Assembly (NCBI GenBank): GCA_022825505.1
Contig: JAJDWR010000044.1
Span: forward strand, 2,220-66,219
Direction: 5' to 3'
Source: Gammaproteobacteria bacterium
GTDB lineage: Bacteria > Pseudomonadota > Gammaproteobacteria > Steroidobacterales > Rariloculaceae
Length of the DNA stretch: 64,000 bases
In this document: positions 1-64,000 of the stretch, in pieces
Layout of the letters: every line of letters begins with the position of its first letter
How positions within the stretch are numbered: position 1 is the stretch's first letter
Position numbers and translations under genes: made by a program
The notes under the pieces: generated by a model
Told to the model about the DNA's origin: nothing
Database searches by the model: none
Seen by the model: only the letters and a program-made list of their open reading frames with translations

Positions 1-235
1 CATGGCGGATGCCAACCGCCAGGTGGTCTTCAAGGTGCGTCCCGATGCCACCCGCAAGGAGATTCGCCAGGCCGTGGAACTGCTGTTCGAAGTCGAGGTG
101 GACCGGGTGACCGTGGTCAACGTCCCCGGAAAAGCCAAGCGGCGCGGGCCGTCCAGAGGACGGCGGGCCGACTGGAAGAAAGCCTACGTGCGCCTCGCAT
201 CCGGCCACGACATCGATTTCATGGGCGTGGAGTAG
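1..235 (+). CDS. rplW: 50S ribosomal protein L23 (5'-truncated by window edge)
   Basis: ORF 2..235 (..[35 protein letters not shown]..) matches the C-terminal ~75 aa of bacterial L23. Lies directly upstream of rplB. Its first Met is internal relative to E. coli L23. Confidence 0.9.
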
Positions 236-242
236 CACTGGC

Positions 243-1073
243 ATGGCAGTACGCAGAGCCAATCCGACCTCACCGGGCCGCCGATTCGTCGTGCGTTCGG
301 TGCGCAGCGACCTGCACAAGGGCAAACCCCACGCACCGCTGCTGCGGCCGAAATCCAATACGGGCGGCCGCAACAACAAGGGCCGCATCACCACGCGGCA
401 CCGCGGGGGCGGCCACAAGCGCCACTACCGGGTCGTGGATTTCAAGCGCAACAAGGATGGCGTACCCGGCCGCGTGGAGCGGATCGAGTACGACCCGAAC
501 CGAAGCGCGTACCTGGCGCTGGTTCTCTACCGGGACGGCGATCGACGCTACATTCTGGCGCCCAGGCGGTGCCGTGCCGGCGACCCGATCCAGTCGGGCA
601 CCGACGCGCCCATCAGGCCCGGCAACGCGCTGCCGTTGAAGAACATTCCCGTGGGTTCCCAGGTCCACTGCGTGGAGATGAAGGCCGGCAAGGGCGGGCA
701 GATTGCCCGCAGCGCCGGCGCCTCGGTGCAGATCATCGCCCGCGAAGGCCGCTATGCCACGCTGAGGCTGCGTTCGGGCGAGATTCGCAGGGTCCACGTG
801 AACTGCCGCGCCACCATCGGCGAAGTGGGCAACTACGAGCACAACCTGAGCAAGCTGGGCAAGGCCGGCGCAAAACGCTGGCGCGGCATCCGGCCCACGG
901 TCAGGGGCGTGGTCATGAATCCGGTCGATCACCCGCACGGCGGCGGCGAGGGAAGGACCTCCGGCGGCCGGCACCCGGTCACGCCGTGGGGCGTACCCAC
1001 CAAGGGTTACAAGACGCGCAACAACAAGCGGACCGACGACATGATCGTGCGGCGGCGCAAACGAAGGAAATAG
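243..1073 (+). CDS. rplB: 50S ribosomal protein L2
   Basis: 276-aa ORF with the diagnostic [15 protein letters not shown] motif. S10-operon order. Confidence 0.98.
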
Positions 1074-1079
1074 TCGATC

Positions 1080-1352
1080 ATGCCCCGTTCAATCAGGAAA
1101 GGCCCCTTCGTGGACACTCACCTGCTGCGCAAGGTGGAGGTCGCGGCGAGGAACAACGACCGCCGGCCCATCAGGACGTGGTCGCGCCGGTCCATGGTCA
1201 TTCCGGACATGGTGGGGCTCACCATCGCCGTACACAACGGCCGCGTGCACGTGCCGGTCCTGATTTCGGAGAACATGGTCGGGCACAAGCTCGGCGAGTT
1301 CGCCATGACCCGCACGTTCAAGGGCCACTCCGGCGACCGCAAGGCCAGGTAA
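1080..1352 (+). CDS. rpsS: 30S ribosomal protein S19
   Basis: 90 aa, [12 protein letters not shown].. N-terminus typical of S19. Synteny. Confidence 0.98.
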
Positions 1353-1364
1353 GGGCAGAATCCC

Positions 1365-1697
1365 ATGGAAACTTCGGCAAAACTGCGCTATGCGCGAATC
1401 TCGCCACAGAAGTGCCGGCTGGTGGCCGACCAGATCCGCGGGCTGCCGGTTTCGGACGCGCTCAACCTTCTTCATTACAGCCCCAAGAAGGCGGCGCACC
1501 TGCTCGGCAAGGTACTGGAATCGGCCATCGCCAATGCCGAACACAACCACGGCGCGGATATCGATGAACTGACGGTCACCACGGTGAATGTGGGGATGGC
1601 GCCGGCCTACCGGCGCTACCGCGCCCGTGCCAAGGGCCGCGGCAACCGGATTCGCAAGCTCAACAGCCACATCACCATCGAGGTCGCCGACGAGTAG
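1365..1697 (+). CDS. rplV: 50S ribosomal protein L22
   Basis: 110 aa, ..[22 protein letters not shown].. typical of L22. Synteny. Confidence 0.97.
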
Positions 1698-1715
1698 CGC
1701 CGACGGGTATCAACT

Positions 1716-2399
1716 ATGGGACAGAAAGTACATCCGATCGGTATTCGTCTGGGCATCACCTCGGAGTGGGCGTCGAAGTGGTTCGCCGATTCGCAGACCT
1801 TCCCGGAGTATGTGCAGCAGGATCACCAGGTCCGCGAATTTCTCAAGCGCAAGCTCAAGGATGCGTCGGTGAGCCGGATTCACATCGAACGGCCGGCAAA
1901 GCGGGCGAACATCACCATCCACACGGCGCGGCCGGGCATCGTGATCGGCAAGAAGGGCGAGGATATCGAACGGCTGCGCGTGCAGGTGGCGGAGTTGCTG
2001 GGCATGGCGTTGCACGATGTGCGCCTGAATATCGCCGAAATCCGCAAGCCGGAGATGGATGCCCAGCTGGTCGCCGAGGGTGTGGCGCAGCAGCTCGAAC
2101 GGCGGGTCCAGTTTCGCCGCGCCATGCGGCGGGCCGTGACCAACACCATGCGCATCGGCGCCGAGGGCATCAAGGTGAAGGTGTCCGGGCGGCTCAACGG
2201 CGCGGAAATCGCGCGTTCGGAATGGTATCGCGAGGGCCGCGTGCCGCTGCACACCTTTCGCGCCGACATCGACTACGGACTTGCCGAGGCGAGGACGACC
2301 TATGGCGTGATCGGCGTGAAGGTCTGGGTGTTCCGCGGCGAGGTATTCGAGTCCGGCGACGAGGGCGGAGACGGGAAGGACTCCCGATCCAGGCCGTAA
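1716..2399 (+). CDS. rpsC: 30S ribosomal protein S3
   Basis: 227 aa, [14 protein letters not shown].. N-terminus typical of S3. Synteny. Confidence 0.98.
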
Positions 2400-2439
2400 C
2401 GGTCGTCGAAGGCACTGACGAAACCGGCAGAGACGCGAC

Positions 2440-2853
2440 ATGCTGCAACCGAAACGCACAAAGTTCCGCAAGACGCACAAGGGCCGCAACCGCGGGCTGG
2501 CGCAGCGCGGCAATGCCGTCAGCTTCGGAGAATTCGGCCTGAAGGCCATGGGCCGGGGCCGCATCACCTCCAGGCAGATCGAGGCGGCGCGCCGGGCGAT
2601 GACCCGGCACGTCAAGCGGGGCGGCAAGATCTGGATCCGGATTTTTCCGGACAAGCCGATTACCAAGAAGCCCCTCGAAGTGCGTCAGGGCAAGGGCAAG
2701 GGCAACGTGGAGTACTGGGTGGCACTGGTTCAGCCGGGCCGGGTGTTGTACGAGATGTCCGGCGTTTCCGAGGAAATCGCCAGGGGCGCGTTCCGGCGGG
2801 CGGCGGCAAAACTGCCCGTGGCCACGCGGTTCGTGACCCGGCAATCGCTGTAG
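2440..2853 (+). CDS. rplP: 50S ribosomal protein L16
   Basis: 137 aa, [19 protein letters not shown].. typical of L16. Confidence 0.98.
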
Positions 2854-2860
2854 GACGGAT

Positions 2861-3064
2861 ATGAAGGCTAGCGCGTTGAGGGCCATGTCGCCTGACGAAC
2901 TGATGGAAGAGCTGGTCCGGCTTCGGCGGGAACAGTTCGACCTGCGTATGCAGGCTGCCACCGGGCAGGGCGCACGCTCGCACCAGAAGGGCCTCGTGCG
3001 CAGGGATATCGCTCGGGTGAAGACGGTTCTTCGCGAGCTTGACAACGCGGAGCGCGCATCATGA
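2861..3064 (+). CDS. rpmC: 50S ribosomal protein L29
   Basis: 67 aa, position and sequence (..[19 protein letters not shown]..) typical of L29. Confidence 0.95.
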
Positions 3065-3474
3065 CCGGGAACGAAGTGAACGAGACTGCGGTGGAAACCG
3101 AAGCAGAGCAGACGGCCGAGGCGACGGCGGAGCAGGCGGCTGAGCCCGTGGCCGAGGCGACTGCAGAGGAAACGGCCGAGGAAACGGCTGTGCAGGCGCC
3201 CGAGCCGACGGCCGTGCAGAAGACCGAACGCAGGGTCTTCGGGCGCGTGGTGAGCAACGGAGCGAACAAGACCGTTTCGGTGTCCGTCGAGCGGGTCGTC
3301 AAGCATCCGGTCTACGGCAAGTACATCCGGCGGACCACCAGGGTGATGGCGCACGACGAGGACAATGCCTGCCGGATCGGCGACCGCGTCGCGATCGCGG
3401 AGTGCCGGCCGGTTTCGAAGCGCAAGTCCTGGCGGGTAGTGGAAGTGTTCGGCAATAACGGAGCACAGCAATGA
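3061..3474 (+). CDS. rpsQ: 30S ribosomal protein S17 with ~50-aa acidic A/E/T-rich N-terminal extension
   Basis: C-terminal 85 aa (..[43 protein letters not shown]..) is canonical S17. ATG 3061 overlaps the rpmC stop (ATGA). An alternative canonical-length start is GTG 3214. Confidence 0.9.
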
Positions 3475-3839
3475 TCCAGGCACAGACCATCCTGTCGGCG
3501 GCGGACAACAGCGGCGCGCGCCGCCTGATGTGCATCAAGGTGCTCGGCGGGTCCAGGCGCCGCTACGCGCGGATCGGCGACATCATCAAGGTCACCATCA
3601 AGGACGCGATTCCAAGAGGCAGGGTCAGGAAGGGCGAGATGTACAGCGCCGTCGTTGTTCGCACCAGCCACGGCGTACGCCGTGCGGACGGTTCGGCCAT
3701 TCGTTTCGACTCCAATGCCGCGGTGTTGCTCAACGCCCGGCACGAACCCATCGGCACGCGGATTTTCGGACCGGTCACGAGGGAACTGAGAACCAGCAGG
3801 TTCATGAAGATCATCTCCCTGGCCCCGGAAGTGCTCTGA
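3471..3839 (+). CDS. rplN: 50S ribosomal protein L14
   Basis: 122 aa, [27 protein letters not shown].. typical of L14. Confidence 0.98.
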
Positions 3840-3853
3840 GGCGGACGAAGCTC

Positions 3854-4174
3854 ATGGCTGCAAGGATCAGACAGGGCGATGAGGTCATCGTGATCGCCGG
3901 CAAGGACAAGGGTCGGCGGGGCCGCGTGGCGCGCGTTTTCAGCGATGGCCGGGTGGTGGTCGAAAACATCAACATCGCGCGCAAGCACCAGAAACCGAAT
4001 CCGAACGCCGGCGTGGCGGGCGGCATCATCGAAAAGGAGATGCCGCTGGACGGTTCCAACGTGATGGTATTCAACCCCGTCACCCAGCGCGGCGACCGGG
4101 TGGGGTTCCGCACGCTGGCGGACGGCCGCAAGGTGCGTTACCTGAAGTCGAACGACGAAGTCCTGGACGCCTGA
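3854..4174 (+). CDS. rplX: 50S ribosomal protein L24
   Basis: Internal ATG 3854 of ORF 3530..4174 gives [23 protein letters not shown].. (KOW motif), 106 aa. Confidence 0.95.
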
Positions 4175-4175
4175 C

Positions 4176-4715
4176 ATGACCCGACTGCAGGAAATCTACC
4201 GGAACGAGGCTGCGCCCAAGCTGATGAAGCAACTTGGCATCGGCAATCCCATGGCCGTTCCCAGGTTCTCGAAGATTACGCTGAACATGGGCGTGGGCGA
4301 AGCGGTGGCCGACAAGAAGGTGCTGGACTACGCGGTCGCGGACCTGAAGAAGATCGCCGGACAGCAGCCGGTCATCTGCAAGGCGCGGGTTTCGGTCGCC
4401 ACCTTCAAGATCCGGACCGGGTTTCCTGTGGGCTGCAAGGTCACGCTGCGCCGGGAACGCATGTGGGAGTTCCTGGACCGGCTGATCAATATCGCGATTC
4501 CGCGGGTCCGCGACTTCCGCGGCCTGAGCGCAAGGTCGTTCGACGGCCGCGGCAACTACAGCATGGGCGTCAGGGAACAGATCATCTTTCCCGAAATCGA
4601 CTACGATCAGGTGGACGCGATTCGCGGCCTGGACATCTGTATCACCACCACGGCAAGAAACGACACAGAGGGCAGGGCGCTGCTGGAATCGCTCAACTTC
4701 CCGCTGCGCGCATGA
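4176..4715 (+). CDS. rplE: 50S ribosomal protein L5
   Basis: 179 aa. Sequence and spc-operon position. Confidence 0.97.
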
Positions 4716-4726
4716 GAGGACCGGCC

Positions 4727-5032
4727 ATGGCGAAGAAATCAATGATCATGAGAGAGCGCAAGCGCGTGGCGACCGTGAAGCGGTATGCCGCCAGGCGCGC
4801 CGAATACAAGCGCATCATCCGCGATCCCAATTCCACCGACGACGAGCGCGAACAGGCGCAGCTGAGGCTCCAGGCCCTGCCCCGTAACGCCAGTCCCGTG
4901 CGGATGCGCAATCGTTGCGCGGTATCCGGCCGCCCAAAGGGCTTCTACCGCAAGTTCGGTCTGGGCAGGAACATGCTGCGCGAGGCCGCCATGCGGGGCG
5001 AGATTCCGGGCCTTTCCAAGGCGAGCTGGTAG
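4727..5032 (+). CDS. rpsN: 30S ribosomal protein S14
   Basis: ATG 4727 inside ORF 4463..5032 gives [13 protein letters not shown]...[21 protein letters not shown].., 101 aa. Confidence 0.95.
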
Positions 5033-5048
5033 TTGTGGAGACGACCCG

Positions 5049-5444
5049 ATGAGTATGACGGATCCCATTGCCGACATGTTGACCCGGATCAGGAACGGGC
5101 AGAAGGCCAGGATGCACACGGTGTCCATGCCCGCATCGAAGATGAAGCTCGCGGTTGCCAACGTGCTGGTCCAGGAAGGCTATCTGGACGATGTGACCGT
5201 CGAAGAAGACGGTGTCAAACGCAGCATGACAGTCACGCTCAGGTACCACGAGGGCGAGCCGGTCATCGAGCATGTTGCAAGGGCGAGCCGTCCCGGTTTG
5301 CGCCTCTATGCGGGCGTCGACGAGATTCCCCGGGTCCAGGGTGGGCTCGGATTGGCGGTGGTTTCCACCTCGAGGGGCGTGATGAGCGATCGGCAGGCCC
5401 GCGATCAGGGTCACGGCGGCGAGGTGATCTGCCTGGTGTCCTAG
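5049..5444 (+). CDS. rpsH: 30S ribosomal protein S8
   Basis: 131 aa, [18 protein letters not shown].. typical of S8. Confidence 0.98.
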
Positions 5445-5463
5445 GCGGCGCGGGGAAACGGCC

Positions 5464-5997
5464 ATGTCCAGAATTGCAAAGAATCCGGTAGCCATCGGCA
5501 GCGGTGTGGAAGCCGATCTCAAGGGGAACTCCCTGACCGTCAAGGGGCCCAAGGGGAGTCTGACGCTGGAATGCCATACGGAGGTCCAGGTGGACAAGGT
5601 CGACGGCGAACTGCGCATATCGCCCCGGTCCGGAAGCCGGTTTGCCAGGGCCATGGCGGGCACCACCCGTTCGCTCATCAACAACATGGTGACCGGGGTC
5701 ACCTCGGGATTCGAGCGCAAACTCAGACTGGTGGGCGTCGGATACCGGGCGAAGGCGCAGGGACGGCAACTGGACATGACCCTGGGATTCTCCCACCCCA
5801 TCAACTACCGCGTTCCGGAGGACGTGACCATACAGACCCCGAGCCAGACCGAGATCGTGGTGCAGGGAATCGACCGGCAGCGTGTCGGTCAGGTGGCGGC
5901 CGACCTGCGCCGCTTCCGGCCCCCGGAGCCCTACAAGGGCAAGGGCGTGCGCTATGCGGATGAGCGGGTCGTTCTGAAGGAAGCGAAGAAGAAGTAG
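5464..5997 (+). CDS. rplF: 50S ribosomal protein L6
   Basis: 177 aa, MSRIAKNPV.. typical of L6. Synteny. Confidence 0.97.
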   Translation: MSRIAKNPVAIGSGVEADLKGNSLTVKGPKGSLTLECHTEVQVDKVDGELRISPRSGSRFARAMAGTTRSLINNMVTGVTSGFERKLRLVGVGYRAKAQGRQLDMTLGFSHPINYRVPEDVTIQTPSQTEIVVQGIDRQRVGQVAADLRRFRPPEPYKGKGVRYADERVVLKEAKKK

Positions 5998-6003
5998 CAC
6001 CTC

Positions 6004-6357
6004 ATGGACAAGAAGCAACGCAGGCAGCGGCGGGCGCGGCGCGCGAGAGCCAGGATCAGGCGCCTTGGCGTCACGCGGCTGTGCGTGCACCGGACGCCGC
6101 GGCACATGTATGCCCAGGTCATCGCGCCGCAGGACAACCGTGTCATCGCCAGCGTATCCACGCTCAGCCCGGAACTGCGGGGCGAGCTCAAGGGTACGGG
6201 CAACAGGGAAGCGGCCGCGGCCGTGGGCCGGTTGATCGCCGAGCGCGCCACCGCGCAGGGCGTCGACCGGGTCGCCTTCGACCGCTCGGGATTCAGTTAT
6301 CACGGCCGGGTCAAGGCGCTGGCGGATGCCGCCCGTGAAGGGGGGTTGAGCTTTTGA
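6004..6357 (+). CDS. rplR: 50S ribosomal protein L18
   Basis: 117 aa with basic N-terminus and ..[27 protein letters not shown]-terminus. Confidence 0.97.
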
Positions 6358-6860
6358 ACGGTAAGCAACGAATGGCAGGAACGGAAGAACTCCAGGAAAA
6401 ACTCGTCGCCGTCAATCGCGTCGCCAAGGTCGTCAAGGGCGGGCGCCAGTTCGGGTTTACCGCCCTGACGGTGGTCGGCGACGGCAACGGCCGCGTGGGC
6501 TTCGGTTACGGCAAGGCGCGGGAACTGCCGCTGGCGATCCAGAAGTCGATGCAGGCGGCCCGTGGCAATCTTGCGCGGATCAACCTGTGCAACGAGACGC
6601 TGCAGTACGAACTTCGCGGTCGCCACGGCGCCACCCGGGTGTTCATGCAGCCGGCCTCCGAAGGCACGGGCATCATCGCCGGCGGCGCCATGCGCGCCGT
6701 ATTCGAATGCGCCGGGGTGCGCAACGTGCTGGCCAAGAGCTACGGTTCGCGCAATCCCATCAACGTTGTTCGGGCCACCGTGGATGCGCTGGTCGGGATG
6801 CGCTCGCCCGAGGAAATTGCCGCGAAGCGCGGCAAGACCGTGGCTGAAATCGCCGGATGA
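6354..6860 (+). CDS. rpsE: 30S ribosomal protein S5
   Basis: ..[44 protein letters not shown].. is S5. The track start 6354 is TTG. ATG 6372 ([10 protein letters not shown]) aligns better with E. coli S5. Confidence 0.95.
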
Positions 6861-7048
6861 GATCGGACATGGCGAAGTTGAAAGTCAAGCTGATGAAGAG
6901 CAAGTACGGGCGCAAACCCGGTCACGCCGAGTGCGTTGCGGGGCTGGGGCTGAGACGCCGCGAGCAAACCGTGGTGGTCGCCGATACGCCCGAGAACCGC
7001 GGCATGGTCAACAAGGTGTCGTACCTGTTGAAGGTGGAGGAGGTCTGA
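6857..7048 (+). CDS. rpmD: 50S ribosomal protein L30
   Basis: ..[30 protein letters not shown].. is L30. ATG 6857 overlaps the rpsE stop. ATG 6869 matches the E. coli N-terminus. Confidence 0.93.
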
Positions 7049-7049
7049 G

Positions 7050-7484
7050 ATGCGGCTGAATACCCTCAAGCCCCCCGCCGGGTCGCGCAAGACGCGCAAG
7101 CGCGTCGGCCGCGGTATCGCCGCCGGTCAGGGCAAGACGGCGGGCCGTGGCGACAAGGGCCAGCGGTCCCGCTCGGGCGGCTACAGCAAGGTCGGCTTCG
7201 AGGGCGGGCAGATGCCCCTGCAGCGGCGCCTGCCGAAGGTGGGCTTCAGCTCCCGCAAGGCACGCCATGTCGCCGAAGTCAGGCTGCACGAACTGGCCCG
7301 GGTCGCGGATGAGACCGTGGACCTGGCGGCGCTGAAGGCAGCGGGGCTGGTGCCGAAGTCCACGCGCCGCGCCAAGGTGTTCCTGTCCGGTACGATCGAC
7401 CGGGCGGTCAGGGTGGTCGGACTCGGCGTCTCCCGCGGGGCGCGCGAGGCCATTGAGGCCGCCGGCGGCAGCGTGGAGTCCTGA
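7050..7484 (+). CDS. rplO: 50S ribosomal protein L15
   Basis: 144 aa, [30 protein letters not shown].. typical of L15. Confidence 0.97.
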
Positions 7485-7486
7485 CC

Positions 7487-8818
7487 ATGGCCAGAGCGGG
7501 CGCGGCAAATCCTGCATCGGTGCTCGGCGCGGCCGGGCGCTTCACCGAGGTACGCCAGCGGCTGTTTTTCCTGGTGGGCGCCCTGGTGGTCTACCGTGTC
7601 GGCACCTTCATCCCGGTACCGGGCATCGATCCGTTCGCGCTGGGGCAGTTCTTCGAGCAACAGGCCGGCACGATCCTGAGCATGTTCAACATGTTCTCGG
7701 GGGGTGCGCTGGAAAGGATGTCGATTTTCGCGCTGGGCATCATGCCGTACATTTCCGCCTCGATCATCATGCAGCTGGCCGTGCACGTGGTTCCAACGCT
7801 GGGCCAGCTGCGCAAGGAAGGCGAAGCGGGCCGCCGCAAGATCACCCAGTACACGCGTTACGGCACCGTGCTGCTGTGTTCGTTCCAATCCGTGGCCGCC
7901 ACCAGCGCGTTGCAGAACCAGGGCGTCGTGGTCAGTCCCGGCGTCGGATTCGTGTTCAGCGCGTCGGCCACGCTGGTCACCGGCACCGTGTTCCTCATGT
8001 GGCTGGGCGAACAGATCACCGAGCGGGGCATCGGCAACGGCATCTCCATGATCATTCTCGCCAGTATCGTATCCGGGCTCCCGGCGGCCATCGGCGGCAC
8101 GCTGGAACTGGTCAATACCGGCGGCATGAATCCGGCCCTGCCCTTTGTTCTGGGCCTGTTGCTGCTGGCCGTTACCGGCTTCGTCGTGTTCATGGAGCGA
8201 GCCCAGCGGCGCATCACCGTCAATTACGCCAAGCGGCAGCAGGGCCGCAGGCTGTACGCGGGACAGACCTCGCACCTGCCCTTCAAGATCAACATGTCCG
8301 GCGTCATCCCGCCGATCTTCGCGTCCAGCCTGATCCTGTTCCCGGCGACGATCGCAACGTGGTTCGGCACCGGACAGGCGGTTTCGTGGCTGCAGCGCCT
8401 GGCGGCCAGCCTGGCGCCCGGTCAGCCCATCTACATCCTGCTCTACGCGGGGCTGATCATCTTCTTCTGTTTTTTCTATACCTCGCTGGTATTCAATTCC
8501 CGGGATACGGCGGACAATCTCAAGCGTTCCGGCGCGTTCATTCCCGGGATCCGTCCGGGGCGGCAGACCGCGGATTACATCGACAAGGTGCTGACCCGGC
8601 TGACGTTCTGGGGCGCCATGTACATCACCGGCGTCTGCCTCATGCCCGAGTTCATGATCTACCAGTTCAACGTGCCGTTCTATTTCGGCGGCACCTCGCT
8701 GCTGATCATCGTGGTGGTGACCATGGACTTCATGTCCCAGTTGCAGGCGCACATGATGAGTCATCAATACGAAGGGCTCTTGAGGAAGGCCAATCTTCGC
8801 GGCGTCGGCCGCCGATAG
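7487..8818 (+). CDS. secY: preprotein translocase subunit SecY
   Basis: 443-aa polytopic membrane protein (..[17 protein letters not shown]..). Lies between rplO and rpmJ. Confidence 0.97.
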
Positions 8819-8836
8819 GGCTACCGGGAGGCGAAC

Positions 8837-8950
8837 ATGAAAGTCAGGGCATCGGTCAAGCGAATGTGCAGGAACTGCAAGATCGTTCGCCGCAAGGGTG
8901 TGGTCCGGGTGATCTGCAAGGATCCGCGCCACAAGCAGAGACAAGGATAG
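8837..8950 (+). CDS. rpmJ: 50S ribosomal protein L36
   Basis: Not in the ORF track because it is too short. Hand translation from ATG 8837 gives [37 protein letters not shown], stop TAG 8948-8950. Confidence 0.93.
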
Positions 8951-8971
8951 AGCACTAAGGAGGGTAGCGTC

Positions 8972-9328
8972 TTGGCCCGTATCGCCGGAATCAATATCCC
9001 CGTACACAAACACGTCGGCATTGCGTTGACGCACGTCTACGGCATCGGCCGCAGCAGCGCCAAAATCGCCTGCCGGGTCGCCGGGGTCGACCCCGCCACG
9101 CCGGTGCGCAACCTGAGCGAACCGGAGGTGGCCAAGCTTCGCGAAGTCGTCAGCCGATTCACCGTCGAAGGCGATCTGCGCCGGGAAACGGCCATGAACA
9201 TCAAGCGGCTCATGGACCTGGGCTGCTACCGGGGAATTCGTCATCGCCGCGGGCTGCCCACCAACGGCCAGCGCACGAGAACCAACGCCCGCACCCGCAA
9301 GGGACCGCGGCGGCCCATCAGGAAGTAA
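8972..9328 (+). CDS. rpsM: 30S ribosomal protein S13
   Basis: 118 aa, (M)ARIAGINIP.., TTG start at 8972. Confidence 0.96.
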
Positions 9329-9334
9329 CCGACC

Positions 9335-9721
9335 ATGGCCAAACCGACTCGAGGCAGGAAGAAGATCAAGCGCACGGTGCTGGATGCCGTGGCGCATGTG
9401 CATGCGTCCTTCAACAATACGATCATCACCATCACCGACCGCCAGGGCAACACGCTGGCGTGGGCGACGTCCGGCGGTTGCGGATTTCGGGGCTCGCGCA
9501 AGAGCACGCCCTTTGCGGCCCAGGTTGCCGCGGAAAAGGTGGGCAACGTCGCCAAGGATTACGGCGTCAAGAACCTGGAAGTCCGGGTCAAGGGACCGGG
9601 ACCGGGGCGCGAGTCCTCTATCCGCGCGTTGAACGCTCTCGGGTTCCGGGTCACCCAGATCGAGGACGTCACACCCATTCCTCACAATGGCTGCCGCCCC
9701 CCCAAGCGGCGCCGCGTCTGA
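9335..9721 (+). CDS. rpsK: 30S ribosomal protein S11
   Basis: 128 aa, ..[19 protein letters not shown].. typical of S11. Confidence 0.97.
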
Positions 9722-9733
9722 TCGGAAGCAATT

Positions 9734-10354
9734 ATGGCGAGATATCGAGGACCGACCTGTAAATTGGCCCGCCGGGAGGGCACCGACCTGTTCCTGAAGA
9801 GCGGAGTCAAACCCCTGGAGGCCAAGTGCAAGCTGGAAGTTCCCCCGGGTGGCCCCGGGCAACGCCGGCCGCGCTTCTCCGACTACGGTCTGCAGCTTCG
9901 CGAGAAACAGAAGCTGCGGCGCATGTACGGCATTCTGGAGCGCCAGTTCCGCAACTACTACAAGCGTGCGGCGCGCGGCAAGGGTTCCACCGGAGAGAAC
10001 CTGCTGCGCATGCTGGAAGGCCGTCTGGACAACGTGGTCTATCGCATGGGGTTCGCCTCCACCCGCGCCGAGGCGCGCCAGTTGGTGAGCCACAAGGGCA
10101 TCGTGGTCAACGAGCGGATCGTCAACATCCCCTCGTACCAGGTCAGGACTGGGGACACGGTCGCAGTGCGGCAGCGTGCCCGGGCGCAGATGCGTATCAA
10201 GGCCGCCCTGGACATCGCCACCCAGGTCGGGATACCCGAGTGGGTGGAAGTGGACGAAAAGAAGATGGAGGGGGTGCTCAAGGCGCTGCCGGAGCGGGAC
10301 GAGATCCTCCCCGACATCAACGAGAATCTGGTCGTCGAGTTGTATTCCAAGTAA
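9734..10354 (+). CDS. rpsD: 30S ribosomal protein S4
   Basis: 206 aa, [24 protein letters not shown].. typical of S4. Confidence 0.97.
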
Positions 10355-10366
10355 GAGGAAAACCAG

Positions 10367-11377
10367 ATGCAGGAATCAGCCACGGAGTTCCTGAGGCCCC
10401 GGACCGTCAAGGTTCAGCCCTCGGACGAACACAATGCGAGAATCATCGTCGAGCCCTTCGAGCGCGGCTTCGGCCATACCCTCGGCAATGCGCTGCGGCG
10501 GGTATTGCTGTCTTCCATGCCGGGGGCGGCGGTGACGGAGGTGGAGATCGACGGTGTGCTGCACGAGTACACCAGCATCGAAGGCGTCCAGGAAGACGTC
10601 GTCGACATTCTGCTCAACCTCAAGGCGGTCGCCATCCGCATGCACACCCGCGAGGAAGCCGAACTGACGCTGCACAAGAAGGGTGCGGGCCCGGTGACCG
10701 CGGGCGACATCGTCTGCGATCATGACGTGGAGATCGTCAACAAGGACCTGGTCATCGCAAACCTGACCAAGGCCGGCGAACTCCGGGCGTTCCTCAAGGT
10801 GGCCCGCGGGCGGGGTTATCGGCCGGCGGTCAGGGAAACGGAGTTCGACGGTCCCACGCGGCCCATCGGCCGGCTTCAGCTCGATGCATCATTCAGCCCG
10901 ATACGGCGCGTGACCTATAACGTGGAAGCGGCCCGCGTGGAGCAGCGCACGGACCTGGACAAGCTCATCATCGACATCGAGACCAACGGCGCCATCGATC
11001 CCGAGGAGGCGATTCGCCGGGCGGGAAGCATCCTCAAGAACCAGCTCGACGTGTTCGTGGAACTGCAGGGCGAGGCGGACCTCGGTTACGGCCGTCCGGA
11101 TACGCTGGTCGACCCGATCCTGCTCAGGCCCGTGGATGAACTGGAGCTGACGGTGCGCTCGGCAAACTGTCTCAAGGCGGAAAACATCAACTACATCGGC
11201 GACCTGGTGCAGCAGACCGAAGTGGAATTGCTGCGCACACCCAATCTCGGCAAGAAATCCCTGACGGAGATCGAGGAAGTGCTCGAGGGTCACGGGTTGA
11301 CGCTGGGCATGCGGCTGGAGAACTGGCCGCCGCCGGCGCTGCGCACGGACGAGCAGCCCAGCCCGATGGCATTCTGA
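10367..11377 (+). CDS. rpoA: DNA-directed RNA polymerase subunit alpha
   Basis: 336 aa, ..[33 protein letters not shown].. and C-terminal ..[23 protein letters not shown].. Confidence 0.98.
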
Positions 11378-11393
11378 TCCCGAGGATCCCACC

Positions 11394-11762
11394 ATGCGTC
11401 ACCGCAAGTCCGGCAGGAAGCTGGGGCGGAATTCCGCCCACCGCAAGGCCATGTTCCGCAACATGGCGGCATCGCTGTTCCGCCACGAAACCATCAGGAC
11501 GACCTTGCCGAAGGCGAAGGAGCTGCGCCGTGTTGCGGAGCCGCTGATCACGCTGGCCAAGCAGGACGGGACTTCCCGGCGGCGGCTGGCTTTCGCGCGG
11601 CTTCGCGACGATGCGGCGGTGGGCAAGCTCTTCGACGAGTTGGGGCCGCGGTTCAGGGATCGGCCGGGGGGGTACTTGCGGATTCTGAAGGTCGGCTATC
11701 GTGCGGGGGATGCGGCGCCGATGGCGGTGGTGCAGTTGCTGGATCAGCCGGAGTCGGAGTAG
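11394..11762 (+). CDS. rplQ: 50S ribosomal protein L17
   Basis: 122 aa, [25 protein letters not shown].. typical of L17. Confidence 0.97.
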
Positions 11763-11871
11763 GGCGCGACCTCTATCGCTGACGGGCGTGAGTCGACAGC
11801 ACTCTCGCGCTGAGTTTGGCGGCGGCGTGGCGAATAGCTTTTGGCGACAAAATTTTCGCGCTGGTTTGGGC

Positions 11872-12016
11872 GGCGGCCATGTGCGGAACAGGCTTGTGAG
11901 CTCAATCCCGTCCCGCCATCCCTGGCGGGACGGGAATCGTCGGCTCCTTGCTAATGGCCATCCTTGGCCCGCGCGTCGCCGGCGACGCTCACAAGCCTGT
12001 TCCGCACATGGCCGCC
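11872..12016. repeat. Palindromic intergenic repeat, family copy 1 (divergent arms)
   Basis: 30-nt arms ggcggccatgtgcggaacaggcttgtgagc (11872-11901) and gctcacaagcctgttccgcacatggccgcc (11987-12016) are exact reverse complements. The core contains cccgccatccctggcggg and ggccatccttggcc, shared with the other four copies. Confidence 0.85.
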
Positions 12017-12024
12017 TTTGTTGG

Positions 12025-12738
12025 TTATCGTTGGGGTTGACGCATTTTTTGGCGTTTGCGCCAGGTGCGCAATGTCGCTGCGTGCCATGCGATGCGCAGG
12101 ACGCGCATGACTGTCTCCGTGCGCATGGGCTTGTACAGGGCCGCGTCCTCGGCCGCGATGTCCTTTGTTTGGCCCCGGTACTTGTGTTTGATCCAGGCGT
12201 TTTGGTCGACCTGGCGGACCAGGTCGAACAGGAAGCCGCGGCGGTTGGCCGCCACAACTGCGATACCGAAGTCGATCACGTAGGGTTGCTCGCCGGGGCC
12301 TACAAGGATGTTCTGCTTGCGCTTCAGGTCGCCGTGCGCTACGCCGGCGTCGTGCATCGTCCGGAGGGTTTCGAGCAGCCTTGCAAAGAACTTTTCGCGG
12401 TTCGCGAGTTGGTCCTGAAGTGCTTGCAGCGTATCGCCGGGTATGTGCTCAAGCACGAGGTAGCGGTCGTCGAGGCAGCCGAAACACGTGGGAATACCGG
12501 GAATGCCCTGTAAACGGCGGTAGACCTCCGCCTCTCTTCGGATCGCGGCCCGGCTGATGGTTCCACGCAGCCAGCTTCCGGAGGGTTCCTTGATGGCGAA
12601 GGCGCCGGCCGGACCCTGATATATGCGAATCGAGGCCTGGTATCCAGGGGAGGCTACGATGCCCGCGTCGCTAGAATCGAGCCAGTCAAGTATCGCCTGG
12701 CTTTGGTCCGAACTCAGCGTCTGCCGGTCATTGCTCAT
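12025..12738 (-). CDS. Minimal eukaryotic-like/RIO-Kdo-type protein kinase (237 aa)
   Basis: Kinase motifs seen: FAIKE (VAIK-Lys), REAEVYRRL (C-helix Glu), LVLEHIPG hinge, HGDLKRKQNILV catalytic loop, IDFG. No extended substrate lobe. Very basic C-terminus. Confidence 0.75.
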   Translation of the reverse strand: MSNDRQTLSSDQSQAILDWLDSSDAGIVASPGYQASIRIYQGPAGAFAIKEPSGSWLRGTISRAAIRREAEVYRRLQGIPGIPTCFGCLDDRYLVLEHIPGDTLQALQDQLANREKFFARLLETLRTMHDAGVAHGDLKRKQNILVGPGEQPYVIDFGIAVVAANRRGFLFDLVRQVDQNAWIKHKYRGQTKDIAAEDAALYKPMRTETVMRVLRIAWHAATLRTWRKRQKMRQPQR

Positions 12739-12741
12739 TCC

Positions 12742-13011
12742 TTAACCATCGCCGTCTCCGGCGGGACTCTCTTCAAACTCTGCGTCTATCATCTCAAGGA
12801 CATGCTTGTTCTCACTTGCGAGGTCGGATAACGCACCGAACGCGGCCATCCAGGGGGGCTCATAGTCGCCTGTTCCGGATTTCCGTGCGTAGCGACGAAG
12901 GTGTTCGTCAATCGCTTCGGCGTAGAACTGGTTGGGCGTCATGCCGAGGATGAAAGCCGCTCTTTCGACCTCACGGCAAACAACGTCCGGCAAATGGATT
13001 CCAGTTTTCAT
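12742..13011 (-). CDS. Ribbon-helix-helix (CopG/antitoxin-like) protein, 89 aa
   Basis: Internal ATG 13011 of ORF 12742..13278 gives MKTGIHLPDVVCREVERAAFILGMTPNQFYAEAIDEHLRRY.., a strand-helix-helix pattern. Acidic C-terminal tail. The ATG overlaps the upstream gene's stop (ATGA), and its own stop lies 3 nt before the kinase ATG. Confidence 0.6.
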   Translation of the reverse strand: MKTGIHLPDVVCREVERAAFILGMTPNQFYAEAIDEHLRRYARKSGTGDYEPPWMAAFGALSDLASENKHVLEMIDAEFEESPAGDGDG

Positions 13012-13598
13012 GGTAATTGTCTGATGATGTTCAGGAGGCACGCGGCGATGATGAGCGCGATCAGGGGTTCGCCGTTGCGCAGCAGGCTCTTGCGGAATGA
13101 CCATCCGCCGGAGAATGCGCCGCCCAGGTTCCTGAAGGAGGGCATCAGGGCCGGAACGTCTCCCGCCCACTGCAGCCACCGGTCGCCGAACAGGTTGTGC
13201 AATTTCCGGTCCTCGTATTCGATGGCGGTGGGGTAGTAGAACCAGAAGAAGGCCAGCGCGACGGCGACCGCCCACCACTGGCCGCCTGCGATGGCGAATC
13301 CGCTGACGATGGCGATGTTGCCGGTGTAGAGAGGATGGCGCACGAGGGCGTAGGGGCCGTCGGTGGCCAGTTCGCGGTTCTTGGTGATGAATCCGCTGGC
13401 AAAGAGGCGCAGCGCGGTGCCGGCGACGATGAACGGTGTCCCCAGCGTCAGAGACAATTCAGCGGGGGCGGCGGTTACGCTGAACCACACCATCAGGACG
13501 ACGGCCAGAACCTGCCTGGACGCTTCGTGGTACCGTAATTTGCGGACGAGTCGCGTGAACGCGCCGCCCGGCGCGAGATCATCGGTGCGGTGTGACAT
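13008..13598 (-). CDS. Isoprenylcysteine carboxyl methyltransferase (ICMT)/PEMT-family membrane methyltransferase
   Basis: 196-aa multi-TM protein with ..TDGPYALVRHPLYTGN.. and ..EYEDRKL.., characteristic of the ICMT/PEMT superfamily. Confidence 0.7.
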   Translation of the reverse strand: MSHRTDDLAPGGAFTRLVRKLRYHEASRQVLAVVLMVWFSVTAAPAELSLTLGTPFIVAGTALRLFASGFITKNRELATDGPYALVRHPLYTGNIAIVSGFAIAGGQWWAVAVALAFFWFYYPTAIEYEDRKLHNLFGDRWLQWAGDVPALMPSFRNLGGAFSGGWSFRKSLLRNGEPLIALIIAACLLNIIRQLP

Positions 13599-13609
13599 GG
13601 TAATCGACT

Positions 13610-15331
13610 GTGTTCAACGTGCGGTTGGCAGTGAATAATAGAGTGCCCGAAGGCGGTGACCAAACAATCGTCCGACCCGACGTGACTGAACGCTTCTCAA
13701 GCTTTGCAACCCGCTCCGTGGTGATGGCGCCGCGAGGCATGGCAGCCACCAGCCATCCCCTGGCGACCCAGGTTGCCGTGGATGTGCTCAAGGGGGGCGG
13801 TTCGGCCGTGGACGGGGCCATCGCGGCCAATGCCGCGCTCGGTCTGATGGAGCCCACCGGATGCGGCGTGGGCGGTGACCTTTTCGCGATTCACTGGGAG
13901 GCCGGCTCACGCGAGCTGACAGGCCTCAACGCCAGTGGGCGCTCGCCCGGGGCGCTGAGCCTCGATCATCTGCGGAGTGTCTGCGGCCGTGACGGCATCC
14001 CTTCGAACGGGCCGCTCTGCGTGAGCGTTCCCGGCGCGGTGGACGGCTGGTTCGAACTCCACGAACGCTTCGGCCGGCGTCCGATGGCCGATCTGCTGGC
14101 GCCGTCGATCGCCTACGCCGAGGATGGATTTCCGGTGACGCCTGTCATCGCCCGACAGTGGGCTTCGGACGGGGCCGTGTTGGGGCACTATCCCGGCTTT
14201 GCGGAGGTCTATCTGCCCGGCGGGCGGGCACCTCGTGCCAGGGAGATTTTCCGCAATCCCAGGTTGGCGGACACCTATCGAAAGATCGCCACGGGCGGCC
14301 GGGAGGCCTTCTACCGGGGCGACATCGCGCGCGGCATCCACCGTTACATGGCCGAACAGGGCGGGTTCCTGAGCTACGACGACCTGGCTGCACACCGTTC
14401 CGAATGGGTCCATCCCGTGTCTACCACCTACCGCGGCTACGAGGTCTGGGAACTGCCGCCCAACGGCCAGGGAATCGCCGTGCTGCAGATGCTCAATCTC
14501 ATGGAGGACGATGATCTCGCCGGCATGGGCTGGGGAAGCCCGTCGTATCTTCACCGGCTGATCGAGGCGAAGAAACTGGCGTTCGAGGACCGGGCTCGCT
14601 ACTACGCCGACCCGGACTTTGCCGAGGTGCCGGTGGCGGGGCTGATATCGAAGCGCTATGCGCGGGAGCGTCGCACGCTGATCGACCCTGAACGGGCTTC
14701 CTTAACGCTGCCCGGCGGCGACCCCGCAGCCCTCAACCGCGGCGATACGGTGTACCTGAGCGTGGCGGATGAGCGCGGCAACATGGTTTCGTTCATCCAG
14801 AGCAACTTCCACGGGATGGGTTCGGGCATGACGCCGACGGGCCTGGGGTTCGTACTCCAGGACCGTGGCGGCGCCTTCAGCCTCGACCCCGGTCACGCCA
14901 ACGTATTCGCTCCCGGGAAGCGGCCGTTTCACACCATCATTCCCGCGTTCGTCACCCTTGACGGTGACGCCTTCATGAGTTTCGGTGTCATGGGCGCCGA
15001 CATGCAGCCCCAGGGCCAGGTGCAGGTACTGGCCAACATCGTCGACTTCGGCATGGACATCCAGACGGCGGGCGACGCGCCCCGGTTACGCCACGACGGC
15101 TCCAGCGACCCCACGGGCCGCCGCATGAAGGATGGAGGCACCGTCTTCCTGGAATCCGGTTTTCCTGCCGGCACGGCGGAAGCCCTGGCGGCACTGGGGC
15201 ATCGCGTACAGGCGGACGCCGAGGGCCTGGGCGGTTTCGGCGGCTATCAGGCGATCCTTCGGGACCCGGACAGCGGCGTCTACTCGGGCGCGTCGGAGTC
15301 CAGGAAGGACGGCCACGCCGCGGGTTACTAG
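13610..15331 (+). CDS. ggt: gamma-glutamyltransferase family protein
   Basis: ..RGMAATSHPLATQVAVDVLKGGGSAVDGAIAANAALGLMEPTGCGVGGDLFA.. and the autoprocessing region ..GDTVYLSVADERGNMVSFIQSNF.. Start uncertain (GTG 13610 versus GTG 13682). Confidence 0.85.
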   Translation: MFNVRLAVNNRVPEGGDQTIVRPDVTERFSSFATRSVVMAPRGMAATSHPLATQVAVDVLKGGGSAVDGAIAANAALGLMEPTGCGVGGDLFAIHWEAGSRELTGLNASGRSPGALSLDHLRSVCGRDGIPSNGPLCVSVPGAVDGWFELHERFGRRPMADLLAPSIAYAEDGFPVTPVIARQWASDGAVLGHYPGFAEVYLPGGRAPRAREIFRNPRLADTYRKIATGGREAFYRGDIARGIHRYMAEQGGFLSYDDLAAHRSEWVHPVSTTYRGYEVWELPPNGQGIAVLQMLNLMEDDDLAGMGWGSPSYLHRLIEAKKLAFEDRARYYADPDFAEVPVAGLISKRYARERRTLIDPERASLTLPGGDPAALNRGDTVYLSVADERGNMVSFIQSNFHGMGSGMTPTGLGFVLQDRGGAFSLDPGHANVFAPGKRPFHTIIPAFVTLDGDAFMSFGVMGADMQPQGQVQVLANIVDFGMDIQTAGDAPRLRHDGSSDPTGRRMKDGGTVFLESGFPAGTAEALAALGHRVQADAEGLGGFGGYQAILRDPDSGVYSGASESRKDGHAAGY

Positions 15332-15638
15332 TTGAAGAGGTTGATGTACTGCGAATAGACGAATACGCGATTGCGCGCGTTGCCCGTGCCCTCTATGTAC
15401 CGGCTCTCATCAAGGATGTTTCCTCGGAAACTACATATTTTCGGATAGTGAGAATATAGTAGATTTCTCTATCTATATTAAATGTTAGTGCAAATAAGAG
15501 ACGGTTTCGCCCGCAAGTACTCACTTGGTGAAAATAAGCCTAATGTCGCACAGTCGACCGGCGACCAGATGTGTTTCGACCACGTGGGTGCAATCCAGCC
15601 CACCCCAATCCCCAGCCGGAACAGGGCTCCAGCAGATG

Positions 15639-16661
15639 TCAGCCCAATGACATGCGCGGCCGCCCCTGCAGGTGGCGGACGCGCTCGAAGACGTCGACGC
15701 CCATCTGTCCCAGCAGGTCGATCATGTCGATGGGGACCCAATTTTCGGCGATCAGGCCGTCTTCGACGCGGTAGAAGTCCATGACCCGCATGCCCACGGA
15801 CCTGCCGGTGGCGGGCATGGCCAGGAATCCGGGGCCCAGGTGCGTCGCCACCACGCTGGGCCAGCCGCCCGTCACTGCGTAGTTGCCGTCCCCGAGCTGG
15901 CCGAAATGATGCTCGACGCGGCGGTCGGGAAAGGCGCGCAGGAACGGGATCTGGTGGTGGGCCCGAAATCCCCGGAGTCCGCGGGTCGTGCCGATGCCGG
16001 ACGGTCCGTACCAGAGGAAGTCGGGCGTCCAGTATCGCTCGTGGTCCATGCTCTCGATGCGCTTGCCATCGAACCGGAGCAATCCGGCGTGCATCAGCCT
16101 GACCAGTCGGAGCGACTCGGCACCACGTGCCGGATCGACGACGTCAGGCAGGACGCCGTCCTGCGTCGCCGGCCCGGGCCAGCGGCCCTCGGCGCCGAGC
16201 GCCGGAGCAATGGGGTAGCAGCCGGCCTGGCGCATCAGGTCGAGCAGGTCGGCAATCATCCAGGTCACCGAAATCCTGCCGTTGACCAACCGATGAACTT
16301 CCCCGTAGCGGATGTGTACGACGCCATGTGTCGGCGGGATGTCGAAAAGGGGTCTGGCGAAAGTGCCCTGAAAGTGACCCATGACCGCGACCAGGTCCCG
16401 GCCGTCGGATTCGCCGGCAATCAGGATCGAATCGCGGCGCTGAAAATCGGAAAGTGCGAATCGCAGCGGACGCCAGAGTGAATTCGCGATCGCGGCGGCG
16501 CCGGTACACTCGTTGACCGGGTGGAAGGCAAACAGGCGGGCGTCGTCCGCATAGACCGTACCGGCCGAATCTTCGAGATCGTCCCCGGAGGCGCGGCACA
16601 GCGCCTGCAGGCGGCGGTGTACACATCGCTTGTTTCGATTGTGCGCCTCAGTCCGCGTCAT
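15639..16661 (-). CDS. Tandem SnoaL-like/NTF2-fold (ester cyclase-like) protein, type A copy 1
   Basis: Two ~150-aa modules, each ending in the ester-cyclase-like pattern (..IPPTHGVVHIRYGEVHRLVNGRISVTWMIADLLDLMRQAG.. and ..MPATGRSVGMRVMDFYRVEDGLIAENWVPIDMIDLLGQMG..). Paralog of 32793..33800. Start moved to Met13 (16661) by alignment with the paralog. Confidence 0.7.
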   Translation of the reverse strand: MTRTEAHNRNKRCVHRRLQALCRASGDDLEDSAGTVYADDARLFAFHPVNECTGAAAIANSLWRPLRFALSDFQRRDSILIAGESDGRDLVAVMGHFQGTFARPLFDIPPTHGVVHIRYGEVHRLVNGRISVTWMIADLLDLMRQAGCYPIAPALGAEGRWPGPATQDGVLPDVVDPARGAESLRLVRLMHAGLLRFDGKRIESMDHERYWTPDFLWYGPSGIGTTRGLRGFRAHHQIPFLRAFPDRRVEHHFGQLGDGNYAVTGGWPSVVATHLGPGFLAMPATGRSVGMRVMDFYRVEDGLIAENWVPIDMIDLLGQMGVDVFERVRHLQGRPRMSLG

Positions 16662-17727
16662 TCGTCCGGTTGCCGTCACCGGCCGCGCGGTGATCAAGGG
16701 AAGAAATCATGAGTGCCGGCTGCGGATCGTCACCGCCACGTACGACATAGGCTTCGACCCGTTCGGCGCCGAAATTACCGAAACTGCGCCGCATCCCGAC
16801 CGGAATGGTCAGCACGTCGCCCGGACCGAGTTCCACCGAATCGACGCCGAGCGACACGTTGAGCGCCCCCCTGTGCATGAGAATGACTTCTTCCTCGCGC
16901 CGGCAGTGCGGCGCGGTTTCCGCACCCGGCAAGGCTGTAAACAGGCGCAGGTTGAATCCGTGCGGCCAGTCGATCTTGCCCGCATCCAGACCGTCCGCCC
17001 CGCCTGCAGACCCGATGATCGGCAACTCCCGAACCGGTTCCGGATCCTCGTCCGGTACCCCCAGCAGTTCGCGCCGCCGGACGATGCAGTCGCCCAGCCG
17101 TTCGGTGGTGAGCCGGTCGAGCCGGGCAACGTCCTCCTCGCTGGTCGGCCGCATGGCGCGCTTGCTGTCCGGAATCTTCTCGCCGCGAGAGGTGTCCACG
17201 AGACTGCCGTCCTCAAGGAGTATCAATCCATGCTCCGCCGCCTGATCGAATACGTAGGGCGCCCAGGTCACCATGCCGGGGTCGTCGCCGCCCAGCACGG
17301 CAAACATGTACCCGACATCGTCGCCGACGTTCTCGAACCCACGGAACACGTGGATTGGGATGGAAATGGTATCCCCGGGACCCACCGTCACTTCGCCGTC
17401 CCCGCAGTCGACGCCGGTGTAGAACGCCCACTGCCCGGAATGGATGATGAACACCTCGGCGGTTTCATGGCTGTGCTGGGAGTTGATGCAACCCGGAGGC
17501 TGGCGGGCGCCGCCGATGTTGAATCCGTGCGGGATGTCGATGTGCACGTACTGATCGGGGTTCTCGGCGACCCCGGGACCGATGATCGTGAAGTTCTCCT
17601 TCTCGGTGCTTCCGGGCGTTCGGGTGTCGATGAACGCGGTAGTGCAGGGCCGCAGATCCCGGTATCGTACCAACCGCTCCGCAAGGAGCGCTGCATGACG
17701 GCTTTCCGACGATATACTCTGGACCAT
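16648..17727 (-). CDS. Bicupin protein (N-terminal cupin with HxHxxxE metal motif)
   Basis: First module has ..NSQHSHETAEVFIIHSG..GPGDTISIPIHVFRGFEN.. Second module has ..APHCRREEEVILMHRG..GPGDVLTIPVGMRRSF.. Start set at ATG 17727 because the track start (TTG 17796) coincides with a promoter -35 and the conserved operator. Confidence 0.7.
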   Translation of the reverse strand: MVQSISSESRHAALLAERLVRYRDLRPCTTAFIDTRTPGSTEKENFTIIGPGVAENPDQYVHIDIPHGFNIGGARQPPGCINSQHSHETAEVFIIHSGQWAFYTGVDCGDGEVTVGPGDTISIPIHVFRGFENVGDDVGYMFAVLGGDDPGMVTWAPYVFDQAAEHGLILLEDGSLVDTSRGEKIPDSKRAMRPTSEEDVARLDRLTTERLGDCIVRRRELLGVPDEDPEPVRELPIIGSAGGADGLDAGKIDWPHGFNLRLFTALPGAETAPHCRREEEVILMHRGALNVSLGVDSVELGPGDVLTIPVGMRRSFGNFGAERVEAYVVRGGDDPQPALMISSLDHRAAGDGNRTNDAD

Positions 17728-17767
17728 ATGGTGAAGTTCACCGCCGCTGGCGACGTTACCGCGACCG

Positions 17768-17796
17768 AATGTACTTCGAATGCAAAACCAATTCAA
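17768..17796 (-). promoter_or_regulatory. Putative sigma70-type promoter (-35 TTGAAT, 17-nt spacer, -10 TACATT) overlapped by the conserved 17-mer TTTGCATTCGAAGTACA (17770-17786, minus orientation)
   Basis: Minus-strand read: TTGAAT-tggttttgcattcgaag-TACATT. The 17-mer is identical to the site at 24169-24185. Lies 43 nt upstream of the bicupin ATG, in the divergent region shared with the SnoaL type B gene. Confidence 0.55.
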
Positions 17797-17840
17797 GGCG
17801 CTCGCCGAGGGTGCCCGCCGCTTTCAAAAAGCGCCATTGA

Positions 17841-18866
17841 GTGGCGTTTGGTCGATTGCGGGAGCAACCCGGTTCGGTTCGGAACGTGACGCGGTATGAC
17901 CCCGACCGGAGATTGGTCGAGTACATTCTCGGGATCACATTCGAGATCTGGGAATGCGGCCACGTCGAACGCATCAACGATTACTATGACGCCGATGCGC
18001 GGATTTTCGCCCTGAGCGGCCTTACCCGCGGTGCCCGGGGAATGATCGAAGGCACCCGGCGGATGCTCGAGGCGTTTCCCGACCGGCTGCTGCTGGCCGA
18101 TGACGTCATCTGGTCCGGCTCTCCGGAGGAGGGCTACTACTCCTCGCACCGGGTGGTCAGCCCCATGACGAACACCGGCCCGTCGGCGTACGGACCGCCT
18201 ACGGGCAAACGGGTCCGCACACTGACCATCGCCGACTGCATCGTCGAGGGCGGCCGGATTACCTGCGAATACCTGCTGCGCGACCACTATTCCCTGGTGC
18301 GGCAACTGGGGGTCGACCCGCGGCGGGCCGCGCGGCAGATGGCGGGCGAACGCGGTCCCGACTGCGAACGGTGGATAGAGGAAGAAATCGCTAGGCTCGC
18401 CCGGCGCAGCGGGCCGGTGCAACGGTTGCCGCTACCGTCGCCCGATGCGGATACACGGGGATTCGCGCGGCGGGTCATCGAAAACCACTGGGCAGGGAAG
18501 AGCGAGGCGATACCCGACGCCGCCTACGCCGGGTACGCTGTGATGCGCCGCGCGCCCGACGCGCTCCACTCGGGAAGGGACGCCATCAAGGCCCACTACG
18601 CTCGCTTGCGCCACGCCATTTCCGGCTGCAATGTGTCGGTCGATCATGTCGCGTGGCAGCCTGTGGATGGCGACGGGATGCGAATTGCCGCCCGGTGGTC
18701 CGTCGCGGGCACGCATACGGGCGACTACCTCGGGATTCCCGCCACGGGCCGGCCCGTCTACGTGCTGGGCGCGACGCACTGGCGAATCGTGGGCGGACGC
18801 ATCGCGGCTGAGTGGACTGTTTTCGACCGGCTGGGGGTGATGTGTCAGATCGTCTCGCGACCCTGA
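17841..18866 (+). CDS. Tandem SnoaL-like/NTF2-fold protein, type B copy 1
   Basis: Two modules (..YILGITFEIWECGHVERINDYY.. and ..AGTHTGDYLGIPATGRPVYVLGATHWRIVGGRIAAEWTVFDRLGVMCQI..). Paralog of 33804..34934. An alternative start at GTG 17886 aligns with the paralog. Confidence 0.7.
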   Translation: MAFGRLREQPGSVRNVTRYDPDRRLVEYILGITFEIWECGHVERINDYYDADARIFALSGLTRGARGMIEGTRRMLEAFPDRLLLADDVIWSGSPEEGYYSSHRVVSPMTNTGPSAYGPPTGKRVRTLTIADCIVEGGRITCEYLLRDHYSLVRQLGVDPRRAARQMAGERGPDCERWIEEEIARLARRSGPVQRLPLPSPDADTRGFARRVIENHWAGKSEAIPDAAYAGYAVMRRAPDALHSGRDAIKAHYARLRHAISGCNVSVDHVAWQPVDGDGMRIAARWSVAGTHTGDYLGIPATGRPVYVLGATHWRIVGGRIAAEWTVFDRLGVMCQIVSRP

Positions 18867-19022
18867 CGGGCGGTCGCATGCACGCGCGGCACTTGCGCGC
18901 TTAACCAAGCCCGCCATCCCTGGCGGGCTTGGATCGGCGTTCGGCGCGCCTGCCATCCATGGCGCCGCGCCGAACACACGACGCGCGCAAGCGCCGCGCG
19001 TGCATGCGACCGCCCGTCAGGG
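18861..19022. repeat. Palindromic intergenic repeat, family copy 2
   Basis: 40-nt arms 18861-18900 and 18983-19022 are reverse complements (ccctgacgggcggtcgcatgcacgcgcggcacttgcgcgc / gcgcgcaagcgccgcgcgtgcatgcgaccgcccgtcaggg). The core has cccgccatccctggcggg and gccatccatggc. The left arm covers the stop codon of the upstream gene. Confidence 0.9.
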
Positions 19023-19044
19023 CTACCACCGGTCTGTCTCCGGG

Positions 19045-20184
19045 CTATCTCCACAGCGCTGCGCTTGCCATCGCCGCGCCTTCCACGAGGCTGCCGAGCT
19101 TCGCATAGACGATGTCTTCGTCCACCGCACCGAAACCTGCAAACGTGGAGAAGCCGCAATCCGTACCGGCCATCACCCGCTCGCGCCCGACGATGTCCGC
19201 GTACCGCTGAATGCGTTGCGCGACCAGCCGCGGATGTTCCACGAAATTCGTGGTGGAATCGATCATGCCGGGAATCAGGATCAGGTCGTCCGGCAGGTCC
19301 ATGGCCGCCATTACCTCCCATTCATGGGCGTGCCGGGGATTGGACGCTTCGAACAGCAGCGCGCCCACGGCGGCCTCGAGGGCGATCGGCAGCACCATTT
19401 CCAGGGGCGCGTCGCGGTGATGGGGCCCCTCGTAGTTGCCCCAGCAGATGTGCAGTCTCACCCGGTCCCTCGGCAGGTTGCGGATGGCGTGGTTGAGTGC
19501 CTCCACATGCAGGGAGGCCAACTGTCGATACTCTTCATCCGGCCGACCCTTGAACATCATGTGCCGTCCGAGGCCCAGGTCGGGCGAATCCAGTTGCAAT
19601 ACGAGGCCCGCGTCGACGATCGCGCGGTACTCGTGAGACATGGCGTCGGCCAGCGCGTAAAGATAGGCCTCATGGGTGGGGTAGTACCTGTTCGGCTGAA
19701 ACAGGGCAATGACGCCGGGGGACGCTGCGTTCATGAACCCTTCAGTCGGCTTGTGCCGCGCAAGCGCTGCCTTGAAGTTGCCGATGTCGGTGGTGACCGG
19801 TCCCATATCCTTGACCTCGATCTCCCCGATGCAACAGGGGCGCCGGTAGGTGGGCGTGCCGCCTGAAGAGGCCAGTTTCCTGAGGTAGCCGGGATAGTCT
19901 TCCAGGTCCGCGGGGGGCTCGCGGTCGCTGTCTCCCGCGAAGCCGGTGACCCGGTCGCCGATATAGGTGGCATAGCTGATCTTGCTCATCTCGCCGTCGC
20001 TGACGATGTCGATCCCGGTGTCCCGCTGGCGCGCGACCACCGCATCCACCGCGTCACGGAAAATATCGTCGGCGTCGGCGACCGTTTCGCCCCTTTCCCG
20101 GGCAAAGACCGTATCCGCAACGAGTTTCGAGCGCGGCAGACTGCCGACATGGGTGGTCAGAATTCGATCCTGGCTGTACTTCAT
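19045..20184 (-). CDS. Cobalamin-independent methionine synthase (MetE C-terminal domain)-like Zn enzyme, 379 aa
   Basis: MetE-like TIM-barrel pattern (..ILTTHVGSLPR.., ..DIVSDGE..). Putative Zn ligands are conserved: LHICWGN (His-x-Cys), a Glu in ..LFEASN.., and GTDCGF (Cys). Confidence 0.7.
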   Translation of the reverse strand: MKYSQDRILTTHVGSLPRSKLVADTVFARERGETVADADDIFRDAVDAVVARQRDTGIDIVSDGEMSKISYATYIGDRVTGFAGDSDREPPADLEDYPGYLRKLASSGGTPTYRRPCCIGEIEVKDMGPVTTDIGNFKAALARHKPTEGFMNAASPGVIALFQPNRYYPTHEAYLYALADAMSHEYRAIVDAGLVLQLDSPDLGLGRHMMFKGRPDEEYRQLASLHVEALNHAIRNLPRDRVRLHICWGNYEGPHHRDAPLEMVLPIALEAAVGALLFEASNPRHAHEWEVMAAMDLPDDLILIPGMIDSTTNFVEHPRLVAQRIQRYADIVGRERVMAGTDCGFSTFAGFGAVDEDIVYAKLGSLVEGAAMASAALWR

Positions 20185-20242
20185 GGGGTTCCTGGGAGCG
20201 CCTGCGTCGGGCGTGAAAAAAGTCTGCGATCAGGGGGGCGAT

Positions 20243-21289
20243 TCAGTCCAAGTCCGCCGCGAATTCGGCTGAACTGCCCCGGATTCGCTCGCCGGAGAAC
20301 ACGCGCTTCTCCGCCGAGAGTTCGGGATTCCCGATGCGGTCGATCAGCATGGATACGGCGGCTTCGGTCATCCGCTTGACGGGTTGCCTCACCGTGCTCA
20401 GGTCGTACGCCGCGTATCGAGCCGGCCCCGTACCGTCGAATCCGACGATGGACACATCTCCGGGAACGTCGAGACCGTAGGACTCCCGTGCTTCGTCGAT
20501 GCAGCCGATGGCCATGACGTCATTGGCGGCGATCACGGCGTCCGGCGGGCCGCCGCGCCGGTCCACGATCCCGGCGAACGCGGACCGGCCGCTGTCGTAT
20601 CCATAGTCTCCGGTGACGATCGTCACGCCGTCGACGCCTTTTTCCCGGAGTTTCTGCAACGCTCCCGTGGTGCGCTCCGTGCTGACCGACGAGTCCTCGG
20701 GTCCGGAGACGATGGCGAACGTACGGTGGCCGGAGTCGAACAGTTCCGCCACGAGCCAGCGCTCGCCCTCCTCCTGATCGCAGCGCACGGAATTGGAGGG
20801 AATGTCCGGCAGCGACCGGTTGTAGAACACGATGGGAATGTTGGCGTCCTGCACCGTTGCAAGCTGCGCACGGGAGAGCATCGCGGCGGTGACGATGCCG
20901 TCGACCCGAAACTGCAGCACCTGTTCCAGCGTGGAGTCGATATCGCCCTCGCTCTTCAGCGTGAACAGCAGCACCCGGATGCGGTGGTTGGAGAAATGCT
21001 GGGTGAGCTGGACGAGGACTTCAGGGTAGTAAAGGTTGGTCTGCTGGGACATGATCACCGCGACCATGTTGGAACGCTGGGTGATCAGGCCCCTGGCAAT
21101 CGCGTTGGGCCGGTAGCCGAGCTTGCCGGCGGCGGCCATGACGCGCTTGCGCATCTGCTTGGAGGCGCTGGCGCCGTCCTGAAACACCCGCGACACGGCG
21201 GACTGGGAGACGCCCGCGAGTTCGGCAACGTCGTAGGACGTGGCGCGCTTCCACCTCGCCCGGGTGCTTTTCTGTGTCTTTTCGCTCAC
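20243..21289 (-). CDS. LacI-family transcriptional regulator
   Basis: N-terminal HTH ..ATSYDVAELAGVSQSAVSRVFQDGASASKQMRKRVMAAAGKLGYRPNAIARGL.. followed by a periplasmic-binding-protein-like sugar-binding fold, 348 aa. Confidence 0.9.
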   Translation of the reverse strand: MSEKTQKSTRARWKRATSYDVAELAGVSQSAVSRVFQDGASASKQMRKRVMAAAGKLGYRPNAIARGLITQRSNMVAVIMSQQTNLYYPEVLVQLTQHFSNHRIRVLLFTLKSEGDIDSTLEQVLQFRVDGIVTAAMLSRAQLATVQDANIPIVFYNRSLPDIPSNSVRCDQEEGERWLVAELFDSGHRTFAIVSGPEDSSVSTERTTGALQKLREKGVDGVTIVTGDYGYDSGRSAFAGIVDRRGGPPDAVIAANDVMAIGCIDEARESYGLDVPGDVSIVGFDGTGPARYAAYDLSTVRQPVKRMTEAAVSMLIDRIGNPELSAEKRVFSGERIRGSSAEFAADLD

Positions 21290-21357
21290 GCTGACTGTTC
21301 GCCGTTCTCCACGGCCCGTGCCCGATGCGGCTGATGGTAGGCAGTATAGAAGCCGCG

Positions 21358-21391
21358 TGCAATTGCATTCGAATGCGATGCACCGGAGAAT
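21358..21391. promoter_or_regulatory. LacI-type palindromic operator (GCATTCGAATGC, 21365-21376) in the divergent lacI/symporter region, with a possible -35 TTGCAT / -10 GAGAAT promoter
   Basis: TGCAATTGCATTCGAATGCGATGCA contains a perfect 12-bp palindrome centred on CG, fitting the TGnnAnnCGnnTnnCA LacI-family pattern. It shares TTGCATTCGAA with the 17-mer sites. It sits 75 nt from the lacI start and 83 nt from the symporter start. Confidence 0.55.
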
Positions 21392-21459
21392 CGTGCGCTG
21401 GCCGAAGGCTGCAATGCCGGAACGCGGGGCAGGCGGCAGCGCTCACAATCGGGAGTCAC

Positions 21460-23070
21460 ATGGGCACATTCGGGACGCTGAACTGGGCGATTCTCATTGC
21501 CTACGTGCTGCTCAACCTGCTGCTCGGCTTCGTCCTGAGCAAGCGGATCGCCACCGCCGAGGATTTCTACCTGGGCCGGCGTACGACGCCGTGGTGGGCC
21601 ATCGGCATATCGGTCATTGCCACCTACGTCAGCGCGCTGTCGTTCCTGGGCGGCCCCGCGTGGTCCTATTCCGACAGCCTGGCGGTCATCGCGATCCACC
21701 TGAACTACCCCATCGTCGTCTTCATCGTGGTGACGTATTTCCTGCCGTTCTTCTTCAACAGCGGCGTTGCGTCGATTTATGAGTACATGGAGCGGCGCTT
21801 CGGCGCGACCTCCCGCAGCGTTATTTCCGGGGTGTTCCTGGTTTCACAGGCGCTGACCTCGGCTGCGATCCTCTACGCCACGTCCCTCGTCATCCAGTTC
21901 ATCACCGGGGTCGACGTCGTGACGGCCATCGTCGCGGTCACCATCATCGCGCTGATCTACACGATGATGGGCGGCATCACCGCGGTGATCTGGACCGACG
22001 TGATCCAGGCCGCGGTCCTGTTCGTCGGGGCCTTCATCGTCTTCTTCGCCCTGCTGGGCGAAATGCCTGCGCCGGTGGGCGAAGTCCTCGCCGACCTCAA
22101 GGCCCAGGGCAAGACGAACCCCCTGGACTTCTCCCTCGACTGGAGCGTCGAGGCGACGGTGTGGTCGGGAATCATCGCCATGACGATCTTCCACGTCACC
22201 GTCTACGGCGCCAATCAGATGATGGTGCAGCGCACGCTGGCGGCCAGGAACATCGGCGATGCCAAGAAATCCTTCCTGCTGATGGGGTTCGGCGCGTTCT
22301 TCATCTACTTCCTGTTCTTCCTGCTGGGCATCCTGTTCTACGGCTATTACGAGGGAAGGGAGTTCGAGAACGGCAACACCATCATCCTGGAATTCGTCGC
22401 CGATTACGGGATGCCGGGCCTCATGGGCATCATCGCCGCCGCCATCGTGGCGGCGTCCATGTCGTCGCTGGACTCGTCGTTCAATTCGCTGGCGACGATT
22501 TCCACCGTGGATTTCTACGAGAAGTACTACAGGCCCGGCCAATCGCCCGAACATTATCTGAGGATCACGCGGGGCTTCACCGTGGTCTGGGCGCTGCTCA
22601 TCATCGTTCCCGCGATCGTCTATTCCCAGAGCGAAGGCTCGATTCTGCAGACGCTGTCGCGGATCGGTTCCTACTTCGTAGGCGCCAAGCTCAGCATGTA
22701 CGGGCTCGGATTCTTCTCCAAACAGACCACGGAACGGGGCCTGCTGGTGGGCGTGGCGGTGGGATTCGCGGTGATCTGGTACGTGGCGGTGCAGACCGAC
22801 ATCGCCTGGCCCTGGTATTGCCTGATCGGCGGTGCCTCGAATATCGTTATCTCGCTGGTGGCCAGCCGGCTGATCGACGGACGCCAGGAGGAATGGTCCG
22901 AGTACTCGATCGTGGGCCAGCAGACGGCGTTCCGGGAGCGGGGGCTGTCCGAACAGGACGGCGGTTGGTACCTGGTTCCCGGCCGGGTGGATAGAATCAG
23001 CTACCTGTTACCGGGATTCTTCGCGCTGACGATCGTGTTCCTGTTGCTGTTCGAGCAATTGATTCCATGA
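21460..23070 (+). CDS. Sodium:solute symporter (SSS) family transporter, copy 1
   Basis: ATG 21460 (GGGAG 4 nt upstream) inside ORF 21325..23070. 536 aa, polytopic. SSS-type N-terminus MGTFGTLNWAILIAYVLLN..GRRTTPWWAIGISVIATYVSALSFLGGP.. Confidence 0.85.
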   Translation: MGTFGTLNWAILIAYVLLNLLLGFVLSKRIATAEDFYLGRRTTPWWAIGISVIATYVSALSFLGGPAWSYSDSLAVIAIHLNYPIVVFIVVTYFLPFFFNSGVASIYEYMERRFGATSRSVISGVFLVSQALTSAAILYATSLVIQFITGVDVVTAIVAVTIIALIYTMMGGITAVIWTDVIQAAVLFVGAFIVFFALLGEMPAPVGEVLADLKAQGKTNPLDFSLDWSVEATVWSGIIAMTIFHVTVYGANQMMVQRTLAARNIGDAKKSFLLMGFGAFFIYFLFFLLGILFYGYYEGREFENGNTIILEFVADYGMPGLMGIIAAAIVAASMSSLDSSFNSLATISTVDFYEKYYRPGQSPEHYLRITRGFTVVWALLIIVPAIVYSQSEGSILQTLSRIGSYFVGAKLSMYGLGFFSKQTTERGLLVGVAVGFAVIWYVAVQTDIAWPWYCLIGGASNIVISLVASRLIDGRQEEWSEYSIVGQQTAFRERGLSEQDGGWYLVPGRVDRISYLLPGFFALTIVFLLLFEQLIP

Positions 23071-24104
23071 AGCGGTTGACCGCACTCGCCCTGGCCTGGT
23101 ACCTGCCGGCGGCCGCCACGGCACTGCCCGCGCCCTTGTCCATCGACGCGCTGCGCGAAACCGATTTCTCCGCCAGCCTGCAGTTCGAACGCGAGCTGGA
23201 TGGTGGACCCGGTTACACCGCCTACCTTGTGTCGTACCCGTCCTCCGGCCTGACGGTCTTCTCGATGGTAGCGGTCCCGATGGGTGAACGCCCCGCTGCC
23301 GGGTTTCCGGTGATCGTGGCCAATCACGGTTTCCACCCGGACCCTCCCCGGTACGGCTTTACCGCGGACGGCGTGGATTCCAGGCCGGGCGACTACTACC
23401 GCCCGATACCGGAGCTGTACGCGCAGCATGGATTCCTGGTCATCATGCCCGACTACCGGGGCCATAACGCGTCGGAGGGGGTGGAGTACACGGACGGTTT
23501 CCTGGCGACTGGCTACTACTCCGAGGACGTGCTCGCGCTGCTCTCGGGCCTTGCGGATATCAAAGAGGCCGATACCGGCAACGTTTTCATGTGGGGGCAC
23601 TCCCTGGGCGCGGAAGTCTCGTTGCGGGCCCTGCTCGCAACCGATCGGGTCGGGGGCGCGGCGCTATGGTCCGGCGTCGGCGGCGAGATCTGGGACCAGG
23701 CCTACTACTACCAGCGTTACGACGACCGGTTCGCCTACGACGGCAGCGACCTGGAAAACTCGCGAATCGAAGAACTCCGCCGGGACATGGCGGCACTCGA
23801 CGAGCCCTACGACTGGACCACCCGCGAGCCGCTGCGCTACCTGAACTATCTGCGGGCGTCCATCGTGATTCACCACGCTGTCGGCGACACCGGTGCGCCC
23901 TACCACTGGTCGGAGCGTCTGGCGAAGGAACTCTATCTGCTCGGTCACCCGTACCGGTTCCATAGCTACCCCGGCCCCGACCATTTCTTCAAGGACGAAA
24001 CGCTGACGGAGGCGATTGAGCGGGACGTCGAGTATTTTCGCTCACTGATTCGGCCCGCTGACCTGGAAGCGCAGCCTGAATTGAATTCGCAGTCTGACCG
24101 CTGA
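23067..24104 (+). CDS. Secreted alpha/beta-hydrolase (S9/dienelactone-hydrolase-like serine hydrolase)
   Basis: Signal peptide MKRLTALALAWYLPAAATA. Nucleophile elbow GHSLG, later Asp (HHAVGDTG) and His (GPDHFF). The ATG overlaps the symporter stop (ATGA). Confidence 0.7.
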   Translation: MKRLTALALAWYLPAAATALPAPLSIDALRETDFSASLQFERELDGGPGYTAYLVSYPSSGLTVFSMVAVPMGERPAAGFPVIVANHGFHPDPPRYGFTADGVDSRPGDYYRPIPELYAQHGFLVIMPDYRGHNASEGVEYTDGFLATGYYSEDVLALLSGLADIKEADTGNVFMWGHSLGAEVSLRALLATDRVGGAALWSGVGGEIWDQAYYYQRYDDRFAYDGSDLENSRIEELRRDMAALDEPYDWTTREPLRYLNYLRASIVIHHAVGDTGAPYHWSERLAKELYLLGHPYRFHSYPGPDHFFKDETLTEAIERDVEYFRSLIRPADLEAQPELNSQSDR

Positions 24105-24158
24105 CGGGCGCTGCACAGGGCCTGTTGTTGCAATTGTGCTACGGTTTTCGCATGAAAT

Positions 24159-24195
24159 TTGACATTGATTTGCATTCGAAGTACAAACGAATGCA
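24159..24195 (+). promoter_or_regulatory. Putative promoter (-35 TTGACA 24159-24164, 17-nt spacer, -10 TACAAA 24182-24187) overlapped by the 17-mer TTTGCATTCGAAGTACA (24169-24185) and the inverted repeat TGCATTCG-N9-CGAATGCA (24171-24195)
   Basis: Read directly from the sequence. The 17-mer is identical to the bicupin promoter site. The inverted 8-mers are exact reverse complements. Lies 61-97 nt upstream of the TBDR ATG 24256. Confidence 0.6.
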
Positions 24196-24255
24196 GTTGT
24201 CGTGGACGCTGGCAGAGAGGGTCTGTCAGCGGAAATCGTCTTCCGTTCCGGGGAT

Positions 24256-26808
24256 ATGCAAGAGATGAAGGTAAAGGATCAGTTGGCCGTTTCCGGCCTG
24301 AAGAAAAAAGCGTTGGCGGTTGCAGTGGCATCTGCGTTGGGCAGCTCGGCAGGGGCGCAGGAACTCGTACTCGAAGAGATCATTGTCACCGCGACAAAAC
24401 GCGAGAGCAGCGTTCAGGATCTCGCCGTGTCGGTGACGCCCATTGACGGCGACCTCATCAACGAACTGCAGTTGGTCAATGTGCTCGATATCGACAAGAC
24501 CGTACCCGGTCTGAAGGTCAGGTACATCGGTGCCGATCCAACCATCATCATGCGCGGCGCCGGAGCGGCCGGCACCAACGACATCGCCGTGCCGATCTAC
24601 GTCGACGGCCTGTACCGCCCGCGGGCGGGCCAGGCGCTGGCGAGCAATCTCGATCTGGAACGGATCGAGGTCCTGCGCGGCCCTCAAGGGACCTTGTTCG
24701 GTCGAAATACCTTCGGCGGCCTGGTCAACTACATCACGAGGAGACCATCGACGGAAGACATCGACTACGGCGTCAGCGGGACATTCGGCGGCTATTCCAT
24801 GCAGAAGTTCGAAGGTTTCTTCAATCTGCCCATGGGAGACACGGTGGCATTGCGCATTTCGGCCAGCGACACCAAACGGGATCCGACGATCGAGAACATC
24901 TACAACCCGGACGCGGGTATGCGCGACGAGGACAATACCTATATTCGCGCCCAGTTGCGGTTCGAGCCGAGCGATACCTTCGACCTGACGCTGGCGAGTA
25001 CCTGGTGGGAAGACACCTCCAACGGCAATGCGGACTACGCGGGCGTGCTCATCGGAATTCCCGTGAACCCTCGGACGGGGCTGACCGACGGCATCAACGG
25101 CGTGCTTCAGCCGCGGGCGGGCCGCCTCCCCGGTGACGAAACGGCGTCATGGCCTGCCACGGGCGGCCGCACATGGGCGGGGGTATTCGGCGTCGATGAA
25201 ACCGCGAATGTCAACTCGGACGTATACAAGATCACCAACGACCTGACGCCTTTCCGGGACATTTCGGAGACTTCGTTCAGCGCATTGCTGAATTGGGATT
25301 TCGGGCCGGTCGCATTGCGTGTGAACGGCGGCGTGTTCGACTACGAGGAATTTCGCACCGCAGACTCCGATTTTTCGCCGAACCCGACGGCGTGGGCGGA
25401 AAACAATCCGGGCGAGACGCCGCCCGCGTCCAACGGCCGCGGCTATTGGGCTCAGTGCTGGAACGGGCCGTCCTGCGGGCGCCTGGCCGGTCAGCGGGTC
25501 AATTCGAATGCGCAACAGGTGGACATAAACCTCAATTCTTCCGGGGATGGTCCGCTGCAGTGGACGCTGGGTTATTTCCTCTACGACGATTCCGGCGACG
25601 GCGATACGAGCAGCGAGTTCGTCTGGGGGTACGTGGACAGCCTGAATAACGATACCAGCCTGTCCTGGGCCCACTGGATGGATCAGGCCAATGGCGGTAC
25701 GAAATCCACTGCGATTTACGGCCAGGCGGAGTACTCCTTCACTGATGCTACGCGAGCCACGCTCGGACTGCGCAGTTCAACCGATAAACGCAACTCCTTC
25801 ACCAAGTATGTTGACTGGGGTTCCGCCGTTCATGGCTGGGCGGCGGGCTACACCGACGCGCATCTGGAAAACCCGGGCAGCCGATTCGATCCCTGGCCCG
25901 CCTACGTTGCAACCGACGCAACGGAGGCCAATCGCCAGACCGGCGAGAAGTCGAATACGGACTACAAGGTCGCGATTCAGCATGACCTGAACGGCGATAC
26001 GATGTTGTTCGCGTCCGCCTCGACCGGGTACATCGCTGGAGGTCTCGTAGGCGGCGGAAGCACGGAACTGACGCAGCCGAACGAAGTCGAGACCTTTGAG
26101 ATCGGCCTGAAGAGCACGCAGCTCAACGGCGCCATGCGGCTGAATCTCGCGGCGTACCAGAACGCCTACGATGGATTGACCACCTCGTCCTTCGAAGCAC
26201 GGGGCGGAACCATCATCTCCATCAGCACTGTCTCCGGCAGCATGACCACCAGCGGACTCGAGGCCGAAATGGACTGGTTGGCCACCGACGAACTGCGCAT
26301 TCGGGCTGGTCTGGCGCTGACCAACGCCAAACTTGATCAATTCGGCCGCACGGTGTTGAACCGGGTATTTCGAAGCGGTGGAGACGAAGTCGTCCTGGGC
26401 GCCGGCATTACCGATCCCGACATGTGCGATCAGACATGCTCGCAGGTGTATATCCTTGACGGACAATCGGCACGGTTTTCGCCCGATATGACGCTGTCGG
26501 TCGATGCGAGCTACGAGTTCAACCTGGGTAACGCGGGAACACTCGTTCCGGGCGTCCTCCTGTATTACTCGGACGAGTACAAGACCACCAATATCCCGTA
26601 CTTCTTCACCCATCAGGACGCCTATACGACGCTTGATCTGCGGGCAACCTGGTACAACACCGACAATTCGCTTTCAGTGCAGGGCTTTGTGCTGAATGCA
26701 ACCGACGAGATCGTGCAGATCGGTTCGGATCAGTTCAGTCAGGGGCGTGTAGTCGCCGATTTCAATACTCCGCGCATCTGGGGCGTCCGCGTGGCCTATA
26801 ATTTCTGA
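24256..26808 (+). CDS. TonB-dependent outer-membrane receptor
   Basis: Signal peptide then ..LEEIIVTATKRESSVQDL.. (TonB-box/plug), ..LERIEVLRGPQGTLFGRNTFGG.., C-terminal ..RIWGVRVAYNF. Start chosen at ATG 24256 within ORF 24202..26808. Confidence 0.9.
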   Translation: MQEMKVKDQLAVSGLKKKALAVAVASALGSSAGAQELVLEEIIVTATKRESSVQDLAVSVTPIDGDLINELQLVNVLDIDKTVPGLKVRYIGADPTIIMRGAGAAGTNDIAVPIYVDGLYRPRAGQALASNLDLERIEVLRGPQGTLFGRNTFGGLVNYITRRPSTEDIDYGVSGTFGGYSMQKFEGFFNLPMGDTVALRISASDTKRDPTIENIYNPDAGMRDEDNTYIRAQLRFEPSDTFDLTLASTWWEDTSNGNADYAGVLIGIPVNPRTGLTDGINGVLQPRAGRLPGDETASWPATGGRTWAGVFGVDETANVNSDVYKITNDLTPFRDISETSFSALLNWDFGPVALRVNGGVFDYEEFRTADSDFSPNPTAWAENNPGETPPASNGRGYWAQCWNGPSCGRLAGQRVNSNAQQVDINLNSSGDGPLQWTLGYFLYDDSGDGDTSSEFVWGYVDSLNNDTSLSWAHWMDQANGGTKSTAIYGQAEYSFTDATRATLGLRSSTDKRNSFTKYVDWGSAVHGWAAGYTDAHLENPGSRFDPWPAYVATDATEANRQTGEKSNTDYKVAIQHDLNGDTMLFASASTGYIAGGLVGGGSTELTQPNEVETFEIGLKSTQLNGAMRLNLAAYQNAYDGLTTSSFEARGGTIISISTVSGSMTTSGLEAEMDWLATDELRIRAGLALTNAKLDQFGRTVLNRVFRSGGDEVVLGAGITDPDMCDQTCSQVYILDGQSARFSPDMTLSVDASYEFNLGNAGTLVPGVLLYYSDEYKTTNIPYFFTHQDAYTTLDLRATWYNTDNSLSVQGFVLNATDEIVQIGSDQFSQGRVVADFNTPRIWGVRVAYNF

Positions 26809-26861
26809 GTCACATTTGCTAATCACGGCCGATCGGAGGCGCGTCCGCCGCTCGAAATCCT

Positions 26862-26896
26862 GAAAGCCTCGTCAGTGCGGGGCTTTCCTGTTTCTG
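26862..26896 (+). terminator. Possible rho-independent terminator after the TBDR gene
   Basis: GAAAGCC(tc)-gtcagtgc-(gg)GGCTTTC hairpin followed by cTGTTTCTg. Confidence 0.4.
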
Positions 26897-26917
26897 CCGG
26901 GGGCGCTACGAAACCGC

Positions 26918-28789
26918 ATGGTACGAGACCCTACGACGATGCTGAGAGCCGGATTCGATGCACAGCAGAAGGGTCATGTTCGGCAAGCCGAGCGCCTGTA
27001 TCGGCAGGTGCTGGAATCCGATTCCGGAAACAGGCACGCGCTGAACCTGCTCGGTGCGCTTTGTGCCAACACGGAACGGCCGAAGGAAGCGGTGGATTTC
27101 ATTACCCGGGCGCTGGGGATCGACAATGCCGATCCCCAGGCACACGCCAACATCGGACTGGCCTACAAGGACCTGGGGATGGCGTACAAGGCCGCCGATC
27201 ACCTGGCAGAATCGGTCAGGCTGGATCCGTCCAGACCGGTGGTGTTCAACAATTTCGGCAACGTACTGCGATTGCTCGACCAACCCGGAAAGGCGGTCCG
27301 CGCGTACGATCGTGCGCTGCGGCTGGACAGCCGTTTCGCCGAGTGCTGGAGCAACCTCGCGGCTGCGCTCAACGAATCCGGTCAGCAAGAGGCCGGTTTG
27401 CGGGCAGCGGCGAGGGCGCTTGAACTGAGTCCGGATCTGGCCCAGGCGCACAACCACATCGGAGACATTCGCCTTCAACAGGCCCGGTACGACGATGCGG
27501 TGGAAAGCTACCTGCAAGCCGCCAGCCTCAGTCCCGGGAGCACGGTCGCCCTGATCAATCTGGCCAAGGCCTATCGGGACAGGGACGAGCCGGAGGAGGC
27601 GCTGACCGCATTGCGCAGGGTGTTGGACATCGAGCCCGAAAATCCGGAGGCAATGCACGTGATGGGCGTGCTGCTCGAACAGATGGGGGATCGGGAGGGC
27701 GCGGCCGAACAGTTCAAGTCGGCGATCCGCATCGCTCCCGAAATGGCGGTATCGCACTATTACCTGGCTCAGATCAAGGGACGCGGAAGCTCGGAACAAG
27801 AATTCCGGGCGCTTCTCTCGCATTGGCAACGGGAGGATACGACGCCGAACAACCGAATGTACCTGGCATTCGCGATCGCGCGAATTCACGAGCAGCGGGG
27901 CAATTTCAATGAGGCGTACGAGTTCCTGGCCGCGGCGAACAGGGCGAAAGCTGCCGTAAAGCCCTACGACGATGCCGACTCGGCTCGTTACATTGACGCC
28001 ATTGCCGAAGCGACAGAAAAAGCAGTCGAACGATTCGGGCGTTCGATGGGGCATCGGGACGACCGGCCGGTATTCGTGGTGGGCATGCCCCGCTCCGGTA
28101 CCAGCCTGACGGAGCAGATCCTGGCGAGCCACTCGGAAGTCGCAGGCGCGGGGGAACTGAGTTTCGCTTTCGACACGGTCCGGCGCGTACGCAAGATCAC
28201 CGGCAAGAAGTTTCCCCGGGACATGGAAAAACTGTCGGCGGAACAGTTCCGGGAGCTGGGCGCCTACTACATGTCCCGCCATTCCGGCGAATACCTGTCG
28301 TCGCGATACGTCGTCGACAAGTCGCCGCTGAATTTCCAGTACGTCGGACCGCTTGCGCTCATGCTGCCGGGTGCGCGCTTTGTCCACTGCCATCGCCATC
28401 CGGCCGCCAATTGTCTCGCGATTCACCGCATTCCCTTCGATCTGCGGCAGACGTATGCGCACAGCCTCGAGGCACTGGGCAAGTACTACACTCGCTACTG
28501 GAACCTGATGCAGCAGTGGCACGAGCTGTTCCCCGGACGCATACTCGATGTGCGCTACGAAGACACGGTCACCGATATCGAGGGGCAGGCCCGCCGCATG
28601 CTGGATTTCCTTGAGTTGCGGTTCGAAGAACGCGTATTGAGCTTTTATGAGACGAAACGCCTGGTCAAGACGCCGAGCGCCAGTCAGGTGCGGGAGCCGA
28701 TCTACAGGGACGCCATGGTCCTGTGGAAAAACTACGAGAAACACCTCGGACCGCTGATGGAGAATCTGAAAGTGCCCATACCGGGCTGA
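26918..28789 (+). CDS. TPR-repeat-containing sulfotransferase family protein
   Basis: N-terminal ~380 aa of TPR-like repeats. C-terminal domain with PAPS 5'-phosphosulfate-binding loop GMPRSGTSL and ..RYEDTV.. region. 623 aa. Confidence 0.85.
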   Translation: MVRDPTTMLRAGFDAQQKGHVRQAERLYRQVLESDSGNRHALNLLGALCANTERPKEAVDFITRALGIDNADPQAHANIGLAYKDLGMAYKAADHLAESVRLDPSRPVVFNNFGNVLRLLDQPGKAVRAYDRALRLDSRFAECWSNLAAALNESGQQEAGLRAAARALELSPDLAQAHNHIGDIRLQQARYDDAVESYLQAASLSPGSTVALINLAKAYRDRDEPEEALTALRRVLDIEPENPEAMHVMGVLLEQMGDREGAAEQFKSAIRIAPEMAVSHYYLAQIKGRGSSEQEFRALLSHWQREDTTPNNRMYLAFAIARIHEQRGNFNEAYEFLAAANRAKAAVKPYDDADSARYIDAIAEATEKAVERFGRSMGHRDDRPVFVVGMPRSGTSLTEQILASHSEVAGAGELSFAFDTVRRVRKITGKKFPRDMEKLSAEQFRELGAYYMSRHSGEYLSSRYVVDKSPLNFQYVGPLALMLPGARFVHCHRHPAANCLAIHRIPFDLRQTYAHSLEALGKYYTRYWNLMQQWHELFPGRILDVRYEDTVTDIEGQARRMLDFLELRFEERVLSFYETKRLVKTPSASQVREPIYRDAMVLWKNYEKHLGPLMENLKVPIPG

Positions 28790-28801
28790 ACGTCGATCCA
28801 T

Positions 28802-31009
28802 ATGAGCATTACGCGTCGAAAATTTCTGGAGTCCTCTGCAGCAGTCACGGCCGCGGCGCTTGGCAGCGGTTGCCAGACGGTTGCAACGCCTGCAACCGGC
28901 GACTCGGCCGGCGGGCGCCGCCCGAATCCGGACCGTAAACCGAACATTCTGATCGCGGTACTCGATGACGTCGGTTTCGGCGACCTCGGGTGCTATGGGT
29001 CGGATGTTCCCACCCCATGCATCGACCGTCTGGCCGCCAATGGCGTCCGCTACAACAACTTTCATGTGACGTCACTGTGTGCGCCGACCCGGGCAAGCCT
29101 GCTGACCGGTGTCAATGCTCACGCCGCCGGTGTGGGAAACATCGCCGAATGGGGGCGGGACCATCCCGGATACCGTGGCTGGATTCGCGACGATGTACGC
29201 ACACTGGCCGAAATTCTGGGCCCGGCAGGCTACCAAAACTACGCAGTGGGCAAGTGGCACTTGTCGACCGTGACGGGCCGCAACGCCACCGGCCCTTTCG
29301 ATCAGTGGCCCACGGGCAGGGGATTCGATCACTGGTACGGCTTTCACGGCGCGGCGGCCGATCACTGGCACCCGGAACTGTTCCGCAACCGCAGGGCGAC
29401 GTATCCGGACAAGACCGCAGGCTACCATCTGACCACGGACCTCGTGGATCAATCCATGGCCTTCATCCGGGATCACCTGGTCGCATCGGCCGATGTACCG
29501 TTCTTCCTGTATCTCTCGTTCGGCGCCTGTCACTTTCCCTACCATGTCCCTGCCGACTACATGGCAAGGCATCGCGGCGTTTACGACGCCGGATGGGATG
29601 CGATACGCGAGCAGAGATTCGCTCGCCAGCAGGCGATGGGGATCGTGCCGGCCAATGCGGAACTTGCCCCGCGCGACGAACTCGTGCCCGCCTGGCGCGA
29701 TATTACCGACGACGAGAGGCGGTTCGGTGCGCGAACGCAGGAAGCGTATGCGGGGTTCCTCCACCATACGGACGATCAACTGCAACGCCTCGTGGACTTC
29801 CTGGAGCGAAGCGGGCAGCTTGACGACACCATCCTCATGGTCCTGTCCGACAACGGCGCCGGCTCCTGGGGACCTCCCGCCGGCCGGCTGGACGTTCACC
29901 GAGTCGTCTACATCGAACCGGAGACGATCGGGGAGCTGATCGCCAATATCGACAAGGTCGGCAGCGAACGGAGTCAGCCGAGCTACGGTCCCGGTTGGGC
30001 ACAGGCCAGCAATACGCCTCTCAAGTTCTACAAGGGCGACACGTACGAAGGCGGCATCCGCGCGCCGCTGGTGGTCCATTGGCCCGGCGGCGACCTGCCG
30101 GGAAACGAGATCCTCACGCAATACCATCACGTGACGGACATCGTGCCGACGCTCCTGGAACTGGCCGGTCAACCGGCGGAGCCCCTGGACGGCATCAGCC
30201 TCGCCTATACGCTGGATTCGCCGAACGAACCGACGCGCAAGGAGATCCAATACTACGAGACCGCCGGAGACCGCGCGATCTGGATGGACGGATGGAAAGC
30301 CGTCACTCAGCATGTGTCCGATACGCCCTTCGAGGAAGACGAATGGGCGCTCTACCATTCACGGGACGACTTTTCCGAAATCCACGACAGGGCGGCGGAG
30401 TTTCCCGCCCGTGTCGAGGAAATGGTTGCCGCCTGGAGGTGGGAAGCGGAGCGCAACAATGTGCTTCCGCTGGTGGACGATGTGCTGTCGCTCGAGGCGG
30501 GCGTCGCGCCGCAGCCGCAATCCCGCTACGTGTTCTACCCCGATACCACCCGCATCGACCGCCGAAGCGCGCCGGACATCTTCAGCCACGACTACACGAT
30601 TCTGGCCGAGGTCGAGATCGTCAGCGGCCCCGCCAACGGGGTGTTGCTGGCATCCGGCGACAGCATGGCAGGGTACGAATTGTTGATGATCGACGGGTAC
30701 CTTGAATTCACCTATGTGTATACGCGCGGTCAGCGCTACTCGGTGAGGTCCGGGGATCGCGTTCCCGACGGCCGGCACGAACTGGGATTGCGCGGCCGAA
30801 AGACTTCCGCAACCTCCGGGCATGTCGAACTGTTTGTCGACGGCAACTCGGCCGGGTCCGTGGATATTCCCGGGATGTGGGAAGTCAGGAGCCTGAACTC
30901 AGGGGTGCGCTGCGGCGAGAATCGCGGCGCACCGATCAGCCACTCCTACACGGGTTCGTTCAGGTTCGACCAGATTCTCGAGCGGCTCACCGTCACTTTG
31001 GACATTTGA
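28802..31009 (+). CDS. Arylsulfatase-family (formylglycine-dependent) sulfatase with Tat signal and C-terminal LamG/jelly-roll-like domain
   Basis: Twin-arginine signal MSITRRKFLESSAAV..ALGSGC (possible lipobox). Sulfatase signature ..SLCAPTRASLLTG.. (C-x-P-x-R) after ..ILIAVLDDVGFGDLGCYG.. 735 aa. Confidence 0.9.
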   Translation: MSITRRKFLESSAAVTAAALGSGCQTVATPATGDSAGGRRPNPDRKPNILIAVLDDVGFGDLGCYGSDVPTPCIDRLAANGVRYNNFHVTSLCAPTRASLLTGVNAHAAGVGNIAEWGRDHPGYRGWIRDDVRTLAEILGPAGYQNYAVGKWHLSTVTGRNATGPFDQWPTGRGFDHWYGFHGAAADHWHPELFRNRRATYPDKTAGYHLTTDLVDQSMAFIRDHLVASADVPFFLYLSFGACHFPYHVPADYMARHRGVYDAGWDAIREQRFARQQAMGIVPANAELAPRDELVPAWRDITDDERRFGARTQEAYAGFLHHTDDQLQRLVDFLERSGQLDDTILMVLSDNGAGSWGPPAGRLDVHRVVYIEPETIGELIANIDKVGSERSQPSYGPGWAQASNTPLKFYKGDTYEGGIRAPLVVHWPGGDLPGNEILTQYHHVTDIVPTLLELAGQPAEPLDGISLAYTLDSPNEPTRKEIQYYETAGDRAIWMDGWKAVTQHVSDTPFEEDEWALYHSRDDFSEIHDRAAEFPARVEEMVAAWRWEAERNNVLPLVDDVLSLEAGVAPQPQSRYVFYPDTTRIDRRSAPDIFSHDYTILAEVEIVSGPANGVLLASGDSMAGYELLMIDGYLEFTYVYTRGQRYSVRSGDRVPDGRHELGLRGRKTSATSGHVELFVDGNSAGSVDIPGMWEVRSLNSGVRCGENRGAPISHSYTGSFRFDQILERLTVTLDI

Positions 31010-31020
31010 TGGAGCACTAG

Positions 31021-32628
31021 ATCAGCAGTTTCGGCACACTGAACTGGGCGATCCTGATTGCCTACATCGTCGGTACGCTTGTTCTGGGGTACTTCCTCAG
31101 CAAGCGCGTCAAGACCGCACAGCATTACTTCGTCGGCCGGCGAACGACGCCCTGGTGGGTGATCGGGGTGTCGGTTGTCGCCACCTATATCGGCGCGCTC
31201 ACGTTTCTGGGTGGACCGGCCTGGTCATACGTGGATGGATTCTCGGTCATCTTCATCCACATCAACTACCCCATCGCCATCTTCATAGTTGCAACGCTGT
31301 TCCTGCCGTTCTTCTACAACAGCGGTTGCGCGTCCATTTTCGACTACCTGGAGCGGCGCTTCGGCCTGACCTCGCGAACCGTCATGTCCGCCGTCTTCCT
31401 GCTGGGGAACATCGCCTACTCGGGAATCATGCTGTATACGACGGCGCTGGTGCTGGAGTTCATCACCGGAATCGACGTGGTTACCGCGATCCTGATCGTT
31501 GCCGCCGTGGCTGTCACCTATACCATGCTGGGCGGGATATCCGCGGTGATCTGGACCGATTTCATCCAGACAGGGATCCTGTTTTTCGGCGCCATCGTCA
31601 CGGTTGTGCTGCTCTTGGGTGAGTTGCCCGGGGGCCTTCACGAGACACTTCAGTCGCTCAAGGCGATCGGCAAGACCAACCCCTTCGAAACCACCATCGA
31701 CCCGTCCGTCGTCGGAACCATCTGGACCGGGGTCATCGCCATGTCCATCTACCACGTGGTGGTCTATGGGGTGAACCAGATGATCGTCCAGCGCACTCTG
31801 GCGGCCCGGTCGGTGGGCGATGCGAAGAAGGCCTACATCCTCATGGGCTACGTGGCGTTCTTCATCTTCGTGCTGTTCTTCGGACTTGGCATCCTCTTCT
31901 ACAGCTACTACGGCGGCAGGCCGTTCGACAACGAGAATCTCATCGTGCTGGAATTCGTGGCCACAATGGGATTTCCCGGATTGATGGGCATCGTGACGGC
32001 GGCGATCGTGGCCGCTGCCATGTCCAGCCTGGATTCGAGCCTGAACTCCATGGCGACGGTGACCACGCTGGACTTCTACGAGAAGTTCTTCAAGAAGGAC
32101 GGGTCCCAGCGGCATTATCTCGTCGCTTCGCGGTGGTTCACGCTGTTCTGGGCGGTGTTCATGGTGGTGCCGGCGATCATCTTTACCCGCTCGGGCGGGT
32201 CGGTGCTCGAGATTCTCAGCAAGGTCGGTTCGTTCTTCGTCGGCGCGAAGCTTGCCATGTTCGGTCTCGGGTTTTTCTCCAGGCACACCAACGAAAAAGG
32301 GCTGTTGATCGGCGTGGCCGCCGGTTTCGTGGCGCTGGCATACGTGGAGTATGCACTGGACGTTGCATGGCCCTGGTATTGTGCTCTCGGTGGAATCGTA
32401 AGCGTCGCGGTGGGCTGGACGGCGAGCATTCTGCTGGGCGGGTTCCGGAATGAAGACGATCCCTATACGGTTAGGGGGCAGCTTCGGCGGTACGAGGAAG
32501 AGGGGCTACCGTTGATGGAAGGGGGGTGGTATGTGGTCGCCGGGAAGATCGACCGTGCCAGTTATCCGTTACTGGCGTTCTTTGTGCTTTGCGTGATCGG
32601 TCTCTGGATCACCGAAACTCTGATTTAG
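31021..32628 (+). CDS. Sodium:solute symporter (SSS) family transporter, copy 2, with a defective or non-canonical start
   Basis: Clear full-length paralog of 21460..23070, with roughly three in five residues identical in a by-eye alignment. Homology begins at ATC 31021 (ISSFGTLNWAILIAY.. versus MGTFGTLNWAILIAY..). In-frame upstream lies ATG(31009)-GAG-CAC-TAG(31018). The first canonical start downstream is GTG 31159, which would delete TM1. Confidence 0.75.
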   Translation: MSSFGTLNWAILIAYIVGTLVLGYFLSKRVKTAQHYFVGRRTTPWWVIGVSVVATYIGALTFLGGPAWSYVDGFSVIFIHINYPIAIFIVATLFLPFFYNSGCASIFDYLERRFGLTSRTVMSAVFLLGNIAYSGIMLYTTALVLEFITGIDVVTAILIVAAVAVTYTMLGGISAVIWTDFIQTGILFFGAIVTVVLLLGELPGGLHETLQSLKAIGKTNPFETTIDPSVVGTIWTGVIAMSIYHVVVYGVNQMIVQRTLAARSVGDAKKAYILMGYVAFFIFVLFFGLGILFYSYYGGRPFDNENLIVLEFVATMGFPGLMGIVTAAIVAAAMSSLDSSLNSMATVTTLDFYEKFFKKDGSQRHYLVASRWFTLFWAVFMVVPAIIFTRSGGSVLEILSKVGSFFVGAKLAMFGLGFFSRHTNEKGLLIGVAAGFVALAYVEYALDVAWPWYCALGGIVSVAVGWTASILLGGFRNEDDPYTVRGQLRRYEEEGLPLMEGGWYVVAGKIDRASYPLLAFFVLCVIGLWITETLI

Positions 32629-32648
32629 CTTGTTGGTTTCCGTGGGGC

Positions 32649-32799
32649 GTCGTGAGGTTGTGTGCGGACAGCCCTCGCGGGCTTAACTTCACCCGCCATC
32701 CCTGGCCGGCTCAAATCGGCGCGCGGCGCTCCTGGCCGTCCATGGCCCAGCGCCGCGCGCACGACGCCCGCGAGGGCTGTCCGCACACAACCTCACGAC
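32649..32799. repeat. Palindromic intergenic repeat, family copy 3
   Basis: 33-nt arms gtcgtgaggttgtgtgcggacagccctcgcggg (32649-32681) and cccgcgagggctgtccgcacacaacctcacgac (32767-32799) are exact reverse complements. The core is the conserved cttaac..cccgccatccctggccgg..ggcgctcctggccgtccatggcc..cacgac. Confidence 0.9.
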
Positions 32800-33800
32800 T
32801 TTGTCGGGCTGATCGAAGTGCAGCGGTCCAGGGCGTCTACGCCGAGCAGGCGGAGGTAGTGAAGTAGGTCGATGAAGATCCAGTTTTCGGCCAGCTTGTC
32901 GCCGTCGCGGCGGTAAATGTCGACGACGCGCATCTCCGTGGGCCTGCCGGACGCGGGCAAACCGAGAAAGCCTTCGCCCTGTTTCATGTTCATGTTGGGC
33001 CAGCCGAACCAGCCGCCGTAGGTGCCTTCTGCGTGCTCCAGCACGTGGCCGTTGAAGCGGATGTCTACCAGGCCGCGGCGAAACGGCTGCTGGTGCTGAA
33101 GCTGGTACCGTTCGATGGTACAGGTGGCGCCGATTCCCCAGGGGCCGAACCAGATCATGTCTTCGTGCCAGGTCCTGCGCAGCATGTCGGCGGGCGATTC
33201 CATGCTGTCGCCGACAAGGTCGTCGCACATCCGAAGGATGAGGTCCAGGGTCTTGCGGGATTCGGCCTCGTCCTGGGGGTCGAAAAGCACGCCGTCGGCG
33301 GTTCGCGGCCCCGGATTGACGATTGCGGCGCCGGTCTGTACGGGCAGCGGTTGTAGTCCCGCCTGCATCATTACGCTGATGATGTCCACCCAGAGCGCCG
33401 ACTCGGCGATCCGTCCGTCTTCGATGCGATGGAACTCGCAGTAGGGCAGGAGCACGATCTTGCCGGTGGGAGGGATTCCCAGCCAGGGGTTGTCCATGAG
33501 GCCCATGAACTTCCCCATGCTGGTGACCCAGAGTGCGCCGTCGATGAAGTTCGGGCCGGCGAAGAAGATGTCCTGGCGTCGCTGCATGGCATTCAACGAC
33601 TTGCGCAACGGCTGCCAGACCGTGGCCGCGACGGCATCGGCGCCGTCAAGCTCGTTGAACGGGTGGACGCCGCGAAAATGGTAGTTGGCGGCGGCGTAAT
33701 GCCCGATCGCGGCGGCGATTCCGTCCGGCGGGGCGGCTTCGGTCGCCCGGAAGTAGTCCAGTACGATGGCCTTGGCCGTTTGAATCTTGTCGGTACGCAC
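32793..33800 (-). CDS. Tandem SnoaL-like/NTF2-fold protein, type A copy 2
   Basis: 335 aa. Paralog of 15639..16661 (..IPPTGKIVLLPYCEFHRIEDGRIAESALWVDIISVMMQAG.. and ..LPASGRPTEMRVVDIYRRDGDKLAENWIFIDLLHYLRLLG..). The stop codon lies inside repeat copy 3. Confidence 0.7.
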   Translation of the reverse strand: MRTDKIQTAKAIVLDYFRATEAAPPDGIAAAIGHYAAANYHFRGVHPFNELDGADAVAATVWQPLRKSLNAMQRRQDIFFAGPNFIDGALWVTSMGKFMGLMDNPWLGIPPTGKIVLLPYCEFHRIEDGRIAESALWVDIISVMMQAGLQPLPVQTGAAIVNPGPRTADGVLFDPQDEAESRKTLDLILRMCDDLVGDSMESPADMLRRTWHEDMIWFGPWGIGATCTIERYQLQHQQPFRRGLVDIRFNGHVLEHAEGTYGGWFGWPNMNMKQGEGFLGLPASGRPTEMRVVDIYRRDGDKLAENWIFIDLLHYLRLLGVDALDRCTSISPTKS

Positions 33801-33803
33801 GGC

Positions 33804-34934
33804 TCAGGCGGCCAACTGCATCATCAGATCCAGTTCGTTGAAGAGCAGCCATTCGCGGACGATCCTGCCGCCGGCGATCTCATGCTGGGTAATGCCCCAG
33901 ATCTGTATTGGCTTGCCCGTCGGTTCGCCATAGAGTCCCGGGCCGGTATGCGTGCCCTCGGCGCTCCACCGCTCCGACGTCAGGTAGCCGTCGACGTCGT
34001 TGCCCATCCAGTAGACTTCGTCCACCTGGACTTCCAGGTCGGGAAACGCTCCGAGAATCGAATCGAGAAACTCCCGGTAGTTGCCCGCTCCGCAGAACTT
34101 GCGGTCGGTGGGGCCTTCGAACCCGAACCCGGTGGCGTAGGTTGCCGCCAGCGCCTCGAGGTTGCGGCGATTCCAGAGTTCGTCGATGGTGTGCCGGGCC
34201 ACTCGGTCGATGTCGAAGCCATCGATCGGCTGGGCGACGTGGATGGGCCGCTCAGGCCGGGCCGAACTCCGCAGGCTGTCCCAGACCGCCGCATCCCGCG
34301 GCCAGCCGGCGGGTGGCGAAGCGGCCAGCGCGGGAACGATGTCCCCCAGATTGTGACCGAGTTGCTGAAGCATGCTCGAGTTGTTGTAGAGCACGTGTTC
34401 GAGAAAGATCTCGTTCTCCAGCGCCACGCAGTTGGCGATGACGAGTACGTCGATGTACCGGTTGGTGGCAGGGCCGTAGCGGCTGTCGCCGTCGTTGGTG
34501 CCGCGAATTATGGTGCGGTGCGACGTGTGGTAGCCGATCTCGTCGTCACCCGCCCACACGATTTCGTCGGCGATGAGCTTGATGTCGGAAAAGGCGCCGG
34601 TGGTGTGATGGGTATCGTCGATGATCTTCCGGCAGCCGTGCTGCAGGCCGTAGTCGTCGAACACCTGCGACGAGTCGGAGTAGGTGTCTGCGATGTACTC
34701 GACTTCGCGGTCTTCCCAGATTCTGTACGTGATGCGGACGATGTAATCGATGATGTTCCGATAGGTCTCCTCGAAACCTCGCATGGACTGCATCGGCCCG
34801 TAATCATCCGGTATGCGTGTTTCCTGCCGCGTGCCGCGTCGGGTGTATTTCTGCAGCGAAATCGAATAGCCGGTCGGCATGTGTTCGCGGGAAAGAGGGC
34901 GGGCGACTCGCGGACGTTCCCTGTCGTCAGTCAT
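33804..34934 (-). CDS. Tandem SnoaL-like/NTF2-fold protein, type B copy 2
   Basis: Paralog of 17841..18866 (..YIVRITYRIWEDREVEYIADTY.., ..SAEGTHTGPGLYGEPTGKPIQIWGITQHEIAGGRIVREWLLFNELDLMMQL..). Start uncertain: ATG 34934, 34880, 34793 or 34784. A 3-nt gap separates it from the type A gene downstream. Confidence 0.7.
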   Translation of the reverse strand: MTDDRERPRVARPLSREHMPTGYSISLQKYTRRGTRQETRIPDDYGPMQSMRGFEETYRNIIDYIVRITYRIWEDREVEYIADTYSDSSQVFDDYGLQHGCRKIIDDTHHTTGAFSDIKLIADEIVWAGDDEIGYHTSHRTIIRGTNDGDSRYGPATNRYIDVLVIANCVALENEIFLEHVLYNNSSMLQQLGHNLGDIVPALAASPPAGWPRDAAVWDSLRSSARPERPIHVAQPIDGFDIDRVARHTIDELWNRRNLEALAATYATGFGFEGPTDRKFCGAGNYREFLDSILGAFPDLEVQVDEVYWMGNDVDGYLTSERWSAEGTHTGPGLYGEPTGKPIQIWGITQHEIAGGRIVREWLLFNELDLMMQLAA

Positions 34935-34960
34935 TGAATTGGCGCTATCCAGTGATTATT

Positions 34961-34990
34961 TTTGCATTGGAAGTACATTTTGCCGAATGA
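34961..34990. promoter_or_regulatory. Third copy of the 17-mer (TTTGCATTGGAAGTACA, 1 mismatch) with a distal CCGAATGA half-site
   Basis: 34961-34977 matches the sites at 17770-17786 and 24169-24185 at 16 of 17 positions. Lies in the divergent region between SnoaL type B copy 2 and trpS. Confidence 0.45.
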
Positions 34991-35191
34991 GTGCTTCCGT
35001 GTCATCAGACCAGGCGGTGCGGTGGCCGGATCAGCGGCATCACCAGGGGGTGGCAGAAGGGTTGGCACGCCCCTGCTTTCGCCGGAACCTGTTCTGACGG
35101 GTTGAGACAGCCCGCGCGCCGCCACGCGCCCCGCTTTCGGTTAAAATCGCGCCACCTTCCAGACACCAGTCCCACCGGCTGCCGCAGATCC

Positions 35192-36193
35192 ATGGAAACA
35201 GTACTCACGGGAATCACCACCACCGGCGTGCCGCATATCGGCAACTACGTGGGTGCGATTCGGCCTACCGTGATCGCCAGCCGGGACAAGAGCGTCAAGT
35301 CCTACTACTTCGTGGCCGATTACCATTCCCTGATCAAGAGCAGCGATCCGGACCGGCTGGCGCGTTCGACGCTGGAAGTCGCGGCAAGCTGGCTGGCCGC
35401 GGGCCTGGACCCGGACTGCGTGTTCTACCGGCAGTCGGATATCCCGGAGATCATGGAGCTGACCTGGGTGCTGACCTGCATGACGGCCAAGGGCCTCATG
35501 AACCGGGCCCACGCCTACAAGGCGGCCGTTGCCGAAAACGAAGCCCGGCGCAACCGGGATCCGGACAAGGCCATCACCATGGGCCTTTATTCCTATCCGA
35601 TCCTGATGGCCGCCGACATCCTCATGTTCAAGGCTCACAAGGTGCCCGTGGGCCGCGACCAGATCCAGCACGTGGAGATGGCGCGGGATATCGCCGGGCG
35701 ATTCAATCATCACTTCGGCGAGACCTTCGTGCTTCCCGAAGCCGTGGTGGGCGAAAACACCGCCGTGCTGCCCGGCCTGGACGGCCGCAAGATGTCCAAG
35801 AGCTACGCCAACACGATTCCGCTGTTCGCACCGGAAAAACGGCTGCGCAAGCTGATCATGCGGATCAAGACCAACTCCCAGGAGCCCGGCGAGCCGAAGG
35901 ATCCCGACACCAGCGCGCTCTACGCCATCTATCGGGCCTTCTGCACCGACGGGGAAGCCGCAGCCATTCGCGAGCGGTACCGCGCCGGCATCGCCTGGGG
36001 CGAGATGAAGAAGGTGCTGTTCGAGTACCTGAACGACCAGCTCAAGGGTCCCCGGGCGGAGTACGAGCGGCTGATGGATGCGCCCGACTACGTGGAAGGC
36101 GTGCTCTGCCGCGGCGCCGAACGGGCCCGTGAGGTGAGCGTCCCGTACATGGATGAGATCCGCCGCGCCGTCGGCTTCCGCAAGCTCGGCTGA
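35192..36193 (+). CDS. trpS: tryptophan--tRNA ligase
   Basis: ATG 35192 inside ORF 34991..36193 gives METVLTGITTTGVPHIGNYVGAIRP.. (HIGH motif) and ..KMSKS.., 333 aa. Confidence 0.95.
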   Translation: METVLTGITTTGVPHIGNYVGAIRPTVIASRDKSVKSYYFVADYHSLIKSSDPDRLARSTLEVAASWLAAGLDPDCVFYRQSDIPEIMELTWVLTCMTAKGLMNRAHAYKAAVAENEARRNRDPDKAITMGLYSYPILMAADILMFKAHKVPVGRDQIQHVEMARDIAGRFNHHFGETFVLPEAVVGENTAVLPGLDGRKMSKSYANTIPLFAPEKRLRKLIMRIKTNSQEPGEPKDPDTSALYAIYRAFCTDGEAAAIRERYRAGIAWGEMKKVLFEYLNDQLKGPRAEYERLMDAPDYVEGVLCRGAERAREVSVPYMDEIRRAVGFRKLG

Positions 36194-36331
36194 AGGTATG
36201 CGCAGCGCGACCGCCGCGAAAATCGGGAATGTTCAAGCGACGAGCAACGCAGCCGGGCGGGATGCATCGCCGGTCGATCGGCCGTCTCCGGCCAGCCGGT
36301 ACGGCCCATACCGCGGGACTTTCGCCACGGG

Positions 36332-39208
36332 CTAGGTAGCGCCTTCTCTGCGCAGCGGCGTCAGGACCAGAGGCTCCGTCCCGCCCAGCACGCTCCGCAA
36401 TGCCCGCCCGGTATGCGAGTCGTCCAGACCCGCCACGGCTTCCGGCGTACCCCGGGCGATGACCCGGCCGCCGCCCGCGCCGCCTTCGGGCCCAAGGTCG
36501 ACGATCCAGTCCGCTGTCTTGATCACTTCCAGGTTGTGTTCGATGACGACGACGGTATTGCCCTGGTCGCGGAGCCGGTAGAGCACTTCCAGAAGCTGGG
36601 CGATGTCGTGGAAATGCAGCCCCGTGGTGGGCTCGTCGAGGATGTAGAGCGTCGAGCCCGTGCTGCGCTTGGAGAGTTCCCTGGCCAGCTTGATCCGCTG
36701 GGCCTCGCCCCCGGAAAGCGTCGTGGCGCTCTGTCCCAGTTGAATGTAGCTCAGCCCGACCGCCATCAGCGTGTCGAGCTTCGCTGCCACTCTGGGAACA
36801 TTCCGGAAAAACGCCGCCGCATCCTCCACCGTCATCTGCAGAACGTCGTGGATCGTCTTCCCCTTGTAGCGGATGTCGAGGGTTTCCCGGTTGTAGCGCT
36901 GGCCCTCGCAGACATCGCAGGACACGTAGATGTCCGCCAGGAAGTGCATCTCCACCTTGATGACGCCGTCGCCCCGGCAGGATTCGCAGCGCCCGCCCTT
37001 GACGTTGAAGCTGAACCGGCCCGGCCGGTAGCCCCTCGACCGCGACTCCTGCGTGGCGGCGAAGAGTTCCCGGATCGGCGAAAACAACCCGGTATAGGTG
37101 GCAGGATTGGAGCGCGGCGTGCGCCCGATGGGGCTCTGGCTGATGTCGATCACCCGGTCGATCAGCTCCAGTCCCTCGATGTCGTCACAGGGCGCCGGAT
37201 CGTAAGTCGTGCGATTGACCTTGCCGGCCGCCAGCCGGTAAAGCGTGTCGTTGATCAATGTGCTCTTGCCGGATCCCGACACCCCGGTCACGCAGGTCAT
37301 CAGCCCCAGGGGAATATCCACGTCGATCCGCCTGAGGTTGTTACCCCGGGCGCCCCGGATTCCGATCACGGCCTGCGGGTCGAAGTCACGCCGGGTCCGG
37401 GGCAGCGGAATCCGCCGCCTGCCGGTGAGGTACTGTCCGGTGAGCGAGGCCGGATTCGACATAATCTCCTCCGGCGTGCCCTGGGCGACCACGCGGCCGC
37501 CGTGGACACCGGCGCCGGGACCCAGGTCCACCAGGTGGTCGGCCGACAGGATCGCCTCGGCGTCGTGCTCGACGATGAGCACGGAATTGCCCAGGTCCCT
37601 GAGCTGGCGCAGCGTTTCCAGCAGCCGCCGGTGGTCGCGCTGATGCAGGCCGATGGAGGGTTCGTCCAGGATGTACATGACGCCCACCAGGCCGGAACCG
37701 ATCTGGCTGGCCAGCCGGATCCGCTGGGCTTCACCCCCGGAGAGCGTTTCGGCGCTGCGGTCCAGGGTCAGGTAGTCCAGGCCCACGTCCACCAGGAACC
37801 CCAGCCGGTTGCGGATCTCCTTCACGACCCGGTCGGCCACCTCGGCGCGCCATCCCTCCAACTCCAGATCTCTGAAGAACCCGAGCGTCTCCGCCACGCT
37901 CCCCGCCGCGAGCCCGGGGAGCGCACGGCCCCCGACGAAGACATGCCGCGCCGCCTCGTTCAGGCGCGAGCCCCCGCAGGCCTCGCACGCCTGCGTGCTC
38001 TGGTAATTGCCGAGCGCGGCGCGCACGGCATTGGATTCCGTCTCCCGGTAGCGGCGCTGCATGTTCGGGATGATGCCCTCGAAGGAATGGCGCCACTGCC
38101 GCTCGCCGCCGCGCTCGTTGACGTAGCGGAAGTCGATGCGCTGCCCTCGGCTGCCGTAGAGCACGATGTCGCGGATCCGCTCCGGCAGTTCTTCGAACGG
38201 CATCTCGATGTCGAAGCCGTAGTGTCCGGCAAGCGACCGGATCATCTGGAAGTAATACGTGTTGTTGCGGTCCCAGCCGCGTACCGCACCGCCCGCCAGG
38301 GACAGGTGCGGATGGCGCACCACGCGCCGGGGATCGAAGAAGCGCTGCACGCCGAGTCCGTCGCAGTCGGCGCAGGCGCCGACGGGGCTGTTGAACGAGA
38401 ACAGCCGCGGCTCAAGCTCCGGAATCCCGTAACCGCAGACCGGACACGCGAACTTGCCGGAGAACACCAGGGGCTCCCTCCCGGGTTCGTCCATGAATCC
38501 CACCTGGGCCACGCCGTCCGCCAGCGCCAGCGTGGTCTCGAACGACTCGGCCAGGCGCAGGCGCACCTCCGGGCGCACCCGCAGCCGGTCCACTACAGTC
38601 TCGATGGTGTGGTTGTAGTTGCGGTCCAGGGTCGGGGGTTTGTCCAGGTCGCAGATGGCGCCGTCGATGCGCACGCGGACGAATCCGCGCGCCCTGAGAT
38701 CGGCAAGCACGTCGGCGTGAGTCCCCTTGCGGGCGGTCACCACGGGCGCCAGCAGCATCACCCGCGTGCCCTCCTCCAGGCTCAGCACCTGGTCCACCAT
38801 CTGCGAGACGCTCTGGGCGTCGAGCACGGTGTCGTGGGTGGGGCAGCGCGGCACGCCCGCCCGCGCAAACAGCAGTCTGAGGTAGTCGTAAATCTCCGTC
38901 ACCGTTCCCACCGTGGAGCGCGGATTGTGGGATGCGGATTTCTGCTCGATGGAAATCGCCGGCGAAAGCCCCTCGATGTGGTCCACGGCGGGTTTCTCCA
39001 TCACCGACAGGAACTGCCGCGCGTAGGCGGACAGCGACTCCACGTAGCGGCGCTGCCCCTCGGCGTAGATGGTGTCGAACGCAAGCGAGGACTTGCCGGA
39101 CCCGGACAGGCCCGTGAGCACGATCATCCTCTCCCGCGGCAGATCGAGATCGATGTCCTGCAGGTTGTGGGTCCGCGCGCCGCGGATTCTGATGTGGCTG
39201 GTAGACAC
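36332..39208 (-). CDS. uvrA: excinuclease ABC subunit UvrA
   Basis: ..[50 protein letters not shown].., two ABC ATPase modules and zinc-finger Cys clusters. Start set at GTG 39208 ([16 protein letters not shown]). Confidence 0.97.
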
Positions 39209-39423
39209 GTTCCCAGGGCCTTGCCGAGGCAATCCCCTACTATACGCTGCAGAAAAACGGCGGCGCAAAATACCGGGCGGATGGACCGGATTCGAGGCAC
39301 GCCATACGCAACTTTCTTGACGATTCGCGGAGTTACGCCGACTGGAAAATGCCCCGTCACGGCGTACAATGACGCCTCGTCAGGCAGCCGTCACGCACGG
39401 CCCACACTTCCGGGGTAATTTCA

Positions 39424-39870
39424 ATGGCAAGAGGCATCAACAAGGTCATTCTGGTCGGCAATCTGGGAGCGGATCCGGAGACCCGCTACATGCCCAGCGG
39501 AGACGCCGTCACCAACATTCGTCTGGCGACCAGCAGGTCGTGGAAGGACAGGAATACCGGCGAGCAGCAGGAGCGCACCGAATGGCACCGGGTTGCCTTG
39601 TTTCGTGGCATGGCGGAAACCGCGGCCCAGTACCTGCGCAAGGGTTCGCGGGTTTATGTCGAAGGCGAATTGCGCACCCGCAAGTGGCAGGATCGCGATG
39701 GCAACGACCGCTACACGACGGAGGTGGTGGTCGATGGGTTTCGGGGTGAGATGGTCATGCTCGACGGGCGCTCCGATTCATCCGCCCCTGCGCGCATGCC
39801 CGCCCGCGGCGTTGCCGAGCAGCCCGCAAGTACCGGCACCGACGACCTGGACGACGACATCCCGTTCTGA
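39424..39870 (+). CDS. ssb: single-stranded DNA-binding protein
   Basis: [37 protein letters not shown].. OB fold and acidic tail ..DDLDDDIPF. Divergent from uvrA as in E. coli. Confidence 0.97.
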
Positions 39871-39899
39871 TTTCTACATACGGTGTGCAGTAGAAAAAG

Positions 39900-40406
39900 A
39901 TGGGAAAAGTACCAGTTGCCACGGTCGCCAGGCGCATGATCTTCGCGGGGACATTGGCGTTCCTGGTTGATTTTTCTTATGGGCAGTCGCCACACGGTCT
40001 GGTGAATGCGGAAGCCTTTCGTGTTAATGCCTATCAGAAGTTCATCATCGCGAACACCTATCTTTTTGACGACGACGCGCAGTTGTCATACCTGTACGCA
40101 TACGATCCGACCGCATGGGAAGGTGCGGAGCATGCTATCGAGCAGGAGTTCCGCATACTGGCGCCTGGTGAGGACACGACGACATGGTGGGCCGAGTCGC
40201 CATATCGTGTAGTCGACATTGACTCGTACACGATGTGCGCGGACAGCGAAGACAAGTTACATTGCATTCGAGACCACGGTGCGTATCTGGCGAGCAGCAG
40301 GAAGCACCCGGGATTCAAGCACGAAGGCCTTTTCGTGATAAAGGGTGCGCCGGTCGAGAGTCCGTTGGACAAGAGCGACAATAGCCCTGAGGCAAACGCA
40401 GAATAG
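39900..40406 (+). CDS. Hypothetical secreted protein (orphan, low-GC gene)
   Basis: 168-aa ORF with a hydrophobic N-terminal segment (..MIFAGTLAFLVDFSYG). No recognisable motif. Visibly lower GC and A/T-rich third codon positions compared with its neighbours. Confidence 0.5.
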   Translation: MGKVPVATVARRMIFAGTLAFLVDFSYGQSPHGLVNAEAFRVNAYQKFIIANTYLFDDDAQLSYLYAYDPTAWEGAEHAIEQEFRILAPGEDTTTWWAESPYRVVDIDSYTMCADSEDKLHCIRDHGAYLASSRKHPGFKHEGLFVIKGAPVESPLDKSDNSPEANAE

Positions 40407-40415
40407 AAGTATTCG

Positions 40416-41795
40416 ATGCCCGAGCAAGTATTCATCCAGACATTCGGCTGTCAGATGAACGAGTACGACTCGGCCAAAATGGCCGATGTGCTCGGGTCAT
40501 CCATGGGCGTGACCGAGACGCAGCATCCGGACGAAGCGGACATCCTGCTGCTGAACAGTTGCTCGGTTCGCGAGAAGGCCCAGGAGAAGGTGTTCTCGCT
40601 GCTCGGGCGCTGGCGGGCCTTCAAGCGCGAGCATCCACACAAGATCATCGGCGTGGGCGGATGCGTCGCCAGCCAGGAGGGCGAGGCCATCCGCCGCCGC
40701 GCGCCCTACGTGGACCTGGTATTCGGTCCGCAGACCTTGCACCGGCTGCCGGAGATGATCGCGCGGGTGCGCTCCGGCGCGCCCGGCGTTGTGGATGTCA
40801 GCTTCCCGGAGATCGAGAAGTTCGACCGCCTGCCCGCCGCCACGGAGTCCCACGTCACCGCCTTCGTCTCGGTGATGGAGGGGTGCAGCAAGTACTGCAG
40901 TTTCTGCGTCGTGCCCTACACTCGCGGCGAGGAAATCAGCCGGCCGCTGGACGATGTCATCGCAGAAGTCGTCGGCCTGACCCGCCTGGGCGTGAAGGAG
41001 ATCAACCTGCTGGGCCAGAACGTGAACGCCTACCGGGGCGCCGTGCATGGCGGCGGCACCGCGGACCTGGCGACGCTGATCCACTATGTGGCGGCTCTGG
41101 ACGAGATTCAGCGTATCCGCTTCACCACGTCGCATCCGCTGGAGTTCAGCCCGTCGCTGGTGCAGGCCTATGCGCAGGTGGACAAGCTGGCCAGCTACCT
41201 GCATCTGCCCGTGCAGAGCGGTTCCGATCGTATTCTCGGGCTCATGAAGCGCGGCTACACGGCCGCGTCGTATCGGGAGAAGATCCGCGCCATAAAGAAG
41301 GCCCGGCCCGGCATCTCCCTTTCCTCGGATTTCATCGTCGGCTTTCCCGGCGAGGACGAGTCCGACTTCCAGGCCACCCTGGACCTGATCGAGGCCGTCG
41401 GTTTCGACCAGTCCTTCAGCTTCATCTACAGTCCGCGCCCGGGAACACCCGCCGCCGCGGTGCCGGACGAGGTGCCGAGGGAAGTCAAGCTGGAGCGCCT
41501 GCAGCGGCTGCAGGCCCTGGTCAACGCGCAGGCCGCGGCCATCAGCCGAAAGATGGTCGGCGGGGTGGAGCGCGTGCTGGTCGAAAAGACGTCGCGAAAG
41601 TCTGCCAGCGAGGTCTGCGGGCGCACCGAGAACAACCGCTGGGTTAACTTCGCCGCCCCGGCCGGCGCGATCGGGGAGTTCGTGGATGTGCTCATCACCG
41701 AAGCGCTGCCCAATTCCCTGCGCGGGAGGTTGCCCGGTCCCTGGCGGGAGGATCGACCCCGCGGCGCGGTCGCGCACAGCCCGGGCGGGCCATGA
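40416..41795 (+). CDS. miaB: tRNA-2-methylthio-N6-dimethylallyladenosine synthase MiaB
   Basis: ..[15 protein letters not shown].. and radical-SAM ..[16 protein letters not shown].., 459 aa. miaB-ybeZ-ybeY-corC-lnt synteny. Confidence 0.95.
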
Positions 41796-41798
41796 CCG

Positions 41799-42776
<978 letters not shown>

Positions 42777-42791
42777 TGGGTTTGGTCGTGG

Positions 42792-42943
42792 GTTGCGGCG
42801 GGCGCGCGCGGACAGCCCCCGCGCGCTCAACCTCGCCCGCCATCCATGGCGGGCTCGGATCGGGTTGCGGCGCTCCTGGCCATCCATGGCCCCGCGCCGC
42901 GCCCACGACGCGCGCGGGGGCTGTCCGCACGCGCCCGCCGCAA
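42792..42943. repeat. Palindromic intergenic repeat, family copy 4 (inside the ybeZ-ybeY junction)
   Basis: 34-nt arms 42792-42825 and 42910-42943 are reverse complements with one mismatch. The core has cccgccatccatggcggg and ggcgctcctggccatccatggcc. Confidence 0.9.
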
Positions 42944-42954
42944 CGAGGTGGACC

Positions 42955-43425
42955 GTGACGTCGCGGGCCGAGGGCGAAATCGTGGTGCAGAAGGCGGTGC
43001 GCGGCGATTCGGTCCCTTCCGCCGCACGTATCCGGCACTGGGTCGGCCGGGCCCTGGGTGAAGCACCGGCGGGCGAGGTTACGGTGCGCGTGGTGGACGA
43101 GGCGGAGATGGCGCGTCTCAACGAGCGCTACCGTGGCGGCAGCGGCGCCACCGATGTGCTTGCTTTCGCCTACGGGGACCCGGCCTGCGCCGAAGCGGAA
43201 CGGGCCTTCGGGGACCTGGTCATCTGCGCGGCGGTGGTGGCGCGTGAGGCGGCGCGCCGGGGCAAGCCGCTTCAGGCGCATTGGGCGCACATTGCCGTGC
43301 ACGGCGCGCTGCACCTGCTGGGCTACGACCACGAGGAGGCCGAACAGGCCCGGGTCATGGAGCGCAGGGAACGGGAACTGCTCGAAGCGATGGGATTTGG
43401 CGATCCCTACGCTGAAGAATCATGA
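42955..43425 (+). CDS. ybeY: rRNA maturation endoribonuclease YbeY
   Basis: ..TDVLAFAY.. and the metal site ..HGALHLLGYDH.. Start moved to GTG 42955 because the 5' part of ORF 42742..43425 merely translates repeat copy 4. Confidence 0.9.
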   Translation: MTSRAEGEIVVQKAVRGDSVPSAARIRHWVGRALGEAPAGEVTVRVVDEAEMARLNERYRGGSGATDVLAFAYGDPACAEAERAFGDLVICAAVVAREAARRGKPLQAHWAHIAVHGALHLLGYDHEEAEQARVMERRERELLEAMGFGDPYAEES

Positions 43426-43494
43426 ATTTCCGGACGGATTCGGGCCGTTCGATCTTGCAAGCCGGTCCGCGTGGTTGCAAGATAGGGGATTCCG

Positions 43495-44361
43495 ATGTCT
43501 GACGATCTCCCCTCCAGTAGAAAGCCCAACCGCCCTTCCCGGTGGTGGTCGCGTTTGTTCGGAAAATACGCCAGCAACGGCATGGCGAGATCGGATATTG
43601 TCGATTTTCTCAGCCGCTGCCGGCGCGTCAACCTCCTCGACAACGACGAGCATGCCATGCTCCAGGGGGTCCTGAAGGTCTCCGAGACCCAGGTGCGCGA
43701 CATCATGGTGCCCCGCTCTCACATGGTGGTGCTGGAACTGGACGATCCGCCCCAGGCCATGCTCAAGACCATCGTCGACTCGGGCCATTCCCGCTTTCCG
43801 GTGGTGGGCGAGGACCGCGACGAGGTCGCCGGGATCGTGCTGGCCAAGGACCTGCTGCGCTATTTCGGCGAGGATCACCCCAGCGACGCGTTCCGGATCG
43901 GGGACCTGTTGCGCAAGGCCGTGTACATACCCGAGAGCAAGCGCCTGGACACGCTGCTCACGGAGTTTCGGGAAAGCCACAATCACATGGCCATCGTCGT
44001 GGACGAGTACGGCGGTGTGGCGGGCCTGGCCACCATCGAGGACGTCATCGAGCAGATCGTCGGCGACATCGACGACGAACACGACCCGGAGGAAGCCGAA
44101 TACATCCACGATCACGGCGGCGGGCGCTTCACCGTTCTGGCACTGACCCGGATCGAGGACTTCTGCGAGCGCTTCGGCGTGGATATCGCAAACGGTGAGT
44201 TCGACACCGTGGGCGGTCTCATCATGCATGAGCTCGGCCGCCTGCCGCGGCGCGGCGAAGTGCTGGAGTTCGCGGGCTTGCGATTCTGCGTGAAGGTTGC
44301 CGACCGCCGCCGGATCCAGTCGCTGGAAGTCACGACCATTCCGGCGGCCCAGGTCCGATAG
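43495..44361 (+). CDS. corC: CBS-domain HlyC/CorC-family Mg/Co efflux-associated protein
   Basis: ..VRDIMVPRSHMV.. CBS pair plus CorC_HlyC C-terminal domain (..GEFDTVGGLIMHELGRLPRRGE..), 288 aa. Confidence 0.9.
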   Translation: MSDDLPSSRKPNRPSRWWSRLFGKYASNGMARSDIVDFLSRCRRVNLLDNDEHAMLQGVLKVSETQVRDIMVPRSHMVVLELDDPPQAMLKTIVDSGHSRFPVVGEDRDEVAGIVLAKDLLRYFGEDHPSDAFRIGDLLRKAVYIPESKRLDTLLTEFRESHNHMAIVVDEYGGVAGLATIEDVIEQIVGDIDDEHDPEEAEYIHDHGGGRFTVLALTRIEDFCERFGVDIANGEFDTVGGLIMHELGRLPRRGEVLEFAGLRFCVKVADRRRIQSLEVTTIPAAQVR

Positions 44362-44435
44362 TTCGCAGAAGAACCGGTCCGTAGCCCCTGGTCCCCCATC
44401 CAACCGATCATTGCTGATCCGTAACAGTCAGTTGG

Positions 44436-45947
44436 ATGGAGCACTGGACAGGCGGGTGGCAGATGCGCGCTAGACTCCTCATCGCATTGGTCGCGGGCGC
44501 TCTGCTGCCCCAGGCCCACGCCCCGTTCGATCATTTCTGGGTGGCGCCGCTCAGCTACGCGGTGCTGTTTCACCTGTGGGGCGGGCTGCGGCCCCTGCAG
44601 GCGCTGTGGGTCGGTTTCGCCTTCGGTTGCGCGGCCTTTCTGGCGGGCGTGCACTGGGTCTACGTGAGCATTCACGACTACGGGCTGGCCCACCCGCTGA
44701 TCGCCTCCGCCATCACCGGACTCCTGGTCGTCTTTCTGGCAACCTACGTGGGCCTGACCGGGTGGACCGCATCGCGCTGGTTCACGAACCGCGGGCCGGT
44801 GGCCTGGCTGGCCGTGTTCCCCGCGGTCACGGTGCTGACCGAGTGGTGCCGCAACTGGGTGCTGAGCGGTTTCGGCTGGCTGGCCGCGGGCTACAGCCAG
44901 ACGGACTCCTGGCTCATGGGTTACGCGCCGGTGGGCGGCGTCTACCTGATGACGTGGGCGGTGCTGCTGACCGCGGGCGCCGTGCCGGCGCTGGCCTTCG
45001 GACGCTGGCGCCTGCGGACTGCGGCGGCGGCGGGACTCGTCCTGCTCTGGGGCGGCGGCTACTTTCTCGGCAATCTCCGCTGGAGCGAGGCCACCGGCAA
45101 CGTGATTCCGGCCGCACTGGTGCAGGGGGCCGTGCCCCAGGAGCTGAAGTGGCGTCCCGAGCAGTTGCCCGCCACGCTGGAACTCTACCGGCGCCTCACC
45201 GAAGAGGCCGGGGACAGCCGTCTCATCGTCTGGCCGGAGGCGGCCATTCCCACGCTGTACGGCCAGGCGGAAGGCTACCTGGGGGAAATTCGCGACTGGG
45301 CCGACGCGCGCGGCAGCGAGGTGGCGCTGGGCATCCTCCGCGACGATCCCGGCGGCGGCACATTCCAGAACACCCTGGTCGTTTTGGATGAGGAACCATC
45401 CTTCTACGTCAAGCGGCACTTGGTGCCCTACGGTGAGTACTTCCCGGTGCCGGGGTTCGTGCGCCGGTGGCTGAGGCTGATGAGCCTGCCGTACACTGAC
45501 GCGGTTCCGGGCGACCCGGGTCAGCCGCCGCTGGACATTGCCGGGGAGCGCGTCGGCGTGAGCATCTGTTACGAGGATCTCTTCGGCGCCGAGCAGCGTC
45601 ACTACCTGCCCGAGGCCACGCTGCTGATCAACGTCAGCAACGATGCCTGGTTCGGCGATACCGTGGCGCCGCACCAGCACCTGCAGATCGCCCGGGTGCG
45701 GGCCGCGGAGGCGTCGCGGTACCTGCTGCGGGCGACCAACACCGGCATTACGGCCTTCATCGATCCCCGCGGCCGGGTGGTCGCGCGCTCCCCGGCGTTC
45801 GAGCCCCACGTCCTGCGCGGCGCCGTGCAGGGTTTTACCGGCCGCACGCCCTACGCGCTCTGGGGGGACTGGCTCGCGGTGATCGGCGCCGCCCTGGTGC
45901 TGGCCGGCTGCCTCTACGGCCGAATGAGGGTCAGACCACGAAGTTGA
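44436..45947 (+). CDS. lnt: apolipoprotein N-acyltransferase
   Basis: N-terminal multi-TM region plus nitrilase-like domain (..LIVWPEAAIP.., ..GVSICYEDLFG.., ..LINVSNDAWFG..). Start may be ATG 44463. Confidence 0.92.
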   Translation: MEHWTGGWQMRARLLIALVAGALLPQAHAPFDHFWVAPLSYAVLFHLWGGLRPLQALWVGFAFGCAAFLAGVHWVYVSIHDYGLAHPLIASAITGLLVVFLATYVGLTGWTASRWFTNRGPVAWLAVFPAVTVLTEWCRNWVLSGFGWLAAGYSQTDSWLMGYAPVGGVYLMTWAVLLTAGAVPALAFGRWRLRTAAAAGLVLLWGGGYFLGNLRWSEATGNVIPAALVQGAVPQELKWRPEQLPATLELYRRLTEEAGDSRLIVWPEAAIPTLYGQAEGYLGEIRDWADARGSEVALGILRDDPGGGTFQNTLVVLDEEPSFYVKRHLVPYGEYFPVPGFVRRWLRLMSLPYTDAVPGDPGQPPLDIAGERVGVSICYEDLFGAEQRHYLPEATLLINVSNDAWFGDTVAPHQHLQIARVRAAEASRYLLRATNTGITAFIDPRGRVVARSPAFEPHVLRGAVQGFTGRTPYALWGDWLAVIGAALVLAGCLYGRMRVRPRS

Positions 45948-48591
45948 CGATCCGGCCGGGAACGTAGATCGAGCGGCGAATCTCCTTGCCGCCGATGTGC
46001 CGGGCCACGTTCGCGTCATCCCTTGCGATGGCCAGCGCCTGCGCTTCGGTGGCCTCCACCGGCAGGGCGACGCGTCCCCGCGTCTTGCCGTTCACCTGCA
46101 CGGCCACCTCCACGGTCTCGCTGCGCAGGAACTCGTCCCGCGCCTCTGGCCAGGCAACGTAGGCCAACGAGGCATCATGACCCAGCCGCTGCCACAGTTC
46201 CTCGGCCAGGTGCGGCGCCAGCGGCGCCAGGATCAACACGAATTGCCGCGCCACATCCCGCGGCATGGTCTCCCACTTGCTCGCAGTGTTGGTGAACTCC
46301 ATGAGCGCGGCAATGGCGGTATTGAACCTCAGTCCTTCAATGTCCTCGGTGACCTTGGCGATGGTCCGGTGCAGTGCCCGGGACTGTTCGACGGTGGGTT
46401 CGCAGTCGCGGACCGAGTCCTTCAGGCCGCTGCCGTTGCCCGAGTCGGTCAGCATCCGCCAGACGCGGTTGAGAAAGCGGTAGGTACCCTCCACGCCCCG
46501 TGTGTTCCAGGGTTTGACCTGCTCCAGCGGGCCCATGAACATCTCGTAGAGCCTGAAGGCGTCGGCGCCGTAGCGTTCCAGAATCTCGTCGGGATTGACG
46601 ACGTTGCCCCGGCTCTTGCTCATTTTGTGGGCCCGGGAATCCACCCGGATGTCCGGGTCCCCGCGCAGCACGAAGTGCTCGCCCTGCTTGACCACGTCCC
46701 CCTCGCTGACGGTCGTGCGCTGCACGTCCGCCCCGGAGCGCGTGTCCCGGCCGCCGCGAACGAACTTTGCGGACACCGGGCGGCCGGCCTCGTCGTCGAA
46801 GCGCGTGTATTCCAGTTCCCCGAGGATCATGCCCTGGTGGACCAGCCGGGCGAACGGCTCCGGCGTCGAGACCACGCCGGCGTCGTGGAGCACCTTGTGC
46901 CAGAAACGGGAGTAGAGCAGGTGCAGCACGGCATGCTCCGCCCCGCCCACGTAGAGGTCCACCGGCATCCAGTAGTTTTCCAGTTCCCGGTCGACCGGGG
47001 CCTCCTTGTTCTGCGGATCGATGTAGCGCAGGAAGTACCAGCAGGAGCCGGCCCACTGGGGCATGGTGTTGGTCTCCCGCCGCGCCGTTCGGCCAGTAGC
47101 GCTGTCGACCGTCTCCAGCCAGTCCCCGGCGTTGGCCAGGGGGCCTTCGGCCGTGCCGCTGGGCTCGTAGCGGTCCAGTTCCGGCAACTCCACCGGCAGG
47201 TCGCCGTCGTCCACGGTCTTCGGTTCGCCGTCGACGAAGATGACCGGGAAGGGTTCCCCCCAGTACCGCTGCCGGGAGAACAGCCAGTCGCGGAGCTTGT
47301 AGTTGACCCTGCGCTCGCCGTGGCCCTGTTCTTCCAGCCAGTCGATCATCCTTGCCTTGGAGTCGGCCACGTTGAGGCCGTTGAGAAAGCCGCTGTTGAT
47401 GGAAGGGCCTTCTCCGAGCCAGGGCCCCTCGTGGTCCGGCGGCGGCTGCACGGTGCGCACGATGGGTAGCCCGTAGGCTTCGGCGAACTCCCAGTCCCGC
47501 TCGTCCTCGGCGGGCACGGCCATGATGGCGCCGGTGCCGTAGGCCGCGAGCACGTAATCGGCCACCCAGACGGGAATCTTCTCGCCGGACGCCGGGTTGA
47601 TGGCGTAGCCGCCGGTGAAGATGCCGGACTTGTCCTTTTGCAGTTCGGTGCGCTCCAGCTCGCTCTTGGTTGCGGCGGCCGTGCAGTAGTCCTCCACCTG
47701 CTGACGCTGGGCATCCGTGGTGATGGAATCCACCAGCGGATGCTCCGGCGCCAGTACCATGTAGGTCGCCCCGAAAAGCGTGTCCGGACGCGTAGTGAAC
47801 ACCCGGATGCCGCCTTCGCCGCCGGTATCGCCCGCGGCGTCCGAGCCGTGGGTGTGGCCCGCGCCGCCATCGCCGCCGGCCAGCGGGAACTCAAGCTCCA
47901 CCCCTTCGCTGCGGCCGATCCAGTTGCGCTGCATCTCCTTGGTGCTGTCCGGCCAGTCCAGGTGGTCCAGCCCCTCCAGCAGCGCCTCGGCGTAGGCCGT
48001 GATCCTCAGCACCCACTGGCGCAGGGGCCGGCGAATGCAATCGAAGCCGCCCACCTCGGACTTGCCGTCGATGACCTCCTCGTTGGCCAGCGTCGTCCCA
48101 AGCTCCGGGCACCACCAGACCGGCTTTTCCTCCTGGTAGGCCAGGCCGCGCTCGAACAGTTGCTTGAAGATCCACTGGGTCCACCGGTAGTAGCCGGGAT
48201 CGGTGGTGTTGATCTCCCGGCTCCAGTCGTAGGAGAAGCCCAGCGACCTGAGCTGGCTGCGAAAGCGCGCCACGTTGCGCTCGGTGGTGGTACGCGGATG
48301 GGTGCCGGTGCGCAGCGCGTACTGCTCGGCGGGCAGCCCGAAGGCATCCCAGCCGATGGGGTGCAGCACGTTGAAGCCCCGCATGCGCTTGTATCGGGCG
48401 ATGATGTCCGACGCCGTATAGCCCTCGGGATGGCCGACATGGAGCCCGTCGCCGCTGGGGTAGGGGAACATGTCCAGCACGTAGTACTTCGGCCGGGACC
48501 GGTCGACGTCTTCGGGCACGCGAAACGTCTGGTGGCGGTCCCAGTACTCCTGCCACCTGGCTTCGACCTCTTTGAACGGATAGGCGCTCAT
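45931..48591 (-). CDS. leuS: leucine--tRNA ligase
   Basis: ATG 48591 inside ORF 45931..48726 gives MSAYPFKEVEARWQEYW..PYPSGDGLHVGHPEGY.. (HIGH) and ..KMSKSRGN.., 886 aa. Its 3' end overlaps lnt convergently by 17 nt. Confidence 0.96.
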   Translation of the reverse strand: MSAYPFKEVEARWQEYWDRHQTFRVPEDVDRSRPKYYVLDMFPYPSGDGLHVGHPEGYTASDIIARYKRMRGFNVLHPIGWDAFGLPAEQYALRTGTHPRTTTERNVARFRSQLRSLGFSYDWSREINTTDPGYYRWTQWIFKQLFERGLAYQEEKPVWWCPELGTTLANEEVIDGKSEVGGFDCIRRPLRQWVLRITAYAEALLEGLDHLDWPDSTKEMQRNWIGRSEGVELEFPLAGGDGGAGHTHGSDAAGDTGGEGGIRVFTTRPDTLFGATYMVLAPEHPLVDSITTDAQRQQVEDYCTAAATKSELERTELQKDKSGIFTGGYAINPASGEKIPVWVADYVLAAYGTGAIMAVPAEDERDWEFAEAYGLPIVRTVQPPPDHEGPWLGEGPSINSGFLNGLNVADSKARMIDWLEEQGHGERRVNYKLRDWLFSRQRYWGEPFPVIFVDGEPKTVDDGDLPVELPELDRYEPSGTAEGPLANAGDWLETVDSATGRTARRETNTMPQWAGSCWYFLRYIDPQNKEAPVDRELENYWMPVDLYVGGAEHAVLHLLYSRFWHKVLHDAGVVSTPEPFARLVHQGMILGELEYTRFDDEAGRPVSAKFVRGGRDTRSGADVQRTTVSEGDVVKQGEHFVLRGDPDIRVDSRAHKMSKSRGNVVNPDEILERYGADAFRLYEMFMGPLEQVKPWNTRGVEGTYRFLNRVWRMLTDSGNGSGLKDSVRDCEPTVEQSRALHRTIAKVTEDIEGLRFNTAIAALMEFTNTASKWETMPRDVARQFVLILAPLAPHLAEELWQRLGHDASLAYVAWPEARDEFLRSETVEVAVQVNGKTRGRVALPVEATEAQALAIARDDANVARHIGGKEIRRSIYVPGRIVNFVV

Positions 48592-48800
48592 GGTTGTCTG
48601 CGAATGTTGGTCGAAACCTCGGTCGTTGCGGGAACTGTCGCGGGAAGCCGCAGGATTGCGACGGATCATCTTTGCAAACTCCGCTAGAATCAAGGCCCAT
48701 GACTCTACCCGCCGCGCAACCTGCACACCAATCGCCCGCCGAATCCCCGGAATGCGTCGCCGGTTGGATAGCCGTCCTGTGTCAGGCGGTCTTCCGCCCC

Positions 48801-49355
48801 ATGTGGCGGCGCGCCCGGCGCGGGTTGCCGGGCCGCCGGTTTCGGGCGGCGCTGCTGCCGGCTGCGCTGGCCGTCACGGCGGCGGGCTGCGGATTCCAGT
48901 TGCAGGGTGCCGGGGTCCTGCCGGACGTGGTGGCCACCACCTACGTGGAGGCGCCGCAACGCTTCAGCGAGTTCCACACCCGCCTGACCGATGCGCTCGC
49001 GGCCCAGGGCGTCGAACTGACCGAATCGAGGGACGAGGCGGGCGCTGTGCTCAGGATCATGGAGGACACGACGGGTCAGCGCGTGCTCTCCGTATCCGCG
49101 CGCAACACCCCGCAGGAGTACGAGGTCTTTTACGCGGTCGGAATCACGCTGGAGGCCGGTGGCGCCGCCCTGATCGACAACGAATTCCTGGTGGCGACCC
49201 GCAGCTACAGCTACGACCCCACACAGGTCCTGGGCATGTCCGCCGAAGAGCAGGTGCTGCGGGAGGCCCTGGCCGAGGATCTGGCGCGGCGCGTGCTCCG
49301 GCGCATCGCGGGTGTGCAGGCGGTAGCCGCGCGTGAAGTGAGTTCGTCGCCGTAG
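48801..49355 (+). CDS. lptE: LPS-assembly lipoprotein LptE
   Basis: ATG 48801 gives the lipoprotein signal MWRRARRGLPGRRFRAALLPAALAVTAAGCGFQLQG, the typical LptE N-terminus. Adjacent to leuS. Confidence 0.7.
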   Translation: MWRRARRGLPGRRFRAALLPAALAVTAAGCGFQLQGAGVLPDVVATTYVEAPQRFSEFHTRLTDALAAQGVELTESRDEAGAVLRIMEDTTGQRVLSVSARNTPQEYEVFYAVGITLEAGGAALIDNEFLVATRSYSYDPTQVLGMSAEEQVLREALAEDLARRVLRRIAGVQAVAAREVSSSP

Positions 49356-49391
49356 CGCGGCCAGGCGCTTAAGCAAGAGGGAGGATTGGAT

Positions 49392-50381
49392 ATGCGTTCA
49401 ATTGCCGGAACGCTGTTGGCCGGACTGTTCGTACATCCCCTGACGGCGAGTGCGCACCACTCGCCCGTGACGTTCTACGACCTGTCCCGAACGACGGAGA
49501 TCGAGGGTGTCGTCACCGGCATATCCCTGCGAAATCCCCATATCCGGATCACGCTCATGGTTGACGGCGGCGACGGGAACGCTGCGGAGTGGGAGGTCGA
49601 AGGGGACACTTACAACAACCTGAGACGCAGTGGCTTCGATGAAGCGTCACTGGCGATCGGCGATCGGGTCCGCGCGGTGGGAGCGCCGTCCCGATTCGGC
49701 CGCAACGAGATCGTGCTGACGCGGCTGTCATCCAGTGCCGGCGATGAAGTGCTAATCGACGGCCTGGCAACGCTTTCGGGTTTCGGGGGCATCGACTCGG
49801 GCGACGAGGCGGAGCTGAGGGGCATATTCCGAGTCTGGGTCAACGGTGGCCGGATACACGGATTGCGAGAGCCGCTGTCGGTGACGCCGCCCGCCGAAGC
49901 CGCAAGGGCAGCATGGGACCCGCTGGCCGACGATCCCAGCCTGCGCTGCGAGCCGCCCGGCATGCCGAATGCCAATCTCAACCCCTATCCCATCGAGTTC
50001 GTGGACGAAGGCGACCGAATCATCCTCCGAATCGAGGAGTGGGATACCGTCCGGACCATTTACCTGGACCCGGATGCAGTCGACACTCCGCAACCGTCGC
50101 GGCTGGGTTACTCCGTCGGCCGTTGGGAGGACAGCACGCTGGTCATCGACACGACCCACGTGGACCATCCCCTGCTGGACGACGAAGGAACGCCCATGAG
50201 CGACCAGGCTCGCATTGTGGAGCGCTATACGTTGAGCGAAGACGATACCCGGCTCGATTACGAAGTCTCGGTGACCGACCCGGTGTACCTGCTGGAACCC
50301 GCCGTCTGGACCGCGGTCTGGGCCTGGGAACCCGGCGTGCGGATCGAGCCCTTCGAATGTACCGTGGGAAGCGGGGAATAA
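49392..50381 (+). CDS. Secreted protein of unknown function (N-terminal DUF6152-like domain plus lipocalin-like C-terminal domain)
   Basis: Signal peptide then AHHS..FYD...EGVVTGISLRNPH.. GGGAGG lies 8 nt upstream of ATG 49392. The track start 49386 is a TTG too close to the SD. Confidence 0.55.
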   Translation: MRSIAGTLLAGLFVHPLTASAHHSPVTFYDLSRTTEIEGVVTGISLRNPHIRITLMVDGGDGNAAEWEVEGDTYNNLRRSGFDEASLAIGDRVRAVGAPSRFGRNEIVLTRLSSSAGDEVLIDGLATLSGFGGIDSGDEAELRGIFRVWVNGGRIHGLREPLSVTPPAEAARAAWDPLADDPSLRCEPPGMPNANLNPYPIEFVDEGDRIILRIEEWDTVRTIYLDPDAVDTPQPSRLGYSVGRWEDSTLVIDTTHVDHPLLDDEGTPMSDQARIVERYTLSEDDTRLDYEVSVTDPVYLLEPAVWTAVWAWEPGVRIEPFECTVGSGE

Positions 50382-50439
50382 TCGGCTGCGTGCAGCCGCC
50401 GCCTGCCGAATTCGCTCCGGTTTCGGCGTAGCGGCCCTT

Positions 50440-51504
50440 CTATTCGACCGGACTCTCGATCCACCGCGCCAGGTAGACGTCGGTTTCCCCGGGTTGTCCC
50501 TGGTTGCGGTTGGAGCCGAAGGCGAGTTGTCGGCCGTCCGGGGAGAACATCGGGAAGCCGTCGAATCCGGGCGTGAATGTGATGCGCTCCAGGTTCGCGC
50601 CGTCCACGCCAACCGCGAACAGGTCGAATTCCCGCCCGGCGGGGTCGTGGTGGTTCGAGGAAAAGATGATCCGTTGCCCGTCGGGAAAGAAGAACGGCGC
50701 GAAGTTGGCGCCGCCAACGTGCGTGACCTGGCGCGGTTCGGACCCGTCGCCGTTGGCCACGAAAATCTCCAGTTCGCCGGGCCGCACCAGTCCTTCGGCC
50801 AGCAGAGCCCGATAGTCCTCGAGTTCCGCTCCCGAGGGCCGTGACGCCCGCCACACGATCATCGAGCAGTCCCGGGAGAAGAACGCCCCGCCGTCGTACC
50901 CGGGCGTGTTGGTCAGGCGTCTCACGTTCGTGCCGTCGGCATCCATGCGGTAGAGGTCGAGATCCCCGTCGCGGGTGGAGGTAAAGACGATGGAACCGTC
51001 CACCGGACAGACGGTGGCTTCGGCGTCGTAGGCTTGCGTGTCGGTCAGGGCGACGAGGTCCGTGCCGTCCGGCGCGGCGCTGTAGATCTGATAAGTGTCG
51101 TAGATCGGCCAGACATAGCCCTGCGAACGGTCGGGGGGCGCCGGGCACTGGGCGTCGGCGGCATGGGTGGATGAGAAGATGACCCGCTCTCCGTCCGCCG
51201 TGAAGTAGCCGCAGGTGGTGCGGCCCCGGCCCGTCGAAACCAGGGTCAGCGCGGCGGGATCGGAAACGGACATGCGATAGATCTGGTCGCATTCGTAGGG
51301 CGCGCGGTTGGACTGAAAGACCAGTTCCGATCCATCCGGCGACCAGTAGGCCTCGGCATTCTCGGCGCCGAAGGTCAATTGCCGCACGTCGCTCAGGCGC
51401 GTCTCGCGCCCGTCGTGAAGCGTGCCCTGGGCGTTGGCGGCGAGGGTTGCCAGTCCGGCGGTGCTCAAGGTCGCGCAGAGCGAAAGGCGAATCGTTTTGT
51501 TCAT
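50440..51504 (-). CDS. Periplasmic TolB-like beta-propeller (PD40/WD40-like repeat) protein
   Basis: Signal peptide. Repeated ..SPDGxxxxFxS.. / ..DGxxxxRLT.. / ..DIY.. PD40-type blades, 354 aa. Confidence 0.75.
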   Translation of the reverse strand: MNKTIRLSLCATLSTAGLATLAANAQGTLHDGRETRLSDVRQLTFGAENAEAYWSPDGSELVFQSNRAPYECDQIYRMSVSDPAALTLVSTGRGRTTCGYFTADGERVIFSSTHAADAQCPAPPDRSQGYVWPIYDTYQIYSAAPDGTDLVALTDTQAYDAEATVCPVDGSIVFTSTRDGDLDLYRMDADGTNVRRLTNTPGYDGGAFFSRDCSMIVWRASRPSGAELEDYRALLAEGLVRPGELEIFVANGDGSEPRQVTHVGGANFAPFFFPDGQRIIFSSNHHDPAGREFDLFAVGVDGANLERITFTPGFDGFPMFSPDGRQLAFGSNRNQGQPGETDVYLARWIESPVE

Positions 51505-51635
51505 CGCGGGATGGTCTCCGGTATCGATCAGTGGGGATTGTACGGACTATCCTCGCGCCCAGCCTCGCTCGGGAAGCGTGCTGCTGGGCGGACTGGTCGA
51601 CCTTGTGGGTGCTTGCTCAGACGAAAGTTGCCGGC

Positions 51636-51953
51636 TCACGCCACTTCGCGGGGGCGAATGGCGCGCAGGACATCTGCCTTGTCTCGCGCGACGATGTCGA
51701 GTTCGTATCGATCCTGAAGGTTCAACCAACTCCGGGCGTCGGTGCCGAAGTATCGCGCAAGACGCAGGGCGGTCTCGGCGGTGATCCCGCGGCGGCCGCG
51801 AACAATCTCGTTGACCCGGGCCGGGGTCACTCCGATCGCCCTCGCCAGCGCGGTGGCGGACAGTCCAAACGGGTCCATGAAGTCGTGTTTCAGAATTTCG
51901 CCGGGATGAATCGGTTCCAGTCGGGTCATCCTTCCATGCTCCTCGAACGGCAT
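51636..51953 (-). CDS. higA: HigA-family antitoxin (XRE HTH)
   Basis: ..PIHPGEILKHDFMDPFGLSATALARAIGVTPARVNEIVRGRRGITAETALRLARYFGTDARSWLNLQDRYEL.. The start overlaps the higB stop (ATGA context). Confidence 0.88.
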   Translation of the reverse strand: MPFEEHGRMTRLEPIHPGEILKHDFMDPFGLSATALARAIGVTPARVNEIVRGRRGITAETALRLARYFGTDARSWLNLQDRYELDIVARDKADVLRAIRPREVA

Positions 51954-52231
51954 CAGTGATAGTCGACAATCTCAGCGTCGTAGGCGTCCCCACCGTCAAA
52001 GCGGAAACACAGCCGCCACTGGTCGTTGATTCGGATGCTGTAACAGCCCTCACGGTCGCCACGCAGAGCCTCAAGCCGGTTTCCGGGCGGCACTCGCAGA
52101 AAGTCGAGCGTCGCAGCCGCATCCAATTGGGCAAGCTTGCGGCGGGCAACCCGCTCGAAGTTGACAAAGCGCGGCACGCGTTCACCGCCAGCAAGGCGTT
52201 CGGTATCCTTGCAGCGATACGATCGAATCAT
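51953..52231 (-). CDS. higB: HigB-type (RelE/ParE superfamily) toxin, 'plasmid maintenance system killer' family
   Basis: MIRSYRCKDTERL..LRVPPGNRLEALRGDREGCYSIRINDQWRLCFRFDGGDAYDAEIVDYH. Start at ATG 52231 (the track start 52240 is TTG). Confidence 0.85.
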   Translation of the reverse strand: MIRSYRCKDTERLAGGERVPRFVNFERVARRKLAQLDAAATLDFLRVPPGNRLEALRGDREGCYSIRINDQWRLCFRFDGGDAYDAEIVDYH

Positions 52232-52245
52232 CCAGCGCAATATAT

Positions 52246-52261
52246 CGCATATCGATATGCG
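52246..52261. promoter_or_regulatory. Perfect 16-bp palindrome CGCATATCGATATGCG upstream of higB (likely HigBA autoregulatory operator)
   Basis: Exact reverse-complement symmetry read from the sequence. Lies 15 nt upstream of the higB ATG in a locally AT-rich stretch. Confidence 0.5.
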
Positions 52262-52368
52262 GAATCCAATTGCCTGTTGCTGGCGGGGAGAATCTCGATC
52301 TCCGAATCAAGAGTGCGGAGGGTGTTCCCGCTGTTGTGACCGGCGCCGATCCCGGTGAAAATACCGCC

Positions 52369-53139
52369 ATGCGAATCCTCAGCTGGAACGTCAACGGGTT
52401 GCGTGCCTGCGTCCGCAAGGGCTTTCACGACTTCCTCGACTCGTCGAAAGCGGACATCATCGGCCTGCAGGAGGTTCGTGCGTTCGAACACCAACTGGAG
52501 CCCCGCACCCGTGCCCCGGAAGGGTGGCATGCCGCCTTCTCCCCGGCGGAACGGCCCGGCTACAGCGGGGTCGCAATCTATTCCCGCCAGCAGCCGACCC
52601 GTATCGAGACCGCGCTCGGGGAGCCGCGCTTCGACGCCGAGGGCCGGCTGATCATCGCGCACTTCGGACGGATGGCCGTCGCTTCGGTCTACTTCCCCAA
52701 GGGCAGCGGGCGCGACCGTGACAACAGCCGCGTTCCCTACAAGCTCGACTTTTATGCTTCAGTGTTCGACCGGATCCAGGTGCTGCGCCGCCGCGGGCCG
52801 GTCTACGTGATCGGCGACTACAACACGGCCCACGAGGCCATCGACCTGGCCCGGCCGAAGACCAACACGAAGGCCAGCGGATTTCTGCCGGAGGAACGGG
52901 CCGAGATTACCCGGTGGCTCGATGCGGGCTGGGTGGACACATTCCGCGCCCGCCATCCGGATGCGCCGGACCACTACACCTGGTGGCGGCAATGGGGCGG
53001 TTGCAGGGAGCGGAACGTAGGGTGGCGCATCGACTACGTGCTTGCGTCGCCCGGCGCCAACAAGCGCGTCACCGACGCCTTTATCTGGCCCGACGTGATG
53101 GGGTCCGATCACTGTCCGGTGGGGGTCGACCTGGAGTGA
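52369..53139 (+). CDS. xthA: exodeoxyribonuclease III
   Basis: ATG 52369 inside ORF 52270..53139 gives MRILSWNVNGLRACVRKGF..IGLQEVR.. and C-terminal ..GSDHCPVGVDLE, 256 aa. Confidence 0.93.
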   Translation: MRILSWNVNGLRACVRKGFHDFLDSSKADIIGLQEVRAFEHQLEPRTRAPEGWHAAFSPAERPGYSGVAIYSRQQPTRIETALGEPRFDAEGRLIIAHFGRMAVASVYFPKGSGRDRDNSRVPYKLDFYASVFDRIQVLRRRGPVYVIGDYNTAHEAIDLARPKTNTKASGFLPEERAEITRWLDAGWVDTFRARHPDAPDHYTWWRQWGGCRERNVGWRIDYVLASPGANKRVTDAFIWPDVMGSDHCPVGVDLE

Positions 53140-53164
53140 TTTCGGGAATTTGGTTGTGCGGGCC

Positions 53165-53309
53165 GCGAGGGTGTGTGCGGACAGCCCTCGCCCGCTAAAC
53201 TTTGCCCGCCATCCCAGGCGGGCTCAGATCGGCGCTCGGCGCTCCTGGCCGTCCATGGCCCCGCGCCGAGCACACGACGCGGGCGAGGGCTGTCCGCACA
53301 CACCCTCGC
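53165..53309. repeat. Palindromic intergenic repeat, family copy 5
   Basis: 30-nt arms gcgagggtgtgtgcggacagccctcgcccg (53165-53194) and cgggcgagggctgtccgcacacaccctcgc (53280-53309) are exact reverse complements. Conserved core. Confidence 0.9.
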
Positions 53310-53350
53310 TCGGGGAGTGGTACGCGTTCCCGGACTCGTCTGCCGCGGAA

Positions 53351-54097
53351 TCAGGTCGCGAGCGCGGCCTTCGGATCGCCGCCAAGTTCACGGAGGTAGT
53401 CGTCATAAACGGCTTCAAGGGGATCGGTACGAGCTTTTTCCACGAGCCTGGCGACCGGGGGGAATGCTTCGAGCGATCGCGCATATTCCCTGACCGGTTC
53501 CGCGACGGGAATGCCATAGGTTCGAAAGCGCGTCAGCACCGGAAAGTACATCGCGTCCACAATGCCGAAATTGCCGAACAGGAACGGCCCGCCGGAACGG
53601 TCGAGGCATTCGCTCCAGATTTCGAAGACTCGCGAGATGTCTTTCCGCGTCGCGTCGCTCGGCGCATGGTCGGGAACGCGGCCGAAGAGGTGGCAGGATA
53701 GTTCGCCGCGCATGGCCAGGAACCCGGTGGCCATCTCACAGCTCACGGCGCGGGCCTGCGCGCGGGCCAATGTATCGTCCGGCCAAAGGCGGGCGGCGGG
53801 GAATGCCTCGGCCGCGTATTCGCAGATGGCCAGGGATTCGTGAATGGGCGTGTTGTCCACCCAGAGCGTGGGGAAAAGGCCGTGAACGCTTCCGAGCGCC
53901 CGCCGCTCCGCGAGTTGCGAATCCTCGATGGTCACCAGGTTGCCTGATGTGTCTTCCGGGTCCCCTTGCCGGCGAACATCGTCAAGTTCGACCGTTACGG
54001 TTTCGAAATCAGCTCCGGCATGAGTGAGCACCAGCCACGGGCGCATGGACCACGACGAGTATCGCAGACTGAGACAGATGAGCCTCAGGCGGGGCAT
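53351..54097 (-). CDS. glutathione S-transferase family protein
   Basis: 248 aa. Thioredoxin-like N-terminal domain (..LSLRYSSWSMRPWLVL.., ..HESLAICEY..) and helical C-terminal domain (..FLFGNFGIVDAMYFPVL..). Confidence 0.7.
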   Translation of the reverse strand: MPRLRLICLSLRYSSWSMRPWLVLTHAGADFETVTVELDDVRRQGDPEDTSGNLVTIEDSQLAERRALGSVHGLFPTLWVDNTPIHESLAICEYAAEAFPAARLWPDDTLARAQARAVSCEMATGFLAMRGELSCHLFGRVPDHAPSDATRKDISRVFEIWSECLDRSGGPFLFGNFGIVDAMYFPVLTRFRTYGIPVAEPVREYARSLEAFPPVARLVEKARTDPLEAVYDDYLRELGGDPKAALAT

Positions 54098-54115
54098 CGC
54101 GCGGACTTCAAGTCT

Positions 54116-54586
54116 CTATAACCGCGTGGGATTCGGCGCATCCCCGTACACGGCCTCGGGATCGAACACTTTTTCGGACTCGGTGAATTCGAGTTCGAAA
54201 GGCTTGTCCCCGCTGCCGACAGGAACGCGGCGGTAGAAGCACGACCGATAGCCGACGTGGCAGCTTGCCCCGCCGCTGACATCCGCCCTGAGCCAGATGC
54301 AGTCCTGATCGTCGTCGATCAGCAACTCCCTGACCTTCTGCACCAGGCCGCTGGTGGCGCCCTTGTGCCAGAGCACGCGGCGGCTTCTGCTGAAGTAGTG
54401 GGCTTCGCCGGTTTCGATGGTCAGGCGGAGGGCCTCCGCGTTCATGTAGGCGTGCATCAGCACTTCGCCGGTGGCGTGGTCCGTGGTCACCGCCGGAATG
54501 AGTCCGTCGGCATCGAATTTCGGGGCCAGGTCCGTGCCTTCCTCGACCTGTTCGACGCTGCGCCTGGGGCTGAATTCGCCGCTCAT
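54116..54586 (-). CDS. hisI: phosphoribosyl-AMP cyclohydrolase (monofunctional HisI)
   Basis: ATG 54586 inside ORF 54116..54697. ..[77 protein letters not shown].. Confidence 0.9.
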
Positions 54587-54690
54587 GATGATCCCGTTTC
54601 CGGATGAATTGGCGAGATTATATGCCACCGGCGGAGCATTCTTCCTTGGTATCATGGGCGCCGCCCGCAGGCGGGCTGAATCGGTCCCGG

Positions 54691-56109
54691 ATGGCACTTC
54701 ACCTTCACAACACCCTCACACGCACTCGCGAACGCTTCGAGCCCCAGGATCCGGAGCGGGTGACCATGTACGTGTGCGGGCCCACGGTCTACAGCTTCGC
54801 GCACATCGGCAACGCCCGTCCGTGCGTGGTGTTCGACGTGCTGGCGCGGCTGCTGCGACGCTCCTACGGGCTTGTCTACGTTCGCAACGTCACGGACGTG
54901 GACGACAAGATCAACGAGGCCGCCCGGGAGGAAGGCGTGCCCATCGGCGTGCTGACGGCGCGGTACCTGAAAGCATTTCACGAGGACATGGGGTCGCTTG
55001 GCGTACTGCCGCCGGATGTGGAGCCCAAGGCCACCGAACATCTGTCGGATATTGTCATCCTGGTCGAACAGTTGCTCGAAGCCGGACACGCCTACGTGGC
55101 AGACGGCCACGTGCTGTTTTCGGTACCCAGCTTCGACGACTACGGTGCGCTGTCGGGGCGCTCCCAGAAGGATCTCATCGCCGGCGCCCGGGTGAAGGTG
55201 GAGTCGTACAAGCGCAACCCGGCGGACTTCGTGCTCTGGAAGCCCTCCGCGGCGAACGGCGTCGGCTGGGACAGCCCCTGGGGCTACGGCCGGCCGGGCT
55301 GGCACGCGGAGTGCTCGGCCATGGTGCAGGCGCACCTGGGCGAGACCATCGACATCCACGGCGGCGGCCTGGACCTGATCTTTCCCCACCACGAGAACGA
55401 GACCGCCCAGAGCACCTGCGCCTACGGGGTGCAGCGCTACTGCCGCTACTGGGTGCACAATGGGCTGGTGGATGTGCGCGGCGAGAAAATGTCCAAGTCC
55501 CTGGGCAATGTGCTGCTGGTCCGCAACCTCCTCGACGAGGCGCCGGGGGAGGCGGTGCGACTGGGACTGCTCACGGCCCACTACCGTCAGCCACTGGACT
55601 GGAACGCCGCGGTCCTGGAAGACGCGCGGCAGAAGCTGGACAAGATGTACAACGCGCTGCGCAATGCCGGCGTCACCGGCCCGGCGGCGGACAATCCCGA
55701 TACAGGCCAAGCAGCCTGCGAACCTGAATCAGGCCCGCCGCAAGGCGTGCTCGAGGCCCTGGAAGACGATCTCAATACGCCCAGGGCGCTGGCGGAGTTG
55801 TTCGGACTCGTCCGCCAACTCAACAGTGCATCCGATCCGGCAGCGCGCAACCGGCTCGCTCGATACCTGCGAGCCGGCGGATGGCTGCTGGGGCTGCTGC
55901 AGGATGATCCCGAGACCTGGTTCACCGGGGACCGCACCGCGGACGACCCCGGCGACGAGTGGATCGACGCCAGGGTCCGGGAGCGCGAAGCCATGCGCCG
56001 AGCCCGCAACTTCGCCGAGGCGGACCGCATTCGCGACGAGCTGGCGGAAATGGGTATCCTCATCGAGGACAGCGCCGAAGGGCCGCGCTGGCGGCGGGCG
56101 CGAAAGTGA
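54691..56109 (+). CDS. cysS: cysteine--tRNA ligase
   Basis: ATG 54691 inside ORF 54604..56109. ..[19 protein letters not shown].. (HIGH-type), ..GWHAECSAM.., ..KMSKSLGN.., 472 aa. Confidence 0.95.
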
Positions 56110-56131
56110 GGCGAACGGGGAGGCGGGGCGC

Positions 56132-56623
56132 ATGATTGATCGGCTGTCCAGGGCAGGTTTGCGTCAATCCAGAACCGGGTCGCGGCTGTCCGAGACGATT
56201 TTGCGACCGTCGGCGATCGTCTCGCGGTGGTCGAGGACGTTTTCGCAGCCGTCCGGGGCTGTCTCGGGGTTGTCCGGGACGGTTTCACTGCTCTCGGGCT
56301 CTGTTTCGCGCCTGGGTGTGGCTGCGGCGGTGGGCCTGGTCAGGGCCTACCAGTTGTTGATTTCACCCTGGCTCGGCAGGCCCTGCCGGCATGACCCGAG
56401 TTGCTCGGCCTACGCCATCGAAGCCCTGCGCCGGTTCGGCGTGCTGCAGGGCGGCTGGCTCACGGCCAAACGTCTCGCCCGCTGCCACCCCTGGGGCACG
56501 AGCGGCTACGATCCCGTGCCCGCGGCGCCTGATCCGGGGTCCGCGGCACGTGAACCGGTGCGCGCAGCAACGGAACCGGTACCTGCGACACCGAGACCCG
56601 GCCGGGATGGGAGAACCACATGA
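56132..56623 (+). CDS. yidD: YidD-like membrane-protein insertion efficiency factor with N-terminal heptad-repeat and C-terminal Pro/Ala-rich extensions
   Basis: Core ..[62 protein letters not shown].. is the YidD signature. ATG 56132 is preceded by GGGAGG. A shorter alternative start is the GTG at about 56318. Confidence 0.65.
56144..56311 (+). repeat. 8 tandem degenerate 21-bp units (42-bp super-period) encoding the heptads [56 protein letters not shown]
   Basis: Units aligned by eye, consensus about C-GTCC-GG-C-GTTTCGCGG. Odd and even units resemble each other more closely. Confidence 0.75.
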
Positions 56624-56889
56624 GTATCGACGCCGATCTTCTCGACATCATCTGCTGCCCGGCCACCAGGCTGCCCCTCAGGGTCATGCCGGCGGAACGG
56701 ATCGAGGCGCTGAACCGGCGCATCGGGGAGGGAACCCTGGTCGGCCGCGACGGCGTGAAACTGACCGAGCCGCTGACCGAAGCGCTGGTCACGCGCGACG
56801 GCAAGCTGGCCTATCCCGTGCGCGACGGAATCCCGGTGCTGCTGGAGGACAGCGGCATCGTGCTGTCCCAGCTCGAGGATGCGGGTTAA
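56620..56889 (+). CDS. Trm112/YcaR-like (UPF0434) small protein
   Basis: 89 aa. ..[14 protein letters not shown].. and ..[16 protein letters not shown].. are typical of the Trm112p-like family. ATGA overlap with the yidD-like gene. Confidence 0.7.
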
Positions 56890-57907
56890 CGGACCTCAGC
56901 TTGGCGGCCTTCTGAGCCGCGAACTGCTGCCGGCGTACCTCGTCGCCGGCGACGAACCCCTGCTGGTCAGCGAAGCGGCCGCGCAGATTCGGGCCCGGGC
57001 CCGGCGCGACGGCTTCGAGCAACGCGACTACTTCGTCGCCGAGCGGGGATTCGACTGGCAGGCGCTCACGGAAGGCGCCGACAACCTGTCGCTGTTCGCG
57101 GCCCGGAAGATCGTCGAACTGAACCTGCCCACGCCCCGGCCCGGCGCCGTGGGCGGGCGGGTGTTGCAGGACCTGGCACAGCGGCCCGACCCGGACCGCC
57201 TGTTGCTGATCGTCACGCGCAAGCTCGATTCCTCCGCGTCGAGAAGCGCCTGGGTCAGGGCCATCGACGACGGCGGCGCGGTGATCCGGGTATGGCCCGT
57301 GGAGCGGCCGCAGTTGCCCGCGTGGATCCGGCGCCGCGCACAGTCCCGGGGTCTTGCGCTGTCTTCCGCGACCGCCGAATGGATGGCGGACCGGGTGGAA
57401 GGCAACCTGCTGGCGGCGGACCAGGAAGTGCGCAAGCTCGTGCTGCTGTTGGGGGAAGGTACAGCGGACCACGCGGCCGTGCGGGATGCGGTGGCCTCCA
57501 ATCCGCGCTTCGACGTGTTCCGCCTCACCGACGCCCTGCTGGCGGGACAGGCCGGACGGGCGCTGCGTATCCTGGACGGCCTGCGCGCCGAGGGCGCCGC
57601 ACCTTCTCTGGTATTATGGGCCATCAGCCGAGACCTTGGATTGCTGTCGAAGCTCAAATTTGCAGCCCGTAACGGCGCCGTCGCGGCGCCGGTATTCAAG
57701 CGCCATGGCGTCTGGCCGCGGCGCCAGCCGCTGGTGAAGGGCGCGCTTGAAAGGATCGAGTCGGCACGCCTCACGGAACTCATCGTAAAGGCCGCAGAGA
57801 CGGACCGGGTGATCAAGGGCGTACAGCCGGGCAACGCCTGGCAGCAACTGACCTCCCTGGTCCTTGCGGTACTCGGCCGCCCCGGCCGCGCCACGGCGGT
57901 CCGCTGA
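56879..57907 (+). CDS. holA: DNA polymerase III subunit delta
   Basis: 342 aa. ..LLPAYLVAGDEPLLVSEAA.. N-terminus. holA-nadD-rsfS-rlmH synteny. Confidence 0.85.
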   Translation: MRVNGPQLGGLLSRELLPAYLVAGDEPLLVSEAAAQIRARARRDGFEQRDYFVAERGFDWQALTEGADNLSLFAARKIVELNLPTPRPGAVGGRVLQDLAQRPDPDRLLLIVTRKLDSSASRSAWVRAIDDGGAVIRVWPVERPQLPAWIRRRAQSRGLALSSATAEWMADRVEGNLLAADQEVRKLVLLLGEGTADHAAVRDAVASNPRFDVFRLTDALLAGQAGRALRILDGLRAEGAAPSLVLWAISRDLGLLSKLKFAARNGAVAAPVFKRHGVWPRRQPLVKGALERIESARLTELIVKAAETDRVIKGVQPGNAWQQLTSLVLAVLGRPGRATAVR

Positions 57908-57945
57908 ATCGATGCGCCGGCTCCGCAAAGGATACGCATAAGCGG

Positions 57946-58581
57946 ATGGGGCCGATCGGCATCTTCGGTGGTACATTCGACCCCATCCACTACGGCCACC
58001 TGCGTACCGCCCTGGAACTGCTGCAGCGCCTGTCGCTGGCGCAGGTCCTGTTCGTCCCCAGCGCCCGGCAACCCTTGCGCGATCCGTCCGTCGCTCCGAT
58101 GAGCACCCGCCTCGCGATGGTGCGCGCGGCGGTGCGGGAAGAACCCCGGTTCGCCGTGGATACGCGCGAACTCGAGCGCCCGGGCCCTTCCTGGACCGTG
58201 GACACCCTGCGTTCCCTGCGCAGCGATCACGAACGCCGATCGCTGTGCCTGTTGCTGGGAATGGACGCCTTCCTGAGCCTGCCCCGCTGGCGCCGCTGGG
58301 AGGAGCTGTCCGGGCTCGCGAACATCGTCGTGGCGCATCGCCCCGGCTGGCAGCCCCCGGATCAGGGACCGCTTGCCGATCTGCTGGGACGTTGCGGCAC
58401 CGAAAGCCCCACCGACCTGCACCGGCAACCCGCCGGAAGCGTACTGGTCACGCCGGTCACCCAGATCGACGTATCGGCTTCGCAGATCCGCGCAGCCGCC
58501 GTCGCCGGCGAAGACCCGAGATACCTCGTCCCTGACAGCGTCAGGGAAATCATCCTCGAAACGGAGTGTTATGCACGCTAG
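57946..58581 (+). CDS. nadD: nicotinate-nucleotide adenylyltransferase
   Basis: MGPIGIFGGTFDPIHYGHL.. (HxGH motif) and ..VSASQIR.., 211 aa. Confidence 0.93.
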   Translation: MGPIGIFGGTFDPIHYGHLRTALELLQRLSLAQVLFVPSARQPLRDPSVAPMSTRLAMVRAAVREEPRFAVDTRELERPGPSWTVDTLRSLRSDHERRSLCLLLGMDAFLSLPRWRRWEELSGLANIVVAHRPGWQPPDQGPLADLLGRCGTESPTDLHRQPAGSVLVTPVTQIDVSASQIRAAAVAGEDPRYLVPDSVREIILETECYAR

Positions 58582-58942
58582 CCAACCCAAGCCCGGGATG
58601 TCCAGCCGCGAGTTGACCGAACTGGTGCTCGATGCGCTGAACGAAATGAAGGCACAGGCCGTCAAGACGATGGATGTGCGCCATCTGACCACGGTCACCG
58701 ACGTGATGATCATCGCCAACGGGCGTTCCGCCAGGCACGTTCGCGCCCTGGCCGAAACCGTGGTCGAACGCTGCAAGCACGCAGGCGAAGCGCCGCTGGG
58801 GCGGGAAGGAGAAACCGCCGGCGAGTGGGTGCTGCTGGACCTGGCTGATGTCGTCGTGCACGTCATGCAGCCGGAGGTTCGCGAGTTCTACGATCTCGAG
58901 AAACTCTGGGACATTCCGGCACAGGATCAGGCGTTCAACTGA
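58571..58942 (+). CDS. rsfS: ribosome silencing factor RsfS (iojap-like)
   Basis: ATG 58571 (or 58598) inside ORF 58373..58942. ..DVRHLTTVTDVMIIANGRSARHVRALAE..WVLLDLADVVVHVMQPEVREFYDLEKLW.. Confidence 0.9.
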   Translation: MHASQPKPGMSSRELTELVLDALNEMKAQAVKTMDVRHLTTVTDVMIIANGRSARHVRALAETVVERCKHAGEAPLGREGETAGEWVLLDLADVVVHVMQPEVREFYDLEKLWDIPAQDQAFN

Positions 58943-58968
58943 CCCTCGCGGGCAGCCGGGCCGTCAAC

Positions 58969-59439
58969 ATGCGCATCGTGCTGATCGCGGCCGGGACCCG
59001 CCAGCCCCAATGGGTCCGATCCGGCTTCGAGGAATACGCCCGGCGGCTGCGGGGCAATTGCACGCTCGAACTGGTGGAAATCCCGCTGGGCCGCCGCACC
59101 TCCGCGGGCTCGGCGCGGCAGGCGGTGGAGCAGGAGGCCGGCCGCACACTGCGCGCAATCCCCCGGGGCGCCCGGGTGGTCGCTCTCCACGTGAAGGGCA
59201 GCCCATGGTCCACGGCGCAACTGGCCGCCCGCCTGCGCGCCTGGATGGCCGGCGGTGCGCCGGTCTGCCTGCTGGTGGGAGGTCCCGACGGACTGTCTTC
59301 CCGGGTCATGGAGCGGGCCGACGAGCGCTGGTCCCTGTCGCCGCTGACCCTGCCCCACGGGCTGGTCCGGCCGCTGGTTGCCGAGGCTCTCTACCGGGCG
59401 TGGAGCCTCAACCAGGGCCATCCCTATCATCGCTCCTGA
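58969..59439 (+). CDS. rlmH: 23S rRNA (pseudouridine1915-N3)-methyltransferase RlmH
   Basis: 156 aa. MRIVLIAAGTRQPQWVRSGFEEYARRL.. and SPOUT C-terminus ..LSLSPLTLPHGLVRPLVAEALYRAWSL.. Confidence 0.92.
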   Translation: MRIVLIAAGTRQPQWVRSGFEEYARRLRGNCTLELVEIPLGRRTSAGSARQAVEQEAGRTLRAIPRGARVVALHVKGSPWSTAQLAARLRAWMAGGAPVCLLVGGPDGLSSRVMERADERWSLSPLTLPHGLVRPLVAEALYRAWSLNQGHPYHRS

Positions 59440-59465
59440 ACGAGCGGCGGCCAGGCGGGCATCGG

Positions 59466-59493
59466 TTGACTGACGGCCGGCACCTCGTATAGT
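59466..59493 (+). promoter_or_regulatory. Near-consensus sigma70 promoter upstream of rng (-35 TTGACT, 16-nt spacer, -10 TATAGT)
   Basis: Read directly: TTGACT(59466-59471)-gacggccggcacctcg-TATAGT(59488-59493), 62 nt upstream of the rng GTG. Confidence 0.45.
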
Positions 59494-59555
59494 CCATTGA
59501 ATGGCAAGGAATTGCGGGCGGGTATGCGCGCTGTCTTGAGCCGACCGGAGCTGCC

Positions 59556-61022
59556 GTGAGCGAGGAACTCCTGATCAACGAGTGTTTGCGCGAAGTGCGG
59601 GCCGCGCTCGTGGACAACGGCGTGCTGCAGGAGTTGTTCATCGAGCGCGCCGGCGGGCGGGGCCTGGTCGGCAACATCTACAAGGGCCGCGTGATGCGGG
59701 TGTTGCCGGGCCTGCAGGCCAGTTTCGTGAACGTGGGCCTGGAGCGCTCGGCGTTCCTGCACGCATCCGACATCGTGCGCGGTCTCGAGGAGGAATTGAG
59801 CGGCCTGGAGCGCCGCCCGGATGTCACCGAACTGGTCGAGGAAGGGGACAAGTTGCTGGTCCAGGTGCTGAAGGACCCCCTGGGCAGCAAGGGCGCCCGG
59901 CTGAGTACCTTCATCACGCTGCCGTCGCGGCTGCTCGTGTACGCGCCGAGCGGTTCCGGCGTCTCCGTTTCGGCCCGGATCGACGACGACGACGAACGCG
60001 AACGGCTGCGAAGCCTGGTCGAAAGCCTCATGGAGGAGGACGAGCAGGGCGGATACATCGTCAGGACCGCAGCGCACGGCGCAGCGCTTGCGAGTCTCGC
60101 CGCCGACAAGCGGCTTCTGACCCAACTCTGGGCGACGGTTCACGATGCCGCCGGCAACGCCCGGGCGGAGGAACGGGTCTACCAGGACCTGCCGCTGGCA
60201 ACCCGGCTGCTGAGGGACCTCCGGGACGACAGCCTCAAGCGGGTGCGCGTCGACTCGGCTTCCACCCACGAAAGGATGAAACGGTTCGCGGAGCGCTTCA
60301 TTCCGGAGATGTCGAACCTCATCGAATTGCACGACGACAGCCGCCCGCTGTTCGATCTCTACGGCATCGAAGACGAAATCGCACGGGCGCTGCAGCGGCG
60401 GGTGCCGCTAAAATCCGGCGGTTACCTCATCATCGATCAGACCGAGGCGCTGACGACCGTAGACGTGAATTCAGGGGGATACGTGGGGCGCCGGGACCTG
60501 GAGGAAACCAGCCTGCACACCAACCTGGAGGCGGCCGCGGCCATCGCCAGGCAATTGCGGTTGCGTAATCTCGGGGGCATTATCATTGTGGACTTCATTG
60601 ATTTGGCGGACGAGGAACACCGCCGCCAACTGCTTGGAGCGCTGGCCGGCCACCTTAAGGGGGATCGGGGCAAGACCCAGGTCATGAACGTATCGCCGCT
60701 GGGCCTGGTGGAAATGTCGCGGAAACGAACCAGCGACAGCCTGGAACGAACGTTGTGCCGGCCTTGTCCCACTTGCAGTGGCCGGGGATTCACGAAAACG
60801 CCGCAGACCGTGTGCAGCGAGATATTCCGGGAAGTGCTCGGCCAGCGGGCACAGGAGGAATTTGCGGAAGTGCTGGTGCTGGCTGCGCCGGATGTCATCG
60901 GCCGGCTGCTGGACGAGGACGCCGCGACCGTGGCCAGGCTGGAGCAATTGACCGGCGCTTCGATCCGCCTGCAGAGCGAGCGGCTTCACGGCCCGGAGCA
61001 GTTTGACGTGGTACCGATTTGA
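59556..61022 (+). CDS. rng: ribonuclease G
   Basis: 488 aa. S1 domain ..GNIYKGRVMRVLPGLQASFVNVGLERSAFLH.. and RNase E/G catalytic core ..GGYLIIDQTEALTTVDVNSG.. No RNase E C-terminal scaffold. GTG start. Confidence 0.92.
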   Translation: MSEELLINECLREVRAALVDNGVLQELFIERAGGRGLVGNIYKGRVMRVLPGLQASFVNVGLERSAFLHASDIVRGLEEELSGLERRPDVTELVEEGDKLLVQVLKDPLGSKGARLSTFITLPSRLLVYAPSGSGVSVSARIDDDDERERLRSLVESLMEEDEQGGYIVRTAAHGAALASLAADKRLLTQLWATVHDAAGNARAEERVYQDLPLATRLLRDLRDDSLKRVRVDSASTHERMKRFAERFIPEMSNLIELHDDSRPLFDLYGIEDEIARALQRRVPLKSGGYLIIDQTEALTTVDVNSGGYVGRRDLEETSLHTNLEAAAAIARQLRLRNLGGIIIVDFIDLADEEHRRQLLGALAGHLKGDRGKTQVMNVSPLGLVEMSRKRTSDSLERTLCRPCPTCSGRGFTKTPQTVCSEIFREVLGQRAQEEFAEVLVLAAPDVIGRLLDEDAATVARLEQLTGASIRLQSERLHGPEQFDVVPI

Positions 61023-61028
61023 GAGATT

Positions 61029-64000
61029 GTGCGGAACTTGCTTAAAACACTGATGCGAGGCGTCGCCGTCACCGGGGCGGTGGCGCTGATCCTGCTCGCC
61101 ATGAGCGCCGGCGTGCTGCGCCTGGTGATCATCCAGTTGCCCAGTTACCAGGGCGAGGTCTGGGAGTGGGTGCAGACGGAGCTGGGCGTGAACCTGGATT
61201 TCAGCCAGATGGATGCGCGCTGGAGTTTTCTGGGACCCGAGTTCAGCTTCCGGGACGCTACGCTCAGCCGGGTCGGGGACGAAGCCAACCCCTTCCTGAG
61301 TGCTGCCGAGGCGTCGATCTCCCTGAGCGCGCCGGCACTGATTTCCCAACGGCGGCTGGAAGTGACAAGGCTGACGCTGGAGGGCTCCGACCTCAGGATC
61401 GAAAGAACCGGAAGCGGAACCCTGAGGCTGGCCAACCTGCCCGGGGACGAGAGCCCGCGGACCGAGATTTCGCTGGCGGACATCCCGCCGGTCACGATCG
61501 TCATCGATAACGGCAGCATCACCTTTGCCGACGACCTGCGCCGGCGGGAATGGACCTTTGACGATGTCCGTCTGCAACTGGTCAGGGAGCTGGGCAGTAT
61601 CGTCGTCGAAGCCCGGGCCAACCCGCCGGAGGAACTGGCCCGGCAAATCGAACTGTCGGCTCAGCTGGATGCCGAGGGTACGCTCCGGGACCCGCAGTCG
61701 GTGTGGAGGTTGTTCGGCGAAACCCGCGGCCTGGACCTGGCCGCGCTGTCGGAACTGCTCCCGGAATCGCTGCCGCTGCCCGCGTCCGGACAGGGCGATG
61801 TTTCCTTCTGGGTTGATTTCGCCGGCGGCGAAGCGCAGCAGGCGACCCTGGCGCTGGCGCTGGCGGGGCTGCGTGTAAACGGGTCCGATGGAGGCGCTCC
61901 GGACTACGACCGGCTCGGCGTGACCCTGGAAGGCAGCCGCCTGCACACCGGATGGGCGTTTTCGGCCAGCGACCTGGAACTGAACCGGGAAGGCCGCGCC
62001 TGGCCGCCCGGCGCGAGCATCGATGTGCAGCTCGTCGAGGACGGCGCCGGTCTGGCGTCGCTGTCGTTGCGCAGCAGTTTCCTGCGCCTTGAGGACCTGT
62101 CCCCGTTGGTGGCCGCCGTACCCTCGAGCGATATCGCCGGGGTGTGGTCGGAACTCCGGCCACGGGGGGACGTTCGCGACGTGGACGCGCGCCTGGTCCG
62201 GGGCATCGGCTCGTGGCGCTACTCGGCCGTCGGGTCGTTCGAGGATCTTAACGTCGCGCCCCGCGGCGCCTGGCCGGGCCTGCAGGGATTCTCGGGCGCG
62301 TTGCGGACGGATTCGACCAGCGGCCGGCTCGACCTGGACACCCGTGGGGCGGTGGTGGACTGGCCCGGTTTCTTTGCCGGGCCGCTGGATGTGGATGAAC
62401 TCAGCGGCCGGGTGACCTGGAGGCAGAGGCCTTCCGGTCTTGAGCTGGCAAGCGACGAACTCGTCATCGTCACGCCCGACGGGCAGACCCGCTCCGAGCT
62501 GGCGGTGACATGGCCCGGCGGCGCCGGCAGCATGCCCGACGTGGCGCTCCGGTCCGAGGTGCGGAATCTCGATGCCGCCGGCGCCAGGCGTTACTTGCCG
62601 GTGGGCATCTATCCACAGGTCACCGCCTATCTCAGGCGCGCGATCGTCGGAGGCCGCGTCCCCCGGGCGACTGTCATCCTGAATGGTCCCCTGGCGTCGT
62701 TCCCATTCGGAGACGGCGAAGGCACGTTCCTCGCTGAAGGCAACATCGAAGGCGGCTCGATGGCGTACGTCGGGAACTGGCCCGCCGCAGAGGATCTCAA
62801 CGGTGTTCTGACCTTCACCAATGCGGGCTGGGAGGCGACCGGCAGCGGCCGGATCCTGGGCAACCGCAGCGAGGACCTGCGCGTGGGCATTCAGGATATG
62901 CGGGACCCGGTCCTTGACGTGGCCGCATCCACGCGGGGTTCCCTGGACGACGTGATTCGCTTTCTCAGGGAAGCGCCGACGATTGCCCGCCATCTGGGTC
63001 CCGACCTGCAGCGTCTGCAGTCGGGCAGCGGCACGGCGGACGTCTCCCTTGCGCTTGAGTTGCCTCTGCACGAACTGACGAGCTATCGGCTGGACGCCGG
63101 TCTTGAAATCGCTGGCGCCGACCTGTCCGTAGATGGCTTCGGACCGGCGGTGACGGAAATCTTCGGGGGCCTGCGCCTGGCCGGCGGCGAAGTTGCGAGT
63201 CGCGGCAATCTCGAGGCGCAATTCCTCGACGCGCCGGTGTCGATCAGTGTCGCGACGGCCGCCGAACCGGGCTATCTCGCCGACGTCGCTTTCGAAGGCG
63301 TATTCCCCGCCGAATCCCTGCAGGCGGAGTTCGGCCTGCCATTCTTCGAACAGATCCTGGGTGCGTCCGCATGGCAGGGTCACGTCCTGCTGCCGGAGAA
63401 CCGGTTCGTCCAGGCGCGGCGCGAGCCGCTGCGGATCGACCTGGCGACGGATCTCGCCGGAGTCGACCTGCGATTCCCCGAGCCGTTGCGAAAGCCGCCC
63501 GGGCAAGGCACGCAGTTCGAGATGGAGGTCGTCTTTTCCGAAGCCGACCGCCTCAACATCAACGGCCGGCTCGGCGAGGCTCATCGGTTCGCGCTGAGTT
63601 ACCGCAACCGGGACGGCGAACTGTCGTTCCGGCGGGGCGCTGTCCGTTTCGGCGGCGCGGAGCCGCTGCTGCCGCCGCGCGATGGGCTGAGCGTCAGCGG
63701 CGAGCTGGGATCGGTGGATTTCGACGACTGGTGGACCCTGTTCCGGCGGCAGGTCCCGGGCGGTTCGGCTGCGGGGGTGCTGCTGGGCGCGGAACTGGCG
63801 ATCGCCGATCTCGCGGTCTTCGGGCAACCGCTGGGGTCCACGGACATCCTGCTTCGCCAGCAGGCGGCCCGCTGGCAGCTGCAGGTGGACAGCGACCCGA
63901 TCGCCGGTGTCATAAGCTCACCGCTGGATCTCGGCGACCGCCCGCAGATGCTGGCGGAACTGGAGCGGCTGCATGTCTCCACCGACAACATGTCGGCGGA
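61029..64000 (+). CDS. yhdP: YhdP/AsmA2-family large envelope protein (3'-truncated by window edge)
   Basis: Absent from the ORF track because there is no stop before the window end. Hand translation from GTG 61029 gives VRNLLKTLMRGVAVTGAVALILLAMSAGVLRLVIIQLPSYQGEVWEWVQTELGVNLDFSQMDARWSFLGPEFSFRDATL.. The frame is still open at 64000 (..AELERLHVSTDNMSA). No listed plus-strand ORF shares this frame, and the 1118-aa antisense ORF is typical of a real high-GC gene opposite. The rng-yhdP order matches E. coli. Confidence 0.7.
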   Translation, partial: MRNLLKTLMRGVAVTGAVALILLAMSAGVLRLVIIQLPSYQGEVWEWVQTELGVNLDFSQMDARWSFLGPEFSFRDATLSRVGDEANPFLSAAEASISLSAPALISQRRLEVTRLTLEGSDLRIERTGSGTLRLANLPGDESPRTEISLADIPPVTIVIDNGSITFADDLRRREWTFDDVRLQLVRELGSIVVEARANPPEELARQIELSAQLDAEGTLRDPQSVWRLFGETRGLDLAALSELLPESLPLPASGQGDVSFWVDFAGGEAQQATLALALAGLRVNGSDGGAPDYDRLGVTLEGSRLHTGWAFSASDLELNREGRAWPPGASIDVQLVEDGAGLASLSLRSSFLRLEDLSPLVAAVPSSDIAGVWSELRPRGDVRDVDARLVRGIGSWRYSAVGSFEDLNVAPRGAWPGLQGFSGALRTDSTSGRLDLDTRGAVVDWPGFFAGPLDVDELSGRVTWRQRPSGLELASDELVIVTPDGQTRSELAVTWPGGAGSMPDVALRSEVRNLDAAGARRYLPVGIYPQVTAYLRRAIVGGRVPRATVILNGPLASFPFGDGEGTFLAEGNIEGGSMAYVGNWPAAEDLNGVLTFTNAGWEATGSGRILGNRSEDLRVGIQDMRDPVLDVAASTRGSLDDVIRFLREAPTIARHLGPDLQRLQSGSGTADVSLALELPLHELTSYRLDAGLEIAGADLSVDGFGPAVTEIFGGLRLAGGEVASRGNLEAQFLDAPVSISVATAAEPGYLADVAFEGVFPAESLQAEFGLPFFEQILGASAWQGHVLLPENRFVQARREPLRIDLATDLAGVDLRFPEPLRKPPGQGTQFEMEVVFSEADRLNINGRLGEAHRFALSYRNRDGELSFRRGAVRFGGAEPLLPPRDGLSVSGELGSVDFDDWWTLFRRQVPGGSAAGVLLGAELAIADLAVFGQPLGSTDILLRQQAARWQLQVDSDPIAGVISSPLDLGDRPQMLAELERLHVSTDNMSA

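Follow-up and report, generated by a model that had tools for sequence, protein, structure and literature searches.

A LacI-controlled gene cluster predicted to take up and partly degrade a small, sugar-like acidic compound in a gammaproteobacterium

As judged from its genes and predicted operators, a 19-kb locus in a gammaproteobacterial genome is a genuine repressor-controlled gene set for the uptake and breakdown of a small, sugar-like acidic compound, and a shortened copy of a cluster that occurs in hundreds of bacterial species from the sea, fresh water and soil. Our best explanation, to which we assign a probability of roughly one half, is that the locus would form a single LacI-repressed regulon that scavenges and partly degrades a small metabolite, hydrophilic, anionic and resembling a sugar or cyclitol, with mycosporine- or gadusol-type compounds as leading candidates. 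We found neither a name for the pathway nor an account of the cluster in the literature searched or among curated family models, which bears out an earlier view of the system as undescribed.

Gene content and layout

A first-pass annotation had named thirteen genes here. GC3-filtered open reading frames and profile-HMM searches (Pfam and NCBIfam) recovered all of them in the families described, with two corrections: the arrangement of the SnoaL proteins and an in-frame TAG in the second symporter gene. Positions are those of the window (the whole 64,000-nucleotide stretch that was analyzed).

15639–16661, minus strand: SnoaL-A, 340 aa (Pfam SnoaL in two stretches, hence two SnoaL/NTF2 domains)
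16648–17727, minus strand: bicupin, 359 aa (Pfam Cupin_2, twice)
17841–18866, plus strand: SnoaL-B, two-domain SnoaL/NTF2 protein (Pfam); start uncertain, relatives 323–328 aa
19045–20184, minus strand: MetE-like single-barrel zinc enzyme, 379 aa (Pfam Meth_synt_2)
20243–21289, minus strand: LacI-family repressor (Pfam LacI and Peripla_BP)
21460–23070, plus strand: SSS1, sodium:solute symporter, 536 aa (Pfam SSF)
23067–24104, plus strand: exported alpha/beta (S9/DLH-like) serine hydrolase (Pfam Peptidase_S9, Abhydrolase, DLH)
24256–26808, plus strand: TonB-dependent outer-membrane receptor (Pfam Plug and TonB_dep_Rec)
26939–28789, plus strand: cytoplasmic TPR-repeat sulfotransferase (Pfam Sulfotransfer_3)
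28802–31009, plus strand: formylglycine sulfatase, predicted Tat-exported (Pfam Sulfatase; TRRKFL and CAPTR motifs)
31021–32628, plus strand: SSS2, paralogue of SSS1 (56–58% identical), interrupted by TAG
32793–33800, minus strand: SnoaL-A2, second A-type two-domain SnoaL protein (Pfam)
33804–34934, minus strand: SnoaL-B2, second B-type two-domain SnoaL protein (Pfam), 3 nt upstream of SnoaL-A2

The tight packing reported earlier holds: the SSS1 stop and the hydrolase start overlap as ATGA, the sulfotransferase and sulfatase genes are 12 nt apart, and SnoaL-A2 and SnoaL-B2 are 3 nt apart. As had also been reported, the locus contains no tRNA, neither an integrase nor a glycoside hydrolase was found, and there is no marked compositional break, GC3 showing a mild dip over the receptor, sulfotransferase and sulfatase genes (~0.76 vs 0.80–0.88 elsewhere). 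The accessory status of the locus is supported by a relative at 84% identity that is missing the block from LacI to SnoaL-B2.

Cytoplasmic enzymes of uncharacterized families

The SnoaL/NTF2 proteins, previously read as four in tandem, instead form two A/B pairs, one at each end of the locus, and every one of the proteins has two domains. The SnoaL-A reading frame reaches a TTG at 16697, with the ATG at 16661 as the likely start. SnoaL-A is 57% identical to the orthologue of the Woeseiaceae-type cluster and SnoaL-B 55% to that of related cluster L005. Between the two pairs, identity is 36% for SnoaL-A and SnoaL-A2 and, over 322 aa, 34% for SnoaL-B and SnoaL-B2; SnoaL-A2 also shares 54% of its residues with an additional A-type copy in locus L002.

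The bicupin has more than 6000 homologues. Its N-terminal cupin carries the metal motif H-x-H-x3-E (QHSHETAE, matching HxHxxxE) and a distal His, and the 3His-1Glu site is kept (H85, H87, E91 and H126 are invariant in alignment A1), while its C-terminal cupin reads H-x-R-x-EEE without a full metal site. For the AlphaFold model (pTM 0.79) the nearest solved folds are oxalate decarboxylase, MncA, salicylate dioxygenase and quercetinase, generic matches with TM ~0.5 and 11–16% identity to any solved structure; a profile match to quercetinase YxaG has E = 3.5e-4. The protein could be an isomerase like KduI and not a dioxygenase.

The MetE-like enzyme, 75–79% identical to Woeseiaceae orthologues, scores below the cut-off of all NCBIfam methionine-synthase models. 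Its GS (HVGSLPR), DGE, LDSP and HiC motifs align with the homocysteine- and zinc-binding motifs of MetE structures, and the Cys of its DCGF motif is aligned in 1ypx. The activity predicted for it is alkyl (methyl) transfer onto homocysteine or a related thiol.

Uptake and periplasmic processing

SSS1, whose length an independent gene call confirmed, is 81% identical to its L005 orthologue; among solved structures it comes nearest to the sialic-acid transporter SiaT, with the anion carriers NIS, SMVT and SMCT next in line. Both symporter paralogues reported earlier are present, but SSS2 carries a premature in-frame TAG at 31018–31020 (codon 4 counted from the ATG at 31009), with the first canonical start after it at 31159. 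The TAG is identical in an independent assembly (L089), and SSS2 looks inactivated.

The alpha/beta hydrolase has a signal-like N-terminus and a WGHSLG motif (GHSLG), and its orthologues lie downstream of an SSS gene in 22–26 related loci. The sulfatase, with a C-terminal extension of ~180 aa, has as best solved relative the P. aeruginosa arylsulfatase 1HDH (PAS/AtsA) at 263 bits, carbohydrate sulfatases reaching at most 129 bits; orthologues at ~55% identity occur in 9–11 related loci. The TPR-sulfotransferase has no signal peptide. In several related loci its gene comes directly after that for a receptor, and 12% of the 52 related loci with full flanks carry it.

This distribution bears on the earlier proposal of a sulfated or esterified small molecule. 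The sulfatase is indeed nearest to a small-molecule arylsulfatase, but the idea of a sulfated substrate rests on the sulfatase and the TPR-sulfotransferase, both found in just 12–15% of related loci and, by that measure, occasional add-ons to the conserved cluster.

A shared operator supports a single regulon

The LacI repressor is 76% identical to that of cluster L005. We confirmed that three promoter regions have a 17-mer in common (TGTACTTCGAATGCAAA at 17770, 24169 and 34961, with 0, 0 and 1 mismatches; three sites vs 0.05 expected), which by its sequence is a variant of the predicted LacI operator TGCATnCGnATGCA. A fourth predicted operator, fully palindromic and absent from the earlier list, lies in the spacer between lacI and SSS1, so that the consensus or its half-site variant occurs in four promoter regions of the locus.

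17770–17786, plus strand: predicted operator O1, 17-mer with half-site TTGCATTCGAA, in the divergent bicupin/SnoaL-B promoter region
21364–21377, plus strand: predicted operator O2, 14-bp palindrome TGCATTCGAATGCG between lacI and SSS1
24169–24185, minus strand: predicted operator O3, 17-mer upstream of the TonB-dependent receptor gene
34961–34977, minus strand: predicted operator O4, upstream of SnoaL-B2, abutting a -10-like hexamer

O3 lies between a TTGACA hexamer and the receptor start codon, and a second half-site (CGAATGCA) follows 9 nt downstream of it. The O2 palindrome occurs in 55 of 88 sequences (87 fetched loci and the window), with 90 sites vs 2–9 in shuffles, an enrichment of 10-fold or more; across 80 genome loci, 68/82 sites fall within 300 bp upstream of cluster genes. 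The four promoters and the conservation of the operator in related loci support the earlier proposal of one LacI regulon.

Could the genes instead have no common function, being unrelated accessory genes brought together by chance, or do they form a cluster for a secondary metabolite (polyketide cyclase)? Biosynthesis is what Pfam names such as SnoaL polyketide cyclase hint at, and the sulfatase and sulfotransferase are loosely associated. Against this, an operator is common to four promoters, synteny is strong across classes, PKS and NRPS genes are absent from the locus, and uptake genes together with periplasmic hydrolases support the catabolic, uptake-oriented character proposed earlier. 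We consider this explanation already disfavored and the least credible of those weighed here.

Conservation of the cluster across bacteria

The core of bicupin, MetE-like enzyme, SnoaL-A, SnoaL-B, LacI and symporter recurs together with the same operator in the genomes of at least 586 species (confirmed stretches among 600 listed pattern matches in a collection of one genome per species). Gene order is kept across Gamma-, Alpha- and Betaproteobacteria and one Flavobacteriales metagenome-assembled genome. Among the 52 full-flank loci, homologues are found of LacI and an HpsN-like dehydrogenase (81% each), MetE-like and SnoaL-B (75% each), SnoaL-A (69%), HpcH (58%), SDR (56%), the receptor (54%) and SSS (48%), the receptors being just ~29% identical to that of the window.

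Most relatives also encode the HpsN-like dehydrogenase and the SDR, together with a small hydrolase of the alpha/beta fold, a lactonase of the Amidohydro_2 family and an aldolase (HpcH or RraA type) that forms pyruvate. All five are missing from the window, although each is present in 44–81% of relatives, and the window therefore encodes just the upper part of the pathway; the remaining genes are either elsewhere in the genome or missing. Thus, of the complete uptake-to-cytoplasm route claimed at first, the outside-to-inside gene set stands, but the pathway is incomplete and SSS2 apparently inactivated.

The HisD-like protein of the wider cluster is nearest the DHPS dehydrogenase HpsN (400 bits vs 267 for HisD; ~50% identity to DHPS 3-dehydrogenase). 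This similarity, an SDR that could match HpsO, and the fact that CUT1 ABC transporters also serve sulfoquinovosyl-glycerol uptake would fit a sulfonate pathway (DHPS, sulfoquinovose or cysteinolate type), with a new C–S cleavage performed by the uncharacterized enzymes. However, the HpsN signature G-R-Y-A/S-H reads G-K-Y-P-M in the cluster's protein, so the sulfonate-binding His126 is lost. A general overview of the gene families conserved across 80 loci brought no SuyAB-, Xsc-, CuyA- or TauE-like family to notice, and an HpsN-like gene is missing from the window altogether. We consider a sulfonate pathway very improbable.

The hydrolases and aldolases bring in a further possibility, namely that a sulfated or methoxylated aromatic or phenolic compound is degraded by a gallate- or protocatechuate-4,5-like lower pathway, from a ring-cleaving bicupin through a lactonase or hydratase to a CHA-type aldolase. 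In sequence the small hydrolase is similar to 3-oxoadipate enol-lactonase, and the LigI/fuconolactonase group takes in the Amidohydro_2 protein. The RraA-type aldolase, found in Roseobacter and Sinorhizobium versions, is weakly similar to LigK (26–35 bits vs a family cut-off of 304). Also in favor are the arylsulfatase-like sulfatase, an IS-flanked SDR–hydrolase–HpcH–cupin module amid aromatic genes on pSWIT02, and corrinoid methyltransferase parts adjoining the cluster in two loci. Yet for an aromatic substrate it would be unusual to find a LacI regulator and transporters of the CUT1, TRAP or SiaT-like kinds, the conserved genes include neither a hydroxylase nor a Rieske oxygenase, and HpsN-like alcohol oxidation and the peptidases described below are left unexplained. 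We regard an aromatic substrate as improbable.

Proposed pathway and candidate substrate

We infer a small anionic O-methylated polyhydroxy substrate, often with amino-acid or sulfate groups. The LacI-type regulator, the alternative transporters of related clusters (CUT1 ABC, TRAP and MFS) and the closeness of SSS1 to SiaT suggest an anionic, sugar-like compound. Its amino-acid decoration is suggested by an amidase, M20 and M19 peptidases and an L-serine dehydratase within or adjoining related clusters, the last a moderate link in that it shares a divergent promoter with SnoaL-B in 2/5 of its loci.

The compound would enter through the TonB-dependent receptor in the outer membrane, be trimmed in the periplasm by the arylsulfatase-like sulfatase and the S9/DLH-type serine hydrolase, and cross the inner membrane through a sodium symporter belonging to the SiaT/anion branch. 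Inside the cell, the two A/B pairs of tandem-NTF2 (SnoaL) proteins may strip substituents off the core molecule, the MetE-like zinc enzyme may then move a methyl group onto homocysteine, and the one-metal bicupin may open or isomerize the enolic core. In most other bacteria with this core the HpsN-like dehydrogenase (CH2OH to COOH), the SDR and one or two lactonase-like hydrolases would act next, and pyruvate would finally be freed by a class II aldolase, of either the HpcH or the RraA type. In line with this enzymology, the MetE-like protein keeps its zinc and homocysteine motifs and the bicupin its 3His-1Glu site, the HisD-like protein is nearest HpsN though its sulfonate-binding His is replaced, HpcH and RraA aldolases substitute for each other across lineages, and a Vibrio plasmid joins bicupin, HpcH and hydrolase genes to otnK, otnC and otnI.

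Bacterial conversion of shinorine and porphyra-334 into mycosporine-glycine and 4-deoxygadusol has been reported, and these compounds also occur as sulfate esters (PMC3083659). Mycosporine-like amino acids, gadusol or 4-deoxygadusol, including their sulfate esters, are our leading candidate substrates. Counting against them, we know of no precedent for methyl transfer from an enol ether to homocysteine, and LacI regulators and CUT1 transporters more commonly go with true sugars. The possible isomerase role of the bicupin, the downstream enzymes missing from the window, the premature stop in SSS2, the rarity of sulfatase and sulfotransferase and the low identity of the receptors also speak against our best explanation.

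The main rival, possible though clearly less probable, is a regulon degrading 3-deoxy-2-ulosonic or ulosaric sugar acids of the Kdo, Dha or DAH type, which might bear O-methyl, O-acetyl or sulfate groups and would stem from lipopolysaccharide, the scales of green algae or pectic RG-II. Bicupin and SDR, adjacent like kduD and kduI, would act as do KduI and KduD (isomerase and reductase), the HpsN-like enzyme would oxidize the terminal CH2OH, and the HpcH aldolase would cleave a 4-hydroxy-2-oxo acid to pyruvate and a C4 acid. Consistent with this are the SiaT-like SSS1, the TRAP and CUT1 transporters and LacI regulator, top HpcH scores against HpaI and GarL, a Vibrio plasmid in which bicupin, HpcH and hydrolase genes are joined to the oxo-tetronate genes otnK, otnC and otnI (a bona fide OtnC, 298 bits), and GH95, GH127 and NPCBM genes beside the Novosphingobium cluster. 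But sugar acids leave the amidase, M19/M20 peptidases, L-serine dehydratase, homocysteine-type MetE-like enzyme and tandem NTF2 proteins unexplained, the families conserved across 80 loci include none of the kinases or dehydratases typical of sugar-acid routes, and alkyl methyl ethers donate methyl groups poorly to zinc-thiolate enzymes.

Comparison with known systems

The hps genes for 2,3-dihydroxypropanesulfonate catabolism comprise HpsN, HpsO and HpsP with SuyAB, Xsc or CuyA (PMC11382572). The wider cluster resembles them in that its HisD-family dehydrogenase is nearest HpsN and adjoins an SDR as HpsO does, but the sulfonate motif is not kept, no desulfonating enzyme was seen in the cluster, and the window has neither dehydrogenase nor SDR.

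With MetE and "core" MetE-like proteins, the MetE-like enzyme shares the TIM-barrel family, the zinc ligands His, Cys, Glu and Cys, and the homocysteine-binding Ser, Glu and Asp motifs. Unlike MetE it has one barrel rather than two, lacks the folate-binding N-terminal domain, falls below every NCBIfam methionine-synthase cut-off and sits under a LacI operator in a catabolic cluster. Similarly, the bicupin shares the two-cupin fold and N-terminal H-x-H-x3-E...H metal ligands with YxaG, OxdC, gentisate and salicylate 1,2-dioxygenases and KduI, but differs in its distance from every solved structure (above) and in a second cupin without a metal site.

The lower protocatechuate-4,5/gallate pathway runs through the LigI lactonase, LigJ hydratase and LigK/GalC CHA aldolase. 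The wider cluster would likewise pass a ring-opened product through an Amidohydro_2 lactonase or hydratase to a class II aldolase and pyruvate; it differs in its LigK scores far below cut-off, in a bicupin rather than a LigAB-type ring opener, and in its sugar-type regulator and transporters.

Finally, TonB-dependent-receptor carbohydrate utilization (CUT) loci of Xanthomonas and Caulobacter are exemplified by the sux sucrose locus, with LacI-type SuxR, receptor SuxA, inner-membrane SuxC and enzyme SuxB. While our locus differs from these in having no glycoside hydrolase, in the uncharacterized families of its bicupin, MetE-like and tandem NTF2 proteins, and in its periplasmic sulfatase and serine-hydrolase trimming steps, it shares with them a LacI repressor with a palindromic CG-centered operator, a TonB-dependent receptor, an inner-membrane secondary transporter, cytoplasmic catabolic enzymes and divergent operons.

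Gene Content of the Locus

Thirteen genes lie between ggt and trpS. Their sequences show a route from receptor to symporter, two periplasmic enzymes (a sulfatase and a serine hydrolase) and an operator that the promoter regions share. Because the window has a G+C content of ~64%, its genes were selected by third-position GC and then checked against Pfam and NCBIfam.

Genes of the locus (window 15639-34990) and its neighbors, in window order
13610-15331, ggt, left neighbor of the locus
Gene 1 of 13, minus strand, SnoaL-A (two-domain NTF2 protein)
Gene 2 of 13, minus strand, bicupin (359 aa, two cupins)
Gene 3 of 13, plus strand, SnoaL-B (two-domain NTF2 protein)
Gene 4 of 13, minus strand, MetE-like protein
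Gene 5 of 13, minus strand, LacI
Gene 6 of 13, plus strand, SSS1 (sodium:solute symporter)
Gene 7 of 13, plus strand, exported alpha/beta serine hydrolase
Gene 8 of 13, plus strand, TonB-dependent receptor
Gene 9 of 13, plus strand, TPR-sulfotransferase
Gene 10 of 13, plus strand, sulfatase
Gene 11 of 13, plus strand, SSS2 (paralog of SSS1)
Gene 12 of 13, minus strand, SnoaL-A2
Gene 13 of 13, minus strand, SnoaL-B2
35192-36193, trpS, right neighbor of the locus

The motifs quoted in the first-pass annotation are all present, namely TRRKFL and CAPTR (C-x-P-x-R) in the sulfatase, GHSLG after the signal peptide of the hydrolase, and QHSHETAE in the bicupin. Its description of tightly packed transcription units is also borne out (an ATGA overlap, a 3-nt gap and a 12-nt gap were all seen), as are the absence of tRNA and integrase genes from the window and of glycoside hydrolases from the locus, where Pfam finds neither GH nor PL domains among the 13 genes. 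GC3 over the receptor, sulfotransferase and sulfatase genes is 0.76, slightly below the 0.80-0.88 found elsewhere. NCBIfam contains no equivalog for any core protein, and an Rfam search of the window returned no match.

The surrounding sequence holds several further features. The left part of the window (1-12000) is a ribosomal-protein/secY/rpoA operon. Independent gene calls make TrpS 333 aa long, leaving out the 67 codons (34991-35191) by which the longest trpS ORF is extended at its N terminus. A GC-rich repeat of ~110-175 nt occurs at window 18856-19030, 32641-32805, 42808-42930 and 53164-53307, with a partial copy at 11912-12008 and another copy at 15409-15503 of L001, a related locus. 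It lies between convergent genes, with two copies inside the locus, and folds as one long hairpin (-149 kcal/mol, z = -15.8). No Rfam family matched this hairpin. The element resembles a REP or MITE sequence and would be an intergenic repeat belonging to the present lineage.

Predicted Operators and Probable Regulon Structure

Shared sequences in the promoter regions link the transcription units of the locus. The 17-mer TGTACTTCGAATGCAAA occurs three times in the 64 kb versus 0.05 expected, and its copies lie, as the first reading had it, in three promoter regions: the bicupin|SnoaL-B spacer, before the receptor, and before SnoaL-B2, where it abuts a -10-like hexamer. The lacI|SSS1 spacer contains a near-perfect 14-bp palindrome, TGCATTCGAATGCG, and the half-site TTGCATTCGAA is common to this palindrome and all three 17-mers. 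LacI-family operators usually have the layout TG....CG....CA. The predicted LacI operator is TGCATTCGAATGCA, of which the 17-mer is a variant. LacI domains were confirmed with Pfam, and palindromic operators are predicted in the promoters of the locus as follows.

Predicted operators
O1, between bicupin and SnoaL-B
O2, between lacI and SSS1
O3, before the receptor
O4, before SnoaL-B2

Related loci contain the same element. The palindrome (≤2 mismatches) is present in 55/88 sequences (87 related loci plus the window), with 90 sites in total versus 2-9 in shuffled sequence. Among 80 genome loci, 68/82 sites lie ≤300 bp upstream of a recognized cluster gene, and a single site falls inside one. 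Since the operator is shared and is conserved upstream of cluster genes in relatives, the five transcription units very probably constitute one regulon. The proposed LacI-linked regulon is supported by predicted operators in four promoter regions and by their conservation in related loci. A half-site with one mismatch, TTGCATTCGAG, at window 40262-40272, ~150 nt upstream of a MiaB-like radical SAM gene, is probably a chance match.

The Cluster in Other Genomes

Bicupin homologs number >6000 in the protein collection, many of them 65-70% identical and from Woeseiaceae and other marine Gammaproteobacteria. A genome scan with one genome per species yielded at least 600 pattern matches, and at least 586 species genomes hold confirmed relatives (586 of the 600 matches listed). 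Closest among the matches listed is a Candidatus Rariloculaceae chromosome, with 94% identity and identical gene order. Common orders in this wider cluster include hydrolase-SSS-SDR; LacI - small alpha/beta hydrolase - MetE-like - HpcH aldolase; Amidohydro_2 - SnoaL-B; and bicupin - HisD-like (an HpsN-like dehydrogenase) - SnoaL-A, the last often followed by the sulfatase and receptor.

Gene frequencies in 52 genome loci with ≥8 kb on each side of the bicupin, counted from tblastn hits
LacI, 81%
HisD-like, 81%
MetE-like, 75%
SnoaL-B, 75%
SnoaL-A, 69%
HpcH, 58%
SDR, 56%
Receptor, 54%
SSS, 48%
Small hydrolase, 48%
Amidohydro_2, 44%
Exported hydrolase, 33%
Sulfatase, 15%
TPR-sulfotransferase, 12%

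The neighborhood check suggested at first pass thus found co-conservation, with core genes recurring together across the 52 full loci (LacI in 81%, MetE-like in 75%). HisD-like, SDR, small hydrolase, HpcH and Amidohydro_2 genes are found nowhere in the 64-kb window, and the form with MetE-like and SnoaL genes and no HisD-like gene occurs in 7/52 loci. By gene content, a widespread cluster is present here in shortened form.

Part of the locus is itself variable among relatives. L001 (84% identity) retains only MetE-like, SnoaL-B, bicupin and SnoaL-A, adjoining ggt. Because L001 lacks the LacI-to-SnoaL-B2 block and has toxin-antitoxin genes there, this spot is, on the comparison, a variable region and the block accessory, consistent with the earlier view of an accessory regulon. 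The L001 segment in question (2395-7309) encodes ParDE and HigB/HTH toxin-antitoxin pairs, CrcB, and a 613-aa arylsulfotransferase-like protein. Elsewhere, in L002 (14044-17279) and L014, two Woeseiaceae loci, extra SnoaL-A paralogs lie beside a glyoxalase-fold gene and adjoin genes for a pterin-binding methyltransferase and a B12-binding corrinoid protein, which hints at corrinoid-dependent demethylation tied to the pathway of the cluster.

Cultured strains carry a variety of annotated copies, and in plasmid and chromid records the cluster proteins have generic names only. Pseudohalioglobus sediminis NY5, Kineobactrum sediminis F02 and Lacimicrobium alkaliphilum are further cultured carriers.

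Annotated copies in cultured strains
Marinovum algicola pMaD9: CUT1 ABC transporter, ester cyclases, HisD-like, LacI, cupin, MetE-like, hydrolase, RraA-family
Sinorhizobium medicae: M20 hydrolase, CUT1 ABC, SDR, LacI, cupin, RraA, amidase, hydrolase, ester cyclase
Roseibium aggregatum: TRAP transporter, HisD-like, SDR, LacI, cupin, hydrolase, RraA
Klebsiella michiganensis IncF plasmid: LacI, HisD-like, SDR, MFS, hydrolase, aldolase, cupin
Novosphingobium EMRT-2: additional GH95, GH127, amidase, second HisD-like gene
Rhizorhabdus wittichii RW1 pSWIT02 (L093), 9084-13576: SDR - alpha/beta hydrolase - HpcH - cupin, between two IS4 transposase genes
Vibrio pelagius plasmid NZ_CP090616.1 (L097), 6294-11581: bicupin (31% identical), HpcH, alpha/beta hydrolase, with otnK, otnC, otnI

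The pSWIT02 module looks like a mobile four-gene unit. On the Vibrio plasmid, the bicupin and otn genes form one co-directional run, preceded by genes for a TRAP transporter and a DeoR regulator, and otnC is bona fide (298 bits versus a cut-off of 250). This arrangement suggests that the aldolase product is a C4 oxo-tetronate.

Transport and Periplasmic Proteins

Pfam searches identified the Plug and barrel domains of the receptor, with O3 upstream of it, and an SSF symporter. SSS1 is nearest to the sialic-acid transporter SiaT and also resembles the anion carriers NIS, SMVT and SMCT, and in some lineages it is replaced by TRAP transporters; on both counts the substrate is probably an organic anion. 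That it is sugar-like is suggested by the LacI regulator together with the CUT1 ABC systems. Both paralogous SSS symporters of the first-pass annotation were found, the second with an in-frame stop near its start. SSS2 begins ATG GAG CAC TAG, with its ATG overlapping the stop codon of the sulfatase gene (TGATG) and an in-frame TAG three codons past the ATG (31009). After the TAG the frame shows perfect homology to SSS1 and contains no ATG, GTG or TTG until 31159, the first canonical start, 46 codons after the TAG. Because the TAG is also present in an independent metagenome assembly (L089, 99.97% identical), it is not a read error confined to this one sequence. SSS2 has either been hit by a recent nonsense mutation or is translated from a non-canonical start codon (ATC at 31021). 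The sulfatase (Pfam sulfatase domain, 204 bits) aligns with 1HDH (PAS) at 263 bits over residues 45-550 and is far closer to this small-molecule arylsulfatase than to carbohydrate sulfatases. Gene annotation of the window brought no FGE or anSME gene, for a formylglycine-generating partner, to notice.

Core and Downstream Enzymes

The core enzymes resemble known families while differing from their characterized members. Four SnoaL/NTF2 proteins exist, as first described, but rather than a tandem foursome they are two A/B pairs with two NTF2 domains in each protein (SnoaL-A and SnoaL-A2 are 36% identical, SnoaL-B and SnoaL-B2 34%). A SnoaL polyketide (methyl ester) cyclase has a single NTF2 domain and ~140 aa, whereas these proteins are tandem-domain and 335-376 aa long; they score 25 bits versus a cut-off of 200 for NCBIfam SnoaL_meth_ester and have no PKS nearby, all of which speaks against that assignment. 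The MetE-like protein is likewise not a true methionine synthase, which has two barrels, ~750 aa and a folate-binding N-terminal half; it is a single barrel of 379 aa that falls below every methionine-synthase cut-off (best NCBIfam score 105 bits versus 406). Aligned to 3ppf, 1xpg and 1ypx, it retains the zinc ligands (His, Cys, Glu, Cys) as well as the motifs, with Ser, Glu and Asp, through which MetE binds homocysteine, and from this we infer transfer of an alkyl, most simply a methyl, group from the substrate to homocysteine. The bicupin has one 3His-1Glu site, with H85, H87, E91 and H126 invariant in the bicupin alignment. Foldseek matches to its predicted model (pTM 0.79) are generic bicupins only, with no close relative among solved structures, and a profile match to quercetinase YxaG (E = 3.5e-4) covers the C-terminal cupin. 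It may be a dioxygenase or an isomerase.

Complete clusters also encode a HisD-like enzyme, which scores 400 bits versus the DHPS 3-dehydrogenase HpsN and 267 versus HisD. The HpsN signature is G-R-Y-A/S-H, whose His (His126) binds sulfonate (PMC11382572). This signature reads G-K-Y-P-M in the cluster enzyme, with Lys353 kept; since the sulfonate-binding His is lost and Lys353 retained, its substrate would have an anion-CH2-C(OH)-CH2OH form other than a sulfonate. A DHPS or other sulfonate pathway, raised by the HpsN likeness, was set aside on loss of the sulfonate motif and because desulfonation genes were not seen: nothing resembling SuyAB, Xsc or CuyA, or a sulfite exporter, was noticed in the families that the 80 loci have in common. 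HpcH (HpaI/GarL-like) and RraA-family proteins, the latter with weak LigK similarity, replace each other between lineages, and Woeseiaceae have both. Enzymes of either family cleave 4-hydroxy-2-oxo acids as class II pyruvate aldolases, and the full pathway would therefore end in release of pyruvate.

Candidate Substrates

Recurrent nitrogen-related genes bear on the choice of substrate. An amidase, an M20 peptidase, two M19 dipeptidases and an L-serine dehydratase turn up repeatedly within the cluster or next to it, the dehydratase in five loci from four families and co-directionally directly after the bicupin in 2/5; on this basis the substrate seems to bear amino-acid groups in several lineages. 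These same genes, together with the MetE-like enzyme, fit poorly with the main rival, in which the substrate is a 3-deoxy-ulosonic or ulosaric sugar acid, although such a compound would suit the transporters, the kduI/kduD-like gene pair, the oxo-tetronate link and the GH95 and GH127 neighbors, which adjoin the cluster in Novosphingobium only. Three further candidates were set aside. The classical 6-deoxy-sugar oxidative route (SDR, fuconolactonase-like, HpcH) has no conserved dehydratase here, and the window lacks these genes; cleavage of ascorbate or ascorbate-2-sulfate (arylsulfatase, oxo-tetronate link) has no need for a pyruvate aldolase or peptidases; and betaine-lipid head groups (methyl donor, glycerol unit, esterases) are a poor fit to LacI, bicupin and aldolase.

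In outline, substituents would be trimmed in the periplasm and the anion then imported by SSS1, after which SnoaL A/B and the MetE-like enzyme would strip the remaining groups and the bicupin would convert the core. In complete clusters the product may then be oxidized by the HpsN-like enzyme and SDR, de-lactonized, and split to pyruvate. The substrates that would use most of these parts are the mycosporine/gadusol family, the main natural sunscreens of aquatic life, which combine an enol methyl ether, a C(OH)(CH2OH) center and an acidic enol with one or two amino-acid or amino-alcohol arms, serine included. We put at about one in five the probability that the cluster family is the pathway by which bacteria process gadusol, fungal mycosporines and mycosporine-like amino acids. 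Sulfate esters of such compounds occur in corals, and bacteria are reported to convert shinorine to mycosporine-glycine and then 4-deoxygadusol (PMC3083659). These two hydrolytic steps would match the two SnoaL types.

For a mycosporine, the tandem-NTF2 A and B proteins would hydrolyze off both amino-acid arms and the MetE-like enzyme would move the enol-ether methyl to homocysteine. The bicupin could then open the demethylated cyclic reductone to 4-hydroxy-4-hydroxymethyl-2-oxoadipate, whose former ring hydroxymethyl group the HpsN-like enzyme would oxidize to give a CHA-like acid; the oxidized CH2OH product is a known CHA aldolase substrate. HpcH/RraA aldolases would split this acid into pyruvate and oxaloacetate. 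Starting from gadusol, the products would be pyruvate and 3-oxo-tetronate, consistent with the Vibrio gene fusion. The window would then encode uptake and the upper half of the pathway, with the sulfatase serving sulfated forms. This ring-opening and aldolase scheme is chemical reasoning rather than evidence, and we give it the same odds of about one in five.

Comparison with Known Systems

Core genes are 65-80% identical between bacterial orders, and metagenomes contribute thousands of their proteins. Besides Woeseiaceae, a family met here largely in metagenomes of marine sediment, the carriers include Halieaceae, roseobacters, sphingomonads and rhizobia. Every core enzyme bears a generic name only. 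We found no published description of the gene set in a search that left subscription journals mostly uncovered and may have missed a recent report. The conserved repressor operator and the cultured plasmid carriers make the substrate question directly testable. Its answer would assign functions to four large uncharacterized protein families (the bicupin clade, the MetE-like clade, the tandem-NTF2 proteins and the HpsN-like clade) and would probably show the turnover route of a widespread dissolved organic compound.

Among known systems, LacI/TonB-receptor (CUT-type) catabolic loci have the same architecture, whereas the locus here is without glycoside hydrolases. The DHPS (hps) cluster has an HpsN with G-R-Y-A/S-H, whereas the window is without any HisD-family gene. 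Judged by defining sequence features, the locus appears distinct from the DHPS cluster, true MetE and SnoaL cyclases alike, and it probably encodes new enzymology.

Follow-up and report, generated by a model that had tools for sequence, protein, structure and literature searches.

A conserved asymmetric sequence as predicted operator of a local LacI-family repressor in a gammaproteobacterial gene cluster

The analysed window, a stretch of 64,000 nucleotides of gammaproteobacterial DNA, contains a 17-mer that is repeated upstream of several operons of a conserved gene cluster and very probably serves the LacI-family repressor encoded within this cluster as an operator (Table 1). Its form, termed V15, is best read as an asymmetric operator for this local repressor that is one base longer than the core of the palindrome found upstream of the regulator gene. 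An earlier note on this DNA had interpreted the 17-mer and the palindrome as related operators of LacI type that join the operons in one regulon, and comparative genomics lends strong support to this prediction: the 15-nt core is exactly retained at orthologous promoters of loci whose flanks are not alignable and whose LacI proteins are 50–75% identical, and alphaproteobacterial orthologues carry a perfect palindrome at the corresponding promoters. The regulator, three operator forms, and the target operons define a predicted regulon for a cluster of uncharacterised function, and the operators allow the members of this regulon to be listed in any genome.

The 17-mer, the palindrome and the regulator gene in the window

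The 17-mer TTTGCATTCGAAGTACA occurs twice in identical form, once on each strand, and a third time with one mismatch (C to G in the central CG), which confirms the sequence match reported previously. When up to three mismatches were allowed, these three sites were the only matches in the whole 64 kb. In shuffled sequences 0.04 matches are expected by chance and three matches were reached in none of 100 shuffles, so that the repeat is far beyond chance. The octamer TGCATTCG is present in six copies in the window, four of which lie in the operators described here, with about two copies expected by chance. Half-sites at 40263 (5′ of miaB) and 48032 (in leuS) were rejected as operators, as they have no partner half and their number is at chance level.

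Site 1 points to the bicupin gene and lies 43 nt 5′ of its ATG at 17727. Orthologous bicupin promoters carry the exact form in L001, L004, L005, L007, L009, L010–12 and many other loci. Site 2 points to the gene of a TonB-dependent receptor, is located about 80 nt from the likely ATG at 24265, and has exact counterparts at the receptor promoters of at least 15 related loci. Site 3 lies 29 nt 5′ of the ATG of SnoaL_D (34934, minus strand) and is oriented away from this gene. SnoaL_D orthologues carry, at the equivalent place and in the same orientation, the form with a central GG (L090 and L091), an exact V15 (L092), or V14, the third form described below (L093). Since the central CG, normally an important element in binding by LacI-family proteins, is replaced by GG, site 3 may be a weaker operator in this lineage, with CG being present in more distant relatives. 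Its earlier assignment to the SnoaL pair holds in that the site would serve this pair, but the arrangement differs from that at sites 1 and 2, the GG-containing sequence being reversed and lying downstream of a -10-like box. A role of site 3 in driving trpS was rejected because relatives in which two extra genes separate SnoaL_D from trpS retain the site beside SnoaL_D, to which it is therefore assigned.

At site 2, TGCATTCG and CGAATGCA form an inverted repeat with a spacer of 9 nt. This repeat is present in the window as had been described, but it is not kept even in relatives whose LacI is 89–97% identical. The position of the right arm is occupied by CGAGCGTT in L010, CGACTGCT in L012, CGAACGTT in L001, CGAACGCT in L004, and CGAATGCT in L011. 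A functional 25-bp palindrome TGCATTCG-N9-CGAATGCA was rejected as a conserved feature because its right arm differs in every close relative, and CGAATGCA probably is specific to the window and no conserved part of the operator.

The region between the divergent lacI and symporter genes contains the 12-bp perfect palindrome GCATTCGAATGC (21365–21376) inside the 14-mer TGCATTCGAATGCg; its distance is 75 nt to the start of lacI and about 86 nt to the likely start of the symporter gene. The first ATG of the symporter ORF in the window is at 21325. A start near 21463 is indicated because the symporter of relatives starts as a 535-aa protein, and the palindrome consequently lies in true intergenic DNA. 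A palindromic site (TGCATnCGnATGCA) was found 5′ of lacI in 24 related loci. In Woeseiaceae (L005, L007, L009, L014, and others) the block ATACTGCCTAsCATC directly follows the lacI-side operator (TGCAATACTGCCTA...), and in the window (21331–21348, minus strand) and its close relatives it is located 16 nt further from the operator. This block probably holds the lacI -10 box TATACT; with its two distances, the lacI operator would cover the -10 box in one clade and the -35 region in the other.

The regulator gene product has thousands of homologues and matches the Pfam families LacI, Peripla_BP_1, Peripla_BP_3, and Peripla_BP_4, with CcpA, RbsR, PurR, and LacI as nearest solved relatives. Its DNA-binding domain is invariant in 14 homologues of 69–90% identity, and lacI is the sole regulator gene in all five syntenic loci with full annotation (21 kb each, based on Pfam gene tables). 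An identity as CytR was rejected, as the NCBIfam CytR equivalog model scored 156 bits against a cut-off of 436 and the RbsR and generic LacI models scored higher.

Table 1. Features of the window: predicted operators, putative promoters, genes, and putative target operons.
Feature	Coordinates	Strand	Remarks
Site 1, predicted V15 operator	17770..17786	-	core TGCATTCGAAGTACA at 17770-17784; exact match
Site 2, predicted V15 operator	24169..24185	+	core 24171-24185; exact match
Site 3, predicted V15 operator	34961..34977	+	core TGCATTGGAAGTACA at 34963-34977; central CG replaced by GG
Predicted P operator TGCATTCGAATGCg	21364..21377		between lacI and symporter gene
Inverted repeat at site 2	24171-24178, 24188-24195	+	TGCATTCG and CGAATGCA; spacer 9
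Putative bicupin promoter TTGAAT-N17-TACATT	17768..17796	-	sigma-70-type; TTGAAT 17796-17791, TACATT 17773-17768; read from sequence
Putative receptor promoter TTGACA-N17-TACAAA	24159..24187	+	TTGACA 24159-24164, TACAAA 24182-24187; read from sequence
Putative SnoaL_D promoter ATGACA-N17-CAAAAT	34977..35005	-	sole promoter-like site called in 16.5-36.4 kb
Gamma-glutamyltranspeptidase	13610-15331	+	Pfam/NCBIfam
Tandem-SnoaL protein A	15639-16697	-	Pfam
Bicupin	16648-17727	-	Pfam
Tandem-SnoaL protein B	about 17886-18866	+	Pfam
MetE-like protein	19045-20184	-	Pfam
LacI-family regulator	20243..21289	-	348 aa; helix-turn-helix TSYDVAELAGVSQSAVSRVF, hinge YRPNAIARGL
Sodium:solute symporter	about 21463-23070	+	Pfam
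Alpha/beta hydrolase	23067-24104	+	Pfam
TonB-dependent receptor	about 24265-26808	+	Pfam
TPR-sulfotransferase	26918-28789	+	Pfam
Sulfatase	28802-31009	+	Pfam
Second symporter	31159-32628	+	Pfam
SnoaL protein C	32793-33800	-	Pfam
SnoaL protein D	33804-34934	-	Pfam
Tryptophan--tRNA ligase (trpS)	34991-36193	+	longest ORF; match from residue 69; likely start near 35190
Putative target operon 1: bicupin, tandem-SnoaL A	15639..17727	-	Pfam, synteny
lacI / MetE-like operon	19045-21289	-	diverges from operon 2 at common control region
Putative target operon 2: symporter, alpha/beta hydrolase	21463..24104	+	Pfam, gene calls in relatives
Putative target operon 3: TonB-dependent receptor, TPR-sulfotransferase, sulfatase, second symporter	24265..32628	+	Pfam
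Putative target operon 4: tandem-SnoaL D, C	32793..34934	-	Pfam, related loci

Gene cluster and conservation of the sites in related loci

Beyond the cluster both flanks consist of housekeeping genes (the rpoA side; uvrA, miaB, phoH, lnt, leuS), which delimits an island of about 19 kb (15639–34934) that contains at least four tandem-SnoaL "ester cyclase" paralogues. The gene order of operon 3 is also found in L004 and L010. The gene content of the cluster is conserved in related loci (L005, L007, L009, L014, L022, L075, L081) and in most lineages is larger than in the window. Additional genes in these lineages encode a HisD-like (histidinol-dehydrogenase-like) protein that is 70–85% identical across classes, an SDR, an HpcH/HpaI-type aldolase, an amidohydrolase_2 (these four being absent from the window), a second hydrolase, and more SnoaL paralogues. 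The cluster contains no glycoside hydrolases, the bicupin has no sequence relative in the PDB, and the NCBIfam and PDB sequence searches yielded only generic names for the pathway.

Several peculiarities of the window were recorded along with these gene assignments. The starts of the longest ORFs at 21325, 24202, 34991, and 17841 probably are too far upstream for four genes, for which relatives and domain offsets suggest starts near 21463 for the symporter, 24265 for the receptor, about 35190 for trpS, and 17886 for SnoaL_B. In L090 and L091, whose SnoaL_D proteins are 92–93% identical, two extra genes (an FG-GAP/UnbV_ASPIC gene and a DUF6851/vanadium-chloroperoxidase-like gene, at 208–3866) separate SnoaL_D from trpS. 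They are missing from the window (34978–35190), which indicates that about 3.7 kb were inserted or deleted at this junction. At 17832–17846 (minus strand), in the SnoaL_B/bicupin intergenic region upstream of the bicupin promoter, lies a terminator-like hairpin with a T-run (CGCCACTCAATGGCG CTTTTTGAAA), and no minus-strand gene ends there.

For the comparative analysis, about 90 syntenic loci from Gamma- and Alphaproteobacteria with LacI proteins of 47–97% identity were collected. Loci L001–L009 and L090–L093 were fetched via exact-protein look-ups, L010–L089 by using aligned LacI homologues to scan a single genome of each species, and those from L094 onward by searching metagenomes for the 17-mer. 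Conserved helix-turn-helix peptides served as seeds in the locus search, and all proteins obtained share one recognition helix. The closest genome is that of a Candidatus Rariloculaceae MAG (LacI 97% identical). Other carriers belong to the Woeseiaceae, Pseudomonadales, Steroidobacteraceae, SAR92, and Cellvibrionales, and a group with 47–55% LacI identity comprises Sphingomonadales, Hyphomonadaceae, Acetobacteraceae, and other Alphaproteobacteria. The orthologous cluster is also present in cultured strains, namely Sphingomonas melonis AS2.3, S. fennica K101, Sphingobium algorifonticola TLA-22, and Croceicoccus ponticola GM-16 (L052, L075, L050, L084). LacI orthologues of 51–53% identity were also found in MAGs placed outside the Alpha- and Gammaproteobacteria, L044 (labelled Cryomorphaceae, with V14 sites present) and L072 (Burkholderiales), a placement that may reflect mis-binning or horizontal transfer.

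The sequence following TGCATnCG, evaluated for all occurrences in about 1.6 Mb of related loci, falls into three discrete classes, and other continuations are rare: class P (nATGCA), the palindrome TTGCATnCGnATGCAA, was found in 81 distinct contexts, class V14 (nAGTCA) in 67, and class V15 (nAGTACA), which is the 17-mer form, in 82, where the contexts stem from related genomes and do not represent independent events. All of these 230 sites lie outside annotated genes, at median distances of 43–68 nt from a start codon; in the window the distances are 43, about 80, 29, and 75 or about 86 nt. Loci with LacI 50–97% identical carry the core TGCATTCGAAGTACA unchanged at orthologous promoters, and where LacI is 72–76% identical and the flanks are unalignable it is still exact at the bicupin, receptor, and divergent SnoaL_B promoters. 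Loci of sphingomonads, Acetobacteraceae, and Hyphomonadaceae carry the perfect palindrome or V14 at promoters (bicupin, receptor, HisD-like, lacI) where Gammaproteobacteria carry V15. Sphingomonads have the palindrome at the bicupin, receptor, and lacI promoters, with V15 in its place in Woeseiaceae and Rariloculaceae, and the sphingomonad and Acetobacteraceae loci contain up to five perfect palindromes (before bicupin, receptor, the HisD-like operon, and lacI). Regulators with the hinge NALAQGL, which occur in sphingomonads and Acetobacteraceae (L047, L052, L060, L063, L064, L075, L077, L081, L082, L085), are accompanied by 30 P, 2 V15, and no V14 operators; with the hinges NAIARGL or NAIARSL, V14 and V15 are used as well. 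This correlation, which is confounded by phylogeny, may reflect co-evolution of hinge and operator geometry or shared ancestry only.

The metagenome scan yielded at least 120 stretches with at least 127 exact 17-mers. Among the matches listed, cluster-gene homologues occur within 2.5 kb of 111 of the 127; 57 are directed toward a bicupin gene and 17 toward a receptor gene, and some of the remainder toward SnoaL, symporter, or HisD-like genes. The possibility, raised in the earlier note, that the motif is a generic repeat thus does not apply. The other 16 of the 127 listed matches, one of them from a human gut assembly, lie on contigs without a recognisable cluster gene within 2.5 kb (L098, L101, L110, L128, L133, L144, L150, L153, L159, L161, L166, L169, L177, L185, L202, L203) and may be chance matches or further regulon members. 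By estimate, a few tens of chance matches to the 17-mer are conceivable for this collection, whose size is not given.

Predicted operator function and alternative readings

The canonical operator of the regulator would be the even palindrome TTGCATnCGnATGCAA with central CG, and the near-perfect palindrome before lacI and the symporter operon would make the repressor autoregulated. V15 has the canonical left half (TTGCATTCG), and its right half AAGTACA, in place of the palindrome's AATGCA, makes it one bp longer. A repressor dimer would bind with one headpiece on the canonical and with the other on the variant half. Since the right half matches the canonical half at only 3–4 of 7 positions and V15 is no palindrome, recognition by the second headpiece is assumed. 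The operators are predicted to occupy the spacer and -10 region of the bicupin and receptor promoters, the start region of SnoaL_D, and the -35 region of lacI. In these positions over core promoter elements, a bound repressor would exclude RNA polymerase, and a small-molecule inducer, presumably a substrate or intermediate of the pathway, would release it.

A more elaborate version of this mechanism, which can be offered only tentatively and is more doubtful than the operator assignment itself, treats P, V14, and V15 as alternative docking geometries read by one LacI-family dimer and assigned to promoters so that a graded hierarchy of repression and induction results. The palindrome would then belong to lacI and the transport genes and V15 to bicupin, receptor, and SnoaL_B, an assignment kept across orders, and the governed catabolic pathway, which is widespread, would possibly be one for a sulfated or esterified small molecule. 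If true, this would provide a natural system for a headpiece that accepts a half-site lengthened by one bp, with regulator and operators as a handle for finding the substrate.

The discreteness and near base-for-base conservation of V14 and V15, which do not resemble random decay of a half-site, could also be explained by a second, unlinked protein that reads the variant half AGTACA, in which case V15 would be a composite of a LacI half-site and the half-site of a partner, or else a site for a paralogous LacI-type protein encoded elsewhere. The tie between class and promoter across the Woeseiaceae (P at lacI; V15 at bicupin, receptor, and SnoaL_B) fits this explanation too, and the LacI-family protein CytR is known to act only together with CRP (PMC3454398). 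We nevertheless regard a second protein as unlikely: the five fully annotated loci contain no second conserved regulator gene, the variant half is always joined to a canonical half at fixed spacing, and a plain palindrome suffices at the orthologous alphaproteobacterial promoters.

An operator role of the 17-mer must further be weighed against a promoter role, in which the sequence would be the conserved spacer and -10 region of a promoter for a housekeeping or alternative sigma factor and its likeness to the palindrome coincidental. Site 1 fills the spacer of the putative bicupin promoter and the first four bases of its -10 box. With a -35 box defined by four or more of six matches to TTGACA and a spacing of exactly 17 nt, such a box was found at 18 of 24 distinct bicupin contexts, where TTGAAT is kept and the -10 box within V15 reads TACATT in 23 of 24. 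Receptor promoters have a -35 box in 5 of 16 cases and mixed -10 sequences (TACAAA, TACATT, TACATC), with TTGACA or TTGACT kept in the closest relatives (L001, L004, L010–12). V15 ends in TACAWT, position 6 of this hexamer being T in 59 of 82 contexts, and of 31 one-sided cases 26 have it directed toward the gene that follows; V14 lacks such a bias (18 versus 21). The orientation and ending of V15 and the TTGAAT kept at bicupin promoters favour a promoter, but SnoaL_B promoters, with TACAAT within V15 in 14 of 18 cases, have a -35 box at that spacing in 0 of 18. At SnoaL_D, moreover, the reversed operator starts at the last base of the -10-like box (CAAAAT, CAATAT or CAGAAT) in the window and in L090–L093, the equivalents of the putative promoter being TCGACA-N17-CAATAT and TCGACA-N17-CAGAAT in L092 and L093. 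Judged from this putative promoter, the operator would cover the transcription start region of SnoaL_D. As V15 is exact in both orientations (reversed in L092), GTACA is conserved for more than its use as a -10 box. The spacers of ordinary promoters show no such base-for-base conservation between orders, the left half of the 17-mer is the half-site of the lacI palindrome, and V15 is replaced by palindromes at orthologous promoters, all of which makes a mere promoter sequence very improbable.

The promoters proposed in the earlier note fare unevenly in this comparison. The hexamers TTGACA-17-TACAAA and TTGAAT-17-TACATT are present as described, but neither pair was called by a sigma-70 scan with a threshold of at least 9 of 12 matches, TACAAA having no T at position 6 and the other pair reaching 8 of 12. 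The -35/-10 arrangement is well conserved at bicupin and partly at receptor promoters, but not at the divergent SnoaL promoter. As a sequence-based model it is good for site 1 and plausible for site 2, and it is not the arrangement at site 3. A sigma-54 promoter, considered for the resemblance of TTGCAT to a -12 box, was rejected, as a GG-containing -24 element is missing at the appropriate distance, where no conservation is seen either. At receptor promoters of Woeseiaceae, CGTATAKT is conserved 8 nt downstream of V15 and would put the operator over the -35 box and spacer. The box CGTATAGT / CGTATATT, at the same distance in L001, L005, L009, L014, L022, L025, and L041, would represent an alternative -10 box, which the window's own receptor promoter (GCAGTTGTC) does not have. 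The 9-mer TTGAATTGG is located directly before site 1 (17791–17799, minus strand) and again at 34935–34943, where it precedes site 3 18 nt further upstream and overlaps the SnoaL_D start codon; it may be the trace of a duplicated promoter or due to chance.

Finally, a short dispersed repeat (REP- or MITE-like) or structured RNA that does not involve the regulator would account for several copies in one window and for the inverted repeat at site 2, but is hardly credible, given flanks that are dissimilar beyond the promoter hexamers, an inverted repeat that is not conserved, no Rfam match at or above the gathering score on either strand of 15000–37000, listed metagenome copies almost only at promoters of the cluster, and no site within a gene.

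Relation to known LacI-family systems

A repressor operator beside the repressor gene is a routine type of element, and the asymmetric form is modestly unusual. This predicted operator form is conserved across many marine and soil bacteria, and the cluster is widespread in the Woeseiaceae and related Gammaproteobacteria (many assemblies being of marine or sediment origin), sphingomonads, and hyphomonads. A conserved asymmetric operator lengthened by one base would be a small, clean natural case for half-site tolerance in LacI-family proteins, and the ligand of the repressor would name the substrate of the pathway. Neither the operator sequence nor the gene combination of this orthologous group was found in the searchable literature.

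In a survey of 1303 LacI-family regulons, most motifs were even palindromes with central CG and 4% were of odd length; most sites preceded the start codon by 30–140 nt, and autoregulation applied to 72% of the regulators (Ravcheev et al. 2014, PMC4052901). Placement and form of the operator family described here fit this survey. The features shared with local LacI/GalR regulons of sugar catabolism (PMC4052901) are an even palindrome with central CG (TTGCATnCGnATGCAA), a regulator gene within the regulated cluster with a site before its own gene, sites outside coding DNA tens of nt upstream of start codons, conservation at orthologous loci, and several operons per locus that include a TonB-dependent receptor and transporters. 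The inverted repeat with central CG is found in the P site and the consensus, and the 17-mer keeps the CG and one half-site, its other half being one base longer and matching at only 3–4 of 7 positions; at site 3 the CG is replaced by GG. The conservation spans the Rariloculaceae, Woeseiaceae, Pseudomonadales, Steroidobacteraceae, SAR92, Cellvibrionales, Sphingomonadales, Hyphomonadaceae, and Acetobacteraceae. In contrast to these regulons, the genes of the present cluster are not recognisable as sugar-catabolism genes, and an even palindrome and a 15-bp asymmetric form occur side by side in one genome.

CytR of Enterobacteria and Vibrios recognizes the half-site GTTGCATT and tolerates varied arrangements and spacings of half-sites (PMC3454398). 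It shares with the present system the membership in the LacI family and a half-site (GTTGCATT) that contains the same TTGCATT, but its octamers face the dyad the other way (AATGCAAC-GC-GTTGCATT), and it needs flanking CRP sites, none of which are evident here (no TGTGA-type conservation in the flank profile). The targets of CytR are genes of nucleoside catabolism, whereas bicupin, SnoaL-like, receptor, sulfatase, and symporter genes are concerned here, and its recognition helix is VSTATVSR, compared with VSQSAVSR in the present regulator.

The closest formal parallel to V15 is offered by the E. coli lac operator O1, which is pseudo-symmetric and, with 21 bp, contains an extra central bp relative to the ideal symmetric operator of 20 bp. 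Both O1 and V15 combine a good with a divergent half-site and are one bp longer than the symmetric form. O1 also overlaps the promoter or the start of transcription and works by keeping polymerase out or blocking it, as is predicted for the operators of the cluster. Different from E. coli LacI, the regulator (348 aa) leaves, according to the alignment, no room for the C-terminal tetramerisation helix, so that looping between sites would not be expected. V15 further differs from O1 in that it keeps the central CG and has the extra base within the right half-site (AAGT-A-CA), and in that its divergent half is strictly conserved across bacterial orders.

Follow-up and report, generated by a model that had tools for sequence, protein, structure and literature searches.

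The five elements in the 64-kb stretch of DNA that we analyzed (the window) are genuine copies of an unnamed family of ~150-bp palindromic DNA repeats found in uncultured, sponge-associated Gammaproteobacteria. Rather than founding a new type of system, the family represents an unusual variant within the bacterial REP/REPIN/MITE group. The explanation that we favor, with moderate confidence, is a non-autonomous, REPIN-like DNA palindrome that is kept perfect by replication template switching and whose core is a putative site for a dimeric factor. We infer that a process acting on the DNA, rather than selection on RNA pairing, preserves the perfection of its long stem.

Five copies of one element in the window

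All five copies proved to lie where the initial annotation had placed them, with palindrome limits at 11872-12016, 18861-19022, 32649-32799, 42792-42944, and 53165-53309. An nhmmer profile of the core and a covariance model (filters off) each recovered exactly five copies in the 64 kb, with covariance-model scores of 129–155 bits; the best other match in the window scored 19.9 bits. Both core motifs occurred on the + strand only and were confined to the five element sites: CCCGCCATCCNNGGCNGG had five + strand matches in the window vs 1.2 expected, and GGCCRTCCWTGGC had five element matches vs 0.9 expected. Each copy folds, as had been described, into an outer stem of 30–40 bp around two hairpins. 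On either strand, the five RNAs had minimum free energies between -120 and -148 kcal/mol (z between -10 and -18), and copy 3 folded as DNA gave -77.5 kcal/mol (z = -14.9). The copies are spaced 7–14 kb apart amid housekeeping genes, and all five have identical orientation, a regularity absent from the initial annotation. Two of its other observations, that four of the five copies occupy convergent gaps and that two engulf a stop codon, were also correct; the stop codons of 17841..18866(+) and 32793..33800(-) fall within arms. The features are as follows.

32649..32799, + strand: copy 3, the focal copy, with 34-bp perfect arms (covariance model 145.4 bits); its neighbors are an SSF transporter gene (stop at 32628) and a SnoaL-like gene, 32793..33800(-), whose stop codon lies within the right arm
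32649..32682, + strand: left arm of copy 3, GTCGTGAGGTTGTGTGCGGACAGCCCTCGCGGGC, whose inner ~31 nt share homology with the arm consensus of the family, GCGAGGGCGTGTGCGGACAGCCCTTGCGCGC
32683..32765, + strand: conserved core of copy 3, a three-way junction composed of junction TTAA, hairpin 1, ATCG, the long irregular hairpin 2, and CACGAC
32692..32709, + strand: hairpin 1 of copy 3, CCCGCC-ATCCCT-GGCCGG; the minus-strand loop reads A-G-GGA-U
32716..32764, + strand: hairpin 2 (P3) of copy 3, whose lower stem covaries among copies
32734-32746, + strand: apical part of hairpin 2 of copy 3, GGCC-GTCCAT-GGCC; the minus strand reads A-U-GGA-C
32766..32799, + strand: right arm of copy 3, the perfect reverse complement of 32649-32682
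11872..12016, + strand: copy 1, with 30-bp arms and a "type B" core in which the lower stems of hairpins 1 and 2 differ (129.3 bits); it lies where the ribosomal-protein/rpoA operon ends, 109 nt past rplQ (L17), and faces the convergent RIO/kinase-like gene 12025..12738(-)
18861..19022, + strand: copy 2, with 40-bp arms and one A:C mismatch (139.5 bits); the SnoaL-like gene 17841..18866(+) has its stop codon in the outer 9 bp, CCCTGACGG / CCGTCAGGG, and the other neighbor is the convergent MetE-like gene 19045..20184(-)
42792..42944, + strand: copy 4, with 35-bp arms and one C:A mismatch (134.8 bits); it sits between the co-directional genes phoH (41799..42776) and ybeY (about 42960..43425), within a phoH-ybeY-corC cluster
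53165..53309, + strand: copy 5, with 31-bp perfect arms and the modal termini GCGAGGG...CCCTCGC (155.4 bits), with an Exo_endo_phos gene (52270..53139, +) on one side and a GST-like gene (53351..54097, -) on the other

A conserved core between drifting arms

Conservation and covariation were assessed on an alignment of 72 distinct copies from related genomes. The core of ~85 nt forms a three-way junction whose two hairpins have the same loop and upper stem (GCC-ATCCNT-GGC). Mean pairwise identity was 83% in the core vs 58% in the 31-bp arms, and the termini, with consensus ends GCGAGGG...CCCTCGC, were the most variable part of the element. The arms were nevertheless 96% paired. In the covariation test across the 72 copies, 97.0% of cells were paired, compared with 77.3% after shuffling and 31–47% with slid partners, and cells with double-sided changes numbered 689 vs 162 in the shuffles (0 of 500 shuffles reached 689). 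The arm covariation first noticed in the five window copies, for which a test on more copies had been proposed, is thus very strong in this larger set and extends to 30 of the 31 pairs of the outer helix. It had been taken to argue for selection on a long stem. The long stem is indeed kept while its sequence drifts, but covariation alone is no argument for selection on an RNA stem, and where genomes are rich in repeats, covariation as a basis for calling structured RNA deserves corresponding caution.

Three properties of the stem bear on how it is maintained. With the three outermost pairs excluded, G-U accounts for ~0.1% of cells in the outer helix, which is nearly pure Watson-Crick. Downstream of rplQ, the orthologous copies differ by three (L079) and five (L004) pair changes, all compensated and none half-done; the core at this locus is of type B in the window and type A in L079 and L004, on orthologous arms. 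Furthermore, 24 of 73 palindromes run at least 3 bp (3–11 bp) past the 31-bp consensus into unique flank, where chance would give ~2–3%. The extension of copy 2 takes in the TGACG of the neighboring gene's stop region, and this TGACG is also present in a relative that lacks the element. The scarcity of G-U, the compensated changes without intermediates, and the extensions into flanks together argue for DNA-level templated copying between the arms.

Arm mismatches were strand-asymmetric (C:A plus A:C = 21, G:T plus T:G = 2), and core helix P3 had its wobble-type pairs on the + strand, where 19 of 72 copies showed G-U at columns 91-96 and 8 of 72 showed U-G at columns 75-110. We dropped a reading of the functional strand from wobble pairs, as the outer stem indicates the minus strand and core helix P3 the + strand.

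Under the favored explanation, the unit comprises a sequence-constrained core of ~85 nt, which forms two hairpins as a single strand, and two arms of ~31 bp. The palindrome would fold during replication, and the nascent strand or repair synthesis would copy one arm from the other, that is, by intramolecular template switching, also termed quasipalindrome correction. Arms maintained in this way would drift at an approximately neutral rate, remain Watson-Crick, and sometimes grow into their flanks. That template switching can give rise to hairpin stems, make them perfect, and lengthen them has been documented (PMC8794818; PMC13100816). The invariant twin loops would then be a putative binding site for a dimeric trans-acting factor on the folded single strand at the fork, which is the weakest step of the scheme. 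A candidate Y1/HUH enzyme (RAYT- or TnpA-IS200-like) would explain how the family spread, why duplications are missing, and why orientation is linked to replication. The initial annotation had reported no associated transposase, and we likewise found no IS200-TnpA or RAYT-like open reading frame in ~0.76 Mb sampled around 100 copies (phmmer and an HUH...YxxxNP motif).

Some observations weigh against this explanation. Template switching by itself does not predict the strand asymmetry of the mismatches (21 vs 2), and different core types on orthologous arms demand an additional process. The long-term constraint on the core at fixed loci suits a host-level RNA function at least as well, as do the variable loop positions, which coincide exactly with N and X in the CsrA code. 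With at least 70 copies and orthologues in several species, the family offers a clean natural dataset of a long perfect hairpin that persists through sequence turnover, in which Watson-Crick covariation, growth into flanks, and stub-leaving deletions point to templated DNA copying over RNA-level selection.

Filled and empty sites

Three pairs of filled and empty sites were recovered: L019 (filled) and L025 (empty), copy 3 and L108, and copy 2 and L112. All three empty alleles retain the outer 9–18 nt of the left arm, and microhomology of 3–4 nt is present at two of the three stub junctions. The hairpin renders the element fragile: in these three cases, the relatives keep a stub only and most of the palindrome is gone. 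For REPINs, Bertels and Rainey described asymmetric excisions after which a few bp of one end remain (PMC3116915). All three pairs can be read as deletions, and no insertion event is polarized beyond doubt; for copy 3, the outgroup L110 has no spacer, which indicates that this copy was once inserted. Comparisons of L019 with the window as further filled/empty pairs, at copy 4 and at the L019 element, were set aside as rearranged and unclean.

At three loci (L003, L036, and L066), the left arm is swapped for AT-rich DNA that begins near the GCTNAA junction. We considered an insertion sequence at a fixed left-arm site and dropped it, as the replacing DNA is unrelated among the loci and L003 has no upstream mate arm. 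The idea that the core is a cassette entering pre-existing "empty" arm palindromes was dropped as well, since no core-less palindromes were found; orphan arm matches turned out to be tandem left-arm units adjoining full copies. An insertion of 1.9 kb beside a copy-5 orthologue contained small unrelated open reading frames and no evident transposase.

Genomic position and orientation

The preference for convergent 3'-3' gaps that had been suggested from the window holds at the family level, with 16 of the 29 fully classified independent loci in such gaps and one in a divergent gap. A gene end abuts the 5' side of the element in 33 of 42 loci and its 3' side in 26 of 35. The family has come to occupy many intergenic sites, and its copies survive mainly at gene 3' ends. 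Its spread left no target-site duplications: direct repeats shared by the 30-nt flanks had a mean maximum length of 4.67 nt vs 4.75 nt in mismatched controls.

Orientation does not track the direction of transcription, but it correlates with GC skew and replichore. Co-directional gaps hold 7–14 sense vs 5–7 antisense loci. Flanking genes would transcribe the + sense in ~33 of 53 loci, and the + sense exclusively in ~17 loci, copy 4 included. In 50 of 69 copies, the + strand runs in the direction of the local GC skew (p = 2e-4), a signal confounded by gene-strand bias, since a + strand gene precedes most copies and coding strands are rich in G. On chromosome OZ241971.1, the orientation flips with the skew, and 15 of 19 copies are consistent with it. 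A replication-related orientation bias is known for IS200/IS605 elements (PMC5027513).

Comparison with known repeat systems

The elements most resemble REPINs and BIMEs in being extragenic units of ~100–150 nt with at least tens of copies per genome, in that the whole unit is a long hairpin with common compensatory changes and no transposase inside, and in their persistence at orthologous sites over long times, their tandem partial arrays, and their asymmetric loss. They also differ from these repeats: in REPINs the ends (REPs) are conserved and the spacer is variable, whereas here the arrangement is inverse, the conserved part is a branched two-hairpin core, and no RAYT, which in REP systems is a single-copy Y1/HUH gene typically with the repeats on its flanks, was found in the sampled ~0.76 Mb. 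REPs are defined by a conserved GTAG tetranucleotide 5' of the hairpin foot (PMC3333891); among 60 independent loci, CTAC was found at the right foot in 8 and GTAG near the left foot in 3. The proposal of a REP- or MITE-like family without a transposase is therefore borne out in its general sense, as many extragenic copies, compensatory stem changes, and persistence at orthologous loci are all present, but the elements mostly lack the REP-defining GTAG and, having no target-site duplications, are not classical MITEs. The family widens the range of REP/REPIN-like repeats to a conserved branched center with disposable arms, in poorly known sponge symbionts.

Classical MITEs (Correia/CREE, ERIC, RUP, and bcr1) are likewise short, non-coding, palindromic, intergenic, multi-copy, and often co-transcribed, and the elements depart from them also in that their terminal sequences are the least conserved. 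No insertion sequence with related ends was present in the examined loci, and we know of no parent insertion sequence whose ends match the elements. Miniature elements derived from IS200/IS605 (PATEs) and IS608-type single-strand transposition share with the family two hairpins, alike in sequence, on which a dimeric Y1 enzyme could act, the lack of DDE-type terminal inverted repeats and of target-site duplication, and a replication-biased orientation (here confounded by gene strand). Unlike the elements, IS200/IS605 ends have no 31-bp perfect palindrome around them, and no relative of tnpA or tnpB was found near our copies. Elements of the IS200/IS605 type insert 3' of a conserved tetra- or pentanucleotide and are biased towards the lagging-strand template; no such conserved target was evident here, only a C before the left foot (36 of 60 loci) and a T after the right foot (37 of 60). 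Integron attC sites, finally, are perfect or imperfect palindromes of 60–150 nt that conserve structure rather than sequence and are used as folded single strands with replication-linked orientation; the elements differ in having no R''/R' core sites (RYYYAAC ... GTTRRRY), cassette array, or intI, and in that their conserved region is central, not terminal.

Alternative explanations

The positions of the copies invite the view, distinctly unlikely in our judgment, that the elements are selected as bidirectional terminators or as 3'-end mRNA stabilizers (REP-like exonuclease blocks) and that RNA folding maintains the stem. The copies are strongly enriched where genes end and in convergent gaps, and they are nearly absent from divergent promoter gaps; this accords with the view, as does the extreme stability of the hairpins on both strands, and E. 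coli REPs are known mRNA stabilizers. Terminator-like sites in two scanned stretches of the window did not exceed the shuffled number, so another 3'-end device could be useful there. However, placement at 3' ends is equally expected under purifying selection against insertions elsewhere. The bidirectional-terminator idea of the initial annotation found no backing, as no U-tract or T-run follows the stem on either strand and a terminator scan over copies 1–4 called none of them. Copy 4 is intra-operonic, a place at which terminating transcription would do harm; G-U, which selection on RNA pairing would allow, is nearly absent; and neither terminating nor stabilizing needs a sequence-invariant branched core with twin loops. 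We regard as very improbable that the elements are structure-specific recombination sites (attC- or dif-like), folded single-strand substrates at which a tyrosine recombinase exchanges the core or integrates DNA. The attC-like conservation of structure over arm sequence, the replication-linked orientation, the type B and type A cores on orthologous arms (as if the center were exchangeable), and the replacement of the left arm near the GCTNAA junction at three loci would suit such sites. Against them, there are no GTTRRRY/RYYYAAC core sites and no integrase, core-less arm palindromes were not found, the copies lie kilobases apart (7–14 kb) amid housekeeping genes with no cassette array, and, given that the replacing DNA is unrelated among the three loci, a palindrome-associated rearrangement fits better.

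Unlikely as well, though ahead of both of these, is that the minus-strand RNA of the core is a tandem high-affinity site for a CsrA/RsmA dimer, presented on a long clamp stem, such that copies in 3' or 5' UTRs would link genes to the Csr system or jointly titrate CsrA. The high-affinity CsrA consensus is an ANGGAX hexaloop atop a stem (PMC4005645), and the SELEX motif is RUACARGGAUGU, with a bridging range of 10–63 nt (PMC7652899). The minus-strand loops agree with all of these: both read C-[A-N-G-G-A-X]-G, with a C-G closing pair and the hexaloop directly on the stem, and stand ~40 nt apart, and a site pair of this form and spacing occurs on the minus strand only. Their A, G, G, and A are invariant in the 72 copies, and the sole variable loop positions are column 51 in hairpin 1 (N) and column 91 in hairpin 2 (X). 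The conservation of the core far above the arms favors this reading too, as do the arm mismatches, most of which are of the type still G-U paired on the minus strand. On the other hand, orientation does not favor minus-sense transcription, given the excess of loci transcribed in the + sense and sense copies in co-directional gaps at least as frequent as antisense ones; the wobble-type pairs of helix P3 sit on the + strand; a G-U-free outer stem of ~31 bp far exceeds what a CsrA site requires; GGA in a loop is a short motif; and no csrA gene was found among the sampled loci. CsrB/RsmZ-type stem-loops share the two C-G-closed ANGGAX hairpins, but the motif here resides in a dispersed DNA palindrome rather than in an sRNA gene with its own promoter and terminator, the family has no orientation preference for transcription of the GGA strand, and no Rfam Csr/Rsm family matches the elements. 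We asked whether the tandem arrays of hairpins present in MAGs of Rudaea and others (L030, L067, and L097) might be CsrB-like sRNAs and rejected this, as they have no Rfam match; in L067 and L097, the intrinsic terminator of the GGA strand is moreover upstream of the array, not downstream. A combination of both ideas, to which we give a smaller chance than to the terminator view, is a self-maintaining palindrome that carries a portable twin ANGGAX-hairpin cassette and acts as a dispersed Csr sponge or a recruiter into the Csr regulon, while template switching keeps the clamp stem perfect. If this were true, mRNAs would have received high-affinity sites for CsrA/RsmA dimers by the dozen, and the repeat family would have an exchangeable core and serve its host in a defined, post-transcriptional way. 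The family thereby raises the testable idea that the CsrA recognition code and a dispersed repeat are linked.

Distribution of the family

The strict pattern matched genomes 91 times, nearly always in Rariloculaceae or in gammaproteobacterial sponge MAGs, and the family pattern had six matches in JGI metagenome contigs; searches of viral contigs (0 matches) and of plasmids returned nothing. The family is carried in the chromosomes of "Ca. Rariloculaceae" and relatives, mostly by vertical descent, and orthologous sites in different species share inherited copies. Among the matches labeled "Dehalococcoidia," at least one (L039) was mis-binned: it duplicates a gammaproteobacterial contig, to which it is identical over the compared stretch. 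A Rhizobiales RIME-type identity, suggested by GC content, was dropped because the genome scan places the family in sponge-associated Gammaproteobacteria. No Rfam family matched the window at gathering thresholds, the sole match at E<=10 being a chance miRNA (16 bits), and literature searches found no named repeat family that corresponds to the elements. The elements also leave traces in assemblies and annotations: short-read assemblies break at them, with several contigs terminating inside copies, and they give rise to spurious extensions of annotated open reading frames.

Five palindromic elements and their anatomy

The palindromic elements form a real repeat family, hitherto unnamed. Arm extension together with motif, profile and covariance-model searches confirmed five elements in the window where the initial annotation had placed them, all in the same orientation, a feature absent from that annotation.

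Copies of the element in the window (limits by ungapped arm extension)
11872-12016, + strand: copy 1, 30-bp arms, type B core
18861-19022, + strand: copy 2, 40-bp arms
32649-32799, + strand: copy 3, 34-bp arms
42792-42944, + strand: copy 4, 35-bp arms
53165-53309, + strand: copy 5, 31-bp arms

The two core motifs matched these five copies only, on the + strand only, with about one match expected by chance in the window. A core nhmmer profile and a covariance model with its filters switched off each recovered five copies and no more across the 64 kb; the model scored them at 129-155 bits, the next candidate reaching 19.9 bits. RNA folding produced a three-way junction in every copy, an outer stem enclosing two hairpins, with minimum free energies of -120 to -148 kcal/mol (z -10 to -18) on either strand; copy 3 folded as DNA gave z = -14.9. 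The proposed location in convergent gaps was borne out for copies 1, 2, 3 and 5, copy 4 lying between co-directional phoH and ybeY, and two copies do contain the stop codon of a neighbouring gene. The elements also cause spurious ORF extensions, such as window 42742..43425, an element fused to ybeY.

An alignment of 72 distinct copies (A4) defined the anatomy. On the + strand, from 5' to 3', the element comprises a left arm (most often 31 bp long, weak consensus GCGAGGGCGTGTGCGGACAGCCCTTGCGCGC), a TNAA junction, hairpin 1, ATCG, hairpin 2, CACGAC and the right arm. Hairpin 1, CCCGCC-ATCCNT-GGCGGG, sits atop a covarying lower stem; hairpin 2 is long and irregular, with the tip GGCC-(A/G)TCCAT-GGCC. 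A C precedes the left arm at 36 of 60 loci and a T follows the right arm at 37 of 60. Mean pairwise identity is 83% in the core and 58% in the arms, for which 30% is expected at random. There are at least two core types, distinguished by the lower stem of each hairpin. Downstream of rplQ, orthologous elements (window 11872-12016, L079:4906-5050 and L004:5770-5914, the latter two from related genomes) have clearly homologous arms and flanks; their cores are type B in the window and close relatives and type A in L079 and L004, differing at ~35 of 85 positions. At this locus the core has been replaced and the arms retained.

Arm covariation looks like a DNA-level phenomenon

We scored covariation on a 54-pair consensus structure across the 72 copies. 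Cells were paired in 97.0% of cases, compared with 77.3% in shuffles and 31-47% with slid partners, and both sides had changed in 689 cells versus 162 in shuffles, a value that none of 500 shuffles reached. In the outer helix, 30 of the 31 pairs covary. The arm covariation claimed earlier is therefore real, but on its own it is no argument for selection on an RNA stem.

With the three outermost pairs set aside, one-sided (G-U) states occupy just 2 of ~2,000 outer-helix cells. The rplQ-downstream orthologues, with flanks 85-89% identical, differ from the window copy by three pair changes (L079) and five (L004), all fully compensated. Moreover, 24 of 73 palindromes extend 3-11 bp beyond the 31-bp family consensus into locus-unique sequence, as chance complementarity would do in ~2-3% of copies; in copy 2, the extension includes the stop region of the neighbouring gene, its TGACG being common to an element-less relative. 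Selection on an RNA helix is disfavoured, since it would tolerate G-U and would not lengthen the helix into flanking genes. DNA synthesis that uses one arm as the template for the other (template switching, that is, quasipalindrome correction) would explain the scarcity of G-U, the compensated changes and the growth into flanks alike, and on this pattern of substitutions the covariation looks like a DNA-level phenomenon. Template switching is a documented route by which stems arise, become perfect and grow longer (PMC8794818; PMC13100816).

Invariant loops suggest a sequence-specific factor

The loops of both hairpins are invariant in sequence except at one or two positions, which argues for recognition by a sequence-specific factor; a factor recognising the core would probably be dimeric. 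Each loop reads as a C-[A-N-G-G-A-X]-G hexaloop on the minus strand, the two being separated by 40 nt, and variation within the loops is confined to N and X. We retain possible CsrA/RsmA binding to the minus-strand core as a rival rather than the main explanation, because the surrounding genes show no preference for minus-sense transcription, copy 4 lies in + sense within its operon, and the wobble-type pairs of P3, the core helix of hairpin 2, are on the + strand, even though the hexaloops correspond to the high-affinity CsrA/RsmE consensus (PMC4005645), their spacing suits bridging by a dimer (PMC7652899) and the arm mismatches are predominantly of the kind remaining G-U on the minus strand. 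With orthologues collapsed, these mismatches read on the + strand as C:A or A:C in 21 cases versus G:T in 2, an unexplained strand asymmetry. Mismatches concentrate in an alternating G(C/T)G(C/T)G(C/T)G tract (A4 columns 9-15 and 137-143), and the few copies that run counter to GC skew show the asymmetry in the same direction.

Gene context and orientation

We grouped 77 elements into 53 independent loci, with genes called by a codon-usage model.

Gene context of the elements among the independent loci
Convergent: 16 loci
Co-directional, sense: 7 loci (~14 counting more distant downstream genes)
Co-directional, antisense: 5 loci (~7 counting more distant downstream genes)
Divergent: 1 locus

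Of 42 loci, 33 have a gene end adjoining the 5' side of the element; for the 3' side the figure is 26 of 35. This indicates that elements are placed behind genes and avoid promoters; their transcriptional sense has no clear preference. Although a terminator role had been suggested as possible, they are not intrinsic terminators, since no T-runs were found after the elements and terminator scans over copies 1-4 called none of them.

In 50 of 69 copies the + strand agrees with the local GC skew (p = 2e-4, confounded with gene-strand bias at the 8-kb loci), and on the chromosome OZ241971.1 orientation flips where the skew changes sign (15 of 19 copies consistent). This pattern fits single-strand, replication-fork-linked elements (PMC5027513). 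No target-site duplications surround the elements. The flanks (30 nt each side, 65 independent loci) are G/T-rich on the + strand (G 0.35, T 0.24, A 0.14), with TTGG, TTTG and TGGT enriched 4-8 times and ACCA rare, as at window 32629-32648 and 12017-12040.

Gains, losses and rearrangements

Ten contigs encode an identical L17 protein, and all carry copy 1 or end at or just before its position; many other element loci are occupied in several species. Copies are thus old and vertically inherited. Three comparisons revealed element-less alleles. L019 and L025 have flanks of 99% identity; the sequence is GCGCTTCCGC-[32-bp arm, core, 32-bp arm]-GCGGAAGCGC-TTGAGC in the filled allele (L019) and GCGCTTCCGC-TTGAGC in the empty one (L025). 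At the copy 3 site, a relative (L108, 94% protein identity) has a 40-nt spacer only, aligning with the 5' leader and the outer ~18 nt of the left arm, and the outgroup L110 has no spacer whatever, pointing to insertion followed by partial deletion. The ~20-nt leader of copy 3, being missing in L110, is counted as part of the inserted DNA. At the copy 2 site, all that remains of the element in L112 (OZ242031.1) is CCCTGACGG, the outer 9 nt of its left arm. In all three filled/empty comparisons the outer left arm was retained and the right arm lost, and the two close pairs have 3-4 nt of junction microhomology (CGCT, CGG). We read the empty alleles as probable palindrome-stimulated, microhomology-mediated deletions, similar to the asymmetric excisions that Bertels and Rainey described for REPINs (PMC3116915). 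Approximate query sequences detected no transposase-like ORF in ~0.76 Mb around the copies.

At L003:6870-7095, L036 and L066:1-230, the left arm is replaced by unrelated AT-rich DNA, which begins within 3-9 nt of the arm/core junction. Two of the three copies lie at the end of a contig. Rearrangements may be concentrated at the palindrome. A 1.75-1.9 kb insertion lies 14 nt downstream of the copy-5 orthologue in L005:3317-5235, L020:5119-7038 and L071:3160-4914 (window 53323/53324), with several small ORFs (189, 104, 85 and 82 aa) and no transposase seen by eye. The SnoaL/MetE-like gap orthologous to window 18861-19022 holds, at L113:2630-2860 (OY761822.1), a different nested palindromic element, with outer arms GCTTGCGCCGTAGGAATTC... 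/ ...GAATTCCTACGGCGCAAGC bearing GTAG/CTAC and inner arms CCGTCCCTTCG / CGAAGGGACGG, and here too the stop codon of the gene falls within the element's left arm. Two repeat families have colonised this gap.

Host range

The strict two-hairpin pattern matched 91 stretches in genomes taken one per species, almost all in 'Candidatus Rariloculaceae' MAGs or unclassified Gammaproteobacteria, of which several bear names from sponge projects (SB0676, p16x34, jk18); four matched sequences are complete chromosomes, 3.8-6.0 Mb in length. Binning errors probably account for the few 'Dehalococcoidia' contigs. Among these, L039 (JAJDWF010000062.1) matches L006, a contig of the gammaproteobacterial MAG JAJEFE01, at 100% identity over the 275 nt compared, so the cross-phylum occurrence is not real for that contig. 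The same pattern gave six matches in JGI metagenome contigs and none in viral contigs; the plasmids searched had no match to the family, no Rfam family matched even at E<=10, and literature searches nowhere mentioned repeats in this bacterial group.

The window shares 83-95% identity with syntenic stretches in family-bearing genomes. Its source is probably the organism of sample KELL22-1_SAMN22237330, judging from an identical MetE-like protein and a near-identical rplQ-downstream region there (copy 1 and flanks, differing in the hairpin 2 loop only). On OZ241971.1, OZ242031.1 and OZ244860.1, strict-pattern copies concentrate in the chromosome half around a GC-skew switch, which we take to be the origin of replication, and the terminus half is nearly empty: on the 5.03-Mb OZ241971.1 the range 0.24-2.76 Mb takes in 19 of 19, and on the 6.0-Mb OZ242031.1 the range 0.16-2.67 Mb takes in 12 of 13. 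Short-read contigs often stop within or at the edge of an element (L102-L106, L111, L028, L032, L043, L057, L064, L073, L076, L091); the repeat breaks metagenome assemblies.

Relation to known elements and modules

The closest kind is REPIN/BIME. As in REPINs/BIMEs, extragenic units form hairpins, stem changes are compensatory, partial units lie in tandem arrays, copies persist by vertical descent and excision is asymmetric. However, their defining GTAG is missing from most copies here, the conserved and variable parts are swapped, and approximate queries found no RAYT in the ~0.76 Mb around copies. Miniature IS200/IS605 elements share twin hairpins, lack of duplications and a possible replication bias, but the present family has no conserved target motif and adds a long palindrome. 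A DDE-type MITE was ruled out by the missing duplications and unconserved termini, and an attC site was also rejected as the family's identity. The interest of the family lies in very clean evidence for what would be DNA-templated upkeep of a 31-bp stem, in a branched, conserved core bearing twin loops, and in the arm-mismatch strand asymmetry and core-type swap at orthologous loci.

Directly upstream of some complete elements (L084:7630-7800, L029:5640-5750, L082:5220-5290, L042, L008:880-960) stand two to four tandem 54-nt units, each consisting of the 5' leader, left arm and G(C/G)T(C/G)AAG, without core or right arm. At L085:4700-5040 (OZ241971.1), a complete element is nested in hairpin 2 of another, truncated one. 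Other Gammaproteobacteria, including a Rudaea MAG, carry tandem arrays of 46-49-nt units (L030, ~3030-3170; L067, ~3790-3990; L097, ~5200-5270) that match no Rfam family; each unit combines the hairpin (C/G)CCGCC-ATCCNT-GGCGGG, as in hairpin 1, with TGCTCCTGCA. Hairpin 1 may represent an older module of wider distribution. The L067 and L097 arrays directly adjoin an intrinsic-terminator hairpin.
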